From the sequence record DRR378314_1513: DNA of 64,000 bases; one strand, given 5' to 3'. This document shows positions 1-64,000 of the stretch, one piece after another. Position 1 is the first letter of the stretch; every line of letters starts with the position of its first letter. The notes under the pieces are model-generated. The model saw only the letters and a program-made list of their open reading frames with translations. It had not been told where the DNA came from and did not search any database. The position numbers and the translations under genes are program-made.

Positions 1-35
1 TTGTCCGGACAAATTAGGGGCTCAATATGGAAAGG

Positions 36-605
36 TCAATCAGCAGAATGATCGAGACCAGCCAAACTCGCAGCAGGTACCGGCTCCAAGGCGGTATTCA
101 ATGTCGAGTTCCAGCGGTTCAGAAAGCCAAACAGGGAAATCACGCTCACAATTTCGATGATTTGGGAGTTGGTGTAGTATTCTCTCAATCGAGCGAAGTC
201 AGCTTCACCGGCCTCATTCGGAATGCGTCCGGCTTTTATGGCAAGATTTATTGCCGCACGCTCTGCCTCAGTGAACAGCTCGCTGTCTTCAAACGTCCAT
301 ACTGCCTCGATCTTCGCTGGATCTACTCCACGCTGCCGCGCGCCATGGGCGGCGTGAGCCGAACAGTAGAAACAGCCTGCCGCCTTGCTTGCGGCCTCGC
401 CGATCAGCCGTTTCAGGCCCTGGTCAACTTCACCTGAACCATAAATCGACGACACAAGCCCCCACATTGCCCGCAATACATCAGGCTGATGGGCCATGAC
501 GAGCGCATCATTTGGCACAAACCCCATCAGGGTTTCCGCGTTCTGGATCATTTCTGCGGTCTCGCCGGAAACCTCATCAATGGACAGAGGCTCAACCCGC
601 GTCAT
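36..605 (-). CDS. Carboxymuconolactone decarboxylase/AhpD-like peroxidase-related protein
   Basis: GCFYCSAH (CxxCxxH) and FTEAERAA/FGFLNRWN motifs; start moved to MTRVEPL (ATGA overlap with upstream stop). Confidence 0.8.
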   Translation of the reverse strand: MTRVEPLSIDEVSGETAEMIQNAETLMGFVPNDALVMAHQPDVLRAMWGLVSSIYGSGEVDQGLKRLIGEAASKAAGCFYCSAHAAHGARQRGVDPAKIEAVWTFEDSELFTEAERAAINLAIKAGRIPNEAGEADFARLREYYTNSQIIEIVSVISLFGFLNRWNSTLNTALEPVPAASLAGLDHSAD

Positions 606-1507
606 GACGCTGTGCTTGGCGCGACATTGCTCGCAAAGTGAGACGCGATGTCCTCGCGGGTAGCAATCCAAACGTCATCGAACTGATTGGCGTACTCGAT
701 GAATTCCCTGAAAGCCCAAATACGCCCCGGGCGCCCGATGATCCGAAGGTGCAACCCCAAACTCATCATTCGCGCGCCTAAAGTGCCAGACTCCTCACGC
801 AGAACGTCAAACGTTCGTTTCGCGTAAGACAGCCACATATCTGGCGTGAAAGACGGTGATAGCCAGAACTTCATGTCATTGGAGTCGATCGCGTACGGCA
901 ATATCACCATCGGCCTCATACTTCCGTCTTCCATCTCGGTTGCCGCCCAGTATGGGAAATCATCAGAATAATCGTCCATATGGTACGAGTATCCCTGCTC
1001 GAGAAGGATACGCCTGGTTATATCCGTATGGAGATATCTTGACAGCCAGCCAGATGGCCGACGACCTGTCGTTTCCAGAATGGATTTCGTCCCCTTTTGA
1101 ATGAAGGCACGCTCTTCATCCGGAGACATGAAGGCCGTGAAGTTCCACTTGTGGCCGTGATTGCACGGCTCATCACCACGTTCCGCAATTGCCTTACCGA
1201 GCCAGCGAGCCTTCTCAAGCGCTTGCCCGCACACAGTCCAGGTCGCAGGAACATTCGCCTCGTTCAAAATCCGGAGAACACGGGGTGCTCCCTGATTGAT
1301 TCCATACTGGTAATTGGACTCATTGCCATGAATTCGGATTGGCTTCCCGGGGACTGCTCCCAATTCATCGACGGGCTCTGGACGTTTGTCACCCTCATCG
1401 ATTCGGCGTTCAGCGCCTTCTTCAACGTTGACTACAATCGACAAGGCTAACTTCTTGCCATCTGGCCAGGAAAAGTCTTTAGGCGCGGGATCCTGCCAAG
1501 ATTGCAT
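602..1507 (-). CDS. Polysaccharide deacetylase-fold protein, PuuE (allantoinase)-like
   Basis: WPDGKKLALSIVVNVEEGAE, ESNYQYG, NHGHKW, MMSLGLHLRIIGRPGR; start MQSWQD couples to SDR stop (TGATG). Confidence 0.85.
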   Translation of the reverse strand: MQSWQDPAPKDFSWPDGKKLALSIVVNVEEGAERRIDEGDKRPEPVDELGAVPGKPIRIHGNESNYQYGINQGAPRVLRILNEANVPATWTVCGQALEKARWLGKAIAERGDEPCNHGHKWNFTAFMSPDEERAFIQKGTKSILETTGRRPSGWLSRYLHTDITRRILLEQGYSYHMDDYSDDFPYWAATEMEDGSMRPMVILPYAIDSNDMKFWLSPSFTPDMWLSYAKRTFDVLREESGTLGARMMSLGLHLRIIGRPGRIWAFREFIEYANQFDDVWIATREDIASHFASNVAPSTAS

Positions 1508-2346
1508 CAGTGCGGCTCCTCGCCACCGGAAACATTCATACTTTCTGCGGTAATGTATCCTGCCTGATCCGTACACAGCCATGCGACAGCATTGGCCGTA
1601 TCTTCTGGCAGTCCTGGACGCCCCATCGGGATGCGCTTGGCCATGGCGTCCATGTAGTCCTCAATCGAACCCGCGCCGGTCACCTTCGCGAAGTACTCAT
1701 TCTGCCAGGCGCCCAACCCTGTTGTGACGTGATTGGGACACACATTATTGACGGTGATCTTGTGCGGTCCCAACTCAATTGCGGCCGAACGGACCAGCCC
1801 AACCAAGCCGTGCTTGGAACTGGAGTAAGCCTGAGCGTGCGGGAAGCCCGACTTGGCAGCTTGAGACGCGATATTGATTATGCGTCCCCCACGCCCCTGC
1901 TTGACCATCTGCTCTGCCGCGGCTTTCAGACCGAAAAAGGAACCAGTCAGGTTCACGTCGATAACCGCGCGCCAGTCAGCCTCAGTAACTTCCAACAGCG
2001 GCTTCATGATGTAGCCGATACCCGCATTGTTTACCCAGATGTCGATGCCGCCATGCTCTGTCTCAGCATGCGCGGCAAGCGCGCGCACTTCGTCAAGGCT
2101 GCGCACATCGCAAGGACACGTCGAAACCTTTGCCCCCAACTCACGAAGCTCGGTTGCGATCCCCTCCATCTCATCGGAGGTACCGATATGCTCTTCCCCC
2201 GTAGCGGAATCGCGGGAGGTTCCGATGTCGGAAAGGACAATACTCGCTCCGTCAGCCGCCAAGCGCCGAGCAATGGCCTCACCAAGACCAGCGCGCCTGC
2301 CTGAGCCAGTAATGACAGCAACTTTTCCTGCAAGTGGTTTGCTCAT
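1507..2346 (-). CDS. Short-chain dehydrogenase/reductase (SDR)
   Basis: TGSGRRAGLG, NNAG, YSSSK catalytic motif; AGGAG RBS. Confidence 0.93.
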   Translation of the reverse strand: MSKPLAGKVAVITGSGRRAGLGEAIARRLAADGASIVLSDIGTSRDSATGEEHIGTSDEMEGIATELRELGAKVSTCPCDVRSLDEVRALAAHAETEHGGIDIWVNNAGIGYIMKPLLEVTEADWRAVIDVNLTGSFFGLKAAAEQMVKQGRGGRIINIASQAAKSGFPHAQAYSSSKHGLVGLVRSAAIELGPHKITVNNVCPNHVTTGLGAWQNEYFAKVTGAGSIEDYMDAMAKRIPMGRPGLPEDTANAVAWLCTDQAGYITAESMNVSGGEEPH

Positions 2347-2357
2347 GACTACTCCTG

Positions 2358-2672
2358 CTAGCCCAATTTTTCAGTAAGAATGAAAATGAGGTCTGACGTC
2401 ATTGCCTGAAACTCAGCCGCAATTTTTTGCATTGCGTCGGTTGAAACGTCTCCACCAAAGCCATCCATGTCGTTCACATCAATTGTTTCGATGTACTGGT
2501 ATGGAGACTTGTCGTCCGTACCGAGCATCCCGGTGGCCTTGAACACTTCGAAGGCGTCCACAGACTTCAATCCATTCACAGTTGGAATGTCCTTTGATTT
2601 CGCCCAAGCCTCGTAATCCGCGACCGAACACTCCGGCTTCAAATTGAACAATGCGATGATTTTCTGGGACAC
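2358..2672 (-). CDS. REDY/HapK-like small dimeric alpha-beta barrel protein
   Basis: IIALFNLKP..DYEAWAK..DIPTV..PYQYIE pattern; GTG start at 2672 (alt 2681) after GGAG. Confidence 0.7.
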   Translation of the reverse strand: MSQKIIALFNLKPECSVADYEAWAKSKDIPTVNGLKSVDAFEVFKATGMLGTDDKSPYQYIETIDVNDMDGFGGDVSTDAMQKIAAEFQAMTSDLIFILTEKLG

Positions 2673-2702
2673 TTGCTCCACTCCTGATAAGCTATACCCA
2701 AC

Positions 2703-2716
2703 AATGGTATACCATT
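2703..2716. promoter_or_regulatory. Perfect palindrome AATGGTATACCATT, GntR/FadR-type operator candidate
   Basis: 14-bp palindrome in AT-rich DNA about 30 bp upstream of the HapK-SDR-deacetylase-CMD operon. Confidence 0.55.
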
Positions 2717-2768
2717 ATTAGATTATTGATAGTCTCGAAATTCCTGCATCCATCATAGACCGTACAGA

Positions 2769-3068
2769 CTACGTGTCCGGCTGCTCAACCACGACAATCT
2801 GCGCAGTCGAAAGCTCTTTCCGAATGCGTTTCAAGTCTTCGTATTCTGGCGAATTCCACAGGGTTTCAAGAGCCTCGCTCGTCGGCCACTTGCTGACGAC
2901 GACGCTGGTATGCTCATCCAGATCACCCTCGAGGCATTTCAGCTTCGGAGCCCTGACGACATATTCTCCACCATATGTGGCGACGAGTTTTGCCGTAGGA
3001 ATGGCGTATTCGCTGACAAACCTCTCACGATCGTGAATCTTGCAGAAAACAATCTGGTAACAGGCCAT
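2769..3068 (-). CDS. DUF1330-family protein
   Basis: YGGEYVVR..LEG..WNSPEY..LKRIR pattern; ATG 3068 after GAGGAG. Confidence 0.8.
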   Translation of the reverse strand: MACYQIVFCKIHDRERFVSEYAIPTAKLVATYGGEYVVRAPKLKCLEGDLDEHTSVVVSKWPTSEALETLWNSPEYEDLKRIRKELSTAQIVVVEQPDT

Positions 3069-3229
3069 TGTGGAACTCCTCAAAATGCTGGTAGATCATC
3101 GCAACTAAATGATATATCCTTTGATAAGGGCTTTTTTGCCCGCGGCAAAGCCCCAATCGCACGCGAATGCGTCGGAACTTGAGATTGCCGAAAGCCAGTC
3201 CACCCATGTCACTTCGAGGCCACCAGAGA

Positions 3230-4237
3230 ATGAAACTGATTACCCTTAAAAACGCGATTGATACCAAACCGCAGGCGTCGGACTTTGTAACGATTGAGGC
3301 CGAAACGCCGCAATGTCCGGATGGGGGCGTTCTGGCGCGCGTGGTGCACTTGTCCCTTGATCCGTATGTTGGATCGCGGGTGCGTGGCCGTCATATGGGT
3401 GAGAACGCGCCCACGCCAGGGCAAGACCCCATTCCGGGCGCCATCGTCGGCGAAGTACTCGAGTCACGGGCGGAAGGTATCAAGCAGGGAGATTGGGTCC
3501 ACTCCATGGAAGGTGGTTGGCAGGAAACTGTTGCCCTGCAATCAGGACACTTCAGAAAGCTCAATCCTGATCAAGCCCCCCTCGCCTCCCATGCCGGTAT
3601 TCTGGGTATGCCCGGACTTACCGCATGGGCGGGTATCACGCAGCTGGCGAAAGTCGGAAAAGGTGACACAGTCCTCGTCAACGCCGCTGCCGGCCCGGTC
3701 GGCGGAACGGTTGGACAAATCGCCCGGATCAAAGGCGCGAAGCGCGTCGTTGGCATCGCAGGCGGCGACGAGAAATGCGGTATCGTCACAAATTCATACG
3801 GATTTGACGCGTGCATCGATTACAAGAAAGAGAATTGGAAGGAAGCGCTGAAAGAGGCGCTGCCGGATGGCCTGTCCGTCTTCTTTGAGAACGTTTCTGC
3901 CGAGATGGCGATGACCGCTCTTGAGAATGCCCAACTTTATACGCGAGGTGTACTCTGCGGCCTGGCAGCAGCCTACCACAGTCCAACGGCGTCCAGTCAC
4001 GCTCTCAATATGGGGATGATTATCGGCAAAAGGGCACAAATGCTCGGTCTTGTAGTTTACGATTTCTATCCTCGCTGGGATGAATATGTAGACGAAGCCA
4101 GTCACTGGATCGAAAGTGGTCAGTTGAAGTTTGTTGAGGACCGGGTAACTGGCCTGGAGCATGCTCCAGCCCTTTTCGAGCGTCTGATGAATGGGGAAAA
4201 CCGCGGAAAAGCGGTGGTGACCGTAAGCGCAGAGTAG
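3230..4237 (+). CDS. NADP-dependent oxidoreductase (MDR; prostaglandin reductase/CurA-like ene-reductase)
   Basis: LSLDPY, LGMPGLTAW, AAAGPVG, GIAGGDEKC, GENRGKAVV. Confidence 0.9.
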   Translation: MKLITLKNAIDTKPQASDFVTIEAETPQCPDGGVLARVVHLSLDPYVGSRVRGRHMGENAPTPGQDPIPGAIVGEVLESRAEGIKQGDWVHSMEGGWQETVALQSGHFRKLNPDQAPLASHAGILGMPGLTAWAGITQLAKVGKGDTVLVNAAAGPVGGTVGQIARIKGAKRVVGIAGGDEKCGIVTNSYGFDACIDYKKENWKEALKEALPDGLSVFFENVSAEMAMTALENAQLYTRGVLCGLAAAYHSPTASSHALNMGMIIGKRAQMLGLVVYDFYPRWDEYVDEASHWIESGQLKFVEDRVTGLEHAPALFERLMNGENRGKAVVTVSAE

Positions 4238-4241
4238 AATA

Positions 4242-5042
4242 ATGGTTCGAGTACGGCGGGAGTATGTAGAAGGGAAGTATGGGCAGATCCATTTATGGGT
4301 CGCCGGCGAAGAAACGCCGGGTGTGTTACCCTTGTATTGCGCACACCAGAGCCCCAAACATGGTGGCGAATTCTCAAACTTCATGGCAGCCGCAGGAGAA
4401 CACCGCCTCGTAGTTGCGCCTGATTATCCCGGTTATGGGATGTCTGATACTCCGCCGAATGAATCCGACGTCACAATCGATTTCTACGCGGAGTCACTGT
4501 GGTCTGTGGCTGATCAGCTGGGACACTACAAAATTGATCTATTCGGAAACCACACCGGCTCTAAAGTGATCTCGGCGATGACGATGGCGCAGCCAGAGCG
4601 TGTCGGAAGCCTTATCATGATCTCAGCGACTATTCTGACCCCAGATGAACACAAAATGTTCAACGACTATTTCCAGCCCGTTCCGCTGGATGATGCAGGC
4701 ACCCGTTTCCGCACCATGTGGGAACGCATCGTGGAGCGCCGTGGTCCTGGCGCGACTATGGAAATGATGGCGCGCTCATTCGCTATGAATCTCATGGGCG
4801 GGGAAGCATACGAATGGGGCCATCACGCTGCATTCGCCTGGTGGAAAGAGGAAGAGCACGCCCTTCAGACTCTCCCGCACAGAATTACCATTCTAAATCC
4901 CAACGACGATTTGACTGAATGCACACGCAGAGCCGCCCCAATGCTGAGGAACGGGAAGATAATTGAATTGCCTGAATGGGGCTATAATTTCATGGATGTG
5001 TGGCCGGAAGAGTCAGCACAATTGGTGCTCTCCAATCTATAG
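4242..5042 (+). CDS. Alpha/beta-hydrolase fold protein with non-canonical elbow (GNHTG)
   Basis: APDYPGYGMSD; HQSP; GNHTG at the GxSxG position. Confidence 0.85.
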   Translation: MVRVRREYVEGKYGQIHLWVAGEETPGVLPLYCAHQSPKHGGEFSNFMAAAGEHRLVVAPDYPGYGMSDTPPNESDVTIDFYAESLWSVADQLGHYKIDLFGNHTGSKVISAMTMAQPERVGSLIMISATILTPDEHKMFNDYFQPVPLDDAGTRFRTMWERIVERRGPGATMEMMARSFAMNLMGGEAYEWGHHAAFAWWKEEEHALQTLPHRITILNPNDDLTECTRRAAPMLRNGKIIELPEWGYNFMDVWPEESAQLVLSNL

Positions 5043-5053
5043 ACTCACTCCAC

Positions 5054-6400
5054 CTAGTAGCTCCCACCAAGCGCCACGTACAAATCGATAGAAGCTGCCA
5101 GACGATCTCGACGCGCTACCAGCGCATCTTGAGTTGAGGCGTAGTAAGATTGCTGCGCAGACAAGAGACTGGTCAGGTCGTCCGCTCCCACACGGTACCT
5201 GAGCTCGGCAGAATCAAGCGCATTGCGACCAGCGGACAATGCGATTTGTACCTCCTCTTCTCGAAGCGCACTCGTGTTGATCGAGGACAAGGCCACATCG
5301 ACCTCTCGTAGTGAAGTTAGGATTGCCTGCTCATAATTGGCCAGAAGTGCTGCGCGACGTGCTTTCGCGCTTTCAAGCTGCGCCTTCAGCGAGCCGCCTG
5401 AGAAAATCGTCTGAGACAGGGCAGCGGACAAGCTTGCCGTTGGATCTGACAAGGACGTCAGCACCGTACTGACCCCCGCCCCCAGGTCGATTCTGGGCAA
5501 CATGGCCGCTCTCGCCGCAACAACATCAGCCTGCCCTGCTCTCAAGTTTGCTTCAGCCTGAAGCAAGTCTGGACGGCGCGTAAGCAGGTCAGAGGGCAAC
5601 CCGGCATCTGCCACGGGTAGCCTCGTCTTATACAGGTCGACACTATCGATCTCGAAACCCTGAGGCGTTTCGCCCACCAGGATGGCAATAGCGGTTTCAA
5701 TCGAAAGGATTTGCTGTTCAATTTGTGGGATTTGCGACCTCGCATTAGCCAACGTCGCATTCTGACTGGCCAGATCAAAACCGGAGATCTCGCCTGCCTC
5801 GTAGCGGACTTCAACAATATCAAATATGCGTTCCGCAATATTGAGGTTCTCTTTCGCTACCTCACGCTGCTTACGTGCGACTTGCAAGTCAAAATAGTTC
5901 GTAGCCAGATCGGCCAAAACACTCAGTTCCAGCGCGCGCTGGGAGTATTCAGCAGACTCGAGACTGGCGCGAGCCGCATCCTGCGAAGCTTTGACTTCCC
6001 CAAACAAATCCAGCTCATAGCTCGCCGAGAGACGGGCGCTTCTCGAAATTTCGTCAAGACCGGCGTCTGAGCTCACAGAGGTGCTGGCACTACCCGAAAT
6101 CGACGGCAGAGACTTCGCATCAGCGACTGTGACAGCGGCGCGAGCGGACACAACATTCGCAATTCCCGCTTCGAGAGATCGGTTCTGATCCAGCGCTGCC
6201 GTAACCAGTGCATTGAGTGCCTCGTCCCCAAAATTGGTCCACCACGGACCGAGTTCCGGAAAATTCTCGCTTGTTTGAACATTTGTATCATACGCAACCG
6301 GCACGATGACTTCCGACGAAGATGTCGTGGACTCGTGGACGCTCGCACACCCCGCTACTGCGAGCGCAAGGCTGAGGGAAACGCTGGAAATCTTGGTCAT
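5054..6400 (-). CDS. Efflux outer-membrane factor lipoprotein (NodT/OprM family)
   Basis: Lipobox VAGC; YELDLFG; LLTRRPDL; LYVALGG. Confidence 0.92.
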   Translation of the reverse strand: MTKISSVSLSLALAVAGCASVHESTTSSSEVIVPVAYDTNVQTSENFPELGPWWTNFGDEALNALVTAALDQNRSLEAGIANVVSARAAVTVADAKSLPSISGSASTSVSSDAGLDEISRSARLSASYELDLFGEVKASQDAARASLESAEYSQRALELSVLADLATNYFDLQVARKQREVAKENLNIAERIFDIVEVRYEAGEISGFDLASQNATLANARSQIPQIEQQILSIETAIAILVGETPQGFEIDSVDLYKTRLPVADAGLPSDLLTRRPDLLQAEANLRAGQADVVAARAAMLPRIDLGAGVSTVLTSLSDPTASLSAALSQTIFSGGSLKAQLESAKARRAALLANYEQAILTSLREVDVALSSINTSALREEEVQIALSAGRNALDSAELRYRVGADDLTSLLSAQQSYYASTQDALVARRDRLAASIDLYVALGGSY

Positions 6401-6402
6401 AG

Positions 6403-8340
6403 TTACTCCGCCGAAAGAGCCCGTACCGGGTCAAGGCGCGAAGCATTGCGCGCCGGCAAGAAGCCGAAAACAAACCCAGTCAGGAAAGCTGTAGAAAAGG
6501 CGAGAATTGCCGGAAGCGGCGTGATCGCAATAGACGTACCGAGGTTCACCAGTATCGCACAAATACCAAATCCAGAGAGGATGCCAATCATACCACCAAG
6601 GGCACAAACAACGACCGCCTCAACAATAAACTGCACGAGGATGTCAGACCGCCGCGCACCTGTAGCCATACGCACACCAATTTCCCGCGTGCGTTCAGAT
6701 ACACTGACCAACATGATATTCATCACACCGATCCCCCCGACGAGGAGAGATATTGACGCTACCGCACCGAGAAGCATGGAAAAGGAGTTTTGTGTTTGCT
6801 GAACCGATTCCAGAATTGAGGCCGTGTTCCGTATTCGAAAATCCTCAGTTCCATGCCGATCCAGCAATAGTGTGTTGGCCTCGCTCTCTGTCGTAGAGAT
6901 GACATCAGTATCCTCGACTGCAATGGTAATGCTTGAAAGGTACGAACTACCGAAGACCCTCATCATGCCAGTCGTAATTGGGATAAGCGCAATATCGTCC
7001 TGATCGCTTCCAAACGTACTCGCGCCTTTTTCTTCCAGAACGCCGGCTATCTCAAAGGGGGCACCAGACAAGAAGACGTATTCGCCTACCGCGTCAGAAA
7101 CATTGTCGAAAAGTTCGCCGGCGGTTGTCGTTCCGAGTACGACAACACCGACTCTCCGATCTACATCCTCCGCCGTGAAGAATGTGCCATACTCAACCCT
7201 ACGATTGTTTGCGAGAAGCCAATCTTCGGAAACGCCTTCAACGGAACCACGATGATCCGCGTTGCCCCTACGCAATGTTGCCGATCCAGATCGCGAAGGA
7301 ACTGCTGCGATCACATTGTCGAGCTCACCCAAGGCATCCGCATCCTCCAGTGTTAGGGTGGCAATCGCGTCCCCTCGCATGCGCGCGCCGCGATCACCGC
7401 CTGGACGAACAAACAGCAGGTTCGCCCCCATGTCTTCAAACCGCGCCATGACGTCTCTTTGGCTGCCTTGCCCCACAGCCAGCATGGCAACGACTGCAGC
7501 CACACCAATCACAACACCCAATAGCGTCAACGCGGTTCGGAAAAGGTTCGCGCGCAAGGACCTGAAGGCCGTCTTGATAGACTCTGTCAGCTGTAGGATA
7601 AAGGAAGGGGACGTCCTTGCAGTGCGATGCTCAAAACATGGTTTCGATCTCGGAACTGCTCCCGAGTCTGCGATGATTTTTCCATCCCGAATTTCGATGG
7701 TTCGATCAGCGCGCGCCGCCACCTTCTGGTCGTGTGTAATCAGAATGACTGTGCGACCGGATTGATGGAGGCCCTCCAGCAGTTCCAGCAGCTCTTTACT
7801 TGTACCAGAATCAAGCGCCCCTGTAGGTTCATCTGCAAGGATCACTTCAGCATCATTCATGAGGGCGCGTGCAATTGCTACACGTTGTTGCTGACCGCCC
7901 GACAATTGACCAGGCCTGCTTTTCTCTCGTCCGTTCAGCCCAAGGCGCGCAAGCAGTTCTCGCGCCCTTGTCTTTCGTTCCGACTGGCGCACCCCGGCAT
8001 ACACAGCCGGAATCTCCACATTTTCCAGTGCACTGACATTTGCGAGTAGATTGTAGCGCTGGAAGACAAAACCAAACGTCCGACGGCGCAGTGATGCCAA
8101 GTCATCCGCGTCCATTTTGGATACATCCTGACCGTGGATGCGATAGGTACCAGCGGTCGGGCGATCCAGACATCCCAGCAGATTCATCAATGTCGACTTG
8201 CCCGAACCGGACTGTCCGACAATTGCAACGAATTCACCTTCGGTAATGGTAAGGTCCACGCCATCCAAAGCCCGGACTTCTGCACTGTCCTTGCCGTAGA
8301 CGCGCGTAATGCTCTGCAGCTGCAGTAAAGGTTCTGACAT
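6403..8340 (-). CDS. macB: MacB-type ABC transporter, ATPase-permease fusion
   Basis: GQSGSGKST, LSGGQQQR, ADEPTG; GGIGVMNIMLVSVSERTREIG. Confidence 0.95.
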   Translation of the reverse strand: MSEPLLQLQSITRVYGKDSAEVRALDGVDLTITEGEFVAIVGQSGSGKSTLMNLLGCLDRPTAGTYRIHGQDVSKMDADDLASLRRRTFGFVFQRYNLLANVSALENVEIPAVYAGVRQSERKTRARELLARLGLNGREKSRPGQLSGGQQQRVAIARALMNDAEVILADEPTGALDSGTSKELLELLEGLHQSGRTVILITHDQKVAARADRTIEIRDGKIIADSGAVPRSKPCFEHRTARTSPSFILQLTESIKTAFRSLRANLFRTALTLLGVVIGVAAVVAMLAVGQGSQRDVMARFEDMGANLLFVRPGGDRGARMRGDAIATLTLEDADALGELDNVIAAVPSRSGSATLRRGNADHRGSVEGVSEDWLLANNRRVEYGTFFTAEDVDRRVGVVVLGTTTAGELFDNVSDAVGEYVFLSGAPFEIAGVLEEKGASTFGSDQDDIALIPITTGMMRVFGSSYLSSITIAVEDTDVISTTESEANTLLLDRHGTEDFRIRNTASILESVQQTQNSFSMLLGAVASISLLVGGIGVMNIMLVSVSERTREIGVRMATGARRSDILVQFIVEAVVVCALGGMIGILSGFGICAILVNLGTSIAITPLPAILAFSTAFLTGFVFGFLPARNASRLDPVRALSAE

Positions 8341-8352
8341 CTCGATTGTTCC

Positions 8353-9657
8353 TCACGCCGGAGGCGGAGGGCCCATTGGTGGACGACGGTTATTGTCTCG
8401 CCGTTCAGAGGTTTGTCCTGGACGCAATTCCACCTGCCCCGTAACGACTTCGTCCCCCTCGGAAAGGCCAAAGAGAATTTCCGCTCTACTCCGCGTCTGA
8501 AGTCCGACAAGAACAGGCTGAGGCACTGCTTCGCCATCAGCGTTCAGCTTCAGCACCATTCCCATTGTGGCGTCAGGGTATTGTGCACGCGCCTCACGTA
8601 GGGCCTCACTACGCCCACCTCTTTCACTTCGATCTGGCGAGATCGCTCCAACGGGACGCGCTTGCCGGGAGCGGCTGCCCCCTTCCGGACGCTCGGGACG
8701 GCTCTGCAAGGCAGCGACCGGGATCAGCACAGCATCATCAGCACGGCCCTGCACGAAGAAAACCTGCGTGGTCATGCTGCTTCGCAAAATCCCGTCCGGA
8801 TTCCGCACATCAAGCAGTGCCTTGTATAGAACTACGTCGTTGACGACTTCTGGCGTCGGCAGAATTTGCCTGACTTCAGTCTCCCATTTTCGATCCGTAT
8901 CGCCCAATGTGGTGAACCAAGCCGCCTGTCCCTTTTGAACACTCAGCACGTCGGCTTCTGAAACATCAGCCTCGACCGTCATGATCGAAAGGTCTGCAAT
9001 GGTCATGACAACGGGAGCTGTCTGATTTGCATTCAGCGTCTGCCCTTCGGACGCACTTAGCGATACGACCGTGCCAGCAATGGGAGCATAGATCTTCGTG
9101 TAATTAAGATTCGCCTCGTCTGCCTTCAGACTGGAAGTCTGTTGCGCAATTTGAGCGTCAATTGAATCCAGCTTGCCTTCGGCGATTTCCAGTTCAGATT
9201 GCGTGGCTTCGTAATCAGCTTTCGCGATCGCATCCGCCTCCCAAAGCATGGCCGCGCGCTCTGCCTCGGCACGAGCAAGGTTTAGCGACGCGACCTGTTG
9301 GCGGCGCGATGCTTTCAAGGAGTCCAGCTGGGAGCGCTGGGCTTCTACCGTATTCTCCGCAATGGTTGCATCAATCTGGGCCAGTAATTGCCCGGCTTCA
9401 ACTTCGTCACCGACATCGACAAACAATTCCTGGAGCTGTCCCGACACCTGAGCGCCCACCTCTACGGTTTCCTTTGGAGTGAGAGTTCCGGCGGCCGAAA
9501 TCGTTACCTCAAGATCGCCCAAAGTCGCCACAGACGTTTCATAAGTCGGCGCTGTCGAACTGGCGATGTTAGATTTGGCAAACCAAGTACCCCCCGCCGC
9601 AACCAACAAAATCGCTACGGTTATTGTCCAGCGGGCTCGTTTCCCGAATAATTTCAT
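8353..9657 (-). CDS. macA: MacA-type periplasmic adaptor
   Basis: VGAQVSGQL, GQTLNANQTAP, VSEADV; upstream of macB. Confidence 0.92.
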   Translation of the reverse strand: MKLFGKRARWTITVAILLVAAGGTWFAKSNIASSTAPTYETSVATLGDLEVTISAAGTLTPKETVEVGAQVSGQLQELFVDVGDEVEAGQLLAQIDATIAENTVEAQRSQLDSLKASRRQQVASLNLARAEAERAAMLWEADAIAKADYEATQSELEIAEGKLDSIDAQIAQQTSSLKADEANLNYTKIYAPIAGTVVSLSASEGQTLNANQTAPVVMTIADLSIMTVEADVSEADVLSVQKGQAAWFTTLGDTDRKWETEVRQILPTPEVVNDVVLYKALLDVRNPDGILRSSMTTQVFFVQGRADDAVLIPVAALQSRPERPEGGSRSRQARPVGAISPDRSERGGRSEALREARAQYPDATMGMVLKLNADGEAVPQPVLVGLQTRSRAEILFGLSEGDEVVTGQVELRPGQTSERRDNNRRPPMGPPPPA

Positions 9658-9794
9658 TCTAGTCTCTTTTCAGCAATTCTGGCTGCGAATGTCACTCACG
9701 GTGTTAAACGGACCAGTTTGAAGAATCCGTCGCGACTGTCTGACGTTTTTGCGCAACCTGATTCACACGCCTGTTGTCGTGGATCACCACACCC

Positions 9795-9812
9795 ATGTTG
9801 CAGGAATGTTGC
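9795..9812 (-). promoter_or_regulatory. Direct repeat GCAACAT-N4-GCAACAT upstream of macA, OmpR-type site candidate
   Basis: Exact 7-mer repeat at 11-bp period. Confidence 0.35.
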
Positions 9813-9895
9813 CGAGCCATGACAACGGCGCAACTGCACGCCGTGTGACACCAGGCGCCCAGACTTTGTGTCAGGCTGACATACTCTCGCTGACA

Positions 9896-9925
9896 CGCGG
9901 CACAATTTGGCAAAGTTCAGACAAA
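9896..9925 (+). promoter_or_regulatory. Tandem 10-11-bp repeats (GGCACA/GGCAAA/GACAAA), OmpR-type site candidate
   Basis: 9896-9913 matches 18385-18368(-) at 16/18 nt. Confidence 0.45.
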
Positions 9926-10046
9926 ACGCTCCCGTAACGCACATAGATCGGTCGACGTGGAGCGCGCATACATGAACTATTTTTCATTAAATAACAATTG
10001 TTTAAGTTTGTTCGCGCCACGCCATCGCGCAAATATTTCGAAAGAT

Positions 10047-13000
10047 ATGACACGTGGGCTGATCATCACACTTCTCATGTCGACAGCCCTCCCTGCCTGG
10101 GCTGTCGAAATCGACGATAGCACGACCACGCCTGTACAGACTTCCACGGCCAATAATGGCTCAGCCGATGATGTGGAAGTCACCGAAGATGGTGAAATTG
10201 ACCTTACTGAACAGCCTGGCACGACCGCTATCACAGTAGATTCTAACAACTCCGTCACCAATGAGGGAGAAATTGTCGCCGAAGACACTGACAATGTAAC
10301 AGCCATTGCCGTGCAAGCCGACGTTACCGCAGACATCACTCATATCGGTTCGATAGATCTCTACGAAGATTATGATCGTGAAGACGAAGATGACGACGAC
10401 GATGATGATGGTCCGCTGGCGGTAGGCTCCAATCGTATCGGGATCAACGTCGCATCCGGCGGGACAGTCACCGGAGACATTCTGCTTGATTACGGATCAA
10501 CTCTCTACATTGAAGGAAATGACTCCGCAGGCGTGATTGTAGGCTCTTCACTTGCTGGCGATTATACGCAGCAAGGAACCATCTCGGTGATTGGCGACAA
10601 TGCGCGCGGATTGGCATTTGAGGACGATGTCGATGGCGACATTCTGATCAGCGGAACCATCACCGCTCAGGGACAGAACGCCTCGGCTCTGGAGATTGAA
10701 GGAGACGTCAGCGGGAACGTCACTATCGAAAGCACGATCAGCTCTACAGGCTTCACCAGCACGAGTGCTACAAACTATGTCGCCCCTATCTACGTCGACG
10801 ACGACACGGAGGCCGTGGAAGACCGGCTTGACGAAGATGACCTGTATGACAACGCCACTGCCGTGCGGATCACCGGAAGCCTCGGTCATGGATTGCTGAT
10901 AAATGGGGCTGTAGACGACTTCACCTCCGAAGAGGACGAAGACGACGAGACAAAAGACACAATCGACGATTTCGATGAAAATCGAACTGCAGGCCGCATA
11001 TACAGCTACGGCTCTGCACCAGCGTTGAGTATTCAGGCCGACTCTGGTGAAGCACTCGTCTTGTCGGGCGTTGTAGAAACTGTTCGCGACACGACCGATG
11101 ACGACGATGATGACGACCTGGATGAGATTCTCGCAACATTTTCATATGATCAGGGGCTGATAAATCGCGGAACAATTTATGCGACCGGCCAGAACATCGG
11201 CTTCGATGCGACCGCTCTATCCATCAATGGGTCGAACGATGAGACCGGCACAGTCTCCATCGAAGGAGGCATTCTTAACACCGGGTCGATTCAGGCAACG
11301 GCCTATGAGGCATCCTCGACCGCCCTTTTACTAGGCAGCGGCACGTCAATTGGATCGCTGGAAAACTCCGGATCCATCAGCTCCACAATCTACACGCTCA
11401 CGAACGATGTGGCCAATGGGCTGGTCATCTCGGACGGAAGCGAGCTCGAAACCATCGTGAACTCGGGCACGATTTCTGCTTCCTCCAATGGATATGGTGG
11501 ACAGGTCACAGCCATTCTGGATGAAAGCGACACTCTGCGTTCCATCACCAATACGGGTGTAATATCAGGGATATTGATCTCTGATGGGCGGGAAGATGAT
11601 GAGACCGGCTTACAAATTGCGATTGACCTGTCTTCCCAAAATGGTGGCGCCACAATCCGGCAGTATCAGGAAACGCCGACTGAAGATGTGAACGGCGACG
11701 ACGAGATTGATGAAGACGATGTAACAGAGCCAACCATTTACGGCGATGTGCTCTTCGGTAGCGGCGACGATGTTCTCGAAATTCTGGACGGTGGTGTCGC
11801 AGGAGACATTTACTTTGGTGAAGGCTCTGCAAACTTTGTTCTGTCAAACTCCGAATTTGTTGGGGACACCTATTTCGATGGCACAACGCTGAGCCTCAGT
11901 ATTGAAAATTCCGAAGTTGAAGGTGACGTCGATTTTGGCACCGCATCCGGAACATTGAATTTTCTGTCGTCCACACTGTTTAGCGGAAATCTGACTAGCC
12001 GTGCTTATGGCCTCAACGCCTCAATTTCCGAGTCTGAAATCATACTCTTGGAAGACACTTCCTTGAACCTGGCAACACTCGCCGTGACTGGGTCTTCAAT
12101 TCTTGATTTCGAGATTGATCCACAAAATCTCAAGACAACTCCCTTCATTTCTGTATCCGGCACAGCATCCATTGGCAGCGACACGACGATCCGTCCCACG
12201 CTAACGTCGTTCATTGATGATGACTTCCAAGTGGACTTGATTGAAGCTGGCTTTCTATCATTCGATGAAAAATCCGCTGAACTCGCGACAGACAATGTTC
12301 CGTGGATCTACAACGTCTCGCTTCAGACTGAGAGCTCTGAGACAGATATGCTCAGCCTCGATTTCAAGCTGAAATCGGCTGAGGAACTGCAACTTGATAG
12401 CAATCAGTCGAACGCCTTAAGCGCCGTACTGGAAGTTGCGATGGATGATGATGATTTCGGCTCGGCCGTAACACAGTTGTATACGGAGCATGATTTCCAG
12501 GAAGCCTACAATCTGTTGCTTCCACAGCGGACTGACGCTGCAACACGATACCTGGAATCTCAGTCCAATGCAGCGTTCGGCGCCCTGAGTGACCATCTGG
12601 AGTTCGCCCGCGCATCCAGCGAATCTGGCAACGGCGCCTGGGTACAGGAGACCTATTCTCATGTGAGCTATGACGGATCAAACGATGGCCCTGGCTATGA
12701 TGGTCGGGGCCTCGGCCTCGCGCTCGGTTATGACCACTCAATCTTCGGCATTGATGCAATCGGCATCATGGGCACCATGACGGACGGCAAATTCGAAGAA
12801 AAGACCGGCGGCTCCAATCCTGTCACGATGAAAAGTCTTGGTATAGGCCTCTACGCCACCGAACAGTTGGGTCCTATCAATCTGCAAGCGGTTGGGCAGA
12901 TTGCGAAGGTCGATCACTCTAGCTATCGAGAAATCAACCTTGAAGACTACACCTCCGAAGTCAGCGGGACATGGGACGGTCAGACATTAGCTGCCTCGGC

Positions 13001-13511
13001 TGTCGCCTCTACAGAGTTTGGAGCCGGTCCCTTCCGAATATCGCCTTCTGTCGGCCTGGACTATTTCAAACTGGATCAAGATAGTTATTCGGAAACAGCT
13101 TCCAATGGGCTAAACTTGTGGATCAGCGACGCGACCACTGACAAGGTTACAGCAGATGCTGGGCTGAGCTTCGTCTATGTATGGCGGGGCGGCGGCGATC
13201 CTAACCGCACCGGTCCGGCCTACTCCAGTTACACGAAATCAAACCGTGACCGCCCACTTGTTCGGGCGGGACTTGATATCGGGTATCGGTCAACACTCTC
13301 TACAACACCCTATGAAGTCGAAGCCGGTTTCGTTGGCTACGAACAATCCTTCGCCCTGAAAGCCACAGAGGAATTCGGTGACGCCGCAACACTCGGGCTC
13401 TCATTGCTTGCGGGTTCGGAACTTCTGAAAATCAGATTTGGCATTGATGGCGAGCTTTCAACCGACGCAACCGCCGTGACAGCCAATGCTGCCGTCAAAC
13501 TTCGCTTTTAG
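10047..13511 (+). CDS. Autotransporter-type outer-membrane protein with very acidic passenger
   Basis: Signal peptide MTRGLIITLLMSTALPAWA; N/G-rich beta-helix-like repeats (INRGTI, NSGSI, NTGVI); about 300-aa C-terminal barrel ending VKLRF. Confidence 0.85.
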   Translation: MTRGLIITLLMSTALPAWAVEIDDSTTTPVQTSTANNGSADDVEVTEDGEIDLTEQPGTTAITVDSNNSVTNEGEIVAEDTDNVTAIAVQADVTADITHIGSIDLYEDYDREDEDDDDDDDGPLAVGSNRIGINVASGGTVTGDILLDYGSTLYIEGNDSAGVIVGSSLAGDYTQQGTISVIGDNARGLAFEDDVDGDILISGTITAQGQNASALEIEGDVSGNVTIESTISSTGFTSTSATNYVAPIYVDDDTEAVEDRLDEDDLYDNATAVRITGSLGHGLLINGAVDDFTSEEDEDDETKDTIDDFDENRTAGRIYSYGSAPALSIQADSGEALVLSGVVETVRDTTDDDDDDDLDEILATFSYDQGLINRGTIYATGQNIGFDATALSINGSNDETGTVSIEGGILNTGSIQATAYEASSTALLLGSGTSIGSLENSGSISSTIYTLTNDVANGLVISDGSELETIVNSGTISASSNGYGGQVTAILDESDTLRSITNTGVISGILISDGREDDETGLQIAIDLSSQNGGATIRQYQETPTEDVNGDDEIDEDDVTEPTIYGDVLFGSGDDVLEILDGGVAGDIYFGEGSANFVLSNSEFVGDTYFDGTTLSLSIENSEVEGDVDFGTASGTLNFLSSTLFSGNLTSRAYGLNASISESEIILLEDTSLNLATLAVTGSSILDFEIDPQNLKTTPFISVSGTASIGSDTTIRPTLTSFIDDDFQVDLIEAGFLSFDEKSAELATDNVPWIYNVSLQTESSETDMLSLDFKLKSAEELQLDSNQSNALSAVLEVAMDDDDFGSAVTQLYTEHDFQEAYNLLLPQRTDAATRYLESQSNAAFGALSDHLEFARASSESGNGAWVQETYSHVSYDGSNDGPGYDGRGLGLALGYDHSIFGIDAIGIMGTMTDGKFEEKTGGSNPVTMKSLGIGLYATEQLGPINLQAVGQIAKVDHSSYREINLEDYTSEVSGTWDGQTLAASAVASTEFGAGPFRISPSVGLDYFKLDQDSYSETASNGLNLWISDATTDKVTADAGLSFVYVWRGGGDPNRTGPAYSSYTKSNRDRPLVRAGLDIGYRSTLSTTPYEVEAGFVGYEQSFALKATEEFGDAATLGLSLLAGSELLKIRFGIDGELSTDATAVTANAAVKLRF

Positions 13512-13553
13512 TCACGCCGACTATCTAAATTCCTTGCTCAAGGACGCAAAATC

Positions 13554-16154
13554 ATGAGCCGTAAAACCAAAACTCTAGCGATCTCATTGCTGCTTTCATC
13601 AGCAGTTGTCAGTACGCTCCAACTCCCTGCTCTGGCACAGGCAGAAATCTTGGAAAATACTGGCACGATCGAACGCATTATCGTTAATGGCAACCAACGG
13701 ATCGAAGATCGAACTGTTCTGTCATACATTCTCGTCGAGCCCGGCTCCAGTTTTGATGCAAACCGTATCGATCTATCCTTGAAATCGCTCTTCGCGACCG
13801 GACTTTTCGCGGATGCGAAGTTCGACCGCGTTGGAAATCAGCTGGTTATCACCCTCGTCGAAAATCCAATCGTCAGCCGTGTGATGATTGAAGGAAACAA
13901 GGCAATGGCAGAAGACAAGATCCGTGAGGAGATACAGATCGCTCCCCGGGGGGTGTTCACTGCAGCCAGGATGCAGGCTGATGTTCAGCGCATCATGGAA
14001 CTCTACCGGCAATCCGGCAGATTTGCCGCCAAGGTTACACCAGAGTATGTGCCTTTGGACCAAAACCGCGTGGATGTCATATTCTCGATCACCGAAGGGC
14101 CGGTATCGGGCGTGCGCGCGATCAACTTCCTTGGCAATGAGGAATACTCCGACAATAGACTTCGCAAGGAGATCGTAACGCGTCAATCGCGGTGGTGGCA
14201 GTTCTTTTCTTCCAACGACAATTACGACCCTGGACGGATGGAATACGATCGCGATCTCTTGCGACAGTTCTATCAGAACAAGGGATACTATGATTTCCGT
14301 GTAGAATCCGCCGTCGCGGAACTTACACCGGATCAGAAAGATTTCTACATCACCTATACGATTGATGAGGGTGAGATCTATCGTTTTGGAGAGGTCAACG
14401 TAGAAACGGAATTGGAGAAGCTCAACACTGACGCCTTGCGCGCATCACTGTCTGCTAAATCGGGGGATCTGTTCAGAGGGGACACAATCGAGCAATCGAT
14501 CGACGGCCTCACCTATGTCGCAGGCATCGGAGGCTATGCTTTCATCGACGTTCGGTCTGAGATCTCGGCAGATATGGAAACCAAAACTGTGAATGTCACC
14601 TTTCATGTCAATGAAGGACCACGTGTCTATATCAATCGGATTAATATCGTCGGAAACACACAAACACTGGATCGCGTCATTCGACGAGAGCTTCGCATCA
14701 ATGAAGGCGACGCCTTCAACCGGGTTCTGCTCGACAGGTCTCGTAACCGGGTTCGAGCGCTAGGCTACTTCAAAGACGTCGAAGTTACCGAGCTTCCCAC
14801 TGCAGACCCGGATCAGATTGATGTGGACCTGAAAGTGACAGAACAACCAACTGGCGAGATGAGCTTTTCTGCCGGCTTCTCTTCGTCAGAGTCTTTCCTG
14901 GTCGACGTCAGCGTAGCGCAACGCAACGTGCTCGGGCGTGGGCAGTCGGCCTCAGCGCGAGTTTCAACGTCTGCGCTACAGCAAATCCTGGACCTGCAGT
15001 TTACCGAGCCGCGCTTCCTGGATCGCAACATGTCAGCCGGACTTGGCGCATTTGCCACCCGTCTCGACTATTCAGACACTGATCTCGGGGGGTATACGAC
15101 CGAGTCAATGGGGGTCAGCGCGCAATTGGGTTTTCCCTTGTCAGACCGGCTACAGCTCGGCCTGAAATATACGCTTCAGAATGACAAGATCGATGTCGTC
15201 GATCAGAGTATTGTTATTGACGAAGATAGCGGAGAACGACTGACATCAGAATATACAGTCGATGATGGCGGCACACCTGGAGACACTAGTGACGACATCA
15301 CAGGGGTCACCTATGTGAGCGCCGATGACGTACCGTTACCAGACGGTTCCCTGATCGTAGATGTTTGTGACATCCGTTATCTCAATCGATATTCACTCTG
15401 CTCTAGTGAACGCTCGGAGATTTCTTCGATTGTTGGATACAACCTGTTGCTCGACATGAAGAACGATCCGCTTGAGCCAACAGGAGGCTTTGACCTTCTG
15501 TTCGGACAGGATGTGTCGGGCTTCGGTGGAGATGTGAATTTCATCCGCACCAACGCGTCGATGAATCTTTACCAGGGAATTACTAAAAGTGTCGTCGCCA
15601 GCCTGCGATTGTCTGGCGGATACATAGAACCCTATGGGACAAGCGAAGGTAACTCCGAATACGGTCAAACGACGCCGCAGGGCGTTCGCATCAACAATCG
15701 CTTTTTCAAAGGTGGAAACAGTTTCCGGGGATTTGACACCGCCGGTCTTGGGCCGCGCATCGTTCAGATCATACAGAACGATGACGGCACAGAAACCGTA
15801 AAACGCCTGAATGCACTTGGTGGCAACGCCTTCTACCAAGCCAGCCTTGACCTCTCAATTCCGAACTACCTTCCCGAGGAATATGGCATCAAGACAGGCT
15901 TGTTTCTCGAGGCAGGCTCTGTCGGATTGCTCAGTGACGTCGACAAGAGCGATCCAGTTGAGTTTACTGACACTTATGGACGCGACGCCGTCCAATTGAT
16001 TGAAGACGAGTTATCCCTGCGCGCATCAACAGGATTGAGTGTGTACTGGACATCTCCATTCGGCCCCATTCGGTTCGACTTCAGCCATATCCTGAAAAGT
16101 GAAGAGTATGACCGAACTGAATCGTTCCGTTTCAGCACATCAACGCGGTTCTAG
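13554..16154 (+). CDS. bamA: Outer-membrane protein assembly factor BamA (probable paralog)
   Basis: Five POTRA repeats, FRGF loop-6 motif, YWTSPFGPIRFDF, C-terminal STRF. Confidence 0.93.
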   Translation: MSRKTKTLAISLLLSSAVVSTLQLPALAQAEILENTGTIERIIVNGNQRIEDRTVLSYILVEPGSSFDANRIDLSLKSLFATGLFADAKFDRVGNQLVITLVENPIVSRVMIEGNKAMAEDKIREEIQIAPRGVFTAARMQADVQRIMELYRQSGRFAAKVTPEYVPLDQNRVDVIFSITEGPVSGVRAINFLGNEEYSDNRLRKEIVTRQSRWWQFFSSNDNYDPGRMEYDRDLLRQFYQNKGYYDFRVESAVAELTPDQKDFYITYTIDEGEIYRFGEVNVETELEKLNTDALRASLSAKSGDLFRGDTIEQSIDGLTYVAGIGGYAFIDVRSEISADMETKTVNVTFHVNEGPRVYINRINIVGNTQTLDRVIRRELRINEGDAFNRVLLDRSRNRVRALGYFKDVEVTELPTADPDQIDVDLKVTEQPTGEMSFSAGFSSSESFLVDVSVAQRNVLGRGQSASARVSTSALQQILDLQFTEPRFLDRNMSAGLGAFATRLDYSDTDLGGYTTESMGVSAQLGFPLSDRLQLGLKYTLQNDKIDVVDQSIVIDEDSGERLTSEYTVDDGGTPGDTSDDITGVTYVSADDVPLPDGSLIVDVCDIRYLNRYSLCSSERSEISSIVGYNLLLDMKNDPLEPTGGFDLLFGQDVSGFGGDVNFIRTNASMNLYQGITKSVVASLRLSGGYIEPYGTSEGNSEYGQTTPQGVRINNRFFKGGNSFRGFDTAGLGPRIVQIIQNDDGTETVKRLNALGGNAFYQASLDLSIPNYLPEEYGIKTGLFLEAGSVGLLSDVDKSDPVEFTDTYGRDAVQLIEDELSLRASTGLSVYWTSPFGPIRFDFSHILKSEEYDRTESFRFSTSTRF

Positions 16155-16163
16155 GTGCAGAGT

Positions 16164-17576
16164 TCAGGCATCGGCTTTCAGCGGCAGGGCAATCGTCGCC
16201 AGCAAGCCCCCTTCTTCCAGGTTCTCAAGACTTATCCGGCCACCATGGGCTTCCACGAGGGTCTTGGCGATATGCAGGCCAAGACCATGCCCCCCGGTTT
16301 TCCGATTGCGAGACTCCTCCAGGCGAACAAGAGGCTCAAAGACGCGATCTATGGCGTCCACAGGAATACCGGGGCCAGAGTCTCGAACTTGAATCGTCGC
16401 CATGCCTTGACGTTCCGACAGCTCAACAGAAGCACGCTCGCCATAGCGAACGGCATTCTCGATCAGGTTTCTCAACGATCTGGTCAATTCATCCGACCGT
16501 CCCATCACAATCGGTCGATGGTCCGTCTCCACAAAAGAAACGGCCAACCCCAGATCGGCCAGATCCTCGACAAGACTGTCTACCAGCGAAAACAAATCCA
16601 GAGGCTGAAAAGGCTTACCCGATTGTCCAGCAGTCGCGGCGGCCAGTGCGGCTTCCGTGATACGTTCCAACTCAAACAAGGCCCGCCTCATTCGCTCACG
16701 TTCGTTCGCGTCGGCCAACATCTCTACTTTCAACTTCAATGAAGTAATCGGCGTTCGCAAATCATGGCCTATGGCTGCCAGCAATTGTCGTTGACCTGCA
16801 ACTGTGCTCTCTAACCGGCGCCCCATGCGATTGAAGGCGCGCAAAGACTCTCGCACGTCGTAGGGGCCCTGTTCAGCAAGCGGTTGATGAGTGTAATCAG
16901 AGGCGAGTGTATTCGCGGCCTTCGCCATTTGCCGAAGTGGATTGATGGCATTCATGGCTGCCCATACGCCGATCCCGATCATCAGAACGACCAATACAGC
17001 GACGGGCAACAAGCCCGGTCCGGGTCCCTCAAGCTTAATGGGCGTTGTCCGCAAATTGATCCACGTTCCCTCACTAACTTCGATAGACACCATAATGCGC
17101 TGCCCCAACCCGAAGTCTCGCTGAGGCTGGGGAGAAGCATCCGCATCTGGAGGACCAGCAGGCCGGCTACCATCTTCCGGAGGACCGAACTCCGTCAACT
17201 CGCGGAAATCGCCTGGTCGCCCCATCCTTGGCCCGAAAAAGCGCACTCCAACAGCAACGCTATCAGCCAGACTCAAATGCGCGCGAAGTTCCTCTTCCCT
17301 ATAACTCGAACCAGGTCGCGCTATTGGATGGTCTCCGACGAAGTAATCATCCAGTTTGAGGCGTTTCAATTCCTCAACCGGAAGACTTTGCGGCCAACCC
17401 TGTACTTGCAGCTCAGACAATGCCGACTGTGCAACTCGCATAGCTCTACCCGGCAGGTCATCGCGCGATGACATCTGGAACTGGACGATGACGAACACCA
17501 AAATGAAGGTTGACAGAACCGCCATGATGACCAGCATGACGATCCGAGCAAGGAGTGTATCAAAGCGATGTAGCAT
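16164..17576 (-). CDS. Membrane sensor histidine kinase (HAMP-HisKA-HATPase)
   Basis: GHDLRTP, NLIENAVRYG, DSGPG, GHGLGL; TGATG coupling to regulator. Confidence 0.93.
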   Translation of the reverse strand: MLHRFDTLLARIVMLVIMAVLSTFILVFVIVQFQMSSRDDLPGRAMRVAQSALSELQVQGWPQSLPVEELKRLKLDDYFVGDHPIARPGSSYREEELRAHLSLADSVAVGVRFFGPRMGRPGDFRELTEFGPPEDGSRPAGPPDADASPQPQRDFGLGQRIMVSIEVSEGTWINLRTTPIKLEGPGPGLLPVAVLVVLMIGIGVWAAMNAINPLRQMAKAANTLASDYTHQPLAEQGPYDVRESLRAFNRMGRRLESTVAGQRQLLAAIGHDLRTPITSLKLKVEMLADANERERMRRALFELERITEAALAAATAGQSGKPFQPLDLFSLVDSLVEDLADLGLAVSFVETDHRPIVMGRSDELTRSLRNLIENAVRYGERASVELSERQGMATIQVRDSGPGIPVDAIDRVFEPLVRLEESRNRKTGGHGLGLHIAKTLVEAHGGRISLENLEEGGLLATIALPLKADA

Positions 17577-18310
17577 CACAGCTTTTTTACATCCGCTGCA
17601 AATACATATCCGCCTCCCCAAACCGTTTGAATAATATCCGGGTTCTTGGGATCTCGTTCTATTTTTTTCCTGAAACGGCTAACCTGGCTGTCGACACTTC
17701 GATCAAATACGTCCGCGCCTTCTGCATGCGACAATTCCACAATTCGCTCGCGCGACATGACAATCTGTGGACGCGCGATGAAGATCATCAGAAGCTGGAA
17801 CTCACCGCTACTCAACGAAACAATCACGCCATCATCACGCGTCAAACAACGCTTTGCTGTGTCGAGCGTCCAACGGTCAAACTCAAAGTAACGCGTCTTT
17901 TCGGGTGTCATTTCCCGGTTGTTGCCATTCGAGCGCCGCAGGACTGAACGTACTCGCGCTAACAGTTCGCGGGGATTGAATGGCTTGCACACATAATCAT
18001 CTGCGCCAACCTCGAGTCCAACGATACGGTCGATCTCATCAGTTCTCGCGCTAATGAACACTATTGGGATAGAAGTAAGACGGACAATTGAACGACACAG
18101 ACTGATCCCGTCCTCGCCTGGCATCATGACATCGAGCAGAATGAGGTCGGGCTCTTCGGAGTGTATTGCACGGCGCGCGGCCGGCGCGTTCTCCGCTGTC
18201 GATACCCGATAGCCATTCTCGGTCAGATAGGCTCGCAAGTCTTCCCGGATGTCACGGTCGTCATCTATCACCAGAATATGCTCTGGGGCGTTAGTGGCTG
18301 GATCTGGCAT
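17576..18310 (-). CDS. OmpR-family response regulator
   Basis: LLDVMMPGEDG, GADDYVCKPF, winged helix IQTVWGGGY; ATG 18310 after AGGAG. Confidence 0.93.
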   Translation of the reverse strand: MPDPATNAPEHILVIDDDRDIREDLRAYLTENGYRVSTAENAPAARRAIHSEEPDLILLDVMMPGEDGISLCRSIVRLTSIPIVFISARTDEIDRIVGLEVGADDYVCKPFNPRELLARVRSVLRRSNGNNREMTPEKTRYFEFDRWTLDTAKRCLTRDDGVIVSLSSGEFQLLMIFIARPQIVMSRERIVELSHAEGADVFDRSVDSQVSRFRKKIERDPKNPDIIQTVWGGGYVFAADVKKL

Positions 18311-18367
18311 CGCCAGAGTCTCCTGAACAGAAATTTCAATCAGATCATTACAGATAGGATAAACTTG

Positions 18368-18385
18368 TTGCCAAGTTGTGTCGCG
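18368..18385 (-). promoter_or_regulatory. Copy of motif CGCGACACAACTTGGCAA upstream of response regulator
   Basis: 16/18 identity to 9896-9913(+). Confidence 0.45.
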
Positions 18386-18754
18386 GCTGCAGATGATGGG
18401 CTTGATCCTGCATTCGCGGCATAATCGTTCGACGAACACGCTATCAGATTTTCGATATTTCAAATCCGTAATGCAGTGTTGCGCACTGCCACATCTTGCC
18501 ATCACTTTTGTCGGAACCGGCATATCCTCTCAACATGGACGGAGCATGTTCTCACCATCAGCTCTGGGGAATTTCCCGGAACAATAATGATGAGAGATGC
18601 CCCAATGCCGAAGTTCACTGCCACGTCGACTGCAAGGACCAGCTCTTATTCAAGCCCAGTCATAGAAATCATCGCATCAGATAGGACAGTCCCAGTCCGC
18701 CCCTTGCTCACCGAACCTCCCTTTGGGTGCAACAATAGATGCGATGAGAGGGAG

Positions 18755-19375
18755 GTGTCACGCGTCCCCTACGTCTCACCCAGTGACGCCTCCCTCACCT
18801 CCCCCTTTACCGGGCGGCACCCGAAACGGACTTCCACCACCAAGCTCGCCGTTTTGGGCATAGGCGCAGCGTTTTTGCTGGCCGCCTGCGCATCATCCTC
18901 ACGACCAGGGCCTCCCACCGGTCGAGACAAAGATGATCGCGCCCGCCCGGTGCCCTCACAACCGATGTCGGCTCCGCCCATCGCACTCCTGTTTGCTGGA
19001 ATGGACACAAACCAGGATCACATAGTCACACTCTCAGAGGCTCAGCAGGGCACTGAGATGGAGTGGCTGTCAGTATTTGGAGCAAAGAGCGATTATCGGA
19101 CCGCAATCGAGATGACCCAATGGTCAAGTACAGCACTTGGAGATCCGAACGCCTTACCCAATCCTATAGCATTCGACAGCAATTTGGACGGCCGCATCAC
19201 CCCGCAGGAGTTCCGAACACGTCTAATCGACATATTCGAAACATTCGATAGGGACCACAACGGACACCTCACCCGCGCAGAGCTTTTGGCAGCTTCCGAA
19301 ATCACAAATCGGATGGATCAACCGACACCTCAGGGTTCTAACCGCCGTGCACCTCCACCTCGCGGGCGGCAATAG
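18755..19375 (+). CDS. EF-hand domain lipoprotein (start uncertain; frame open from 18476)
   Basis: Lipobox LAAC; EF loops DTNQDHIVTLSE, DSNLDGRITPQE, DRDHNGHLTRAE. Confidence 0.75.
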   Translation: MSRVPYVSPSDASLTSPFTGRHPKRTSTTKLAVLGIGAAFLLAACASSSRPGPPTGRDKDDRARPVPSQPMSAPPIALLFAGMDTNQDHIVTLSEAQQGTEMEWLSVFGAKSDYRTAIEMTQWSSTALGDPNALPNPIAFDSNLDGRITPQEFRTRLIDIFETFDRDHNGHLTRAELLAASEITNRMDQPTPQGSNRRAPPPRGRQ

Positions 19376-19377
19376 GC

Positions 19378-20061
19378 ATGAGGAATTCGGTACGGCGGCA
19401 ACCATTTGCGCCCGTAGAGGCGGCAAACGCCATCACGCCTTATCCCGCCGACCGATTTCTCGGCCTTGAGCAGAGCCTTGCCAGGCTATGGACCAAGTCC
19501 GGCCTGATACGATCTGATCTGAAACGGGGTTTCGCAGGCATTTCAGGAACCGCCACCGGCGCGCCACTTGATCTGAGACTTCAGTTCATCTCAACCTCAA
19601 ACAGGCAAGCGCCGCTTGCAAATCATGCGATCTATATCTGGCACGCGGATGCCTCTGGGAAGTACTCTGTGTACAATAAACCGGATACAAATTACTTAAG
19701 GGGGATTGGCGTTACTGACACGAGTGGACGGATACGATTTTCAACGGTGTTTCCCGGAACATATCGCGGGCGCATACCCCATATACATTTCGAGGTTTAT
19801 CGAAACCTCGAAGCGCTTGAAGCAGGCGCTGAACGTATTATCAGGTCGCGGTTGCTCTTTCCGGACCATATCACCCGGGCCGTGTACTCGGGATCTTCGT
19901 GCTATGTTGAAAGTCTTGCTTGCTACAAAGAGCTAAATTTTGAACGCCCGGTGACAGAACCTCGGCACGACCGCAGGTCTGTCCAAATGGCCAGCGTTAC
20001 TTCCTGTGGAGCTGACACGCTACGTGCGAGCATGACCGCCTTCCTTTCGACATCAAAATGA
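19378..20061 (+). CDS. Intradiol ring-cleavage dioxygenase-like protein
   Basis: IWHADASGKYS, LRG, FPGTYRGRIPHIHF (Tyr/Tyr/His/His iron-ligand pattern). Confidence 0.8.
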   Translation: MRNSVRRQPFAPVEAANAITPYPADRFLGLEQSLARLWTKSGLIRSDLKRGFAGISGTATGAPLDLRLQFISTSNRQAPLANHAIYIWHADASGKYSVYNKPDTNYLRGIGVTDTSGRIRFSTVFPGTYRGRIPHIHFEVYRNLEALEAGAERIIRSRLLFPDHITRAVYSGSSCYVESLACYKELNFERPVTEPRHDRRSVQMASVTSCGADTLRASMTAFLSTSK

Positions 20062-20085
20062 AGACGGCGCAATGCATATTGGGCC

Positions 20086-20691
20086 TCAACCTGAGCAATC
20101 GTCCCCTACAAGAATATCTGTGATGATCGGCTTCATCAGCTCAATGAATTGGGAGCGCTCCTGCTCCGGATGGCGCAGATTGCGGGCGGGAATTCCCGCA
20201 AACAGGCTGAAGAGCATTTCGGTTCGCATGATGGGCGTCCCAATACCGGCCTTTTCGAGAAGAGCGCAAAACTCCTCCCGAATTTCTCGGTCATATCGCT
20301 GCAATATCGCAGCGATCGAAGGATTGCGCTGCGCCTCAGCCAGAATTTCAAAATTCAAAACAGTTCGGAACGGTTCCTGGCTTTTGACAATGGCATCGAT
20401 GACCAAGGGCGCGATCTGATCACGAATTTCTGCAGCATTGAGATTCCGAAAGTCTTCCAGCTTGTCTCGCTGCCGCACCAGTTCCCGCTCCACGACGGCT
20501 TCGATGAGAGCCTCTTTGGAGGAAAAGTAGTGATAGAGGTGCCCGACGCTTATTCCGCAGGATTTCGCAATGCCCGAAATTCCCGCGCCATGAAATCCAC
20601 TCTCAACGAACTGTACCTCTGCACAATCGAGGATTTCGGCAATCCTGGCCTCTCTCTTGGCGGCGGTCTTCGAAATCTGAATATCTGTCAT
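20086..20691 (-). CDS. TetR/AcrR-family regulator
   Basis: HTH IAKSCGISVGHLYHYFSSKEAL; divergent from RND operon. Confidence 0.92.
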   Translation of the reverse strand: MTDIQISKTAAKREARIAEILDCAEVQFVESGFHGAGISGIAKSCGISVGHLYHYFSSKEALIEAVVERELVRQRDKLEDFRNLNAAEIRDQIAPLVIDAIVKSQEPFRTVLNFEILAEAQRNPSIAAILQRYDREIREEFCALLEKAGIGTPIMRTEMLFSLFAGIPARNLRHPEQERSQFIELMKPIITDILVGDDCSG

Positions 20692-20750
20692 GCGTTTATG
20701 CACCTAATTTACGTCATGCCCAATCTTGACTTGCTGCACCGCAGCACTAG

Positions 20751-20792
20751 ATAGAGCGCTCATTCTATTTTTACAAGTGAGCCGACCGGCTC
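20751..20792. promoter_or_regulatory. Inverted repeats ATAGA-N8-TCTAT and GAGCCG-AC-CGGCTC, TetR operator candidates
   Basis: Between divergent tetR and acrA, downstream of TTGACT (20726) and overlapping TAGATA (20748). Confidence 0.45.
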
Positions 20793-20806
20793 GTCAAGGA
20801 ATCCCC

Positions 20807-21988
20807 ATGAAACCTATAAGAAAAAGTCTTTCGGTTGCAGCCCTTGCCGTTGCGTTACTCGCGACGGCATGTGGTGACAGTGGGGAAACCACCGCGACAC
20901 CGCAACCTGTTGCCCCTCGAGTTGAGACGCTCACCGCGGAACTGACCACCGTTCCAAACGAGGTGGAACTCCCCGGTCGTGCACGCGCATACGCCGAGGC
21001 TGAGATTCGGCCGCAAGTTACAGGCATCATCAAGGAACGCCTCTTCAAGGAAGGCGACCTGGTCGAACGCGGTCAGGCCCTATATCAAATCGATGCCGCC
21101 GAATATGCAGCAGATGTAAGAAGCGCCGAAGCATCCTTGGCCCGCGCGCAAGCATCTTCCAAAGTCGCACATGAGACGGCTGCGCGTTTCGCTGAGCTCG
21201 CAAAGATCAACGCCGTCAGCCAGCAGGAATATGATCAGGCAATGGCCTCAGCCCAGGAAGCGGAGGCGGATATCGCGCTCCAAAGAGCAGCTTTGGACCG
21301 CGCCCGTATCGACCTTGCCCGTACAAAAATCTCATCTCCGATTGAAGGCCGCATTGGTCGCTCTTCCGTAACGCAGGGCGCGCTCGTCACACAAAACCAG
21401 ACCGATGCCCTTGCCCGCGTCCTTCAGATTGACCCCATCTATGTGGACCTGACTGTTTCCAGCAACCGGGTACTCAGCGTTCGCCAGCAAATCGCTTCTG
21501 GAGAGGTGGCCTCTTCAGAACTCAACATGACACCAGTGAGCATCATTTTGAATGACGGCTCCATCTACCCGCTTCAGGGTACGCTTGAGTTCAGCGAAGT
21601 GAATGTTGATGAGAGTGCAGGCACGATTGCCGTGCGCGCAAATGTACCCAATCCGGATGGCATCCTCCTGCCCGGTATGTTCGTTCGCGCGAAGTTTGTT
21701 GCCGGCTCATACGAGAACGTCGTTACTCTCCCACAGTCCGTCGTATCGCGCACGCCGACAGGCCAAGCATCTGTCATGGTGCTGAAGGAAGACAACACGG
21801 TCGAACAGCGCCTCATCAAGGTTGAGGATTTTGATGGAAAATCCTGGATCGTGCTCGATGGATTGGAAGCAGGTGAAGAAGTCGTCGTCTCAAACCTGCA
21901 ATCGGTTCAAGCCGGCATGACGGTAAACCCTGTCCGGGCAAATCCTCAGATTTCTGCCGCCCGCGAAACCCAAAGCGACCTGAACTAG
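20807..21988 (+). CDS. acrA: RND periplasmic adaptor, AcrA/MexA-like
   Basis: Lipobox LATAC; AEIRPQVTG; SPIEGRIGRS; LLPGMFV. Confidence 0.9.
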   Translation: MKPIRKSLSVAALAVALLATACGDSGETTATPQPVAPRVETLTAELTTVPNEVELPGRARAYAEAEIRPQVTGIIKERLFKEGDLVERGQALYQIDAAEYAADVRSAEASLARAQASSKVAHETAARFAELAKINAVSQQEYDQAMASAQEAEADIALQRAALDRARIDLARTKISSPIEGRIGRSSVTQGALVTQNQTDALARVLQIDPIYVDLTVSSNRVLSVRQQIASGEVASSELNMTPVSIILNDGSIYPLQGTLEFSEVNVDESAGTIAVRANVPNPDGILLPGMFVRAKFVAGSYENVVTLPQSVVSRTPTGQASVMVLKEDNTVEQRLIKVEDFDGKSWIVLDGLEAGEEVVVSNLQSVQAGMTVNPVRANPQISAARETQSDLN

Positions 21989-22007
21989 AAACACCGGATA
22001 CTCACTC

Positions 22008-25000
22008 ATGGCCAAGTTTTTCATTGATCGCCCAGTGTTCGCCTGGGTGATTGCGATCATTATCATGCTTGCGGGCGGGATGGCGCTTCGGTCGCTTCCA
22101 GTCGCGCAGTATCCGGACATTGCTCCTACCACGGTAAGCATCAATGCGAGCTATCCCGGCGCCTCAGCCGAAGCCGTTGAGAATGCGGTAACCCAAGTTA
22201 TCGAACAGCAACTCACCGGGCTGGACGGACTGGACTATATTTCCTCTTCCTCCAGCTCGGACGGCGTTGCATCCATCACGCTTTCCTTCGAGCCCGGCAC
22301 GGACCCTGACATTGCGCAAGTGCAGACACAGAACAAGATTTCCCTGGCCACACCTCTTCTGCCAGAGCAGGTTCAGCGTCAGGGCGTGACGGTCAGCAAG
22401 GCGAGCGGGGGCTTCCTGCTGGTAACGGCTGTCTACTCGCCAAACGAAACATTCAATCAGACGGATTTGGGCGACTATGTCCAATCGAACATCTACGACA
22501 CGATCAGTCGTCTGGATGGTGTTGGGAATGTCCAGGTGTTCGGCTCCCAGTACGCAATGCGGGTTTGGCTCGAACCTGAAAAGCTCAACCAATACGGCCT
22601 GACGCCGTCTGAAGTCGTCCAAGCCATTGAGGCGCAGAACGCACAGATCGCCTCGGGTGCCCTCGGCGGCGCGCCCTCAGTACCCGGCCAGGAAATCAAT
22701 GTGACGGTGACACTGCAATCGTTGCTGACGACACCAGAACAATTCCGCAATCTGCTTATCCGTACCACGTCAGCTGGCGGCTCTGTGAGACTGCAGGATG
22801 TAGCGCGAGTTGAACTGGGCGCACAGGACTATTCCTTCATCTCTCGCTTCAATGGCTATCCATCAACGGGATTCGCCGTCACGCTTGCGACAGGCGCAAA
22901 CGCGCTCGACACTGCCGAACGAGTGAAAGAAGCGATGGGCCACCTCGCGGAAGATTTCCCCGCAGATATGGAATACGTCTTCCCGGTGGATGCGACCCCC
23001 TTCATCGAAACGTCCATCCACGAAGTAGAAAAGACACTTTACGAAGCCATCGCACTGGTCTTCGTCGTAATCCTGATATTTCTTCAGAGCTTTCGCGCAT
23101 CATTGATCCCGATCATTGCCGTGCCTGTAGTGTTGTTGGGGACATTCGCCGTGCTTCTGGTGTTCGGCATGTCCATCAATACGTTGACCATGTTCGCCAT
23201 GGTGCTCGCTATCGGCTTGCTGGTTGATGACGCGATTGTCGTTGTCGAAAATGTTGAGCGCGTAATGCATGAGGATGGATTGTCGCCTTATGACGCCACC
23301 GTCAAATCCATGCAGCAAATCACCGGCGCACTTGTCGGAATTGCCGTCGTGCTCTCAGCCGTTTTCGTTCCAATGGCGTTTTTCCCCGGTTCAGCCGGCG
23401 TGATCTACCGCCAATTCTCAGTGACAATCGTGGCCGCCATGACCTTGTCGGTAATTGTAGCTGTCGTGCTGTCTCCAGCTCTCTGCGCCACGCTGCTCAA
23501 GCCTTCTCACGGGAATGGCAAGTCGTGGCTCATGGCTCCCGCGAATGCCTTCAATGCCGGATTTGACAAGCTGACCAGTGGCTATGAGGCGGCGGTCACC
23601 CGGATTGTGCGTCGGCGCTGGATCATGCTGGGCGTATTCGCAATAATCATCACCCTGACCGGCCTGATGTTTGTCCGCTTGCCCACCGCGTTCCTCCCAG
23701 ACGAAGACCAGGGCACAATGATGACCATCGTTCAGCTACCGGAAAGCGCCACACTTGAACGCACAGCTTCCGTGCTTGACGAAGTTCGGGGCTATTATGC
23801 TGAAAACGAAAGTTCCAACATCAAGGGCCTCTTCACGGTCGCCGGCTTCAGCGTCGTCGGGGCGGGCCAAAACAATGGCATTGCCTTCGCAGCCATGAAT
23901 GATTGGGAAGAGCGCCCCGGTGCCGAAAACACTGTACAAGCTATTGCGGGCCGCGCATTTGGAGGCCTCTCCCAAATCGATGAGGCAAACATCTTCCCGA
24001 TTGTTCCGCCTCCCATTCAGGAAATGGGCAACTCCAGCGGATTTGACCTATACATCAAGAACACTGGCGGGCTGTCCCACGAGGAGTTCCTCAATGCACG
24101 CAATCAATTGCTCGGCATGGCCTCTCAAGACCCCCGCCTGATGGGTGTACGCCCGAACGGCAGTGATGATGGCCCACAATTCAACATGCATCTGGACTAC
24201 CAGAAGTCTCAGGCCCTAGGTGTCTCGGTCGGGGACGCAACAAGTCTGCTGTCCATCGCTTTTGGTGGCACCTATGTGAACGACTTTCTGGATCGCGGAC
24301 GGATCAAGCGCGTGTATGTCCAAGGCGATGCGGACGACCGCATGCAGCCAGACGATGTCTCGAACTGGTTCGCACGCAGCAATACAGGTGAAATGGTTCC
24401 ACTGGACGAAATCGTATCCGGCGAATGGAGCTATGGCTCTCCCCAATTGCAGCGCTTCAACGGCGTTTCCGCCATGAACATCCAGGGATCGCCAGCCCCA
24501 GGACAGAGCTCGGGAGCTTCGATGGATCTCATCGGCAGCCTGGTCGACCAGCTGCCGGGCGACATCACCTATGAATGGAGTGGCCTCAGCCGTCAGGAGC
24601 AACAAACCGGAAATCAGGCGACCATGCTTTATGTCATGTCTCTGCTTTTCGTATTCCTTTGCCTCGCGGCTCTCTATGAAAGCTGGACAGTGCCGATTTC
24701 GGTACTTCTCGTTGCACCGCTCGGCGTTACAGGTGCCGTCGCCTCGGCAAACCTGTTCGGTCTGGCAAACGATGTGTTCTTCCAGGTGGGACTGTTGATG
24801 ACGGTCGGACTAGCCTCAAAAAACGCTATTCTGATCGTCGAATTCGCACGCACACTCGAAGAAACCGGCAAGGAAGTTGTGTCTGCCACGATTGAAGCGG
24901 TCCGTCTTCGTATTCGCCCCGTGCTGATGACATCCCTGGCCTTCGGCTTCGGTGTGCTACCATTGGCGCTGAGCTCAGGTGCTGGATCTGAAAGTCGTAA

Positions 25001-25145
25001 TGCGATGGGCTGGATCATGATTGGTGGCGTCATTGCCGCCATGACGTTCAGCCTGCTGTTTGCCCCCCTGTTTTATGTCATCGTTCGTCAGGTAACCATG
25101 CGCCTTCGCGGCCAGCGTCCTGCCAATACTGGAGAGACCGCATGA
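22008..25145 (+). CDS. acrB: HAE1 RND efflux permease, AcrB/MexB-like
   Basis: MAKFFIDRPVFAWV; GLLVDDAIVVVENVER; KNAILIVEFA; RPVLMTS. Confidence 0.95.
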   Translation: MAKFFIDRPVFAWVIAIIIMLAGGMALRSLPVAQYPDIAPTTVSINASYPGASAEAVENAVTQVIEQQLTGLDGLDYISSSSSSDGVASITLSFEPGTDPDIAQVQTQNKISLATPLLPEQVQRQGVTVSKASGGFLLVTAVYSPNETFNQTDLGDYVQSNIYDTISRLDGVGNVQVFGSQYAMRVWLEPEKLNQYGLTPSEVVQAIEAQNAQIASGALGGAPSVPGQEINVTVTLQSLLTTPEQFRNLLIRTTSAGGSVRLQDVARVELGAQDYSFISRFNGYPSTGFAVTLATGANALDTAERVKEAMGHLAEDFPADMEYVFPVDATPFIETSIHEVEKTLYEAIALVFVVILIFLQSFRASLIPIIAVPVVLLGTFAVLLVFGMSINTLTMFAMVLAIGLLVDDAIVVVENVERVMHEDGLSPYDATVKSMQQITGALVGIAVVLSAVFVPMAFFPGSAGVIYRQFSVTIVAAMTLSVIVAVVLSPALCATLLKPSHGNGKSWLMAPANAFNAGFDKLTSGYEAAVTRIVRRRWIMLGVFAIIITLTGLMFVRLPTAFLPDEDQGTMMTIVQLPESATLERTASVLDEVRGYYAENESSNIKGLFTVAGFSVVGAGQNNGIAFAAMNDWEERPGAENTVQAIAGRAFGGLSQIDEANIFPIVPPPIQEMGNSSGFDLYIKNTGGLSHEEFLNARNQLLGMASQDPRLMGVRPNGSDDGPQFNMHLDYQKSQALGVSVGDATSLLSIAFGGTYVNDFLDRGRIKRVYVQGDADDRMQPDDVSNWFARSNTGEMVPLDEIVSGEWSYGSPQLQRFNGVSAMNIQGSPAPGQSSGASMDLIGSLVDQLPGDITYEWSGLSRQEQQTGNQATMLYVMSLLFVFLCLAALYESWTVPISVLLVAPLGVTGAVASANLFGLANDVFFQVGLLMTVGLASKNAILIVEFARTLEETGKEVVSATIEAVRLRIRPVLMTSLAFGFGVLPLALSSGAGSESRNAMGWIMIGGVIAAMTFSLLFAPLFYVIVRQVTMRLRGQRPANTGETA

Positions 25146-26560
25146 CCCGCCACCACTATCTCGCCGCTTCCCTCAGCGCGCTGGTTCTCACAGGCTGTGT
25201 CAATATGGCGCCGGAATATGAGCGCCCCGTAGCTCCTGTTCCGGCGGAACTGCCGGTTGCAGATCCTTCCCAGGAAGGAGCCTCGACACTGACTTGGCAG
25301 CAGGTCGTCCAGTCCGAAGAGCTTCGGGAGCTGATCGCCTTGTCGCTTGAACAGAACCGCGACTTGAGAACGGTCGCCGCGACGGTTGAAGTGGCCCGCG
25401 CCAATCTCATCACCGCTCGGTCGGGCTTCTGGCCTTCATTCAATGGCTCAGGCAATGCGCAGATTGGCGACACTTTTGATGACAGCTCAGCGTACTCATC
25501 AACGTTCAGCGACAGCACATCCGCGCAGATTGGTGTTTCCGCATGGGAGCTCGATTTCTTCGGGCGCATCCGCAACACGAATGACGCGGCAGTGCAGACT
25601 TATCTCGCCAGCGTAGAAGGTGAACGCGCGACGAAGATCTCGCTCGTTGCATCCGTGGCTGAAGCCTGGCTGCAACTGGGTGCGGACAAGGAATTGTTGC
25701 GCCTTGCTCAACAAACCGCCGAGAGCCAGAAAGAAAGCTTGGAGCTCACTCAGGCCCTCTTCGACGCCGGGACGGCCAGTGAGATTGACCTGCGACGTGC
25801 CTCCGCATCGGTTGCGTCTGCTCAGGCTCAGGCTGCCACATTCGAAGCGAATGTACGGCGGGACATCAATACGCTCCGTTATCTGGTTGGCACGGATCTG
25901 CCGCCGGCAATTGAGGCAAGCGTGGCACTCTCGCCTTCGCCGGTACAGTTGAATTTGCCAGTCGGCCAATCATCCTCGGTTCTGTTGCGTCGTCCAGACG
26001 TTATCCAGGCTGAACGAACATTGCTCGCTGCAAACGCCAATATCGGCGCGGCACGCGCCGCCTATTTCCCGTCCGTATCCTTGTCTGGTGGTGTTGGGGT
26101 TGCGGGAGGCGACATTTCGGACCTGTTCGAAGGCGACTACGCGTCAGGTTGGACGTTTACGCCGAGCGTCTCAATCCCGATTTTCGATTTCGGCGCCCGG
26201 CAAGGAAACCTTGATGCCGCCCGTGCGAACGCTGACGCAGCCATAGCCACCTATGAAGGCGCTATCCAGCAGGCCTTCCGGGAGGTTGCCAACGCACTCG
26301 CGGTTTCAGAGACAATTTCGCGCCGCCTGGATGCGCTTGAACAACTGGCGGAGGATACCAGCGTAACACTGAATCTGTCTCAGGAGCGGTTCAAGTCCGG
26401 GTTGGACGACTATCTGACCGTGCTCGACGCTCAGCGCGAAAATTATGACGCCCAACAGCAACTCATTCAGGCAAATCTGGACCATGGACTGAACAGCCTG
26501 GCGCTCTATCGGGCCTTGGCAGTTTGGGAAGAGCCAGCAGAAACTACACCAATCGAATAG
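25142..26560 (+). CDS. Efflux outer-membrane factor lipoprotein (OprM-like)
   Basis: Lipobox LTGC; WELDFFG; LLRRPDV; ATGA overlap. Confidence 0.92.
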   Translation: MTRHHYLAASLSALVLTGCVNMAPEYERPVAPVPAELPVADPSQEGASTLTWQQVVQSEELRELIALSLEQNRDLRTVAATVEVARANLITARSGFWPSFNGSGNAQIGDTFDDSSAYSSTFSDSTSAQIGVSAWELDFFGRIRNTNDAAVQTYLASVEGERATKISLVASVAEAWLQLGADKELLRLAQQTAESQKESLELTQALFDAGTASEIDLRRASASVASAQAQAATFEANVRRDINTLRYLVGTDLPPAIEASVALSPSPVQLNLPVGQSSSVLLRRPDVIQAERTLLAANANIGAARAAYFPSVSLSGGVGVAGGDISDLFEGDYASGWTFTPSVSIPIFDFGARQGNLDAARANADAAIATYEGAIQQAFREVANALAVSETISRRLDALEQLAEDTSVTLNLSQERFKSGLDDYLTVLDAQRENYDAQQQLIQANLDHGLNSLALYRALAVWEEPAETTPIE

Positions 26561-26682
26561 AATATTTTTCGGCAATGATTTTCCATCGCGAAACGATTCA
26601 TACAAACTTACTGGACATCAGGGCATAAAATATACGATATCCGCGAAAATAGAGGTAACATCACCTGCCGGGAGTTGCGAGC

Positions 26683-27798
26683 ATGCGGATTGGCGTTCCA
26701 AAGGAAATCAAGAATAACGAATTTCGGGTAGGCCTGACCCCGGAAAGCGTCAGCGAGTTTGTCGCGCGTGGGCACACCGTTCTGGTCGAAACTCAGGCCG
26801 GCATGGGCATTGGCGCTGCAGACGATGCCTATCGCGCCGTTGGTGCTGACATCGCGGACACGGCGACAGATGTGTTTGCCAGCTCAGACATGATCATCAA
26901 GGTGAAGGAACCCTTGGCACCGGAGCGCGCCATGCTTCGCGAAGGTCAGATCCTGTTCACTTACCTGCACCTCGCCCCGGATCCGGAACAGACCCAGGAT
27001 CTGATGAAATCAGGCGCAGTTTGCATCGCCTATGAAACGGTCACGGATCGCACAGGCGGATTGCCCCTGTTGAAACCCATGAGCCAGGTGGCCGGTCGAC
27101 TTGCCGTGCAGGCTGGCGCGTCTGCACTCGAGAAAGCCAAAGGTGGCCGCGGCGTTCTGATCGGCGGTGTTCCGGGCGTGCGCGCAAGCCGTGTGGTTGT
27201 AATTGGGGGCGGTGTGGTTGGCTTCAACGCTGCTCAAATGGCCGTAGGAATGCACGCTGACGTGACCATTCTGGACCGCAACCCCGATGTGCTTGAACGC
27301 CTCGCGACGCATTTTGAAGCAGGCGCAAACACGGTCTACTCCACGCGTGCCACACTCGAGCAGGAAATCGCGCAGGCTGATCTCGTGATCGGCGCTGTGC
27401 TCGTACCCGGCTCTGCAGCGCCGAAGCTGATCACCCACGAAATGCTTTCCATCATGCAGCCCGGCGCCGTCATGGTGGATGTCGCGATCGATCAGGGCGG
27501 CTGTTTTGAAACCTCAAAGCCGACTACGCATGACGCCCCAACTTATGTGGTGGACGACATTGTTCACTATTGCGTCGCAAACATGCCGGGCGCTGTCGCC
27601 AGAACCTCTACCTATGCCCTCAACAATGCCACGCTTCCACATGCGCTGCGGATCGCTGACAAGGGCTGGAAAGATGCATTGAGGTCAGATCCTCATCTGG
27701 CAGCGGGACTGAACGTATGGAACGGAAAGGTCACGTGCGAAGCGGTGGCTGAAAGCCTGAAGCTAGATTTGACGCCTCTTACCGCAGCCCTGGCCTAA
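26683..27798 (+). CDS. ald: Alanine dehydrogenase
   Basis: [40 protein letters not shown]. Confidence 0.97.
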
Positions 27799-27815
27799 TT
27801 GCGACGACTGCGGGG

Positions 27816-28628
27816 TCAGCGACCAATCAACTGGCTCCGCAGCGCTTCACACCCTTCAGGCAGCAACGGCTCAAAGTGAGTGGCCTCAAATCCCGACACA
27901 GGTTGAAACAGTCGCAAGCTGTTCGTCAGGAAGACGCGATCAGCAGCCAACAAATCACTGCGCGATACTGACCTTTCGGAAACTACAAACTCGCCGATGT
28001 ATCCCCGCTCAAGCACCCAATTTCGTATCACGCCAGGCAAGGCTCCGTCATCAATGGGTGACGTCACGATATCTCGTCCCAACTGAACGAAGACGTTTGC
28101 CGCTGTCGCACAGGATAGATTGCCTCCCGGCGAAAAGAAAAACGCATCTCCAAACCCGGAGGAGACTGCAGCACGTAGAGCAACAACATTATCCGTATAG
28201 GACAAAGTCTTGTGCCGCGCATTTATAGAGGTCGGATTGCGCAGAATCTCGCTCTCCTGGACGTGCACGGCGGGCAAAGGCACGCTAACATCATAGTCTG
28301 TCAAATTCGCCAAAATTGTCGCGCCACCGGACACTTCTCCGGCCAGCCCTCTACCGCCCGCGCCTCTCGTGACGGTAACGCGCAGCGCTCCGGATGATTC
28401 GGGCGGGGCAGCTTGGTCCATCGCCCCCTCAACCTGAGAGCGTTGCAGAGGGATGCCAAGAGCGACAGCGCCATCCAGAAGGCGATCAATATGCGCGTCA
28501 CGCATCATGATCTGCCCACGAACCACCAAGGACGTGTCGAACACTCCGTCTGCCAGCAACAGCCCTCGGTCTCTGACATCGAACGAAACGGAATGAACCG
28601 GACTGGATGATGGTTGAAACAAGTTCAT
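27816..28628 (-). CDS. pabC: Class IV aminotransferase / aminodeoxychorismate lyase
   Basis: DRGLLLADGVFDT, HKTLSY (PLP Lys), LPGVIR, TNSL; follows pabA with ATGA overlap. Confidence 0.8.
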   Translation of the reverse strand: MNLFQPSSSPVHSVSFDVRDRGLLLADGVFDTSLVVRGQIMMRDAHIDRLLDGAVALGIPLQRSQVEGAMDQAAPPESSGALRVTVTRGAGGRGLAGEVSGGATILANLTDYDVSVPLPAVHVQESEILRNPTSINARHKTLSYTDNVVALRAAVSSGFGDAFFFSPGGNLSCATAANVFVQLGRDIVTSPIDDGALPGVIRNWVLERGYIGEFVVSERSVSRSDLLAADRVFLTNSLRLFQPVSGFEATHFEPLLPEGCEALRSQLIGR

Positions 28629-29209
28629 AGTCGAGGCCACGTCTTACTGAGTTGCACGAAGTTGCCAATCAACTCCGCACCATATTCGGTCAGGATTGAC
28701 TCTGGATGGAATTGGACACCGAAGAGCGGTTTCGAGATATGCGAAAGCGCCATGATTTCACCTTCAGCAGATACCGCGTTCACCATGAGTTCGTCGGGCA
28801 ATTCATCAAACTGTGCGACGAGGGAATTGTACAGCCCAACCTCGTATGACCTTGGCAGCCCTTCAAACAATTTTCCACTCTGGACGGACAATTTTGTCGT
28901 GCGGCCATGCCTCGGATGACCAGCCCTGACAATCTTGCCGCCATACACTTGCGCAATCGTCTGGTGACCGAGACACACTCCGAGAATCGGCAACGCATCG
29001 CTGAAATGGCGCACGACATCGAGGCAAATTCCGGCCTCGTTCGGTGTACAGGGTCCCGGTGAGAGCACGAGCGCGTCTGGTTCCAGATCGGTTATCTCAC
29101 TCAGCGTGACGCGGTCACTATCGATGACCATCACGTCTGCGCCTGCACAGGTCACATACCTTGCCAGGTTGAATACAAAACTATCGCGATTGTTGAGAAC
29201 AAGGATCAT
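28625..29209 (-). CDS. pabA: Aminodeoxychorismate synthase glutamine amidotransferase subunit
   Basis: SPGPCTP, GVCLGHQ, QFHPES. Confidence 0.9.
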   Translation of the reverse strand: MILVLNNRDSFVFNLARYVTCAGADVMVIDSDRVTLSEITDLEPDALVLSPGPCTPNEAGICLDVVRHFSDALPILGVCLGHQTIAQVYGGKIVRAGHPRHGRTTKLSVQSGKLFEGLPRSYEVGLYNSLVAQFDELPDELMVNAVSAEGEIMALSHISKPLFGVQFHPESILTEYGAELIGNFVQLSKTWPRL

Positions 29210-30579
29210 GACGAGTTCTCTTGCGCAAATAGCCCAGGCGCTATCCGCTCCGCCTTCAACTCCGACTCGGCGAGTTCACCTTGCGGATCAGACATCAGCG
29301 TAATGCCTCCCCCTGCCAGCAGCACGCTCTCTTCAGGAAGATGGTCTATAGTACGTATAAGGATGTTGAAATCCATCGCACCATCGAAGCCGACATACCC
29401 AACCGCTCCGCAATACGCGCCGCGCGGTCTTTGTTCCAGTTCGTCAATAATCTCGATGGCCCTCAATTTGGGCGCCCCTGTGATAGATCCGCCAGGAAAC
29501 ACTGCTGAGAACAAATCAACGCCGTCCTTGTCTTCGGCCAGATCGCCTTCGATGGTCGAGACAAGATGGTGAAGATTGGAGAATGTCTCAAGCCTGCAGA
29601 GTGACGTAACCTTGACCGAATCTGGCGCACAAACGATTGATAGATCGTTCCGCAGGAGGTCAGTAATCATTATATTCTCTGCACGATCCTTCTCGGACGC
29701 CAACAACTCGGCCTGAATGTTAGCGTCGACTTTCGGGTCTGATGCCCGCCGCATCGTCCCCTTGATCGGTTCTGCGACAACACGCCTATCAGCCGACACA
29801 GAGATCAATCGCTCCGGTGACGCGCTGGCCAGTATTCGCCCACCAAAATGACCAAAAGCCGCGAACGGCGCGGGTGTTCGCTTTCGCATCTCGAGATAAT
29901 TGGTAAACGCATCATCTGCGCCCAATTTCTCACTTATCCAGTTTTGGGCAATGTTTGCCTGATAGATGTCGCCATCCAATATGTATTCCTGTGTACGCTC
30001 AACCGCTTTCACGTAGTCGATAGCCCGGTCAGGACGTTCCCATTTAACCGACGCCACAGGGGTGGCTAACTCGTCTGATCCCGCAAGCGCTGCCAATACC
30101 TTCGATATTCGCTGATCTGCAAGATCTTCGTTTTGGCCTTCATCAGGAGACGTGAGACCAGCGGACATAATCCAGGTCTTTCCCTGCACATGATCAAACG
30201 CCAAGAGCGTGTCGTACAAACTGAATTCCGCCATATCGGATTGTGCAACATGGCGCGAATGGAACCGGCTATGGAAGAGTGGCGCGGCATCATAGGCCAC
30301 ATAGCCTGCTGCGCCGCCCTGAAACGGTGGTCCGCCAGAAATTCGGGTTCGAGGTCGTGCCGTCACCCACCGGCGCAACATATCCATACTGGCAGCAAAT
30401 TCAGTTTCGGTCGCCTGGGCGGTCAGGCGCATGGTCGAAACCGGCGCCACACAAAGATACGACCATCGCGACGATGGGTGATCCGGATCTGCACTATCCA
30501 GCCACAGCATGCCCAGCTCACGATGGAAGACAGCTGCAGCATGTGCAGGATCACATTGATCTAACAAAACGTAACGCAT
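29206..30579 (-). CDS. pabB: Aminodeoxychorismate synthase component I
   Basis: PIKGT (PabB-type), KDRAEN, FPGGSITGAPK. Confidence 0.9.
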   Translation of the reverse strand: MRYVLLDQCDPAHAAAVFHRELGMLWLDSADPDHPSSRWSYLCVAPVSTMRLTAQATETEFAASMDMLRRWVTARPRTRISGGPPFQGGAAGYVAYDAAPLFHSRFHSRHVAQSDMAEFSLYDTLLAFDHVQGKTWIMSAGLTSPDEGQNEDLADQRISKVLAALAGSDELATPVASVKWERPDRAIDYVKAVERTQEYILDGDIYQANIAQNWISEKLGADDAFTNYLEMRKRTPAPFAAFGHFGGRILASASPERLISVSADRRVVAEPIKGTMRRASDPKVDANIQAELLASEKDRAENIMITDLLRNDLSIVCAPDSVKVTSLCRLETFSNLHHLVSTIEGDLAEDKDGVDLFSAVFPGGSITGAPKLRAIEIIDELEQRPRGAYCGAVGYVGFDGAMDFNILIRTIDHLPEESVLLAGGGITLMSDPQGELAESELKAERIAPGLFAQENSS

Positions 30580-30660
30580 TCGGACCCAACTCAGAGATGA
30601 GAAACCTCTACAGATCAATAGAGTGCGCGACACAAAAGGCACGTAATGATCGCAGCAAAT

Positions 30661-30679
30661 TCATGCGAATGACTTGCAA
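30661..30679. promoter_or_regulatory. Fur-like box TGCGA-N5-TTGCA
   Basis: Reverse complement matches 42886-42904 at 18/19 nt; upstream of PepSY gene. Confidence 0.65.
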
Positions 30680-30760
30680 GAGCATTTCGGGCCGTGTTAC
30701 GACGCCGGGCAACAGTGGCGCGCACCTCCCCACGCGACATCAATAGCGGATTCTGTCTCC

Positions 30761-31408
30761 ATGAACTCTTCTCCTGCCGCCGCTGCCAAGCGGGCTTCCT
30801 TCAAGATGTTCGTCAAGCGTCAGGTGCGTACAATACATTGGATGTCTGGCGCGGTCTGTCTGGTCGGCATGATCCTGTTTGCGTCCACGGGGATCACTCT
30901 CAACCATGCAGGAATTCTGTCTGCAAAACCAAAAGTGGTCGAGGGAGAAGTCGTGCTGCCAGAGAAAATGGTACGCCAGCTTCAGGACACTCTGGAAGAC
31001 GGCACGCAATTGCCGTTGCCGAAAGAAGTCGCACGTTACCTGAAGTCTGAGACTGGCTTCGACTTGATCGGTCGCTCCGGGGAGTGGACCGAGTACGACA
31101 TCAACATCAGTATTGCCCGCCCCGGTGGCGATGCCTGGGTCAGCATCGATCGCGAAACAGGCGACGTCCTGTTCGAGAAGACCAATCGCGGCGTGGTTGC
31201 CTACCTCAACGACTTGCATAAGGGCCGCAACACAGGACTTGCCTGGACGTTATTTCTGGATCTGTTCGCGATTGGCGTGATCATTTTCAGCGCGACTGGT
31301 CTATGGCTACTGCAGATGCAGGCCGCTCGCCGGAACAGCACATGGCCACTGACAGCAGCAGGCTTCGCCATGCCCGTCATCCTTCTCCTGATCTTCGTTC
31401 ACGCCTGA
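30761..31408 (+). CDS. PepSY-associated TM helix protein (iron-regulated membrane protein)
   Basis: HWMSGA..TGITLNH; RPGGDAW; LNDLHKGR. Confidence 0.85.
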   Translation: MNSSPAAAAKRASFKMFVKRQVRTIHWMSGAVCLVGMILFASTGITLNHAGILSAKPKVVEGEVVLPEKMVRQLQDTLEDGTQLPLPKEVARYLKSETGFDLIGRSGEWTEYDINISIARPGGDAWVSIDRETGDVLFEKTNRGVVAYLNDLHKGRNTGLAWTLFLDLFAIGVIIFSATGLWLLQMQAARRNSTWPLTAAGFAMPVILLLIFVHA

Positions 31409-31436
31409 GGAATTTCACCTCAACAGCGGCGTACGG

Positions 31437-31468
31437 TTGACTCTTTTGTCATAGAACAAATAATGAAC
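31437..31468 (+). promoter_or_regulatory. Promoter with alphaproteobacterial LexA (SOS) box GAAC-N7-GAAC at 31454-31468
   Basis: TTGACT at 31437; GAACAAATAATGAAC ends 2 nt before imuA ATG. Confidence 0.85.
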
Positions 31469-31470
31469 AA

Positions 31471-32211
31471 ATGGAGCGTGCACCACTTCCCCTGAAGGAT
31501 GTTTTTCATCTGTCACCGCCCCGGGACCGGCCCAATCTGGCCTTTCCCCTCGGGCTGGGGGATGCAGGCCTGCATGAAATCTGCGAAGCCTCGCATGGGG
31601 ATTTCGCCGCCATGACAGGCTTTGCCCTCGCGGCCAGAGCGCATCGCAAGGGCCCGATTGTCTGGATCCGCCAAGCCGGCCTGAAACAGTCTCACGGCCT
31701 ACTCCTGCAAGCTGGCTATCGGGAGGTCTCAACAGACATATCACCCTGCCTGAGCATCACGCCCCGCAAACTCTCCGAAGCTCTCTGGGCCACTGAAGAG
31801 GCCATTCGCTCAGGTGTTGCAGCGCTTGTTATCGCAGAACTGGAAGACACCGACTTCACAGCATCTCGTCGCCTGGCATTGGCCGCCGGTCGCCACGGCG
31901 TGCCTGTGCTTCTGCTGATGCCTTACAGCCGTGATGGTGCCACCGCTGCCAGCGCCCGTTGGCGTATATCCCCCCGTCCATCTTCCCCCAACCGTTACGA
32001 TCCGCAAGCCCCCGGAGCGCTCCGCTGGAAGGCTGTACTCGAACGGTCCCGCCAGGCCCCACATATGGCCGGACAGTCCTTTGATCTGGAGCTTGATGAT
32101 GAAACGCTATCTTTGCGTGTGGTGTCCGGATTGGCCGCTGACCCGGTTGCGACGCGCCCGTCGTGGGCACAGGACCGGATCGGCCCGTCCCACCTCCGAC
32201 AAAGCGCCTGA
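31471..32211 (+). CDS. imuA: ImuA mutasome accessory protein
   Basis: GLHEI, ALWATEEAIRS, TASRRLALAA; SOS box; upstream of imuB-dnaE2. Confidence 0.88.
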   Translation: MERAPLPLKDVFHLSPPRDRPNLAFPLGLGDAGLHEICEASHGDFAAMTGFALAARAHRKGPIVWIRQAGLKQSHGLLLQAGYREVSTDISPCLSITPRKLSEALWATEEAIRSGVAALVIAELEDTDFTASRRLALAAGRHGVPVLLLMPYSRDGATAASARWRISPRPSSPNRYDPQAPGALRWKAVLERSRQAPHMAGQSFDLELDDETLSLRVVSGLAADPVATRPSWAQDRIGPSHLRQSA

Positions 32212-33823
32212 TCCCCACCAGCCCTTCGTGCTGCTGGAAAACGGCGCCAAGGGCCTGCGCGTAGCGGCCGCCAATGAACCTGCCCGACAATTGGGGGTTA
32301 CAGAGGGACTGGCCTTTACAGACGCCCGCGCCCGCGCGCCCAATCTCGTCGCCGAGGATCTGGACCCCGTCGCCGATGCGAAGGCCCTCGCAGCCCTTGG
32401 TGACTGGATGATCCGATTGTCGCCACTTGTCGCGATTGATGGCACAGATGGACTCATCCTTGAAACAACGGGATGCGACCACCTCTATGGCGGTGAGCAC
32501 GCCATGATGGGAATGCTTTCCAGCCTGTTGCAACGGAATGCCATTCCACACCAATTGGGTCTTGCCAGCACACCGGGTGCAGCCTCGGCCCTCTCCCGCG
32601 CTGCGCCGGGCACCTGCCTGAAGGAAGGCGAAGAACAGGCTGGCCTTGCCGATCTGCCCGTCGCCGCCTTGCGCCTGTCTGCTGATGCCGAAACCCTGCT
32701 AAGACGGTTCGGGCTGACACGGATTGGCCAGCTCTACGGTATTGACCGCAAGGCGTTGGGACGGCGTTTTCAATCGCGATCCGCCGCCGATGCTGTGCTT
32801 CTCCGGCTCGATCAGGCCCTTGGCCTGCGCCATGAACCCCTTGCGCCTCTGCGTCCGATGCCACTCCGGTCAGCCCGGCTGAACTGTCCGGAGCCCATTG
32901 CCACCAGCGAAGCTATCAAAATCGGCCTTGAACAGCTAACACGGGAAGTGTGCGAAGCGCTCAGCGCCACAGGGATCGGCGCACGATGCTTCCTGCTTAC
33001 GGCTTTCAGATCAGATGGCTCCCGGTCAGACATCGCTGTGAAAGCCGCCCGCCCTGTACGTGAGCCGAAGCATATTCTCCGCTTGTTCCGGGAGCGGATT
33101 GATACGATTGATCCAGGGTTTGGCATAGACCTCCTCCTGCTCGAAGCCCATCGCACCGATGCCATGGAAACCAGCCCCATGGCGCTGTCAGGCGATCTCG
33201 CCTCAACCGACATGGACGCCATCGCCTTGTCCGCCTTGGCCGACCGGATCGCAGCCCGGCTTGGAGAGGGGGCGGTCAGCCGGGTCCAGCCCCGCGAAAG
33301 CCACATGCCAGAGCGCGCCGAACCTCAGGCGCGATTTGACGGGAGCGCCCCGATTCCGGCCATACCCAGCCCGACCGCCGGGCCACGACCCATCCGCCTG
33401 CTACCCTCACCGGAACGGGTCACAGTTATGGCCGAAGTGCCTGACGGCCCGCCCTTGCGCTTCATCTGGCGACGCGTGCCGCGTACAGTAACCCGCGCCG
33501 ACGGGCCAGAACGCATAGCACCAGAATGGTGGACCCATATCGCCGCCCCCCAAACTCCCCCCTTATTGGATGGGCAAGCCCGCCCCTGGCTAACCCCCAA
33601 AATGGATCCCCGCGCGGATGCCGCACAGATTGCCCATGTCCGCGCTGACCTCGAAGCCATGCTGGACGCCCCCTCCGAACCGGTAAAACTCCTGCCCCGC
33701 GCACGGGACTATTACCGTGTCGAGGACGCATCCGGACGACGATACTGGCTGTTCCGCGAAGGACTCTACGGAGATGGTCGCGGCGGACCACCGGAATGGT
33801 ATGTCCACGGTCTTTTTGCATGA
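32096..33823 (+). CDS. imuB: ImuB, Y-family polymerase-like protein
   Basis: [53 protein letters not shown]. Confidence 0.92.
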
Positions 33824-36800
33824 CTGAGTACGCAGAACTCTCCGTCACAACGAACTTCTCATTTCTGCGTGGAGCTTCACACGCAGAGGAACTCGTCCTG
33901 ACCGCCAAACAGCTCGGGCTCACAGCTGTCGGTGTTGCAGATCGCAATACGCTCGCGGGCGTCGTGCGGGCGCACATCGCAGCGAAAGAGGCTGGCCTAC
34001 GCCTTCTCATCGGCGCGCGCCTTGTTCCAACCGATGGCCCGGAACTGATTTGTTACTCAACTGACCGGGCCGCTTATGGCCGGCTGTCACATCTTCTTTC
34101 AGACGGAAAGCTGCGCGCGGAAAAGGGTGACTGCCTGATCACGCTGGACGATATTCTCGCACATGCAGACGGACAAGTATTCATCTTCCAGCCGCCAGAA
34201 CGGTTAGACACGACCTTTGCAGAGACACTGGAACGCTTCGCAGCGCATACGCCGGGCAATGTCTACGCTGCTGCAACCTACGCCTATCATGGCCGCAACC
34301 GTGAACGGATCGCTCGCATTGCTGATTTCTGCACGCGCCACGGTGTGCCAATCATTGCGACAAATGATGTCCTCTACCACACTCCGGAGCGACGCCCCCT
34401 GCAGGATGTTCTCACCTGCATCCGCACGCATTGCACCATCGAACAGGCTGGCTATCAGCTGGAGGCCCATGCGGAACGCCATCTGAAAAGTCCGGAAGAA
34501 ATGGCGCGCCTGTTCAGAGGCTTTGAGCCTGCTTTGCGCCGCACCATCGAGATTGTGGATCGCTGTCAGTTCAGCCTCGATGAATTGGCCTATGAATATC
34601 CTGATGAGCCCGTGCCTGCCGGAAAGACCCCACAGGAACACCTGACTGACCTTACCTGGAGCGGCGCACATTGGCGCTACCCAGAGGGCGTTCCCGGCAA
34701 GGTCAGCGCCGCCCTCAACAAGGAACTCGCCCTGATCGAGGAGCTGGACTATGCACGCTATTTCCTGACCGTACACGACATAGTTGCCTGGGCACGCGAG
34801 CAAGGCATTCTCTGTCAGGGGCGTGGCTCGGCCGCGAACTCGGCAGTCTGCTATTGTATCGGGATCACGAATGTCGATCCGGCCCTGACCAGCCTTCTGT
34901 TTGAACGTTTTCTCTCCAGAGAGCGCAAGGAGCCGCCAGACATCGATGTCGACTTCGAGCATGAGCGCCGCGAGGAAGTCATCCAGCATGTCTACAAGCG
35001 CTATGGCCGTCACAAGGCTGCGCTGACAGCAACAGTGATTTCCTATCGCCCCCGTTCTGCTGTTCGCGAGGTCTGCAAAGCACTTGGCCTGACCGAAAAT
35101 GTTTCTTCTGCACTTGCCGGAACGGTCTGGGGCAGTTGGGGCAGCGCCATCAATCCGAACCAGATCCGGCAGGCCGGACTGGACCCGGCCAATCCCATGA
35201 TCCGTCGCGCCATCCTGCTGACCCAGCAATTGATTGGTTTCCCTCGCCATTTGTCTCAACATGTTGGCGGCTTTGTCCTGACACGCGGGCCGCTGGTCGA
35301 GACAGTCCCTATAGGGAATGCCGCGATGGATGAGCGCACATTCATTGAATGGGACAAGGACGACATCAATGCACTCGGCATCATGAAGGTGGACGTGCTC
35401 GCGCTCGGCATGCTCACCTGTATCCGCAAGGCATTTGACCTGCTTCAATTGCACAAGGGGCTGGAGTTCTCGCTCGCCACCATTCCGCAAGATGATGTGG
35501 CGACCTATGACATGCTTTGCGAAGGCGACAGTCTGGGAGTCTTCCAGGTAGAAAGCCGGGCACAGATGAATATGTTGCCGCGCCTTCGCCCGCGCACCTT
35601 CTATGATCTCGTCATCGAAGTCGCCATCGTGCGGCCTGGCCCCATTCAGGGGGATATGGTCCACCCTTATCTGCGCCGCCGCAAAGGGCTGGAAACTGTA
35701 ACCTACCCGTCTCCAGCGCCAAAGCATGGCCCCCCAGATGAACTGGAACGCATCCTCAGCCGAACATTGGGCGTGCCCCTGTTTCAGGAACAAGCCATGC
35801 AGATCGCCATGGATGCCGCGAAATTTTCAGCCGACGAAGCCAATGGCCTGCGCCGCGCAATGGCCACTTTCCGAAAAGTTGGCACGATTGGAAACTATCA
35901 GGACATGATGGTCGGTCGCATGATTGAGCGGGGATATGATTCCGCCTTTGCCGCACGTTGCTTTGACCAGGTCAAAGGGTTTGGCGAATATGGCTTCCCG
36001 GAAAGTCATGCAGCCTCCTTCGCACACCTCGTCTATGTGTCCAGCTGGTTAAAATGTCACCACCCGGATGTTTTCTGCGTTGCGCTGCTGAATAGCCAAC
36101 CGATGGGGTTTTATGCTCCGGCCCAGATCGTTCGGGATGCGCGGGAGCATGGCGTGGAGATACGCCCTATCGATGTGAATCTGTCAGACTGGGACAATAC
36201 GCTGGAGCCTACCGAGGGCAAGTATTGCGCGGTGCGCCTGGGTTTCCGGCAAGTTGACGGCTTGCGCGAAGACGAGATGGAAGCGCTGATGGTGGCGCGG
36301 GGACATGGCTATGACCGGCCGGACGACATACGCCGCCGCGCGCGCGTCAGCCGTCGATCAGTGGAGTTGTTGGCGGCGGCGGACGCCTTCGGCTCCATGC
36401 AGCTCAGTCGGCGCGAAGCCCTGTGGAGTGTACGCGGCGAGGCCAGCGGCAACACACTGCCCCTGTTTGCAGCTGCGGACGCTGCTGAGCAGGGCCAGGA
36501 ACAAGCCCCTCAATTGCCCATCATGCCTGCGTCAGAACAGGTTTTGCAGGACTATCAAACCACGCGTCTCTCTCTCAAGGATCACCCGATGTCTTTCCTT
36601 CGCGAAGCCTATGAGCGGATGGGCGTTGTTTCGACACGCGAAGCCTGCGGCCTGCCAAATGGCGCGCGCGTCCAGACAGCCGGCGTCGTACTGGTTCGCC
36701 AACGCCCCGGCTCAGCCAGCGGTGTCTGCTTCATTACAATTGAAGACGAAACAGGCATCGCCAACCTCGTCGTATGGCCAAACGTATTCGAGCGATTCCG

Positions 36801-37077
36801 TTCTGTGGTGATGGGCGCGCGCATCCTGCTGGTGAAGGGGCGGGTCCAGACCGCAGACAATGTTACCCATATAGTCGCGAATCAGTTGATCGATCGAACC
36901 GGAGACTTGGCCTGCTTGTCTGAAGACGCGTATCAAGACCCGCTGAAGCAGGCCCTTGATCGCGCCGATGAGGTCACCCGCCCCATTCCGGAGCGCAAGG
37001 GTCCGCCACCCCAGCGCTCAGGCGGACGCCACCCGCGCAACGTCCGGGTCATTCCTCGAAGCAGGGATTTCCACTGA
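33820..37077 (+). CDS. dnaE2: Error-prone DNA polymerase DnaE2 (ImuC)
   Basis: [28 protein letters not shown]-terminal SRDFH. Confidence 0.97.
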
Positions 37078-37158
37078 CAGGGCCAGAAAGAAGCCCCCAT
37101 CAATTGACATATCATTATACCCTTTTACCGTGGTGGAAAATCTACGGAGCCTCCCGCC

Positions 37159-37605
37159 ATGAATCAAACCGCCCAGCACTTTCCCTTACTCGCGCGTGGC
37201 TGTGGCAGCTGGACAGGAACCTACACCCACATAACTCCGGAAGGTGACGTGCTAGACCGGCACCAGGTCGACACGCATTCGTCTTTTCCACTCGAAGCAG
37301 ATGCAGACTTCGTTCTCGATATCCGCAACACCTGGAGCGATGGACGGGAGACACGCATAACACTGAAGGCAGATCACAGGAACAATCGCCTGGAATGGCA
37401 AGATCGCCTCGATGGCTGGATGGAAGAGGTCGACGATCGGACAGTGTATCTCAACTTCACCTATGCAGATGACCCCTCCATTCGAGTTTGTGAGATGATC
37501 CAGATCAGTGAAGACGGCCAAAGCCGGGCTCGCACATGGCACTGGTTTAAAGATGACAAGCTCTTCAAGATCACGCTGACAAACGAAACGCGCTCCACAT
37601 TATAG
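37159..37605 (+). CDS. DUF3598-like beta-barrel protein
   Basis: GSWTGTY..H; EMIQIS..RARTWHWF..E.R; TTGACA at 37104 upstream. Confidence 0.65.
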   Translation: MNQTAQHFPLLARGCGSWTGTYTHITPEGDVLDRHQVDTHSSFPLEADADFVLDIRNTWSDGRETRITLKADHRNNRLEWQDRLDGWMEEVDDRTVYLNFTYADDPSIRVCEMIQISEDGQSRARTWHWFKDDKLFKITLTNETRSTL

Positions 37606-37626
37606 TCCGATCAAGGATCTGGTTTC

Positions 37627-38568
37627 ATGACCTCCCCAAGTCAAACCCCGAAAACTCTCCGCATTCACGGACCCATCATCTCGTCGAGCGACGTAGAACG
37701 GCACATTGCACTCTTCGCCGCATTCGGCCTTGAGGAAATTGGTCGTCTGGAACGGACCGCACCGGAAACCTCCGAAATCTGGGGAACACAGGATCAGGAA
37801 AGTCTGGAAGTCACGCTTCAAACGCCCGGAACGCAATTTGGCGTCAGGCTCATCCAATTTTCCCCCGGTACGGATTTCCAGATCCGGAACCCGGCGCGTG
37901 GTTCCGATAGCAATGCCCTGAAAGTGATCGACTTTTACGCGCCTGATCTTGATGCGGCCATGGCTGAAATCGAAAAATCCGGATTCCGCTTCAAAGCAGA
38001 AGTCGCAGACTATGACACACCAGAAGGACGCTTCCGTGAAGCGCACCTGTGGGGACCGGACGGAGTTGTTTGCGCGCTTATCAGCGGTGATCCTGACAGG
38101 TTTGAATCCCTTGCGACGGTTCGTGACAGACTTGTCAGCGAGCCCCAAAGCATTTCCGGCCCCGTGCAGGACCAGGAGCCCACATTATCCTTTCTGGAAG
38201 ACGCGTTCGGCCTGAAGGTGATTCATCGATATGGACTTGACGATGAGAGCTTTGACGCACTTGTCGGCAGTGCGGATTCCATGAAGCTAAGAGCCTGGAA
38301 TGTTGGCACAAAGACCAGTGAGCCCTACTTTGGGGTCATAAACTATGGCTTGCCCGCGGGCTCTCAGACGTCCGTATTCGAGACGGCTCGGCCTCCCGCT
38401 CGTGGACTATTGGGCGCCACGCTATTCGTGGAGGATATTGCTCCTGTCTCCAACCATGCAAAGGTTGAAGCTGTTGAACAGAACCTTCCCGGCATCGGAC
38501 GCTGCAAGTCAGTAACCCTACAGGGGCCAAACGGCGCATGGTTCCAGGCTCTTGAGACGAAAGAATAG
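37627..38568 (+). CDS. VOC/glyoxalase superfamily protein (two-domain)
   Basis: Repeated VOC elements (FAAFGLE, GPDGV, FLEDAFGL, GPNGAWF). Confidence 0.65.
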   Translation: MTSPSQTPKTLRIHGPIISSSDVERHIALFAAFGLEEIGRLERTAPETSEIWGTQDQESLEVTLQTPGTQFGVRLIQFSPGTDFQIRNPARGSDSNALKVIDFYAPDLDAAMAEIEKSGFRFKAEVADYDTPEGRFREAHLWGPDGVVCALISGDPDRFESLATVRDRLVSEPQSISGPVQDQEPTLSFLEDAFGLKVIHRYGLDDESFDALVGSADSMKLRAWNVGTKTSEPYFGVINYGLPAGSQTSVFETARPPARGLLGATLFVEDIAPVSNHAKVEAVEQNLPGIGRCKSVTLQGPNGAWFQALETKE

Positions 38569-38573
38569 CGCCC

Positions 38574-40067
38574 TCAAGCCGCCTCAGTCTCAGAGGCGCG
38601 CACGCTGCGGGGTAGCTCCACGAACGAGCCGACTGCCCTGAACACGAACAATACGCCAATGACAATAAGGCCAACAGACACGCCAACCGCGTATGGATTT
38701 GACCATACCAGTTCGCCGCGAATGAGATGGATCGCCGGCGCGGCCAGCATGGCAAGACCAGCGCCCCCTCTGTAAAGTCGCCCTGCTTTCGCTGCCGTCA
38801 GCCATACGCAGGCGGCTGCGGCCAACAGGATCGACCCAAGCCAGTAGACCGCGATCAGCATGGCAACACCTATACCCATCAGGCTGCCTGTGAGCGTCAC
38901 AGGCAGCATTGCGGTGCTCCCCCATATCCAGCCGCTCCACATCGCCTCAAGCCGAGGGGCCGAGCGTCCCTTTTCCCGACGTTTGAGGAAATAGATATTC
39001 AAGCCCGTCGCAACGATGATGCACAGCATGATCCCTAAACCAAAGTAAACCGCCTTGATCCAGAGGCCACCATAGTCGCCAAAGTGCAATTTATACATCG
39101 ACAGCGCGATCTGCTGCCCTGCCGGACCATCAGAATTGTGGCCGGTTGCGAGCAATTCGCCATCTGTTGAGTAAGTGTATGTCTCACCATAAATCAGGCG
39201 GTCGGTTTCGTCGCTATAGAACTGGATGTGCTGGCTCTTCTGTCCAGGTTCATGCACCACGATCAGAAACGGATTGGCATCGGCGACATCGCGCGACAGA
39301 TTGATCATCGCCGTGTCCACGCCCGTCAGCGGCACGGGTGTTTCATCCGGCTCAAGCACCTCGCCGCCAAAGATGGCTTCGCTCAACTTGCTGGTATCAC
39401 CGCCATAATTTGTCTGCGCGAACACGAGCGCCGCCACTCCGAACAAACCGATCATCGCTCCAGTTCCGGCCACGGCCACCAGGAAAGGTGTCGTCCAGAC
39501 GCTCAACCGATTGTGCAAATCCACTTGCGCCAGCCTCGCCTGGCCTGAGCGCTTGAACCGGAACGCATCCCTGAAAATGCGTGGATGCGCCAGCAGGCCA
39601 GAAATGGCCATAGAGACGAGCATCACGCCAAATATCGCTACGATTATGATGCCAAAGCTGTGTGGCATGGTGAGATAATAATGAAGCTCGATCAGGAATT
39701 CGTTCCACGGCGCTTCCAGCTTTGCAACAAACGTCCCGGTCTCACTCACGGCGTAAGACCCGTTGTCGCCGCCCACGACATAGCGCGGCCAATCCTCACG
39801 AGGGAGATATACGTACAAATGGGTCGTATCCGGATCGCGCTTCAGCAATTCATCGGCGGAAGACTGCACGATTGCAGGATCAACCGAATGTACGACCGGC
39901 GTGTTCGCTTGCTCCCACCACTCGATTTCGTCTTCAAAGACCGCGACCGTTCCGCTGAGGCACAGAACGAACAGCAATGCGCTAATTACCAGCCCCATCA
40001 CAGAGTGCGCAGACAAGGCAGAGTCCACACGTGCGCTGGAAGATTTTGGCCAGATCGTTTTTGCCAT
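38574..40067 (-). CDS. PepSY-associated TM helix protein (FoxB/PiuB-like)
   Basis: AHSVMGL, ELHYYL, DLHNRL, KLHFGDYGG (His heme-ligand pattern). Confidence 0.88.
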   Translation of the reverse strand: MAKTIWPKSSSARVDSALSAHSVMGLVISALLFVLCLSGTVAVFEDEIEWWEQANTPVVHSVDPAIVQSSADELLKRDPDTTHLYVYLPREDWPRYVVGGDNGSYAVSETGTFVAKLEAPWNEFLIELHYYLTMPHSFGIIIVAIFGVMLVSMAISGLLAHPRIFRDAFRFKRSGQARLAQVDLHNRLSVWTTPFLVAVAGTGAMIGLFGVAALVFAQTNYGGDTSKLSEAIFGGEVLEPDETPVPLTGVDTAMINLSRDVADANPFLIVVHEPGQKSQHIQFYSDETDRLIYGETYTYSTDGELLATGHNSDGPAGQQIALSMYKLHFGDYGGLWIKAVYFGLGIMLCIIVATGLNIYFLKRREKGRSAPRLEAMWSGWIWGSTAMLPVTLTGSLMGIGVAMLIAVYWLGSILLAAAACVWLTAAKAGRLYRGGAGLAMLAAPAIHLIRGELVWSNPYAVGVSVGLIVIGVLFVFRAVGSFVELPRSVRASETEAA

Positions 40068-40084
40068 GAGCTTGTCCCGACGAA

Positions 40085-40672
40085 TTAAATGAAAGCTGCA
40101 GCCAATGCGACTGCACACGCGCCAAGCGCATAGAGGGTCCGACGCAGTTTACGCTGTTCCATCAACAACAATGTACTCAGCAAGGCCCATGCAACCAGGC
40201 TGAATAGAAACGCTCCGACCGCTGCGTTTGCAGGATTGCCCGTTTCCGGAACCGTGACGCGCAACAGCGCGCCTCCTGCATAAAATGAGATTACGCCCGC
40301 GACGGGCCCTGCAAGCAGGAACGTCCAGATACCCGAACCGACGGCTGTTGCTTTCTGAACAATTGATGCGGCCTGTGGGGGCGTGTTTTCAGTCGTTCTG
40401 ATGCGTATTGGCGCATGCATTCCATTTGTGCCCAACAAGCCCGGCCAGGTGATCAGCCCCGCGACGACCAGCATCAAAATGGATGCAATCTGCGCAACAC
40501 CGCGATCCATGTTCACCATGAACCAGACAAGGAGGCTCGAAAGCACGAGAGCCCAACCGACCACAAGCATCGCCGGACGCCCCGGCTTGCGCCACACTGA
40601 GTAGAGTAGCGCCAGGCCAAGCAGACCGCCCAAGGCAGCGAGCGTGGCGAAAATGTAGTCGGTTGGGTTCAT
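40085..40672 (-). CDS. Membrane protein in iron-uptake operon
   Basis: About 6 hydrophobic segments; between receptor and PepSY gene. Confidence 0.7.
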   Translation of the reverse strand: MNPTDYIFATLAALGGLLGLALLYSVWRKPGRPAMLVVGWALVLSSLLVWFMVNMDRGVAQIASILMLVVAGLITWPGLLGTNGMHAPIRIRTTENTPPQAASIVQKATAVGSGIWTFLLAGPVAGVISFYAGGALLRVTVPETGNPANAAVGAFLFSLVAWALLSTLLLMEQRKLRRTLYALGACAVALAAAFI

Positions 40673-40684
40673 ATGAGTCTCGGC

Positions 40685-42817
40685 TTAGAATTTGTAGCGA
40701 AGGCTTGCAACAACTGTCCGGCGTTGTCCGGGGAAACAATCGCCACGCGTCAGACATCCGGTCAGATAATCTTCATCGGTGATGTTGCGGGCATTGATTG
40801 CAAAGTCCCACTGGTCCCACTCATAGCCAACCATCAGGTCGCCCAGCGTGTAGTCCGGTGTCACGTAACGCAATGTACCATTCTCGGAGACAGTTTCGCC
40901 CACATAGCGAATGCCGGCACCTGACTTGAAGCCGGTCCACTGGCCATCCGGCCGCCACGTCGCCCAGACCGAGCCTTGAGTTTCTGGCGCAGCAGCGAGT
41001 TGGAAGCCATTCGGATCTTCCGCGTCCAGTGTCGAAAACGCAGCCTGGACATAGACAGTGTCAAACTGGACATGGCTTTCGAACTCAAAACCTTTCAGCG
41101 TGCCGACGCCTTCCTGTTGGGAGGCAGCCCCCGGCAGGGAGTTCGGATTATCGAGATTGGAAATCTCAATATCGAAATAGTTCAACGTGATCAGTCCGGG
41201 GAACGCAGACGGCTCATACTTGACGCCGACTTCGTATTGACGCGCTTCTTGCGGCTTCAGCGGGTTGCCCGTCGTCGTGTCTGTACCAACGACAGTCTCG
41301 AAGGATTCCGAATAGCTCGCATAAGGCGCAAAGCCATTGTCGAACCGGTAGAGCACACCGACGCTGGTTGAAATGGCATCATCATCCTGAACGACTGTGC
41401 CGCTGTCATTTTCGACATTGTCGCTACGAAGGCCAAGCGTGAAGCGCCAGTTTTCGTAGGAAATCTGGTCGGAAACATAGATGCCGAGATCCTGAACTGT
41501 AGAAGCCGGATTGTCGTTGTAGATGGCGTCAAACACGGCCTGGTCTGGGTAGTTTCCGTACACCGGATTTGCCAGGTCGAAGACATAGCTGAAATCGCCC
41601 TGCAACACGCCACCGGCAAAATAGTACGAGGAATCGCTGTCCGTTTCAACGTCCTGATATTGTACGCCTGCAAGCAATTGATGCTCAAACGCGCCCGTGG
41701 TGAAGTCCGCACGCACGCGGACATCGCCCGCCAGCTGATCAAACGTGTTGTCGCCCTGATAGAAGGTTCGAGCTACGGTTGTCTCGGTAAAGAGAGGCGC
41801 GCCCAGATATTGATTCAGATAGCGGCTGGCACCTGTGAATGTTGGCCACGCTTGATGGTAGTCGGCCTCACCAGAGCGCCACAGGGCGGTTGCCTCGAGT
41901 TTGAACACATCATTGATGCGATGCTCAGCCAGCAAGGTGACCTGCTGGGAATCTGTGTCGTAACGATTGAAACCAGGCTCGCCGACATAAACGTCCGTGT
42001 CGATGAACTCACCCGTCACATTGTGAGGCTCCAGCGTCCCTTCAATCGGAATGAACTGGGCGGCGGCGTCGCTGTCAGTCTCCTGCAGCAAGCCGATGAT
42101 AGTGAACTTCGTATCAGGTGTCGGTAGCCAGGAAAGGGATGGCATGAAGACCGTGGTGGTCTCGTCGACTTCGTCAATCTGTGTACCCGTATCGCGATAG
42201 ACGCCAACGACACGATAAAGCAGCTTTCCGTCCGATCCAGCGACTGGCCCGGTCACGTCACCAGCAATCTGGTAGCGATCAAAGTTGCCGAGCTCCGCAG
42301 CGATTTCACCACCGAAGTCTTCCTGAGGAGTCTTGGAAACATAGTTTGCGATCCCGCCAGGGGATCCTTGACCGTAAAGGACAGAGGCGGGCCCTTTCAG
42401 AACCTCAACCTGCTCAATCGTGTAAACGTCGGCGCGGGTCGAATTATAGCTGCCAAACAATTCCTGAACGGAGTCGCGATAGCGAGGGATGCTGAGGCCA
42501 CGGGAGAACGGGAAGTCACCCCGTGTGGAAAAGCCATAAGGCTCGGCGGTCACACCCGCGACATAGGTCAGCGTATCAGCGAGACGCAGCGCTCCCTTGT
42601 CGATGAACATGTCAGACGTTTCGACCGACAGCGATCGTGCGGTCTCAACGATGGGCGTTTCGTTCTTTGTCGCGCCGAACGAACCTGTCGTGCCCGTGAC
42701 GATCACGGTCTCCTGACGGCTCTCATCGTCGCTGCTTTGTGCCAATGCCGGCGACGCGGCAGCCATGCCGATAACAAGCGCGACGGTGCTGACTGCGCCA
42801 ACCTTCGAAATACTCAT
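40685..42817 (-). CDS. TonB-dependent siderophore receptor
   Basis: TonB box ETVIVTG; EVLKGPASVLYG; C-terminal LRYKF. Confidence 0.94.
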   Translation of the reverse strand: MSISKVGAVSTVALVIGMAAASPALAQSSDDESRQETVIVTGTTGSFGATKNETPIVETARSLSVETSDMFIDKGALRLADTLTYVAGVTAEPYGFSTRGDFPFSRGLSIPRYRDSVQELFGSYNSTRADVYTIEQVEVLKGPASVLYGQGSPGGIANYVSKTPQEDFGGEIAAELGNFDRYQIAGDVTGPVAGSDGKLLYRVVGVYRDTGTQIDEVDETTTVFMPSLSWLPTPDTKFTIIGLLQETDSDAAAQFIPIEGTLEPHNVTGEFIDTDVYVGEPGFNRYDTDSQQVTLLAEHRINDVFKLEATALWRSGEADYHQAWPTFTGASRYLNQYLGAPLFTETTVARTFYQGDNTFDQLAGDVRVRADFTTGAFEHQLLAGVQYQDVETDSDSSYYFAGGVLQGDFSYVFDLANPVYGNYPDQAVFDAIYNDNPASTVQDLGIYVSDQISYENWRFTLGLRSDNVENDSGTVVQDDDAISTSVGVLYRFDNGFAPYASYSESFETVVGTDTTTGNPLKPQEARQYEVGVKYEPSAFPGLITLNYFDIEISNLDNPNSLPGAASQQEGVGTLKGFEFESHVQFDTVYVQAAFSTLDAEDPNGFQLAAAPETQGSVWATWRPDGQWTGFKSGAGIRYVGETVSENGTLRYVTPDYTLGDLMVGYEWDQWDFAINARNITDEDYLTGCLTRGDCFPGQRRTVVASLRYKF

Positions 42818-42841
42818 GATGTAACCTCTAGAAAACAGATG

Positions 42842-42904
42842 TGAGAATGCATCTCAATACTAGAGGGCACCTACGAGGCATGTTATTGCAAGTCAATCGC
42901 ATGA
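42842..42904. promoter_or_regulatory. Two Fur-like boxes (TGAGA-N5-TCTCA at 42842; TGCAA-N5-TCGCA at 42887)
   Basis: 5-5-5 inverted repeats upstream of siderophore receptor. Confidence 0.7.
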
Positions 42905-43061
42905 CACACGCATTCCTGAGAATGCGGATCATTTTCTTTGGAATATCAATCGTCGTGACGAAGAAGCCACACTTCGCTCACAGCATTGGTGCGTGCCCCT
43001 GGGCATCGCGCGGCCAAGCCAATCATGTTTTGTAGCTGGGCAGACAGTTCGACTAGTCTCC

Positions 43062-43091
43062 GCGACACCAAGCGACAAAAAGCGACACAGG
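43062..43091 (+). repeat. Three GCGACA direct repeats at 10-bp period
   Basis: GCGACACCAA GCGACAAAAA GCGACACAGG. Confidence 0.7.
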
Positions 43092-46000
43092 CTATTCGGC
43101 CGGCACAGCCGCCTGATCGACGCTCGCACTTTCCGCTTCCAGCTTCCGGGCGACATCTCCGGGAGAACCGGTCCCACGTGCAATCAGCGCATACGCAGTT
43201 GGAACGAACAGCACTGTCACCAGCGCTGCTGCGATGACACCAAACAGGATGAGGACACCAATCGCTGACCGCGTTTCAGCGCCTGCACCGCTCGACAGGA
43301 TAAGCGGCAACGCCCCTGCAGCCGTTGTCAAACTGGTCATGACAATCGGACGGAACCGCGCGAGAGAGGCTTCCTTGATCGCGTCGTGGAACTCTCGCCC
43401 TTCGTCCCGCAGCTGGTTTGCAAACTCCACGATCAGAATGCCATTCTTCGCGGCAAGCCCCACCAACATGATCAGTCCGATCTGCGTGTAGATATTCAGG
43501 GAGTTGCCGGTCAGCCAGATGCCCAGCATGCCACCCGCCAGCGTGGCTGGCACGCACAGCATGATGATGACGGGGTGGCGATAGCTTTCGAACTGCGCCG
43601 CAAGCACGAGGAAGACGATGACCAGCCCCGTTGCGAACACGAACAGGATCGACTGTCCCGACGTCTTGAAGTCGAGCGACTGGCCTTTGAAATCGATGAT
43701 GGCTTCCTGGGGCAGCACGTCGCGCGCTGTCGCCTGCATGGCGTCCAGCACAGTTCCGAGCGCGGCACCATCAGCCAGTCCGGCCTCGATCGTGATTGCC
43801 CGGACGCGATTGTAGCGATTGAGCGTCGGGCTATCGGCAATTGGCATGATGCTTACGAGGTTGGACAAGGGGATGAGTTCGCCAGAACGGGCTGACCGCA
43901 CATAGATGTTCTGCACATCATTCGGCGTATTCTGCTCTGACCTCAGCCCCTCAAGAATGACGTCATACTCTTCGCCATCGTCGATATATGTCGTCACTTG
44001 TCGCGAGCCGAGCATCGTCTGAAGCGTCTCGCCAATGTCCGATACGGTTACACCAAGATCGGCCGCGCGGTCGTAATTCACCTGAATACGATATTGCGGC
44101 TGCGTCTCCTTGTAGTCCCAATCAATGTCGACGAGGCCGGGATTGTTTTCCTCAAGAGCGGCGATGAACGTGTCTCGCCATTCGACCAACGTTTCATAGG
44201 ACGGTCCACCCAGCACGAACTGGATCGGTTTTCCCGTTCCGCCGCCCAAGCCCTGCCGCATGATGGCAAAGGCGCGAATGCCGGGCAGGTCAGAGAGCTT
44301 CCCATTCACTTCACCAATGATCTCGTCCGCAGGTCGGCGTTCGGACCAGTCATTTAGCACAACGATCATGAAGCCCTGATTGAACGATGAGCTTCCGAAA
44401 CCTGGGGCGCGCAGGAGCAAACGATTGACCTCGCCGCTCTCGGTATAAGGAAGCATACGACGTTCGATCTCGTCCATGTAGCGTTCCATGTAATCATAGG
44501 ACGCCCCTTCAGGGCCGCGGATGGATACAAAGAACGCTCCGCGATCCTCGATGGGGACATATTCCTGTTCGATGGTCTTGGAGAGCCCATAAGCCCCGCC
44601 AAACAGGGCGATGAGTATGGCACCGACGGCAATGGGACGCATGATCAGCTTGTCCAGAACCCAGGCGTACCCGACGCGCAAGCGACCAAACCCACGATCA
44701 ATGGCGTTTGGCAGCGCCGCCATCACGCCAGTATTCTTCTCGCGCTTCAGCAATTTGGAGGCGAGCATCGGTGCCAGAGTCAGAGCAAGAATACTCGAAA
44801 ACGCAACCGCAGCCGCCATCGTCAGCGCGAATTCCGTAAACAGTCGCCCTACGTCGCCCCGCATGAAGGTGATCGGCACGAATACCGAAATCAGGACGAG
44901 TGTGGTTGCAACAACTGCAAAGCCAACCTGGCGCGTCCCGCGAAACGCGGCAACGAGCGGTGTCTCACCCTCTTCCTCAATCCGTCGGACTATGTTCTCC
45001 AGAACGACAATCGCGTCATCCACGACGAGCCCGATTGCCAGAACCAGAGCCAGCAAGGTGAGCAGGTTCACCGACAAACCCAGCGCGTAGAGCACGATGA
45101 ATGTGGCGACGATGGAAATCGGCACGGTGATGGCCGGTATGATCGTCGCTCGAATGCTTCCCAGGAAGATGAAGATCACGAGCGTGACAAGCCCAACCGC
45201 AATGGCCAATGTCGTGTAGACTTCGCGAATGGAAGCATCGATGAAAACCGAACTGTCGAAGCTACGCGCGATGATCATGCCTTCCGGCAAGGTTTCGTTG
45301 AGCCTTTCAGCAAGATCCCTCGCACCCGCAGCGACCTCGACTGTATTGGCGGTGGATTGCTTGATAATGCCTAGCCCCACCATCGGGACACCATTGCCCC
45401 GGAACATGTTGCGGTCTTCCACGGTGCCACGCTCGACGCGGGCCACATCGCCCAATCTGACGAGATATCCGTCTGCGCCTTCAGCAATGACGAGCGCCGC
45501 AAACTCTTCCGGTGTCCGGAAGGTCCTGTCGATACGAACCGTAAACGTTCGCTTCTCGGACTCAAGGCTGCCTGCCGGGGCTTCGATATTCTCGCTACGG
45601 AGCGCCTGAATGATCTCGGAAACGGTCAGATTTCTCGCGGCCAATTTGCGACGGTCAATCCAGACCCGAAGCGCATAGTCGCGGGAACCGCCCACCCGTA
45701 CACGCGCCACCCCATCAAGCGCCGAAAACCGGTCGACGAGGTAACGCTGAGCATAGTCAGAAAGCTCAGGCGTCGTCATCGTTTCACTAGCGAGGTTCAA
45801 CCAGATGATCACATCATCATTGGAGTCGGCCTTCTCGACTTCTGGCGGGTCCGTGTCCTCGGGAAGATTATCCATTACTCCGGAAATTCGGTCCCGGATG
45901 TCATTCGCGGCAACATCGATATCCTGGTCGATTCCAAACTCGACGCTGATACGAGAACGTCCATCGCTTGAGTTGGAGTCGATATATCTGATGCCTTCAA

Positions 46001-46220
46001 CACCCGCGATCCGGTCTTCGATAATTTGCGTGATGCGCGTTTCAACAACGCTGGCAGATGCACCGGGGTATCTCGTATCAATCGAGACGATCGGCGCATC
46101 AATGTCCGGGTATTCCCGGAGCGGCAAGCGCTCGAACGAGACCAGACCGAATATCACCAGGATGAGCGCGAGAACCGACGCAAATACCGGCCGCTTGATG
46201 GATGTATCGGACAGCAGCAT
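43092..46220 (-). CDS. RND efflux permease (MexW/VexH-like)
   Basis: SIKRPVFA, LREYPDID, GLVVDDAIVVLENI, RFRPIVMTS. Confidence 0.94.
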   Translation of the reverse strand: MLLSDTSIKRPVFASVLALILVIFGLVSFERLPLREYPDIDAPIVSIDTRYPGASASVVETRITQIIEDRIAGVEGIRYIDSNSSDGRSRISVEFGIDQDIDVAANDIRDRISGVMDNLPEDTDPPEVEKADSNDDVIIWLNLASETMTTPELSDYAQRYLVDRFSALDGVARVRVGGSRDYALRVWIDRRKLAARNLTVSEIIQALRSENIEAPAGSLESEKRTFTVRIDRTFRTPEEFAALVIAEGADGYLVRLGDVARVERGTVEDRNMFRGNGVPMVGLGIIKQSTANTVEVAAGARDLAERLNETLPEGMIIARSFDSSVFIDASIREVYTTLAIAVGLVTLVIFIFLGSIRATIIPAITVPISIVATFIVLYALGLSVNLLTLLALVLAIGLVVDDAIVVLENIVRRIEEEGETPLVAAFRGTRQVGFAVVATTLVLISVFVPITFMRGDVGRLFTEFALTMAAAVAFSSILALTLAPMLASKLLKREKNTGVMAALPNAIDRGFGRLRVGYAWVLDKLIMRPIAVGAILIALFGGAYGLSKTIEQEYVPIEDRGAFFVSIRGPEGASYDYMERYMDEIERRMLPYTESGEVNRLLLRAPGFGSSSFNQGFMIVVLNDWSERRPADEIIGEVNGKLSDLPGIRAFAIMRQGLGGGTGKPIQFVLGGPSYETLVEWRDTFIAALEENNPGLVDIDWDYKETQPQYRIQVNYDRAADLGVTVSDIGETLQTMLGSRQVTTYIDDGEEYDVILEGLRSEQNTPNDVQNIYVRSARSGELIPLSNLVSIMPIADSPTLNRYNRVRAITIEAGLADGAALGTVLDAMQATARDVLPQEAIIDFKGQSLDFKTSGQSILFVFATGLVIVFLVLAAQFESYRHPVIIMLCVPATLAGGMLGIWLTGNSLNIYTQIGLIMLVGLAAKNGILIVEFANQLRDEGREFHDAIKEASLARFRPIVMTSLTTAAGALPLILSSGAGAETRSAIGVLILFGVIAAALVTVLFVPTAYALIARGTGSPGDVARKLEAESASVDQAAVPAE

Positions 46221-46223
46221 TTT

Positions 46224-47333
46224 CTAGCGTCCCGCAGATGATGAAGAACCGCTTGAACTGCCTGATCTTTTCTTCCCGCTGACTGCCTGCGGCTCCAGCA
46301 TGGATTTGTCGCGAATACTGACAGCGCCGCCTTCACGAACCCGGATCACGCCTTCCGTGACGACCTCTTCACCTTCGACCAGTCCGGAGAGCACTTCCAC
46401 CTGTCCCGCCTGGCGTAGGCCCAGCGTGACCTCCTTGCGCCGTGCAACGCGCTCACCACCTTCTTCGGCGGCGACGAACACGAATGTACGCGGCCCGACC
46501 GGCTGAACGGCTTCCTCCGGAATGGACAGTGAGACACGCGGATCTGCAACCAGCGTGACCTGCACGAACATGCCCGCGATCAACAGACGGTCAGGATTCG
46601 GCAAGGTGGCTCGCACGCGAACGGACCGAGTGACAGGATCAATCGCATTGTCGATGGAGGCAACAGTGCCTTCGAAAGTCTCGCCAGGAAAATCGTCAGA
46701 GCGCGCTTCAATCGCGGTGCCCTTTTCAAGGGTCCGCAAGAATGTGGATGGCACCGAGAAATCGAGATTCATTTCGCTGTCATCAATCAACCTGGCGACC
46801 ACATCACCCGGCTGAACATATGATCCCACACTGACCATCCGGAACCCGAGCACGCCATCAAAAGGTGCAACGAGCACACGATCGCGCTGGCGTGATTGAA
46901 CTGCGCGCAACTGAGCCGCCGCGCTATCCAGATTGCGATTGGCCTGATCAAGTTCGGATTGTGAAACGGCCTGCTGCTCTGCGAGCCGAGCAAGACGTTC
47001 CTGCTGGCGGCGTGCTTCATCGTAAGTCGCCTCAGCGGCCTCTACCAGGGCAACCTGCTCGCGCTGAGCCAGAGACAGCAATGTCTTGCCCTGATGCACA
47101 CGGTCGCCATCGTCAAAATAGATCGCGCGGACACGGTCTGCCGCATTCAGGGTCAAATCCACCTGCTCATTCGGTTCCAGCGTACCGAGCGCCTCGATCC
47201 GCATAGAGAAATGGCGTTCCTGAACCGGTTCGACAAACACACTTGCAGGACTGTTGCGCTGAGCATTCGCAACCAACCCGGAAATGAGCAAAGCACTTAC
47301 GAAAAGAGAGGCAAATCTGTTCAACATGTTCAT
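46224..47333 (-). CDS. RND periplasmic adaptor
   Basis: APFDGVLG, DPVTRSVRVRA, GMF. Confidence 0.9.
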   Translation of the reverse strand: MNMLNRFASLFVSALLISGLVANAQRNSPASVFVEPVQERHFSMRIEALGTLEPNEQVDLTLNAADRVRAIYFDDGDRVHQGKTLLSLAQREQVALVEAAEATYDEARRQQERLARLAEQQAVSQSELDQANRNLDSAAAQLRAVQSRQRDRVLVAPFDGVLGFRMVSVGSYVQPGDVVARLIDDSEMNLDFSVPSTFLRTLEKGTAIEARSDDFPGETFEGTVASIDNAIDPVTRSVRVRATLPNPDRLLIAGMFVQVTLVADPRVSLSIPEEAVQPVGPRTFVFVAAEEGGERVARRKEVTLGLRQAGQVEVLSGLVEGEEVVTEGVIRVREGGAVSIRDKSMLEPQAVSGKKRSGSSSGSSSSAGR

Positions 47334-48769
47334 TCCAACGCCATTTCTGGATCGGCTTGCGAAGTTCCGTCCAACAACTCTACTCCACCCAACGCTCTAT
47401 ACGCAGCAATCGCGAGGCTGGATGATTGCAATCTACTCTCCGCCAACTGGTCTTCCGCAGTCAGCAGGGTTCTCTGGGCCTCCAGAACGTCGAGATAGTC
47501 ATCGAGGCCTTCTTCGAAACGCAGTCGCGCCAGATCAATCGCACGGCGCGCTGAGGCGGCGGCGCGCTGAAGATCGTCGCGCCGCCTTAATTCGTTGGTG
47601 TAGTCGGTCAGCGCCGACTCCACTTCACTGAGCGCATTCAACACTGTCTGCTCATATTGCGCAATTGCCGCTTCGGAGACGGCATCCGCAACCGCGATAT
47701 CAGCGCGGACGCGTCTGAGGTCGGGACCAGCCCAGCTGATGGACGGCCCAATGCCGAACCCGAAGCTCGACAGATCCCCGACATTGTTGCTGTCGTCGAA
47801 CAGCGCGAACAGATCTGCGTTGAGCGTAATTGTTGGAAACAAATCGGCCCGCGCCGCCTCTCCAAGGGCCAGTTGCCGGGCAATGGTCGCTTCAGCTTCG
47901 CGGATGTCCGGGCGTCTCCGTACCAGTTCAGCCAGGGAGCCCGTTGCGATGGCTCCCTCATGTTCCGGAATATCCAAACGCGTGGAGACGAGGTTTGCCA
48001 AAGAGGCATCCGGATCGTTCGCCGCCCGCCCTGTCAGCGCTGCCAGAGCATTTCGAGACGACTGGATCGTCGCTTCGTAGCGGGGCAATGAGGCGAGCGT
48101 TGTCCGGTATTGTGCCTCAGCACGCTCAAGGTCCAGCTGGGTTGCACGACCATTGTCAAAAAGGGTCTGAAGCAATTCGAGCCCTTCAGCCTGGGTTTGG
48201 GCATTCTTGCGCGCCACTTCGAGCCGTGTTTGCGCCCCGCGCATCTGCACATAATTACGTGCCGTTTCGCTGGCGACGATCACCGCCACGTCTCGGCGTG
48301 CCTGTCGCGCAGCCTCGACATCGAACTCTGCCGCCGCGATCTGAGCCTCAATCCGACCGAACGCATCAAACTCCCAGCTGGCGCCTAGTCCGCCCTGAAC
48401 AGACAATTCGACATCTTCGCCTGACCGAGCTGCCCGGCCGACTTCGGCTGTCGTGTTGGCCGACGTCGAATAACTCCGCCCAAGACGCGCCCCGAGCGCA
48501 GAGGCCTCTGCTGCACGCAGGTTGGCAGAGGCCAACTCAAGCGACTTGTTGGCAGACAGGGCGCGATCGACCAGCGCGGTCAGTTCGGGGTCACCAAATT
48601 GCGTCCACCATTGAGTGTTGAACGGAAGCTCTGTCTCCACACTCAGAAAATCTCCGCCCACAGGTAAAGCGGCCTCCTCCGGCCGCTCCGGCACAGAGGC
48701 ACATCCTGCCAGAATCGCTACAGCAGCTACAGGAAGGGACAGATTGAAAACGGCTTTCATGCCGCGCAT
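47330..48769 (-). CDS. Efflux outer-membrane factor lipoprotein
   Basis: Lipobox LAGC; WEFDAFG; RRRPDI; YRALGG. Confidence 0.9.
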   Translation of the reverse strand: MRGMKAVFNLSLPVAAVAILAGCASVPERPEEAALPVGGDFLSVETELPFNTQWWTQFGDPELTALVDRALSANKSLELASANLRAAEASALGARLGRSYSTSANTTAEVGRAARSGEDVELSVQGGLGASWEFDAFGRIEAQIAAAEFDVEAARQARRDVAVIVASETARNYVQMRGAQTRLEVARKNAQTQAEGLELLQTLFDNGRATQLDLERAEAQYRTTLASLPRYEATIQSSRNALAALTGRAANDPDASLANLVSTRLDIPEHEGAIATGSLAELVRRRPDIREAEATIARQLALGEAARADLFPTITLNADLFALFDDSNNVGDLSSFGFGIGPSISWAGPDLRRVRADIAVADAVSEAAIAQYEQTVLNALSEVESALTDYTNELRRRDDLQRAAASARRAIDLARLRFEEGLDDYLDVLEAQRTLLTAEDQLAESRLQSSSLAIAAYRALGGVELLDGTSQADPEMALE

Positions 48770-48934
48770 GTACCGCACTGGCCCTTAATATCCAGTGATA
48801 GTTCGGGAGAAACTGCTCACATGTTCGTTACAACTCGGTGAGAGATTGCGTTTCGCCTCAAAGCGGAATGCAGTCAGTCAACAACGGACATATGCCGGCC
48901 AAGCGCGGTCACAATGTGTCGCCATACGTCGCGC

Positions 48935-50311
48935 CTACGCCCCAGCCTGTATGACTTGCGCCGGATCGCCTCTGTGCACCTCTTCCGGCAGCCCCTCGAT
49001 CTCTTCGTCAACTGCCTCAGAGCCGAAGTCGGGATAGCGGCCCAACAAGAGAAGCACTGCTCCACCAGCCAAAACAATGATCGCACCGCTTGAGAGCGCC
49101 AGGGTGTAATTCCCGACCGTATCATACAGGTAGCCATAGGTGACCGGTCCGACGCCGCCCGCCACCGCGACGACGGTGTAAAAGCAGCCATAGATCGTGC
49201 CATATTTTCTTTGGCCGAAATATCGACTGACCAGATAGGCCAAGAGGTCGAATTCAAACCCAGCACCGAACCCAATCCCCGCAACAGCCAGGAAGGCTGC
49301 TCTCTGCGAAATGTCCGGCAAGGTCAGCGCCCAACACCCGGCGGCGGGGATAAACAGGATCAACAACGCGCAAAGCGGCGCCCAGAATTTGTCCAGCATC
49401 CATCCGCCGAGCAGGCGACCAGCAATAACCGCCAAGCCAAAACTCGCCGTAATGCCGCCAATCTGCGCCAGTGAGAATCCCTGAGTGCGAAGGATATTTT
49501 CCAGATTTGGCGTCGGTGCAGTCAGCGCAAACGCGATCAACAGGAATGACAGCGCGATGACCCAGAAATTCTTGTGCATCAGCGCTTGCTTCAGCGTGTA
49601 CCCAGGCAAAACGGGTGCTGTCTGTATTGCCGAGGCTGAAGGGCCATCCTCCCGCACAGGGGCAGCCTCGACGACATTCTGCTTTTCCTTCAGGAACAGC
49701 AGGACAATCGGAAGACCGATCACAATCGGCAACATGCCGATACATACAAAGGCCATTCGCCATCCAAACTGTTCGATCAGCATCGCAGTGTACGGCTTGA
49801 TCAGAAATCCTGTGAAGCCGGTACCTGCGCTGGCCAGGCCGAGCGCCAGCCCCTTGTTCTTGTCAAACCAGCCGTTCACCACCGACGTCCAAGTGGCTGA
49901 CAGCGTTCCGGCACCGAGAGCCGCCATGACCGTCCACTGAAGGTACAACATCAACAAGGACCCGTTGTTGAGCGACAAGCTCATAAAACAGATTCCGAAG
50001 CTGGTCAGCGAAACTGTCGCCACCTTTCGCGCCCCGAACCTGTCCACACAATAGCCCGCCAACGGGCTTATGATCATGATGACCACGCCCTGAATCGCGA
50101 TGACCACCATCAGGGACGAGAAGCTCCAGCCGAAATCATCTGCCAACTCAGGGGCAAACATCCCGATCGTGTAAAATGGTATAGGACTAAGCCCAACGGA
50201 CACGCCAACCATGGCGGCGATGACAACCAACCAAGCTTGTATCGAGTTGCGTTTGTCGGCGGAGGCAGAAGAGGAATTTTTAGAAATGATTTCACCGTTC
50301 AGGGTAGACAC
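48935..50311 (-). CDS. MFS transporter (OFA/monocarboxylate-like)
   Basis: GYCVDRFGAR; WFDKNKGLALG; about 12 TM segments. Confidence 0.88.
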   Translation of the reverse strand: MSTLNGEIISKNSSSASADKRNSIQAWLVVIAAMVGVSVGLSPIPFYTIGMFAPELADDFGWSFSSLMVVIAIQGVVIMIISPLAGYCVDRFGARKVATVSLTSFGICFMSLSLNNGSLLMLYLQWTVMAALGAGTLSATWTSVVNGWFDKNKGLALGLASAGTGFTGFLIKPYTAMLIEQFGWRMAFVCIGMLPIVIGLPIVLLFLKEKQNVVEAAPVREDGPSASAIQTAPVLPGYTLKQALMHKNFWVIALSFLLIAFALTAPTPNLENILRTQGFSLAQIGGITASFGLAVIAGRLLGGWMLDKFWAPLCALLILFIPAAGCWALTLPDISQRAAFLAVAGIGFGAGFEFDLLAYLVSRYFGQRKYGTIYGCFYTVVAVAGGVGPVTYGYLYDTVGNYTLALSSGAIIVLAGGAVLLLLGRYPDFGSEAVDEEIEGLPEEVHRGDPAQVIQAGA

Positions 50312-50410
50312 GCGACAACGATTATCGCAGCAATAGTTATATTAATATATCATTTTAAATACGCGCGATATTCCTGTCTAGGATATTGTCGAACTGGCGG
50401 GAAAACTCAC

Positions 50411-52105
50411 ATGGCAGGCTACTCTTCGGGCGCAACTGATCAAAACAGAAACATCAGGCGAGCATTCGTATCGGTCGGGTCCAAGAAAGTTCACTACAGG
50501 GTTTGCGGTTCGGGACCGGCAATCGTCCTGCTCCACGATTCTCCGCGCTCCTCCCGTCTGCACACACCAACCATGCTTGGTCTTGCAAACTCCTTCACCG
50601 TGTTTGCCCTTGATACGCCAGGATATGGCAATTCCGACCCGCTAGGTATCGAACAGCCTGAAATCGGCGACTTTGCAGATGCACTTGATCAAGCGTTGGG
50701 CGCACTGGGATTGAGAGATGTGCCTCTGTACGCAACCCACACCAGTGCCAAGATCGCCCTGGATTATGCCGCGCGCTACTCAGGGCCGCCCCGACTGATC
50801 CTTGATGGTCTTTCAATCCCCACATCGCCAACGCCCCCAGACTTCATCGCAGCGTATATGCGGCCATTCGTGAAGGACGATGATGGCGCCTTCATCGCCA
50901 AGGAATGGATCCGGGTGCGCGACATGCTGCGCTGGTTTCCGTGGTTCAATCCGGACGCATCCAAGCGCATGCAGCTTGAAGTTTCGCCGGACTGGGTCCG
51001 CGATTACACGCTCGATCTGTTCGCGGCAGGCCCACATTACTCAGATGCCTACGCCGCGGCGATGCGATATGATCCAAAACCGGCTCTGCTTGGGGTAACA
51101 ACTCCGACAGTAGTGGGGGCGAAATCTGACGATGTCCTGTTCGACAGTCTTCAGCGTGTCCCAACCGACAAGAACTCAAATCTGGAAACGGCCCCCCTTT
51201 CGGCTGACCGTGAAGAATGGCTCGCATGGTTGATCAAAGAGTTGGGACAAAGTGCCAATGAAAGCATTTCGTCTGCGAAATCCTCTTCCACATTTGATGA
51301 CGACCACGTGTATGTAGACGTCAATGATGGCCAGATATTCGCACGGCAATATGGCGATGCTGCGGCCCCCAAAGTTCTCGTTCTGGATACGCCGTTCCTT
51401 GTGCAGGGTCAGCAATGGGCTGAAGCACTCAAACAGGATTACCGCATCATCCTGCCTGACCTGCCGGGCTTCGGGGAATCCGATGCGCTGAATTCCATCC
51501 TTCCCGAAAGCTTTGCGCGCGCAATTAACAGCTTGCTGACTGAACTCTCCGACACGCCTGTGGCTGTGCTCGCGACGGGTTATGCTGCGCCCCTCGCAAT
51601 CCTGCTTGCGCACAAATACCCACATAAGGTTCGCCAACTGATTATAGATGGGGGCGCTAGCCAGAAATCCTTCCCGGAGGCCTCGGATTTGGATGAACTG
51701 GTTCCGTGTTTCGAATTCAGTCACGCAGGATCGCATCTCCACGAGACCTGGCACATGCTAAGAGACAGTCAGGCAAGCTGGCCTTGGCATGACCGCTCGA
51801 ACAACGCGCACCGCAAGATCGAACCGAAATTCGAACACCCCTATCTGTACGACAGTTTCATGGGCGTCCTGAAACAACCTGCGCACTATGGTGATGCCGT
51901 TCGTGCAAGCTTCAGCGCTGCAGCCGACCTGCCTGTTCCGACCCAAGACACCCTGTTCCTCGAACTGGAAAACGACCCTGCATTTTGCGATCTCCGGTCC
52001 TTGTCAGACAAATGGCCCGCCGCGCGAACCACTTCCAGAGCGGCCGATATTTCAAACTCCGTGGACGTGGTGCTGAACTTCCTGTCTACGGAGAGTCAAA
52101 CATGA
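50411..52105 (+). CDS. Tandem two-domain alpha/beta-hydrolase fold protein
   Basis: DTPGYGNSD and DLPGFGESD; domain 1 HDSP and ATHTS; domain 2 degenerate. Confidence 0.82.
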   Translation: MAGYSSGATDQNRNIRRAFVSVGSKKVHYRVCGSGPAIVLLHDSPRSSRLHTPTMLGLANSFTVFALDTPGYGNSDPLGIEQPEIGDFADALDQALGALGLRDVPLYATHTSAKIALDYAARYSGPPRLILDGLSIPTSPTPPDFIAAYMRPFVKDDDGAFIAKEWIRVRDMLRWFPWFNPDASKRMQLEVSPDWVRDYTLDLFAAGPHYSDAYAAAMRYDPKPALLGVTTPTVVGAKSDDVLFDSLQRVPTDKNSNLETAPLSADREEWLAWLIKELGQSANESISSAKSSSTFDDDHVYVDVNDGQIFARQYGDAAAPKVLVLDTPFLVQGQQWAEALKQDYRIILPDLPGFGESDALNSILPESFARAINSLLTELSDTPVAVLATGYAAPLAILLAHKYPHKVRQLIIDGGASQKSFPEASDLDELVPCFEFSHAGSHLHETWHMLRDSQASWPWHDRSNNAHRKIEPKFEHPYLYDSFMGVLKQPAHYGDAVRASFSAAADLPVPTQDTLFLELENDPAFCDLRSLSDKWPAARTTSRAADISNSVDVVLNFLSTESQT

Positions 52106-53484
52106 CCCAAGACACCGAGATCTCACCATCCGGCGTGAACACGGAATTACCGGAGGCCAGCATAAACTGGCCGAACGCCCGCTACGCCTGGTATGTTATC
52201 GCGCTTCTGACACTGGCCTATGCGCTCGCCATTCTCGATCGCGTATCAATCGCCCTACTGATTGAGCCCCTCGAACACTCACTTCATCTGACAGATACAC
52301 AGTTCGGCCTGCTTCAGGGAATGGCATTCAGCCTGTTCTACAGCGTCCTCGGATTGCCGCTAGGGCTCCTCTGTGACCGGACCAAACGGACCCCCATACT
52401 GGTAGGCGGGATTGCCCTCTGGAGTCTGGCAACAATGGGTTGCTCGCTCGCCTCGACATTCGAGGAATTGTTCGCTGCCCGCGTTCTCGTGGGCGTGGGG
52501 GAAGCGTCGCTTGTTCCTGCTGCAGCTTCCCTGATCGCAGACTTCTTCCCGCCGACAAAGAGACCGAAAGCGTATGGTGTCTTTGTGACGGGCAGTACAC
52601 TTGGCTCAGCAGCAGCGTTGCTGCTAAGCGGCCTGTTCCTGCACTGGTCCGAAGATCTGATTGCCTCTGTTCCCGACCTTTTCGGAGGCTTCGAGAACTG
52701 GCAACTGGTCTTCATCATGTGCGGAATTCCGGGCGTTTTTCTCGCGCTCATCATGTTTCTCACGATGCGCGAGCCCAAACGCCAAGGCATCGAAGTTACG
52801 GCAACCGAGTTCAGCCTGAAGCCCATACTGAAGCTATTTGCACAGCGCCCTGTCGCGTTCGGCACGCTCATTATCGGAACTGCGTTCAATCTGGTGTGTG
52901 TATACGCAATCATCGGCTGGATGCCTGCGCTGTTCATTCGAGTACATGAATGGGAAGCGGCAACAACCGGTCAGATACTCGGAATGGTCGGAATGCCGAT
53001 CAGTATTTTTGCTGCCATCAGCAGTGGTTGGGTCATCTCATGGCTGACCAAAAAAGGTCACAAGGATGCCCCGATGATTGCCGCGGCAGCGTGCGGCGTA
53101 TCCATGCTTGTCTTCGGCACAGCAACCAGCCTGGCACCATCCGCCTTGCTTGCACTCTTGGCCTACGCAATGAACGCGCTTTTCGTGAACTGGAACATTT
53201 CGTCTGTTTACTCTGGTGTCGCGCAAATCTCACCGAACCAGCTACGTGGTCAGGTAATGGCGCTGCACACAATTGCCTCCAGCCTGATCGCAATGTCGGC
53301 GGGCAACTTCATTGTCGGCTTCCTGACCGACACATTCTTCACCTCGCAACAAGGGCTCTCCTATGCCTTGGCGATTGTCTTCTCCGTATGCGGCACCGTA
53401 TCAGCCCTGATCCTGATGTTCGGCCGACGCGCATTCCGGGAAGCGGCAGTCGCCAACGAAGAAAGACTAACATCCAATGACTGA
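52102..53484 (+). CDS. MFS transporter (spinster-like)
   Basis: LDRVSIALL, DTQFGLL, RVLVGVGEA; ATGA overlap. Confidence 0.9.
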   Translation: MTQDTEISPSGVNTELPEASINWPNARYAWYVIALLTLAYALAILDRVSIALLIEPLEHSLHLTDTQFGLLQGMAFSLFYSVLGLPLGLLCDRTKRTPILVGGIALWSLATMGCSLASTFEELFAARVLVGVGEASLVPAAASLIADFFPPTKRPKAYGVFVTGSTLGSAAALLLSGLFLHWSEDLIASVPDLFGGFENWQLVFIMCGIPGVFLALIMFLTMREPKRQGIEVTATEFSLKPILKLFAQRPVAFGTLIIGTAFNLVCVYAIIGWMPALFIRVHEWEAATTGQILGMVGMPISIFAAISSGWVISWLTKKGHKDAPMIAAAACGVSMLVFGTATSLAPSALLALLAYAMNALFVNWNISSVYSGVAQISPNQLRGQVMALHTIASSLIAMSAGNFIVGFLTDTFFTSQQGLSYALAIVFSVCGTVSALILMFGRRAFREAAVANEERLTSND

Positions 53485-55084
53485 CACGATTGACCAAACC
53501 GCTCCGACATCCGGCACTCTCGACGCAGATCTTCTCGCACTCTTGGGTCCGGACGGATTTCTCACGGATCAGGCAACGTGTGAGCTTCACTCTTCTGACC
53601 TGCTGGAAACCGCCGGGGATTGCCGCGGTGTCATCCGACCGTCCAGCAAGGAAGAATTGTCCCAGGCTGTCGCAGTCCTTTCCGCGGCCAAAGTTCCGAT
53701 GGCGCCTCGTGGCGGCGGGCTGACCTATGTGCGCGGCTACACCATGCCGAAGGACGGGTTTGTATCCGTGGATCTCAGCCGGATGAACCGGATACTCGAG
53801 ATCAACGACCAAGACATGTACATCACCGTTGAACCGGGCGTGACCTGGAGAGAGATTTATCTCGCACTCAAACCGAAAGGCTTGCGCCTGCCTTTCTTCG
53901 GAACGTTCTCCGGCCGTGGGGCAACGGTTGGCGGCGGCCTTTCCAATGGTGCCTTGTTCTTGGGGACAGCGCGCTACGGTACAGCCGCCGAAATCGCGAT
54001 CGGCCTTCAAGTCGTTACGGCTGACGGCTCAATCATCCGTACAGGTCAGTTGGCGGTGAAGAATGCCTCCAAGCCCTTCTTCCGAACTTTTGGCCCGGAC
54101 ATGACAGGCGTATTCATTCACGATGCCGGCGCACTCGGCATCAAGGCTCAAGCGACCTTTCGCCTGATCAAGGACCCGGCTGTAACAGAGTATCTGTCAT
54201 TCGGCTTCCGCGACCGCGCAGCAGTACTAGAGGCCTTGTCCGAAATTGGTCGGTCCGAAGTCGCTGAAGAAGCATATGTGATGGACCCCGATAAAACGAA
54301 GGCAGCCCTCAGTGCCGATATGGACCTTGTTCGAGACGCCAAGGTCCTCGCGAAAGTGGTTCGTCAGGAGAAGAATCTGCTTCGCGGCATGAAAGCGGGC
54401 GCAAAGCTCGCCGCCTCGGGTCGCGGCATTGTGGAGGATGGTTGTTTCTCGATGCACCTCGTCTTGTCCGGACGAAGCCGTGCCGCCGTCGAAGAAGACA
54501 TGAAGCAGGCACGCAAGATCGCGGCAGATCATGGAGGCGAAGAACTGCCAGACTCGATTCCGCGTGCAACTCGCGCTGACTTGTTCCCATCTCTGGACAC
54601 GAGCATCGTGGGCCCGGATGCGGATCGCTGGGTCGCCCTGAACGCCAAAGTCGCACACAGCGACGCGCCCCCCTTGGTGGAAGCTGTCGAAAGCTGCATT
54701 GATGCGCACATGGATGAGTTCAAGAAGCACGGTGTTGTCGTCTCCCGCCTCCTGACCATCATCGGCACGCATTGCTTCAGCTATGAACCTGTCTTCAACT
54801 GGCGAGACACTTGGCTGCCCTTGCACCACGCGACGCTGTCAGACGAAGCCAAGCGGAAAACAATAGAGCCAGCCCCGAATCCAGAAGCTCGGGAACTCGT
54901 CATGAAAGTCCGCCAACAGATTGTCGATATCTTCACGGAGCATGGCGCAGCCTCCAATCAGATCGGGCGCACCTACCCTTATGCAAGCATCCTGCATCCT
55001 GAGTCGGCCAAATTCCTGAAGGCGGTAAAATCGGCGGTGGATCCGGACGGGCTCGTAAATCCCGGCGCGCTGGAACTCAACTAG
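53477..55084 (+). CDS. FAD-binding oxidoreductase (VAO/PCMH-GlcD superfamily)
   Basis: PRGGG, DLSRMNRI, VEPGVTW, ATVGG, DPDGLVNPG. Confidence 0.88.
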   Translation: MTDTIDQTAPTSGTLDADLLALLGPDGFLTDQATCELHSSDLLETAGDCRGVIRPSSKEELSQAVAVLSAAKVPMAPRGGGLTYVRGYTMPKDGFVSVDLSRMNRILEINDQDMYITVEPGVTWREIYLALKPKGLRLPFFGTFSGRGATVGGGLSNGALFLGTARYGTAAEIAIGLQVVTADGSIIRTGQLAVKNASKPFFRTFGPDMTGVFIHDAGALGIKAQATFRLIKDPAVTEYLSFGFRDRAAVLEALSEIGRSEVAEEAYVMDPDKTKAALSADMDLVRDAKVLAKVVRQEKNLLRGMKAGAKLAASGRGIVEDGCFSMHLVLSGRSRAAVEEDMKQARKIAADHGGEELPDSIPRATRADLFPSLDTSIVGPDADRWVALNAKVAHSDAPPLVEAVESCIDAHMDEFKKHGVVVSRLLTIIGTHCFSYEPVFNWRDTWLPLHHATLSDEAKRKTIEPAPNPEARELVMKVRQQIVDIFTEHGAASNQIGRTYPYASILHPESAKFLKAVKSAVDPDGLVNPGALELN

Positions 55085-55093
55085 GAGACTTTC

Positions 55094-55915
55094 ATGGCCC
55101 GCCCGCATATTGAATTCATCCAAACTCAGAATGTGGACTGGTCACCGTCGGCAGATGGATCAGACTGCAAGATCCTGAACGCAGACCCTGACAGCACCGA
55201 GGCCACGCTGATCGTGCGCTACCCTCCGGGCTATTCAGCCCCCGCTCATTCGGGAACAATGCCCGCGGAAGAGTACTTCGTCCTTGAAGGCAGTCTGGAA
55301 ATTGGCGGAAAGCCCCGCAATTTGCACGATTACGGCTTCCTTCCCGGCGGCAGCAAGGCTCCGTCTCGGACATCGGAACAAGGCGCGACGGTTCTGATCT
55401 TCAGATATGCGAAAGATGATCCGGACAGCATGGAGGGAGTCGCTGAGGCTATATCGCTGAATACAAGCACAATCCCCTGGGACACGACCGGTTTCGATCC
55501 GAATCTCGAACACCTCAGGATGGCCCGGAAAGTTCTGCGTGAGGCACCGAACAATAGCTGTCGAACCTGGCTCATGGTCGGGATGCCGCACGGCGTGCCC
55601 TCAAAGTCAAAGCTGCCCGCCGAAACCCATGATCATTGCGAAGAAATGTTCATGATATCAGGATCGATGTGGGCGCCTGAAGGCCACATGCAACCAGGTG
55701 CATACTTCTTCCGCCCCCCACATATCCTTCATGGGCCGCATGTTTCTGAAATGGGCTTTTTCCAGATCATGCGATCCCCCATGACGAACAAAGTCTACAC
55801 ACATTGGTCCGACGAACATCGCCCCTTGCCAATCGGAGCCACTCACGACCCTGTCGTACCAGACGGAACCCCCGCTTCCTGGACACGCCCATGGCGGCCT
55901 TCTGCAGACTATTAA
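55094..55915 (+). CDS. Two-domain cupin (DUF4437/ChrR-like)
   Basis: EEYFVLEG; ETHDHCEEMFMISG; YFFRPPHILHGP. Confidence 0.75.
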   Translation: MARPHIEFIQTQNVDWSPSADGSDCKILNADPDSTEATLIVRYPPGYSAPAHSGTMPAEEYFVLEGSLEIGGKPRNLHDYGFLPGGSKAPSRTSEQGATVLIFRYAKDDPDSMEGVAEAISLNTSTIPWDTTGFDPNLEHLRMARKVLREAPNNSCRTWLMVGMPHGVPSKSKLPAETHDHCEEMFMISGSMWAPEGHMQPGAYFFRPPHILHGPHVSEMGFFQIMRSPMTNKVYTHWSDEHRPLPIGATHDPVVPDGTPASWTRPWRPSADY

Positions 55916-55940
55916 CCTGCTATTGCTGAGTTTGCACACA

Positions 55941-55972
55941 AAAAAGAAGGGCTGCCAATTGGCAGCCCTTTT
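55941..55972. terminator. Bidirectional intrinsic terminator
   Basis: AAGGGCTGCC-AATT-GGCAGCCCTT with A tract left and T tract right, between convergent genes. Confidence 0.85.
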
Positions 55973-55999
55973 CGATTCAACGTTCAACGGCATACGCCG

Positions 56000-56728
56000 C
56001 TAGCTACGCTTCAACTCAACCAGCTCGTACCAGGTCATCATGTACCCGTCGACGCCGCCTTTGAGGAAGATGGCATCTTCGTCTGCGGTGACCCAGCAAT
56101 GATAATCAGGGTGGGACTTTCCATTTGGTCCAACCATACCGCCACTTTCATCCGTGAAGCGATAATAATAGGCATCGAACGTACCGGCAGCGACCGTGAC
56201 TTCTTCACGCCCCTCATAGATCAGCTCCATGGTGGTTTCCGCCAGCAATGGAGGCGTGGCACCGCGGTGATCTGGAGAAGGAAGGAAGGTACGAAGCTTG
56301 TGGATTGGCGCACCTTCGGAGCGATCGACCTTCTTCGTAATGTAAGCATCACCAGCGATTGGGTGCGTACCAAAACCATCGTACGAGCCATTGGTCGGCA
56401 TGGTCTGGGAAACGCGTCCGATGGACGGCCCATAGCTTTCACATTCGATCTGGTCTTCCAGCATGCGGAACCAACCAGATCCCATGAACTCGTCGCCGAT
56501 CGTCAGACGAACAAAGCAGTCCATCGGATTGTCATTCTCGTCGACACTGTAGATGATATCGCGGTGCACCGTCGGATCCGGATCTTCAAGTTCACAGCGG
56601 GCACGAAGCGTGCGCTTGCCATCAGAATGAATAGTCCAGTTGAAAAACTCCCGACCGCGCTCTTCCCCCTCGCGTCCCGGCTGTCGGGACGTGTAGAGAA
56701 TTTTTCCGTCAATTGTTCTATGTTTCAT
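56000..56728 (-). CDS. Hypothetical protein, beta-rich
   Basis: 242 aa; AAGGA RBS; in operon; no family recognised. Confidence 0.75.
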   Translation of the reverse strand: MKHRTIDGKILYTSRQPGREGEERGREFFNWTIHSDGKRTLRARCELEDPDPTVHRDIIYSVDENDNPMDCFVRLTIGDEFMGSGWFRMLEDQIECESYGPSIGRVSQTMPTNGSYDGFGTHPIAGDAYITKKVDRSEGAPIHKLRTFLPSPDHRGATPPLLAETTMELIYEGREEVTVAAGTFDAYYYRFTDESGGMVGPNGKSHPDYHCWVTADEDAIFLKGGVDGYMMTWYELVELKRS

Positions 56729-56758
56729 GTGTTATCCTTCTCTCCTTATATCGATTGA

Positions 56759-57415
56759 TCAGATGGGCGTTGCAATTCCGAGATAGCTGGCAACGAGCAC
56801 CAACACCCAAATCATCATCACGGCTGGGCGCGTCTTGTAGATTACGTCTGACAGGGCCTTGTCGGTTTCTGGCGTAGGCCCCTCTGAAGTCATTTGGGCA
56901 ATGGCCGGCCCGAGGGGAGTCAACATACGGCGAATGATCAGACCCAGCCCGATACAGCAACCGAGGGCGAGGAATTTCAATGCCACGAATAGCGGCAGGT
57001 CAATGGCGCCAGCCAGTCCCATGATGCCACTCGCAAACAGGCCCGCTAGAATGAGATAGCGCAGCAAGAGGTCGACGGGACGCGTCCAAGTGTTGCCTTT
57101 TCCATGGCTGAGATGAACGGACCAGGCGAGGGCGAGCCACACAAGGCCGATGATCCACACAGCCCCCACCAACAGCGGCGATACCATGAGCCAGCCTTTG
57201 ACGACCGCCAGGGTAAAACCAGTTGGGAAGGCCAAAATCAAGGCGGTGCGCGGTGCCATGTCGATATCGTTCAGTATCTTCAAAGACAGCATTCGTTCCG
57301 GAACCGTACGCTTCGGGTCCAGCAGAAATCCTGAACCGTAAAAAGCGCCCAAATCGCCTCCGAGCCAGTAAATTGGAATGAGAATGTGTAGAAGCGTAAG
57401 GAGTGCAATCTCCAT
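56759..57415 (-). CDS. Hypothetical integral membrane protein
   Basis: About 6 TM segments; LHIL..YWLGGDLG; 1 nt after upstream stop. Confidence 0.75.
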   Translation of the reverse strand: MEIALLTLLHILIPIYWLGGDLGAFYGSGFLLDPKRTVPERMLSLKILNDIDMAPRTALILAFPTGFTLAVVKGWLMVSPLLVGAVWIIGLVWLALAWSVHLSHGKGNTWTRPVDLLLRYLILAGLFASGIMGLAGAIDLPLFVALKFLALGCCIGLGLIIRRMLTPLGPAIAQMTSEGPTPETDKALSDVIYKTRPAVMMIWVLVLVASYLGIATPI

Positions 57416-57416
57416 T

Positions 57417-58274
57417 TTATTGTGTCTCCACTGAATTCATTAGAGCAGTCATTGCCGTCTTGCGAGCGGTTGAGAACGTGGAGTCATCAAACCGGGGAAG
57501 CTGTACGAAGTTCCCGCCTTTCAACGCTTTTGCGGAACTCCTGGAGGTTTCGAGCAACGGATCATTCTCTGCAGAGATCACCATTGCTGGCACATTCACC
57601 AATGGGAACCGGTCGAAGGCCTGCCAGCGAAAGGCTGCGCGATAGTTATTATGATATGTCTCGTTCGCCTTCAGCACTTCCAGCACCCAGGCCTTGATGT
57701 CTTCAGCGCTTCCCAAGCCGTTATCCCGGCGGAACTCACGTGTGCGCTTGTACCACGGGAAGAACATGTATTGATCGCGGCAGAACTGAAATATCTTTAT
57801 GAGATAGGCGCCTTCCAGATCGGCCGGAAAAGGGAATGCATAGGTCGACATAAGATCATCAAACTCAGCCGGGCTCAGAACCATGACCCCGTCTGCGACC
57901 AAGCTTCGCACGCGCTCAGGCGCAAGGATCGCGAGTTCTGTCGCGATCGTCCCACCAGTGTGAGATCCGTATACATCAGCCTTCTCGATCCCCATGGCAT
58001 CCATGAAATCGAGCATTGCCTTGGCCAGATCGGTGATCTCCACAGTTTCCAGAGACAGCGGATCGCTATCACCATTCCCAGGCGTATCTGGTGCAAATAC
58101 CTGTCCGACATCGGCGAAATCAGAGATCAGCTTCTCAAGCTGCTTCGAACTGCCAGGGGACGCGTGGAGAAACAGGAGCGGGGTGCCCTCACCCACTGTT
58201 CTGTAGTGCATCTGGCCGTGCGGGACATCTACGAAACCGCGCCGAATCTTCTTGGTATCAGACAAAGGAATCAT
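57417..58274 (-). CDS. Alpha/beta-hydrolase fold protein with non-canonical elbow (GSHTG)
   Basis: HASP; DTPGNGDSD; GSHTGG; start uncertain (58265-58325). Confidence 0.85.
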   Translation of the reverse strand: MIPLSDTKKIRRGFVDVPHGQMHYRTVGEGTPLLFLHASPGSSKQLEKLISDFADVGQVFAPDTPGNGDSDPLSLETVEITDLAKAMLDFMDAMGIEKADVYGSHTGGTIATELAILAPERVRSLVADGVMVLSPAEFDDLMSTYAFPFPADLEGAYLIKIFQFCRDQYMFFPWYKRTREFRRDNGLGSAEDIKAWVLEVLKANETYHNNYRAAFRWQAFDRFPLVNVPAMVISAENDPLLETSRSSAKALKGGNFVQLPRFDDSTFSTARKTAMTALMNSVETQ

Positions 58275-58305
58275 CTCCCGGAAAAAAGTTTGTGCCGCAC
58301 GCCAT

Positions 58306-59193
58306 TCAGGATGCGCGCTCAACAACTTCGAACAAGGCTCCGTCAGGACACCTCAGGACGCCGGCGCACTTTCCGCCATAGAGCGGCCCGTCCCGAACCG
58401 TGGGCTCAGACACCCAATGGCCGTGCAGCCGGTCGAAACCCGGAAACTCGATCGTGGTGATGGCAACACCGGGCGGAAGCTCTCCAGGCCGCGCCTCGCG
58501 CTTGGTTACCTCTTCTGGATACTGATCTAGCTCAAGGAAGACCTCCCCCTTCCATTTCGCTGTCACCAGTTCTGTTTTTTGATCTTTCGGGAGATTGAAC
58601 GCCAGAGTGATCATTGAATACTCAATAGCGATCGGGTCGATCATCTCAAATCCGAACACTTCCTTCACCCACTCAATTGAACGGGCAAGGTCACTACATG
58701 CCAGCACCATAATGAATGGGCGATCGACCAGTGATTGGGGCTCAGGCAAGCCGCTTGCGGGGTCATCCACCTTGATTTCGGTCAGGTACACAATCTCTTT
58801 GTCCGGACCACGCACCTGCATTGGCTTTACGGTCGGAAAGCCATCCAAAGGCTTCGGCGGACCAATAATATCAAAAGGTGATTGCTCCATACGGGCATTG
58901 ACGACTTCAACATCCTGGACGCAGATTTCAGTCGCAGCCCAGCCAAGCGTTCTTATTGGCTCGTAGGATTCGACTGGCTCGCCTTCGACGAATCGCAGGA
59001 AAACTTCCTGTCCTGATACTGGCTGCAATACGGCATAGGGTTTGCCTGCCGAATTTGGTGCCCCCCAACTTGCCGCCAGGTCAGCGGGAACCTCACCCGA
59101 CTCAACTACGCTGTAGTCGAACCATTTCTCATACCGCTCCACCGTTTCGGAAACGGTACCGACGACCCAAGTTGCACATTTCAATAGCGTCAC
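58306..59193 (-). CDS. VOC/glyoxalase superfamily protein (two-domain)
   Basis: GWAATEICVQDV, GPDKEIVYLTE, CPDGALFEVVE; GTG start after GAAGGGG. Confidence 0.72.
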   Translation of the reverse strand: MTLLKCATWVVGTVSETVERYEKWFDYSVVESGEVPADLAASWGAPNSAGKPYAVLQPVSGQEVFLRFVEGEPVESYEPIRTLGWAATEICVQDVEVVNARMEQSPFDIIGPPKPLDGFPTVKPMQVRGPDKEIVYLTEIKVDDPASGLPEPQSLVDRPFIMVLACSDLARSIEWVKEVFGFEMIDPIAIEYSMITLAFNLPKDQKTELVTAKWKGEVFLELDQYPEEVTKREARPGELPPGVAITTIEFPGFDRLHGHWVSEPTVRDGPLYGGKCAGVLRCPDGALFEVVERAS

Positions 59194-59227
59194 GTAACAA
59201 ACCCCTTCGGCGCGCATACACAAATCT

Positions 59228-59251
59228 TATTGTTATATGGCTATAACAATA
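59228..59251. promoter_or_regulatory. Operator-like perfect inverted repeat TATTGTTATA-N4-TATAACAATA
   Basis: 10-bp arms; same core at 61613-61632. Confidence 0.7.
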
Positions 59252-59270
59252 TGGCAAGCGGGATTCAGAA

Positions 59271-59888
59271 TTACTGCGCAGAAAGATATAACCAAGGTCT
59301 GTTTTGACTATGCTTCGAGCGGAACTTCTCGATTTGATCGACAGATTTGCGCGTGAGCTCAATCAGGTCGAGCGCCTCCATGAGCATCGTCCGCGCCTCG
59401 TCTTCCAGATCAAACGTAAAAGTATGCCCGTCGGCCGAGACCGTCATGGTTCGAAGGTCGATTGCGACCTCTCCTCCTGCCTGCCCTATGCCAGCTAGGG
59501 TCTCCACATCATCTTGGGCCAGTTGAATTGGTGCGATGCCGTTTCGGATGCAATTGCTGCGAAAAATGGGCGCATATGACGGCGCGATGACCGCCCGAAA
59601 TCCGTATTCAGCCAATGCCCAAACGGCGTGCTCCCGACTTGAGCCACAACCAAAATTGTTCCCGGCAATGAGAATTTCCGCCCCCTGATACTTCGCCTGA
59701 TTCAAAACGAAATCGGGGTTTGGCTCTCTTGAACGGGGGCTTGTATATCGCCACCCCGCGAACAATCCGTCAGCAAGACCGGTCTTGGAGACGGAGCGCA
59801 TTTCCCTGGACGGAATAATCGCATCCGTATCCACGTTTTCTCGCATCAACGGCACTGCGATGGATCGCAATTCGATCAAAGGCTTCAT
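59271..59888 (-). CDS. leuD: Isopropylmalate dehydratase-like small subunit (divergent)
   Basis: NVDTDAIIP, NFGCGSSREHAVWAL. Confidence 0.88.
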   Translation of the reverse strand: MKPLIELRSIAVPLMRENVDTDAIIPSREMRSVSKTGLADGLFAGWRYTSPRSREPNPDFVLNQAKYQGAEILIAGNNFGCGSSREHAVWALAEYGFRAVIAPSYAPIFRSNCIRNGIAPIQLAQDDVETLAGIGQAGGEVAIDLRTMTVSADGHTFTFDLEDEARTMLMEALDLIELTRKSVDQIEKFRSKHSQNRPWLYLSAQ

Positions 59889-61321
59889 GCGTTCGGCTCC
59901 AGATCTGCAGGATTGGTGATCCGCCCGGTAATTGCCGAAGCGGCAACAGTCTCAGGGGACGCAATATGAGTTCTGGTATTCGGCCCCTGGCGACTTTCAA
60001 AATTGCGATTTGTGGAACTGACCACTCTCTCTTCCGGACCAAAGCTCTCGCCACCGGCAAAGAAACACATCGAGCAGCCAGATTCGCGCCACTCGAACCC
60101 GGCATCCTTGAATATTTGATCCAGACCTTCTGCCTCCGCCTGCGCCTTTACCTGAGTTGACCCCGGCACACAGATTGCCCGTACGGAAGGAGAGATTTTG
60201 CGACCTCTCAGCAGAGCGGCTGCACGGCGCAGATCTGAAATACGGCTGTTGGTACAGGATCCGATAAAGGCTCCGTCGATCTCCAGCTCACTCAAATCGT
60301 CTGTCGACGTCAGCCCCATATATTCGCGAGCGCGGTCGTACGTCGCTCGACTGTCTCCCAGTTTGAGACTTTCGAAATCAGGCACATCACTCCCAATCGC
60401 CACGGCATGTTGAGGGCTGTTCCCCCAAGTAACCATTGGCTTGAGCGAGGACGCATCGACGACGTATTCCACGTCGAACGCCGCATCAGCATCAGTCTGC
60501 AAGGTCTGCCAATGCGCGACCGCCGCATCCCAGCCTGCCCTCTTGGGAGAAAAAGCGCGCCCCTTCAGATAGTCGAACGTCTTGCTGTCGGGCGCGATGA
60601 TTGCCGTCACTGCCGACAGCTCTGTTGCCATGTTGCAAAGGGTCATGCGAGCTTCCATGTCCAGAGCACGCACGGCCTCACCGGCAAATTCCACCACATG
60701 CCCCTTGGCACCGGCAGAGCCCAGCAACTGGACAATGTGCAGCGCCAGATCCTTCGCCGTCACATAAGCAGGAAGCGCGCCGTCTATGCGCACCCGCATT
60801 TCCTTCGGACGGTTCATCCGCAAGGTAGCCGTTGCCAGCACATGCTCTGCTTCGGTCGAACCAATGCCCCAGGCAAATGCACCAAACGCCCCTTGTGTGC
60901 AGGTATGACTGTCAGGACAGACCAGCGTAGCGCCGGGCAGCACAATGCCTTGCTCTGGTGAAACTACGTGAACGATGCCTTGGCGCTGATCATCTAGATC
61001 AAACAGAGTGATGCCAAAGCGCTTCGCCTCGGCCCGGAAAGTCTGCAGAAACTCCTTTCCGGTAGGCATGAGCGTATCGTCGTTTCGCCCCGGAAACGTG
61101 TCCACGATATGATCCATCGTCGCAAACACCATGGAAGGATCGAGCACGGTTCTGCCCTTCTCCCGCAATGTTTGAAGCGCCACCCCGCCGGTGCGCTCAT
61201 GCAGCATCAATCGATCAATCGCCAGAAGGTCTGTCGCCTCATTTAGCGAGGTTACGACATGCTCATCCCAGATCTTGCTGGCCAGAGTTCTTGGACTCGA
61301 GATTTCAGAGTTCTTGTTCAT
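59885..61321 (-). CDS. leuC: Isopropylmalate dehydratase-like large subunit (divergent)
   Basis: DSHT, IGSCTN, GCSMC, STNRNFESRQG; start uncertain (61321 or 61405). Confidence 0.9.
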   Translation of the reverse strand: MNKNSEISSPRTLASKIWDEHVVTSLNEATDLLAIDRLMLHERTGGVALQTLREKGRTVLDPSMVFATMDHIVDTFPGRNDDTLMPTGKEFLQTFRAEAKRFGITLFDLDDQRQGIVHVVSPEQGIVLPGATLVCPDSHTCTQGAFGAFAWGIGSTEAEHVLATATLRMNRPKEMRVRIDGALPAYVTAKDLALHIVQLLGSAGAKGHVVEFAGEAVRALDMEARMTLCNMATELSAVTAIIAPDSKTFDYLKGRAFSPKRAGWDAAVAHWQTLQTDADAAFDVEYVVDASSLKPMVTWGNSPQHAVAIGSDVPDFESLKLGDSRATYDRAREYMGLTSTDDLSELEIDGAFIGSCTNSRISDLRRAAALLRGRKISPSVRAICVPGSTQVKAQAEAEGLDQIFKDAGFEWRESGCSMCFFAGGESFGPEERVVSSTNRNFESRQGPNTRTHIASPETVAASAITGRITNPADLEPNA

Positions 61322-61612
61322 ATCAAACGCGAGTTCATCAATTGGTGCACCCCTGGCAGAATAAAGCTGCCCAGTATCGCCTTCCAATTCCGTAAACGCT
61401 TTCAATCCTTTCGCCTCTTAGCGGGAAACCTGATGGAGACCTGAGCCTCCTTCGAGAGCCGGACAATCAATGCGGGCGTCGCCTAAGATGCGCTGCACGC
61501 TCATGCCAGAGAGATCCAGCCTCGACGTTATGACGCGTTGCGCTCAATTGCGCGAAAGCGTCTCTCGAAACATGCATCCAGCCGTAAATCACTCTCGACT
61601 CTATACGTTTAT

Positions 61613-61632
61613 TTGTTATATTTGAATAACAA
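61613..61632. promoter_or_regulatory. Operator-like inverted repeat TTGTTAT-N6-ATAACAA
   Basis: Perfect 7-bp arms between divergent leuC-like and amidase genes. Confidence 0.7.
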
Positions 61633-62111
61633 TTGGATCAACAAGAAATACGGGAAATTGCCGCTTTGATCGGAGAGACTTGCCTTCGAAATGACCATGA
61701 GACGGTCAAGCTGGCTGCTCTCGAAAGCTCTGAGGGCTCAAAGCAGGCGCAACCTACGCAATGCGACGCTAAGGAAGTCGATAATCCCTGGTCAAGGCTG
61801 GCTGGCTTCTGGCGCCGGGTCATTTTATTACCAGCACGTTGTGCCCGTTCCGCAAGATTAAGCGGATTGTTCACTCCAAGATTATGCATGCACAAAAACA
61901 GTGCGCTTTCATCGAATCGAAATGACGATCAATCGATTGCGCCCTACAAATTTTTACCGAACGCAGTCTCAATATCGCGGCTCGCAATGCTCTTGGCCAG
62001 TAGTGCTGCTTCTCGAGCATTCATCGATTTCATTCAGTATGCGATTTCAGAACCCATCTCATTCTTTACCGCGGCGCCTGGCGCCGAACCTGACACGATT
62101 GGAGTACGTTG

Positions 62112-62792
62112 ATGTCACTTGTCGGAACCAAAATGGTCTCGGACGGCCGGACCGCCAAAGAGATATTCGAGGAAGTTATCAGCAATCCCGAGCGCGCCAA
62201 GTTCGGATTTGGTGAGAAGCTCGCAATCATCAACGTGGACATCCAGAACGCGTACACCCGGATCGACGAATTCAAGACAGCCTATGAGGCTGACCCGCGT
62301 CAAATCGAGTATGTGAACACGATTTCCAATCTTGCTCGCCAGAAAGGCATGCCGGTCATCTGGACGCACGTTGCCTTCGCCGAGGATGGTGCAGATGCAG
62401 GTATTTGGGGCACACGGACGAACACGCCCGACTCCCTTCAAAATATCAAGTATGGCAGCCGTCGACACGACTTTGATGATCGGTGTGAAATCGACAAGAA
62501 CGACATGATCTACACAAAGCGTATGCCGTCTGCCTTCTTTGAAACGCCCCTGCAAAGCCTTTTGGTTTGGCACAAGGTCGATACCGTGGTGATCACTGGC
62601 GGAAGCACATCAGGCTGTGTTCGCGCGACCGCTGTGGAAGCGCTCTCCCGTGGTTACCGGGCAATTGTTCCTCTAGAGACATGCGCGGACAAGCATGAGA
62701 GTTTCCACTACGCCAACCTGACCGATCTCGCGATCAAGTATGCTGACGTGGAACCTGTGCAAACCGTGATCGATTGGCTGGAGGCTCAGTAA
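62112..62792 (+). CDS. Isochorismatase-family cysteine amidohydrolase (maleamate amidohydrolase/N-carbamoylsarcosine amidase-like)
   Basis: Asp-Lys-Cys triad: NVDIQ, KRMPSAFF, STSGCVRAT. Confidence 0.88.
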   Translation: MSLVGTKMVSDGRTAKEIFEEVISNPERAKFGFGEKLAIINVDIQNAYTRIDEFKTAYEADPRQIEYVNTISNLARQKGMPVIWTHVAFAEDGADAGIWGTRTNTPDSLQNIKYGSRRHDFDDRCEIDKNDMIYTKRMPSAFFETPLQSLLVWHKVDTVVITGGSTSGCVRATAVEALSRGYRAIVPLETCADKHESFHYANLTDLAIKYADVEPVQTVIDWLEAQ

Positions 62793-63691
62793 TGAACGAA
62801 GGCCAGGCAGATCCGGGGCTGTATGATTACACGCCCTACAGAAACCGCCCAAAGATAGAGTGGCCGGATGGAAAGAAGGTCGCTGTCTGGGTTTCGCCAA
62901 ATCTTGAATTCTATGAATTGGATCCACCAAAGAATCCAATTCGCGCAAGCTGGAAAATGCCGCATCCTGACGTGGTGAACTATTCGCATCGCGACTATGC
63001 AAACCGTGTGGGCCACTGGCGCATGGCGGAAGTCATGGAACGGCACGGGTTCAAGGGATCGGTGTCCCTGTCCGTTGCCCTTTGCCAACATGTTCCTGAA
63101 GTTGTTAAGCATGCCAACGCTCTCGGGTGGGAGTTCTTCAGCCACGGGATATATAATACCCGCTACTCCTATGGCATGGACGAAGCGCAAGAGCGCGCCA
63201 TCATCGAGGACTCCATCCGAACGGTAAAAGAAGCCACGGGTCAGGACATCAAAGGCTGGTTGGCCCCCGCTCTCACACACACGCCACGCACGCTGGATCT
63301 GATCGCGGAGTACGGGCTGACCTACACTTGCGATCTGTACCATGATGATCAGCCCATGCCCGTATCGGTAAAATCAGGACGTCTGATTTCCATGCCATAC
63401 AGCCTTGAGGTGAACGATCACTATGGCTTCTTCATCTACAACATGAGTCCTCGGGAATACGCTGACACGTTGATCCGGCAATACGAACGCCTTGCCGCCG
63501 AAGGCGAGAATTCAGGCACCGTGATGTGCATTCCGCTTCACAGCTACCTGATTGGTCAACCGCATCGGATCGGCCCCTTTGAGGAGGTTCTGCGTCATAT
63601 CGCAGAGGACGGCCGCGCCTGGATCACTCGTAGTGGCGACATTGCTGAACACTATCTCGCAAATTATGCCGATCAGAAGGGAGCGTCCTGA
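62792..63691 (+). CDS. Polysaccharide deacetylase-fold protein (PuuE-related)
   Basis: WPDGKKVAVWV, RDYANRVG, GWLAP, PYSLEVND, IPLHSYLIGQPHR; TAATG coupling. Confidence 0.87.
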   Translation: MNEGQADPGLYDYTPYRNRPKIEWPDGKKVAVWVSPNLEFYELDPPKNPIRASWKMPHPDVVNYSHRDYANRVGHWRMAEVMERHGFKGSVSLSVALCQHVPEVVKHANALGWEFFSHGIYNTRYSYGMDEAQERAIIEDSIRTVKEATGQDIKGWLAPALTHTPRTLDLIAEYGLTYTCDLYHDDQPMPVSVKSGRLISMPYSLEVNDHYGFFIYNMSPREYADTLIRQYERLAAEGENSGTVMCIPLHSYLIGQPHRIGPFEEVLRHIAEDGRAWITRSGDIAEHYLANYADQKGAS

Positions 63692-64000
63692 TGAGTCTGC
63701 CCGCCTCCTATCTCGAATATGACAAGCGCCGCAAAGGCATGGACCATGACCTGTACCCTTGGTCCAACATGTTTGAACGCCAACCAGTATCTTGGGCGAA
63801 CAACAAGAAGGTGGCCACCTGGATTGTAATCGATCTGGAGTGGTTCCCGATCACACCAAATGACAAACCTTTCCGTGCGCCAGGCCACATGCAGACAGCA
63901 TATCCTGACTATCGTCATTATACGTCGCGTGACTATGGAAGCCGGATTGGCGTGTATCGACTGCTCGATGCACTCAAGAAGGTGAATGCGAAAGCGTCTG
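63691..64000 (+). CDS. Polysaccharide deacetylase-fold protein, partial (runs off window)
   Basis: Read directly: MSLPASYLEYDKRRKGMDHDLYPW..WANNKKVATWIV..RDYGSRIGVYRLLD; TGATG coupling; absent from ORF track. Confidence 0.85.
   Translation, partial: MSLPASYLEYDKRRKGMDHDLYPWSNMFERQPVSWANNKKVATWIVIDLEWFPITPNDKPFRAPGHMQTAYPDYRHYTSRDYGSRIGVYRLLDALKKVNAKAS

Follow-up and report, generated by a model that had tools for sequence, protein, structure and literature searches.

Gene content and coupling of the island

Which compound is handled by the 15 genes (14 of them named here) at positions 48935-64000 of a 64,000-nucleotide stretch of DNA, hereafter the window, and do these genes form one system? 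ORF calls and Pfam and NCBIfam searches resolved the island into five tightly packed transcription units. They encode two carriers of the MFS family and two PuuE-like hydrolases; a flavoprotein of the VAO type, a bicupin, a VOC protein with two domains, a Cys-hydrolase amidase and a LeuCD paralogue; a beta-barrel and a small membrane protein; and a pair of alpha/beta-fold proteins whose nucleophile is exchanged for His. Each gene class named in the initial annotation was thus recovered where it had been placed. The island is real, conserved in many bacteria and under a common operator, and it probably serves to import a nitrogen-containing ring compound, open the ring, remove the nitrogen and hydrate the resulting branched acid. 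No published description of the island was found in the literature.

The first gene on this side, MFS1 (48935-50311, minus strand; PF07690, 144 bits), encodes an oxalate/formate-monocarboxylate type carrier; its best NCBIfam matches were the lactate and OFA families, all under cut-off, and it was 68% identical to the copies in two relatives, G115 and G025. On the plus strand, ABH2x (50411-52105) encodes a tandem double alpha/beta-hydrolase-fold protein with two Abhydrolase stretches in Pfam (52 to 58% identity in G025 and G115). MFS2 (52102-53484, plus strand; PF07690, 158.9 bits) is a carrier of the anion:cation symporter (D-galactonate-like) type that scored 106.8, under cut-off, with TIGR00893. 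FADox (53477-55084, plus strand), a VAO/PCMH-type flavoprotein oxidase or dehydrogenase (FAD_binding_4, 114.8 bits; FAD-oxidase_C, 22.2 bits), matched PDB entries in its FAD domain only and was 75 to 77% identical in G025 and G115. The bicupin (55094-55915, plus strand; ChrR-like Cupin_7/DUF4437 in Pfam) carries in its C-terminal cupin the metal motif H-x-H-x-E-E and two more His residues, at least 95% conserved (n = 22 sequences). A hairpin terminator (55947-55970, minus strand), with a 10-bp stem containing 7 GC pairs and then a T run, lies between the convergent units.

Beyond it, U, Mb and V are encoded on the minus strand. U (56000-56728), the marker of the island, is a 242-amino-acid soluble, DUF3108-like beta-barrel; the window copy had no Pfam match, and some of its 1,224 homologues (about 70% identical across families) matched PF11306. 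The model of U (pLDDT 87) was nearest to the folds of DUF1849 (6NTR; Z, 16.6) and DUF1089 (2H1T; Z, 15.7), followed by LolA and VioE. Mb (56759-57415), a 218-amino-acid integral membrane protein with invariant His residues, was present in 50 of 80 loci; it had no Pfam match, its His, Asp and Trp residues were at least 95% conserved (n = 47 sequences), and the Atlas pointed to a CopD-like protein as a lead only. V (58306-59217, ORF end 59223) is a 305-amino-acid ORF with no Pfam match and no PDB sequence match. Its predicted structure (pLDDT 92.5) is a two-domain VOC fold, for which the leading Foldseek matches were maize glyoxalase I (6BNZ; E, 5e-13; TM, 0.65 to 0.70) and PcpA (4HUZ). Since the invariant residues (n = 22 sequences) were Glu, Asp and Tyr, with no His, V is, as modeled, a VOC fold without invariant His ligands.

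Two of the hydrolases had been called atypical, and alignments and motif counts agreed, the nucleophile being replaced by His. In ABH2x, the nucleophile elbow holds His in the N-terminal domain (28 of 28 aligned homologues) and Gly in the C-terminal domain (26 of 28). In H1 (57417-58274, minus strand; Pfam), an alpha/beta-hydrolase-fold protein in which the position was set by alignment to BphD Ser112 and the dehalogenase Asp, G-S-H-T-G replaces the elbow; of 45 homologous ORFs, 37 had this motif and 8 were not matched by the regular expression.

The remaining genes encode the hydratase subunits LeuD (59271-59888, minus strand) and LeuC (59885-61321, minus strand), the amidase IsoC (62112-62792, plus strand) and the PuuE-like proteins P1 (62792-63691, plus strand) and P2 (63691-64000, plus strand), the last cut by the window edge. 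The description of the operons as tightly coupled was borne out by the ORF coordinates: ABH2x and MFS2, and LeuC and LeuD, share 4-nt ATGA overlaps, MFS2 and FADox overlap by 8 nt, IsoC and P1, and P1 and P2, overlap by 1 nt, and gaps at the other junctions measure 1 to 31 nt. An ORF of 159 amino acids at 61633-62112 was rejected as a gene because it had no Pfam match and no match in any of the 80 related loci.

Distribution and the larger island in relatives

The flank was 98% identical in the nearest genome (G001, 99% complete) up to 48836, where homology stopped; the 15-kb block gave no matches in that genome. The island is accessory and patchily distributed among related genomes. The block kept gene-for-gene synteny in loci of Hyphomonas, Novosphingobium and Sphingomonas and in two further genera of the family, and G115 and G025 carried all 14 named genes in order (52 to 93% identity). 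Among 80 loci from genome contigs retrieved with U, many of which end at contig ends, the full 14-gene order was found in 5 (L019, L046, L050, L072 and L091), and Mb alone was missing in 5 more (L027, L037, L042, L071 and L081). Gene order was kept in at least four families. This co-conservation, with an operator common to the units, upholds the earlier view of the genes as one system.

In relatives the island is larger, with further LeuCD pairs, a TonB receptor, a CoA-transferase and lyases of the HMG-CoA-lyase-like and ICL/PrpB-like types. The CoA-transferase, of family III, and a lyase (291.7, against an HMG-CoA-lyase subfamily cut-off of 246) lie between LeuC and the amidase, and P2 is followed by a PrpB-like lyase (256, under the cut-off of 354). 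The steady partners were LeuCD, the PrpB-like lyase, a PrpD-like protein, a TcuA-like flavoprotein, CoA-transferases and a CitE-like lyase, with two or three P paralogues and several LeuCD pairs per island. The window therefore holds only part of the larger island and is, by comparison, a trimmed variant at one end of it: the CoA-transferase and lyase genes known between LeuC and the amidase are absent from the window, with no remnants, and neither a lyase gene nor a regulator gene was visible in it. As had been proposed, the cluster runs past the window edge, where in relatives the rest of P2 is followed by a lyase or a second LeuCD.

A shared operator

The palindrome TTGTTAT-N6-ATAACAA occurred four times with at most 3 mismatches in the 64-kb window, compared to 0.91 expected, a count reached in 0 of 100 shuffles. 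Perfect copies lie upstream of V (59230-59249, overlapping a promoter-like site at 59257-59229) and in the LeuC/IsoC divergent spacer (61613-61632, overlapping a promoter-like site at 61595-61622). A degenerate copy with 3 mismatches (50334-50353) lies between the divergent genes MFS1 and ABH2x, directly next to a promoter-like site (50380-50352) whose hexamers match at 10 of 12 positions, so that all three cluster palindromes adjoin or overlap promoter-like hexamers. The positions are kept in relatives: a 2-mismatch palindrome in L046 is equivalent to the site upstream of V, and exact palindromes in L015 and L019 occupy the spacer equivalent to LeuC/IsoC. The shared operator noted earlier was thereby substantiated, and the units of the island would answer to one palindromic, GntR-type operator. 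The fourth match (9978-9997) lies outside the cluster.

Amidase, PuuE-like hydrolases and hydratase

IsoC is an isochorismatase-family Cys-hydrolase amidase (PF00857, 98 bits), 86 to 90% identical in G025 and G115. Its PDB matches were 4L07 (E, 4e-30), N-carbamoylsarcosine amidase (E, 4.5e-26) and 3OT4/3UAO (E, 3e-18); we take 4L07 and 3OT4/3UAO to be maleamate amidases of the nicotine and nicotinate pathways. The Asp-Lys-Cys triad aligned with 4L07/4L08, the Cys being the residue mutated to Ala in 4L08.

P1 is an extremely conserved PuuE-like CE4 amidohydrolase (PF01522; mean column identity, 86%; n = 19 sequences) that matched PuuE (3CL6) with an E of 3e-26. It had 3,430 homologues at E of ≤1e-40, with a functional name on none among the 120 listed. 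P2, a second paralogue, was 85% identical to its G115 orthologue over 103 amino acids and 30 to 32% identical to P1, and was found adjoining P1 in 48 of 80 loci.

LeuD (Aconitase_C, 119.7 bits; TIGR00171, 203 against a cut-off of 116) and LeuC (Aconitase, 520 bits; TIGR00170, 570 against a cut-off of 560) both pass the LeuCD models. G001 has a single LeuC, 46% identical to the cluster LeuC, and G115 and G025 each have three or four others in addition to the cluster copy; the island LeuCD is, on this comparison, a dedicated paralogue beside the housekeeping LeuC.

Proposed route and alternatives

Ring opening, deamidation and hydration are roles natural to these families. The genes present, their synteny, the operator, the active-site residues and the paralogy were observed directly; from them we infer every chemical step of the following route and the order of the steps. 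An organic-anion substrate would be imported by the two MFS carriers, to which relatives add a TonB-dependent receptor. FADox, the bicupin, V, the alpha/beta-fold proteins, U and Mb would oxidize or rearrange it to an N-acyl-maleamate or to a cyclic imide with five ring members, namely a substituted maleimide or succinimide; as the proteins of this upper module lack characterized relatives, their roles and order are guesses. P1 and P2 would open or deacylate this product, the NicF/Ami-like IsoC would free ammonia, and the dedicated LeuCD would hydrate an alkyl-substituted maleate. Cleavage to pyruvate and an acid or acyl-CoA would fall to lyases known from relatives, either the ICL/PrpB-like lyase or the CoA-transferase with the HMG-CoA-lyase-like lyase; in this genome the lyase, if present, would lie outside the window. 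On the boldest reading, the substrates would be pyrroles derived from the breakdown of haem, bilins or chlorophyll.

That the island encodes such a route, undescribed so far and running from uptake and oxidative tailoring through the opening of an N-acyl amide or five-membered cyclic imide to deamidation and alkyl-maleate hydration, has in our estimate a probability of about one in two. The initial annotation had proposed uptake, oxidation, ring opening, deamidation and hydration, and, as far as sequence goes, the intact amidase triad and the paralogous LeuCD support it. It had also found no match to the nic, rut or puu operons; the island indeed matches none, and none of P1, P2, IsoC, FADox and the alpha/beta-fold proteins reached a named NCBIfam equivalog model (RutB, 37.9 against 378; RutD, 34.7 against 238.5; PuuE TIGR03212, 118.9 for P1 against 424.6). 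A precedent is the fungal HxnM/HxnN pair of imidase and amidase, HxnM being an HpPgdA-like CE4 protein that shares over 60% identity with the cyclic-imide hydrolase of Pseudomonas putida (PMC8478523). Caulobacter loci, with an amidase-signature amidase at the place of the missing IsoC, would have the same pairing of imidase and amidase. Several observations count against the cyclic-imide route. HpPgdA, the one solved structure that could be tied to the CE4 imidase branch, matched P1 less well (3QBU; E, 9e-9) than allantoinase PuuE did; IsoC matched the 4L07 hydrolase only slightly better than it matched N-carbamoylsarcosine amidase; LeuCD specificity is not readable from sequence, since both subunits pass the LeuCD models; the window has neither the CoA-transferase nor a lyase; and the roughly 80 kb surrounding the G115 copy showed no substrate-class-specific gene.

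Unlikely, but the best placed of the alternatives, is a route of the nic kind that starts from a substituted hydroxypyridine or pyridone. In it the bicupin or the VOC protein would cleave the ring to an N-acyl-alkylmaleamate, P1 and P2 would be CE4 de-N-acylases instead of ring openers, IsoC would yield alkylmaleate and LeuCD would hydrate it. CE4 enzymes are typically de-N-acetylases, the C-terminal cupin keeps its full metal motif, the nearest solved relatives of IsoC include the presumed maleamate amidases, and the usual type of deformylase, a serine alpha/beta hydrolase, is absent because both alpha/beta-fold proteins lack the nucleophile. However, Pfam showed no dihydroxypyridine-forming hydroxylase (neither a molybdenum hydroxylase nor a flavin monooxygenase) among the 15 products, P1 most resembles a ring-opening allantoinase, and the multiple P paralogues and LeuCD pairs are easier to reconcile with several related small rings than with a single pyridine.

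The likeness to allantoinase would suit a ureide or hydantoin route, which we consider more doubtful still: P1 and P2 would act like PuuE, opening a hydantoin-like ring, IsoC would be an N-carbamoyl-amino-acid amidase, and LeuCD and lyases would take the released carbon skeleton. PuuE is nearest to P1 and to a third paralogue, IsoC matches N-carbamoylsarcosine amidase, and HyuAB hydantoinase genes adjoin the cluster in G115, L049, L082 and L086. Yet no more than 2 to 3 of the 80 loci contain HyuAB, the PuuE model cut-off was missed by a wide margin, and the genes that regularly accompany the cluster encode enzymes of branched di- and tricarboxylates, which a decarbamoylated amino acid would not need.

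The idea that unrelated operons are neighbours by chance, and that LeuCD works in leucine biosynthesis, would fit the passing of the LeuCD equivalog-domain models and the module combinations that differ between taxa, but is very improbable, being already largely refuted by the order kept across families, the operator common to three spacers and the LeuC that G001 keeps without the block (the carriers, too, have extra copies). Equally improbable is biosynthesis of a maleimide- or maleic-anhydride-type natural product: biosynthetic clusters also contain PrpD-like, LeuCD-like and HapK-like proteins, and a HapK Pfam match occurs here, but no PKS, NRPS or synthase was seen, and the island has uptake-type carriers, a TonB receptor, amidases, CoA-transferases and lyases that lead to central metabolism.

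A second fragment in the window

The segment at 36-3083 (minus strand) is, judging from its genes, a second fragment of the same system; window positions 1-4528 had no match in G001. It encodes, all on the minus strand and assigned by Pfam, a CMD-family protein (36-671), the third PuuE-like protein, PuuE3 (ORF 602-1582), whose nearest match was PuuE, an SDR (1507-2346), a HapK/REDY-like protein (2358-2681) and a DUF1330 protein (2769-3083). PuuE3, the SDR and HapK were 78, 80 and 49% identical, respectively, to genes at most 6 kb from MFS1 in G115 or in Novosphingobium-type clusters.

Gene organization and accessory character of the island

ORF calling with Pfam and NCBIfam searches resolved the region from position 48935 to the window end into 15 genes in five units. 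Unit 1 holds an MFS transporter (MFS1, 48935-50311, minus strand) and unit 2, on the plus strand, a tandem double alpha/beta-fold protein (ABH2x, 50411-52105), a second MFS transporter (MFS2, 52102-53484), a FAD_binding_4 flavoprotein (FADox, 53477-55084), and a ChrR-like bicupin (55094-55915). Units 3 and 4 lie on the minus strand and encode LeuC (59885-61321), LeuD (59271-59888), a 305-amino-acid protein with a VOC fold by model (V, 58306-59217/59223), a single alpha/beta-fold protein (H1, 57417-58274), a 218-amino-acid membrane protein (Mb, 56759-57415), and a 242-amino-acid barrel protein (U, 56000-56728). Unit 5, on the plus strand, comprises an isochorismatase-family amidase (IsoC, 62112-62792) and two PuuE-like hydrolases, P1 (62792-63691) and P2 (63691 to the window edge). 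The tight coupling described in the initial annotation was borne out: adjacent genes share 1, 4, or 8 nt or are otherwise separated by 1 to 31 nt, the LeuD-V spacer measures 47 nt to the longest ORF start of V, and the convergent units are parted by a hairpin at 55947-55970, which has a 10-bp stem and a T run. Base composition gave no sharp island signal (GC, 0.52 to 0.58 inside the island versus 0.54 to 0.60 outside). GC was lower (0.515 per kilobase window) in the 787-bp spacer between LeuC and the amidase (61322-62111). In two genomes of the family (G115 and G025) and in a Hyphomonas locus (L019), this spacer extends to 2.3 kb and is occupied by CoA-transferase and lyase genes, remnants of which were not detected in the spacer of the window (tblastn best E value, 0.33 or worse, located elsewhere in the window). 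An ORF at 61633-62112 (159 amino acids) had no family match and no counterpart in 80 related loci and was taken as noncoding.

The island is accessory, and the window carries part of it. The nearest genome (G001, 99% complete) matches the window at 98 to 99% identity from 4529 to 48836 and contains nothing matching 48837-64000 or 1-4528, and it lacks the flavoprotein at an E value of ≤1e-30 and the barrel protein at an E value of ≤1e-40. A second fragment at the window start (36-3083), 46 kb away from the main block, encodes a CMD-family protein, a third PuuE-like protein, an SDR, a HapK/REDY-like protein, and a DUF1330 protein (Pfam), with a CurA-like enone reductase (3167-4237) directly beyond it. 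Its PuuE-like protein and SDR are 78 to 80% identical to products of G115 genes that lie within 6 kb of MFS1, and what lies between the fragments, 44 kb in length, is the part shared with G001, which has neither. Inversion or insertion dividing a once contiguous island would explain the two fragments.

Lower module and proposed route

We propose, with a probability of roughly 0.5, that the genes encode a route of oxidative tailoring, CE4 hydrolysis, deamidation, LeuCD hydration, and lyase cleavage. The upper module would perform the tailoring and deliver a ring-opened or imide intermediate; a CE4 hydrolase would then convert a cyclic imide or N-acyl amide to a half-amide, the amidase would turn the half-amide into an alkyl-maleate, LeuCD would hydrate this to an alkyl-malate, and a lyase, seen in relatives, would split the latter into pyruvate and an acid or acyl-CoA. 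By analogy with known systems, the lower half, with its CE4 hydrolase, Cys-hydrolase amidase, LeuCD-type hydratase, and (in relatives) lyase, reads as the part that has precedent.

IsoC has an isochorismatase-like fold (PF00857, 98.2 bits against a cutoff of 27). Among solved structures, it is closest to 4L07/4L08 (E = 4e-30), followed by N-carbamoylsarcosine amidases (E of about 1e-25 to 1e-26) and 3OT4/3UAO (E = 3e-18), and its Asp-Lys-Cys triad aligns with that of 4L07, the Cys being the residue replaced by Ala in 4L08. We take 4L07/4L08 and 3OT4/3UAO to be NicF/Ami maleamate amidohydrolases; their PDB titles give just "isochorismatase family." No equivalog cutoff of NCBIfam was reached by IsoC. 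The amidase noted in the initial annotation is a candidate NicF-type enzyme, with the same fold and triad, and N-carbamoylsarcosine amidase is nearly as similar. IsoC would also occupy the same logical position as NicF/Ami, freeing ammonia from an unsaturated dicarboxylate in its half-amide form.

A nic-like pyridone route, with P1 and P2 acting as deacylases, would share this amidase step, and for the nic cluster (nicABCDXFE) a counterpart was found for the NicF-like step only. Unlike the nicotinate/nicotine pathway, the island has no NicX, NicC, NicAB, NicD, or NicE partner, its acid would be hydrated by LeuCD and not isomerized, and hydroxylase, monooxygenase, serine deformylase, and maleate isomerase families are absent from the Pfam matches of the 15 products; we consider such a route unlikely. 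The Rut operon was not recovered either, as scores were 37.9 against 377.95 for RutB and 34.7 against 238.5 for RutD, and luciferase-like, RidA, and nitroreductase products (Rut partners) were not found among the 15.

PuuE, which opens a five-membered cyclic diacyl-amine, has the CE4 fold, and PuuE allantoinase (PDB 3CL6) is the best solved relative of P1 (E = 3e-26) and of the third paralogue, HpPgdA (3QBU) matching P1 more weakly (E = 9e-9). This kinship would suit a ureide or hydantoin route; against that stand cutoff scores that were missed (424.6 for the PuuE model TIGR03212, versus 118.9 for P1 and 218.6 for the third paralogue) and an island devoid of urate-pathway partners, and we regard that route as very unlikely. 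The earlier statement that the gene set corresponds to no nic, rut, or puu operon therefore holds. P1 has a mean column identity of 86% (19 sequences from several families), with roughly 200 invariant columns and about 80% identity across families, and P2 has a mean column identity of 62%. Conservation of P1 suggests a strong constraint on the sequence, which may come from an obligate partner or from a substrate of very small size. Homologues of P1 form 3,430 clusters at an E value of ≤1e-40, and the 120 listed among these bear no functional name beyond "polysaccharide deacetylase" or an automatic "allantoinase."

Blastobacter sp. A17p-4 reportedly metabolizes cyclic imides with an imidase and a half-amidase. 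LeuCD aside, the proposed order of hydrolyses likewise places a CE4-fold hydrolase before an amidase to yield a dicarboxylate. PMC8478523 describes a pairing of imidase and amidase for fungal HxnM/HxnN, where HxnM, an HpPgdA-like CE4 protein, is more than 60% identical to the Pseudomonas putida cyclic-imide hydrolase. An amidase acting after a ring opener of the CE4 type is therefore a pairing already known; a variant of the island in Caulobacter has an amidase-signature enzyme like HxnN. The island differs from these systems in its two or three adjacent CE4 paralogues, its isochorismatase-type amidase, and a far larger oxidative setting. In the comparison of P1 with PuuE and HpPgdA (3QBU), P1 and P2 also appear to lie closer to PuuE than to the HpPgdA-like branch of imidases.

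LeuC and LeuD passed both LeuCD models (TIGR00170, 570.1 against 560.25; TIGR00171, 203 against 116.25). LeuC of the cluster was considered and rejected as the genome's copy for leucine biosynthesis: G001, without the cluster, still encodes one LeuC (46% identity). G115 and G025 have the cluster copy (80% and 75% identity, respectively) and 3 or 4 others at 44 to 47%, several of them within about 30 kb of the cluster. On these identities, LeuC and LeuD of the cluster are paralogues of the housekeeping pair. That the island as a whole serves the biosynthesis of a maleimide- or maleic-anhydride-type natural product, and not breakdown, is extremely unlikely.

HbzIJ of Pseudomonas alcaligenes is said to be a maleate hydratase in a gentisate pathway without nitrogen steps; as compared by description, it is likewise a LeuCD-type two-subunit catabolic hydratase for a maleate. 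In nicotinate fermentation by Eubacterium barkeri, 2,3-dimethylmaleate hydratase (DmdAB) and 2,3-dimethylmalate lyase (Dml) reportedly act together, and relatives of the island similarly place a LeuCD-type hydratase beside an ICL/PEPM-family lyase, a likeness of gene neighborhood. In G115 a PEPM lyase follows P2, and in L021, L077, and other loci a further LeuCD pair stands with a lyase; the equivalent place in the window lies beyond its edge. Unlike E. barkeri, the hosts are aerobic alphaproteobacteria, and the upstream fermentation enzymes are absent. Chloroflexus is reported to use an R-citramalyl-CoA lyase and a succinyl-CoA:R-citramalate CoA-transferase. Relatives of the island have, next to LeuCD, a divergent pair made up of a family-III CoA-transferase and a lyase of the HMG-CoA-lyase family, which by analogy would convert citraconate-type acids to pyruvate and acyl-CoA; in the window, neither this pair nor remnants of it are present.

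The constant partners of the system are enzymes of branched di- and tricarboxylates (multiple LeuCD, CoA-transferases, an HMG-CoA-lyase-like lyase, and PrpB-, PrpD-, TcuA-, and CitE-like enzymes), and this company speaks for a substituted C4-dicarboxylate as the skeleton set free.

Upper module

The upper-module proteins each lack the canonical catalytic residue of their own family, and the upper half is without precedent; we therefore commit to no more than "oxidative tailoring" for this module. Folds of this kind often work on reactive, electron-rich substrates without organic cofactors. V had no sequence match in Pfam or the PDB. It was modeled (pLDDT, 92.5) as a VOC fold of two domains with paired beta-alpha-beta-beta-beta modules, for which Foldseek returned maize glyoxalase I (6BNZ; E = 4.8e-13, TM scores of 0.65/0.70) and PcpA (4HUZ; E = 4.3e-10). 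Among 22 sequences of V, no His occurred in invariant or 90%-conserved columns, and the His metal site of glyoxalase I and extradiol dioxygenases was thus not found. The two hydrolase genes noted earlier as atypical are indeed so: neither alpha/beta-fold protein has a nucleophilic Ser, Asp, or Cys at the elbow, and both carry in its place a His, which aligns with the Ser of BphD and the Asp of the dehalogenase. In H1 the motif G-S/M-H-T-G is present in 37 of 45 homologues; in ABH2x the His was found in all 28 N-domains, and a Gly was found in 26 of 28 C-domains.

FADox has the two domains expected of VAO/PCMH flavoproteins: it matched FAD_binding_4 (PF01565) with 114.8 bits and passed the C-terminal cap model (PF02913) narrowly, at 22.2 against a cutoff of 21.2. 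The bicupin keeps the motif H-x-H-x-E-E...H...H in its C-terminal half, and Mb has invariant His, Asp, and Trp residues, its automatic Atlas name "CopD-like" serving as a lead only. The barrel protein U has 1,224 homologues with about 70% identity across families and was located at 405 genome loci. The model shows a closed barrel whose closest folds are DUF1849 (Z = 16.6) and DUF1089 (Z = 15.7), followed by LolA, VioE, and porin-like barrels, and the matches of these fold searches yielded no function. New enzyme activities are likely in the alpha/beta-fold proteins with invariant His, in the His-less VOC protein, and in the soluble barrel, which is near two DUFs only.

A shared operator

A palindrome, TTGTTAT-N6-ATAACAA, occurs in perfect form upstream of the VOC gene (59230-59249) and in the LeuC/amidase spacer (61613-61632) and, with 3 mismatches, in the MFS1/ABH2x spacer (50334-50353). 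At ≤3 mismatches, the whole window had 4 matches versus 0.91 expected, and none of 100 shuffles gave 4; the fourth match (9978-9997) lies outside the cluster. All three cluster copies overlap or adjoin a promoter-like hexamer pair, a class of site that was itself not enriched (7 found versus 8.6 expected). When 98 loci were scanned, 2 had exact copies, both in the equivalent divergent spacer (G115, L015 7622-7641; Hyphomonas, L019 4044-4063). A scan of 11 loci at ≤2 mismatches, for which there was no chance control, placed sites in the equivalent spacer of L019, L014, L016, L017, L046, L032, and L081 and found none in L027, L021, and L091. The operator shared between the units, as first perceived from the sequence, is thereby upheld: it is present in three spacers of the cluster, in more copies than expected, and it recurs in equivalent spacers of relatives. 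Half-sites of the form T-GT...AC-A are characteristic of GntR-family operators. A GntR/UTRA gene is present in Novosphingobium-type clusters, and L032, L046, and L072 have a regulator gene of the GntR/HutC type; none was found within the window.

Conservation and variants in relatives

Within the family, a homologue of the barrel protein was found in 26 of 201 sampled genomes, at ≥70% identity in 5 only (G115, G025, G009, G059, and G177), and the flavoprotein at ≥75% identity in 2 genomes only. G115 and G025 have all 14 named genes in unchanged order (ABH2x, 52 to 58% identity; amidase, 86 to 90%; P1, 88 to 93%). From the 405 confirmed stretches, 80 loci were fetched by alignment of the barrel protein and genes were counted at a coverage of ≥50%, many loci ending at contig ends. 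VOC was present in 58 of the 80, H1 in 53, Mb in 50, P1 and P2 in 48 each, FADox or its paralogue in 46, MFS1 in 43, IsoC in 33, ABH2x in 30, MFS2 in 27, LeuC in 26, the cupin in 23, and LeuD in 20. The complete 14-gene set in the order of the window was seen in 5 loci, one from Hyphomonas (L019) and four from Novosphingobium (L046, L050, L072, and L091), and in five Sphingomonas-type loci Mb was the sole missing gene. The genes are thus co-conserved, with 14 in unchanged order in G115, G025, and five of 80 loci; a chance neighborhood is hardly credible.

Relatives carry further genes at set places: the family-III CoA-transferase and HMG-CoA-lyase-family lyase occupy the LeuC/amidase interval, P2 is followed by either a PrpB-like ICL/PEPM lyase or another LeuCD pair, and a TonB-dependent receptor follows MFS1. 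In the complete genome G115, the system spans about 65 kb (G115:C1:3104000-3169000; L100, L014, L015, and L101). Besides the housekeeping copy it has three LeuCD pairs (the cluster pair and two more), together with three PuuE-like genes and an amidase-signature amidase, which brings the kinds of amidase to two. It also encodes a PaaK-like ligase, an enoyl-CoA hydratase, an acyl-CoA dehydrogenase, two further CoA-transferases, a CitE/RipC-like lyase, HyuAB, a conserved methyltransferase-domain protein, enone-reductase-like dehydrogenases, a second VAO-type flavoprotein, a flavocytochrome-c/TcuA-like flavoprotein, and a second TonB receptor.

Eight Caulobacter loci (L080, L083, L084, L087, L089, L093, L068, and L075) represent a variant with P2, P1, a PEPM-family lyase, and an aconitase-family protein, in which the genes flanking that for the barrel protein encode an enoyl-CoA hydratase, an amidase-signature amidase, and a PaaK-like ligase. 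No amidase of the isochorismatase type was found within the 20 kb fetched; a nonorthologous swap for the amidase-signature enzyme fits a half-amide step. Among the further conserved ORF families of the 80 loci, those with matches were amidase, ligase, alcohol dehydrogenase, enoyl-CoA hydratase, and aconitase, and the remainder are probably antisense ORFs.

Candidate substrates and significance

From chemical logic alone, the island could be a bacterial route mineralizing pyrrole fragments of heme, bilins, and chlorophyll, a reading that we consider quite unlikely. Carboxylated mono- or dipyrroles, or bilins themselves, would be taken up, and their methine bridges would be cut by the barrel, His-elbow alpha/beta-fold, VOC, bicupin, and HapK/DUF1330 proteins, acting as cofactor-poor, oxygenase-like enzymes. 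This would yield methyl-vinyl-, methyl-ethyl-, and methyl-carboxyethyl-maleimides, of which the third is hematinic acid. The maleimides would be opened by the PuuE-like paralogues, two or three in number, deamidation would follow, several LeuCD paralogues would hydrate different dialkyl-maleates, and a final split would give pyruvate and butyrate-, glutarate-, or related acids or CoA esters. If true, this reading would explain the multiple PuuE-like and LeuCD paralogues; the PrpB-, PrpD-, and TcuA-like enzymes and the acyl-CoA dehydrogenase; a CoA-transferase with succinate-glutarate as its best model, below the cutoff; and the spread in alga-, plant-, and water-associated alphaproteobacteria. 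Tetrapyrrole-specific genes, such as that for heme oxygenase, were not found among the Pfam matches of about 80 kb of G115 or of L032. According to PMC7318184 and PMC10343206, hematinic acid, methyl-vinyl-maleimide, and chlorophyll products with one or two pyrroles occur as natural products. Literature searches on bilin and chlorophyll degradation returned no bacterial pathway, and those on hematinic acid and maleimides returned nothing on bacterial catabolic genes among the matches listed. Pigment-derived maleimides as substrate, if true, would fill a gap in the C and N cycling of Earth's most abundant pigments.

No description of the island was found in a search of the main texts of articles in open journals. 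Nothing relevant appeared among the matches listed for dimethylmaleate, citraconimide, and related terms (2015 on) or, by title, for DUF3108/PF11306, and no paper combined maleate hydratase with maleamate or treated the cluster enzymes jointly. The marker proteins are common (P1, 3,430 clusters; barrel, 405 loci) yet carry no functional name among the homologues listed. The window contributes the link of the lower module to a conserved upper module, an operator common to both, and atypical active sites. With a defined operator, cultured carriers, and a short list of candidate substrates, the question is directly testable.

Carriers that are cultured and nonpathogenic include Novosphingobium barchaimii LL02, Novosphingobium sp. 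AP12, Caulobacter zeae, and Hirschia litorea. In 17 sequencing runs from 12 studies, labeled mostly as marine or estuary metagenome, 50% or more of the sampled words were present, and the two RNA runs contained small shares (0.14 and 0.07).

Novosphingobium-type clusters (L032 1-10000 and about 25 other loci) encode a methyltransferase-domain protein of about 410 to 440 amino acids, a fold that is unexpected in a catabolic cluster. It is 77 to 89% identical among Novosphingobium- and Sphingomonas-type loci and 56 to 68% identical in three others. Between it and the TcuA-like flavoprotein lies an ORF family of about 119 amino acids (25 loci; the representative has no Pfam match). Paralogues of the barrel protein (60 to 63% identity) and of the flavoprotein (41 to 43%) stand a few kilobases apart in G160 (C2:180488-184431), G004 (C1:1423209-1428072), and about 13 other genomes of genus g4; the pair looks like a sister system.

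Follow-up and report, generated by a model that had tools for sequence, protein, structure and literature searches.

The window, the whole stretch of 64,000 nucleotides that was analysed, carries three genes, here called A, B and C, whose products have the alpha/beta-hydrolase (ABH) fold and a histidine at the nucleophile elbow (Table 1).

Table 1. Positions of the His-elbow genes, their elbow codons and neighbouring genes in the window
Feature	Position	Strand	Remarks
A-type island remainder	36..4237	both	CMD, PuuE-like, SDR, HapK-like and DUF1330 genes, all on the - strand, and the + strand gene of the next row
NADPH ene-reductase-like gene	3167-4237	+	directly upstream of A
Protein A, 266 aa	4242..5042	+	His-elbow ABH fold; H35 and S37 (HQSP), H104 and T105 (GNHTG), cap H194, D222 (NDDL); Y248 (LPEWGYN) occupies the canonical His position
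Elbow His104 codon of A (CAC)	4551..4553	+	
MFS transporter	48935..50311	-	divergent from B; 62% to pJE1 counterpart
Protein B, 564 aa	50411..52105	+	two fused domains in tandem; domain 1 intact with S44 (HDSP), H110 and T111 (ATHTS), Y214, D241 (SDDV) and LSADREE; domain 2 degenerate with LDTP, ATGYA and Gly390 at the elbow, without HxSP
Elbow His110 codon of B (CAC)	50738..50740	+	
MFS transporter	52102..53484	+	64% to pJE1 counterpart
FAD-linked oxidase	53477..55084	+	FAD_binding_4 and FAD-oxidase_C
Bicupin	55094..55915	+	Cupin_7 / DUF4437
242-aa protein	56000..56728	-	no Pfam match; pJE1 counterpart annotated DUF3108 (67%)
218-aa hydrophobic protein	56759..57415	-	no family match; conserved beside C
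Protein C, 285 aa	57417..58274	-	His-elbow fold; S39 (HASP), H105 and T106 (GSHTG), Y211, D238 (NDPL), LPRFDDS; no His after strand 8
Elbow His105 codon of C (CAC)	57960..57962	-	
VOC/glyoxalase-like	58306..59193	-	weak Pfam match, pJE1 homolog only
LeuD-like hydratase/isomerase subunit	59271-59888	-	
LeuC-like hydratase/isomerase subunit	59885-61405	-	
Isochorismatase-family amidohydrolase	62133-62792	+	
PuuE-like deacetylase	62792-63691	+	
Second PuuE-like gene	from 63691	+	ends at window edge (64000)

All three products score above the cut-off of the Pfam Abhydrolase_1 model, and the elbow, HxSP-loop, Asp and C-terminal motifs quoted in a first-pass annotation were found in each of them as given, including an Asp after strand 7. 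In AF2 models (pLDDT 95.8 for A and 94.1 for C), His104 of A and His105 of C sit at the junction where strand 5 ends and the following helix begins. A full-length profile alignment of the His-elbow family to 6i8w and 1a88 was also made; relative to 6i8w, GnHTG is aligned with GNSMG, the Asp with the post-strand-7 Asp and the Y248 position of A with the His of the GH motif. A, the first domain of B (B1) and C are confirmed as ABH folds with a His at the elbow and without the usual catalytic His. A shifted register with Ser104 as nucleophile was rejected; position 104 varies (T, F, S, A, Y, D), and both alignments and models place the His at the apex. The description of three such genes holds for their motifs, but B is a tandem whose second domain lacks them and probably serves as a structural or binding partner without catalysis of its own. 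An independent contig covers positions 48906-63999 with 238 substitutions and no gaps, so B and C are not an assembly artefact. In one metatranscriptome, 20 of 30 bins received low-depth fragments, which is no demonstration of transcription.

Conservation of the active-site residues

The elbow His is kept in 120 of 120 C homologs, 119 of 120 A homologs (one gap) and 120 of 120 B homologs. Since A, B1 and C share only 28-32% pairwise identity, this His is not a matter of chance, and its near-invariance bears out the view of the first-pass annotation that a pattern shared by three paralogs is under selection. The 78 loci of a contig scan, whose pattern fixed HTG, were left out of these counts. 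The Ser of the HxSP loop (Ser39 in the numbering of C, used hereafter) is kept in 120/120 C, 118/120 A and 120/120 B homologs. A conventional triad elsewhere was not found in the sequences, which contain no GxSxG, and near the site there is no further His common to A, B and C. The absence of the usual C-terminal His holds for A, B and C themselves but is not family-wide, as the Y248 position carries Tyr in 99 and His in 16 of the 120 A homologs.

The family comprises 1,584 clusters (50% identity, E<=1e-30). The elbow His is carried by 161 of the 292 domains examined in 150 diverse representatives, and these 161 also retain the other polar residues of the site more often: Ser39 is present in 131/161 His domains vs 23/131 His-less domains, Thr106 in 145/161 vs 40/131, Tyr211 in 125/159 (a further 13 carry His) vs 26/118, and Asp238 in 149/154 vs 56/90. 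The whole set, Ser39, His105, Thr106, Tyr211 and Asp238, decays jointly in degenerate fused domains. Asp238 may be structural, given its presence in more than half of the His-less domains. Some members persist without any His domain, as 15 of the 150 representatives have none. After correction for kinship the covariation keeps its direction and is mostly not significant: across nine supported contrasts the median p is 0.25-0.5 for Ser39, Thr106 and Thr64, and across 32 contrasts using all branches p is 0.125 for Ser39, 0.167 for Tyr211 and 0.219 for Asp238, with Thr106 alone significant (p=0.013, uncorrected).

Where a protein has only one His domain (105 cases), Asp238 (101/102) and Tyr211 (100/105) are kept best, followed by Thr106 (97/105) and Ser39 (88/102). 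Ser39 is replaced in 14 of 102 such domains (Ala in 4, Gly in 3, Cys in 2, Thr in 2, others in the remainder), several of which have His, Tyr and Asp intact. Tyr145 and Tyr207 are conserved along with Tyr211 in this set. In 9 of 16 A-like domains a His lies 22-31 residues downstream of the Asp; taken together with the canonical His of some A homologs, this suggests that the Asp may be occupied there.

Other shared His residues were considered as base and rejected. His23 and His37 lie in N-terminal strands or a loop and are frequent in His-less domains as well, and position 157, His in most representatives, is Tyr in C, Phe in B1 and Arg in A. A family-wide metal site is not supported, the extra His residues (H194 in A, H208 in C, H51 in B) being lineage-specific.

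Comparison with known ABH proteins

Canonical ABH enzymes lead the structural matches; 1a8s matches A with Z 29.4 (rmsd 2.2, 248 aligned) and C with Z 27.3 (rmsd 2.7, 250 aligned). Haloperoxidase, aryl-esterase and enol-lactonase structures (1a8s, 3om8, 4uhc) and PlaF (6i8w) share the fold, the cap position and the post-strand-7 acid over about 250 residues (Z 26-29, rmsd 2.2-3.2), but at 12-23% identity, and they have a Ser elbow, an HG loop and the strand-8 His. Epoxide hydrolases and fluoroacetate/haloalkane dehalogenases (3r3u, 7jqx, 6y9g) are among the best sequence matches and resemble the family in an HGxP-type loop with Pro and in a Tyr of the last cap helix within an NxYR-like motif; in a MAFFT alignment, the lid Tyr of one epoxide-hydrolase-like sequence was paired with Tyr207, with Tyr211 as the other candidate counterpart. 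In contrast to A, B1 and C, with their elbow His and no canonical His, these enzymes have an Asp nucleophile and the canonical His. No solved relative above 23% identity was found in sequence and fold searches, and in the alignments inspected, which represent part of the matches, the elbow is Ser or Asp.

Escherichia coli RutD (3v48, TIGR03611; Z 24.9 and 25.3) is an ABH fold likewise lacking a classical nucleophile and has an isochorismatase-family amidohydrolase as operon neighbour. In its structure, described in 2012, a His reportedly fills the spatial position of the nucleophile. The match is not exact: in the RutD elbow, G-H-A-L-G, the Ala is aligned with the family His and the RutD His lies one residue earlier, and RutD retains the strand-8 His (GGH), unlike A, B1 and C. 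With TIGR03611 (cut-off 238.5), C scores 34.9 bits and B 25.3 bits, and the model is not among the 11 families listed for A. RutD is proposed (PMC8113886) to accelerate spontaneous hydrolysis, and by analogy it is a possible model of how the His-elbow proteins work.

ABH proteins that work with a His-acid dyad, namely carboxy-lyases of the MKS1 type and cofactor-free dioxygenases such as HOD/AqdC, use the strand-8 His; in the His-elbow proteins, from which that His is missing in A, B1 and C, the only candidate is the elbow His. The 2024 ABH classification (PMC11878206) describes the catalytic His as totally conserved and recognises Ser, Asp and Cys nucleophiles and nucleophile-less His dyads, with nothing else listed; its section 2.7 attributes Ser-free catalysis by a D/E-H dyad to certain carboxy-lyases and to cofactor-free dioxygenases. 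Table S1 of that work could list a cluster of the present kind; literature searches gave no relevant paper among the matches listed, and the ESM Atlas gave generic names only.

Probable catabolic islands around the His-elbow genes

The genes around B and C show gene-for-gene synteny with a 42-kb island of plasmid pJE1, and also with G094 and G021. The pJE1 island contains two PuuE-like hydrolases, an isochorismatase-family amidase, two LeuCD pairs and an enzyme resembling methylisocitrate lyase (253 bits, under the cut-off of 354), as well as CaiB with HMG-CoA-lyase-like genes, and PrpD-like and oxoprolinase-like genes. A-type islands hold PuuE-like, CitE-like, mesaconyl-CoA-hydratase-like, acyl-CoA dehydrogenase and amidase genes. 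The VOC/glyoxalase-like gene lies within the retrieved flanks at 19 of 30 close C-ortholog loci, and at 48 distant loci the island genes are mostly missing. Island genes absent from the window could lie elsewhere in the source genome. The conserved island, the degenerate domain of B and the cap Tyr or His are observations that the first-pass annotation did not contain.

The islands likely serve the degradation of a ring compound that contains nitrogen. Their combination of imide/amide hydrolases, LeuCD-like hydratases and C-C lyases suggests the catabolism of alkyl-maleimides or alkyl-succinimides, and the neighbouring genes point to an alkyl-substituted maleate or succinate, formed from cyclic imides or lactams, as the putative end product. 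The substrate is possibly, though speculatively, derived from tetrapyrroles. Bilins, chlorophyll or heme fragments would then be the starting material, and the duplication of the PuuE-like imide hydrolases and LeuCD pairs, along with the presence of two different C-C lyases, would match two kinds of ring, methyl-vinyl/ethyl-maleimide and hematinic acid imide, the latter being converted via methyl-homoaconitate to pyruvate and glutarate; the A-type island would take the reduced, succinimide rings. The TonB receptor of the island lends this idea no support, as it scores higher with a siderophore model (116 bits) than with a heme model (64 bits), both under cut-off.

Proposed chemistry and its alternatives

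A, B1 and C are likely non-covalent acid-base enzymes acting in the conserved catabolic pathway, where they would cleave a bond of an intermediate with a nitrogen ring. For their mechanism we tentatively favour, at somewhat less than even chances, an elbow His-Asp general base combined with a Ser/Thr anion hole and a Tyr or His of the cap as acid, without a covalent intermediate. The elbow His would extend into the space vacated by the lost strand-8 His and pair with Asp238, so as to activate water or deprotonate the substrate. As the anion develops, it would be held by the Ser39 and Thr106 hydroxyls, while the leaving group would receive its proton from the cap Tyr, or from the His that replaces it in the A lineage. 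In the ABH fold, PMC11878206 assigns the oxyanion hole to the residue after the nucleophile and to residues after strand 3, which are the two positions held here by Thr106 and Ser39. Against this mechanism stand the mostly non-significant covariation after kinship correction, the presence of Asp238 in many His-less domains, its possible engagement by another His in A-like domains, the members without any His domain and the distant loci from which the island genes are mostly missing.

The same residues could instead form a relocated triad in which Ser39 is the nucleophile, activated by His105 and Asp238, and a covalent acyl-enzyme is made. All three residues are present, Ser39 is nearly invariant among the homologs of A, B and C and, in raw counts, it is the position tied most strongly to the elbow His. 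Its poorer retention than that of Asp238 and Tyr211 argues against it as nucleophile, as does its loss from sole-His domains that are otherwise intact. Moreover, because Ser39 sits where the oxyanion hole is usually supplied, such a triad would need a new hole. The relocated Ser-His pair of the first-pass annotation is thus weakened, and we regard it as unlikely while still a serious candidate.

That both classical catalytic residues are missing also suits a binder or carrier whose polar pocket holds or senses a reactive or hydrophobic pathway intermediate without turnover. Consistent with this, the cap residues Trp162, Arg166, Pro173 and Trp174 are retained in His-less domains too, a tenth of the representatives have no His domain at all, and A has a weak match to NDRG/Ndr (PF03096; 21.4 bits, under the gathering cut-off of 23.3), for which B and C gave no match at E<=0.001 and some homologs carry precomputed matches. 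Against it, five near-invariant polar residues occupy catalytic positions and decay jointly in fused second domains, and each island has two or three divergent copies of the gene, set among genes for catabolic enzymes and not next to signalling genes; we consider a binder or carrier distinctly unlikely.

His105 could itself be the covalent nucleophile, forming an acyl-, phospho- or sulfo-imidazole, with Ser39 and Thr106 as an enlarged anion hole. It stands exactly at the nucleophile position, both oxyanion positions carry hydroxyl side chains, and C homologs have invariant Arg residues (R166, R177, R183, R261, R271). This is quite improbable: A lacks most of these Arg residues, the neighbours indicate carboxylate or imide rather than phosphoryl chemistry, and the longer side chain would probably occupy the space of the substrate carbonyl. 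Most improbable is a cofactor-free oxygenase like HOD/AqdC, in which O2 would react with a substrate anion generated by the His-Asp base; its base chemistry is identical to that of the mechanism we favour, AqdC (6ra2) matches A (Z 24.9, rmsd 3.0, 249 aligned) and the annotation of the pJE1 island includes no Rieske or flavin monooxygenase, but the match ranks only 47th in a list of generic ABH folds, the His of HOD-type enzymes is that of strand 8 and the cupin, VOC-like and HapK-like neighbours could provide any oxygenation.

The elbow nucleophile and the strand-8 His are textbook constants of the ABH fold, and the His-elbow family swaps both. Its members are routinely annotated as ordinary esterases, for example as 'pimeloyl-ACP methyl ester carboxylesterase', and these labels are therefore likely wrong. 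Should the proteins prove to be enzymes, they would extend the chemistry of a much-engineered scaffold. In its widest form, this would be a new catalytic class, with a nucleophile-less elbow His-Asp base, cleaving intermediates of an undescribed aerobic pathway for the mineralisation of tetrapyrroles, which we think improbable. The His-elbow genes mark a catabolic island of about 35 genes in Sphingomonas sp. JE1, Novosphingobium and Caulobacter, so that its substrate can be tested in named strains by deletion and growth screens.

Genes, fold and conservation of the histidine elbow

All motifs quoted for proteins A, B and C in the first-pass annotation were found in their sequences, and Pfam Abhydrolase_1 exceeds its cut-off in each of the three. 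None of the NCBIfam models listed for them reached its own cut-off. Pairwise identity among their alpha/beta-hydrolase (ABH) domains is 28-32%; in the second domain of B, LDTP replaces HxSP, and the elbow, the nucleophile position after strand 5, is occupied by Gly390. The genes are not assembly errors, since an independent contig covers 48906-63999 without gaps. The closest named homologs come from Hyphomonas, Henriciella and Hirschia.

Features of the window
Feature	Position	Strand	Length	Description
A	4242-5042	+	266 aa	ABH protein
	9957-16154			1184-aa autotransporter-domain protein, then Omp85/POTRA protein
	16164-26560			two-component system, EF-hand ORF, Dioxygenase_C-like gene, CusB/CusA/OEP-type efflux set
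	31471-37077			ImuB-like (IMS) and DnaE2-like polymerase genes, unassigned 246-aa gene in front; probably an SOS mutagenesis cassette
	37159-38568			148-aa ORF and 313-aa glyoxalase-like gene
B	50411-52105	+	564 aa	ABH protein, two ABH domains
C	57417-58274	-	285 aa	ABH protein

Confident AF2 models (pLDDT 94.1 for C and 95.8 for A) place the elbow His between strand 5 and the following helix. In a full-length profile alignment to 6i8w, the family His falls on the Ser of GNSMG. The same profile pairs D222 of A with the Asp after strand 7, and Y248 with the GH-motif His. Structure searches matched canonical ABH enzymes throughout (identity 11-23%), and no solved structure of a family member turned up.

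Conservation was counted in the best 120 homologs per query, of 1277 (C), 195 (A) and 349 (B) matches in total. The elbow His is retained in 120/120 (C), 119/120 (A, one gap) and 120/120 (B), the loop Ser in 120, 118 and 120, and the strand-7 Asp in 120, 119 and 120, respectively. The motifs are thus conserved among homologs, and the earlier argument that the same pattern in divergent paralogs reflects selection holds for domains only 28-32% identical. The His-elbow pattern is real, selected and family-wide. At the canonical strand-8 His position the same A homologs have Tyr in 99 cases and His in 16, so the family can do without this His but has not lost it everywhere; some A-lineage members retain both histidines.

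A 31-sequence profile (E<=1e-30) recovered 1,584 clusters at 50% identity. The best 150 are mostly tandem fusions, with at least one His-elbow domain in 135 and none in 15. A 499-aa tandem member in the nearest genome, G001 (locus L084, G001:C56 about 57253-58674), has GAATG and GRGLG and an elbow His in neither domain. Across the Caulobacterales-type family of that genome, C-like matches occur in 6/151 genomes and A-like matches in 30/151.

The His-elbow proteins are members of the ABH fold outside every catalytic class tested, and would represent a known fold with a new elbow variant, whose chemistry is putative. Their nearest conceptual precedent is RutD, whose structure paper reportedly describes a His in the spatial position of the nucleophile. 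By sequence, the architecture of RutD differs: Ala occupies its elbow, a His precedes that Ala by one residue and the strand-8 His is retained, whereas the family has His at the elbow itself. RutD, working next to an amidase of the isochorismatase family, was proposed to accelerate a step that also runs spontaneously (PMC8113886). A 2024 ABH classification covers Ser, Asp, Cys and nucleophile-less dyads in its section 2.7, with no His elbow there (PMC11878206). We found no description of the family in the mostly open-access literature covered.

Residues that track the elbow histidine

We compared intact with degenerate domains of tandem fusions, using the 292 of 299 domains that cover both sites. 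The elbow is His in 161 and another residue in 131 (Gly in 68). In C numbering, the residues found in His versus His-less domains were Ser39 (131/161 versus 23/131), Thr64 (113/161 versus 15/131), Thr106 (145/161 versus 40/131), Tyr211 (125/159, plus 13 His, versus 26/118) and Asp238 (149/154 versus 56/90), raw counts that overstate independence. Cap residues Trp162, Arg166, Pro173 and Trp174 are retained in both groups. When the trait columns were left out of tree building, the elbow His changed state at least 32 times. Over all 32 contrasts the five residues went in the expected direction, with only Thr106 reaching an uncorrected p=0.013; for the 9 contrasts on supported branches, no median seen was significant.

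GxGxG elbows such as GVGAG occur in many His-less domains of proteins P0361-P0507, and PF03096 matches recur among the homologs. This elbow resembles the NDRG motif, and a link of the degenerate domains to the origin of NDRG pseudo-enzymes is possible.

A single His domain, presumed to be the working one, occurs in 105 proteins; among these, Asp238 is present in 101/102 and Ser39 in 88/102 ungapped rows, Tyr211 in 100/105 and Thr106 in 97/105. Ser39 substitutes include Ala, Gly, Cys and Thr.

Our tentative preference is for an elbow His-Asp base with an anion hole and a cap acid. The elbow His and strand-7 Asp would form the general base, substituting for the lost strand-8 His. Ser39 and Thr106 would add hydroxyls at the two positions that make up the ABH oxyanion hole (PMC11878206; PMC7034887). 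Tyr211 of the cap would be the acid, a role that His194, retained in 120/120 of the best 120 of 195 homologs, would take in A. The reaction would then be hydrolysis in one step or a lyase-type cleavage, and no acyl-enzyme would form. The strand-7 Asp may be partly structural, as it is still present in 62% of His-less domains.

The relocated Ser-His pair proposed earlier finds agreement in the conserved Ser, His and Asp. However, a true nucleophile would be expected to vary no more than the acid does, and Ser39 varies more than Asp238; an anion-binding role therefore seems to fit Ser39 better, and a relocated triad with the loop Ser as nucleophile is unlikely. Slightly less probable is a non-catalytic binder. 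We doubt still more that the His is itself modified covalently, and a cofactor-free oxygenase is the most improbable of these readings.

Probable catabolic islands around the genes

The B/C block comprises MFS, B, MFS, FAD oxidase, cupin, DUF3108-like, membrane protein, C, VOC-like, LeuD, LeuC, isochorismatase-family and two PuuE-like genes. At 46-88% identity it matches a 42-kb island of pJE1, a Sphingomonas plasmid. Gene order is shared, with exceptions: the DUF3108-like gene has the orientation of C in window and plasmid alike, and the window lacks CaiB/HMG-CoA-lyase-like genes. Genomes G094 and G021 hold nearly the entire island. In these two and in pJE1, leuC and the isochorismatase gene are separated by CoA-transferase III and HMG-CoA-lyase-like genes, which the window is missing at 61405-62133; independent contigs cross this junction. 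A 159-aa ORF at 61633 has no family match and may be spurious.

By tblastn of flanks up to 8 kb, neighbours were counted at 30 close C-ortholog loci versus 48 distant loci: VOC-like 19 versus 1, FAD oxidase 17 versus 9, DUF3108-like 16 versus 2, PuuE-like 15 versus 5, isochorismatase 13 versus 4, LeuC 11 versus 5 and CaiB 11 versus 7. A SAM methyltransferase and a small unknown protein (locus L001, 33478-35066, and related loci) recur in both islands, in 17 and 8 of 78 loci, which is unusual for catabolism. A homolog of the 148-aa ORF was found in another His-elbow locus, L080.

The sister island of A contains ene-reductase, VOC-like, HapK-like, SDR, PuuE-like, CitE-like lyase, mesaconyl-CoA hydratase-like, acyl-CoA dehydrogenase, CoA transferase, PrpD-like and amidase genes. 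In four loci (G093, G069, L006 and L013) an A-type gene lies immediately 5' of a C-type gene. The C-type gene right after the A-type gene at G069:C37:271708-272163 has a 171-aa frame with a TAG within the match and is possibly broken. In L083/L119 (G001:C61 about 100246-100767) a 96% identical A copy spans residues 93-266 only, and a GntR-like gene stands where the window has the ene-reductase; this copy reads as a truncation or rearrangement.

PuuE-like enzymes open cyclic imides, maleamate is hydrolysed by isochorismatase-family enzymes and alkylmaleates are hydrated by LeuCD homologs. PuuE itself is described as an allantoinase that evolved through recruitment of a polysaccharide deacetylase (PMC9863593). 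The joint presence of PuuE-like, isochorismatase-family and LeuCD-like genes suggests that the islands open N-heterocycles with five or six ring atoms, yielding alkyl-maleate and alkyl-succinate. Because imide hydrolases, hydratases and lyases are doubled, two tetrapyrrole ring types would fit; against this idea, the island receptor is not heme-like. Methylpyridines, pyrimidines, alkaloids or dimethylbenzo rings may be the substrates instead. The pathway context of the His-elbow proteins is testable.
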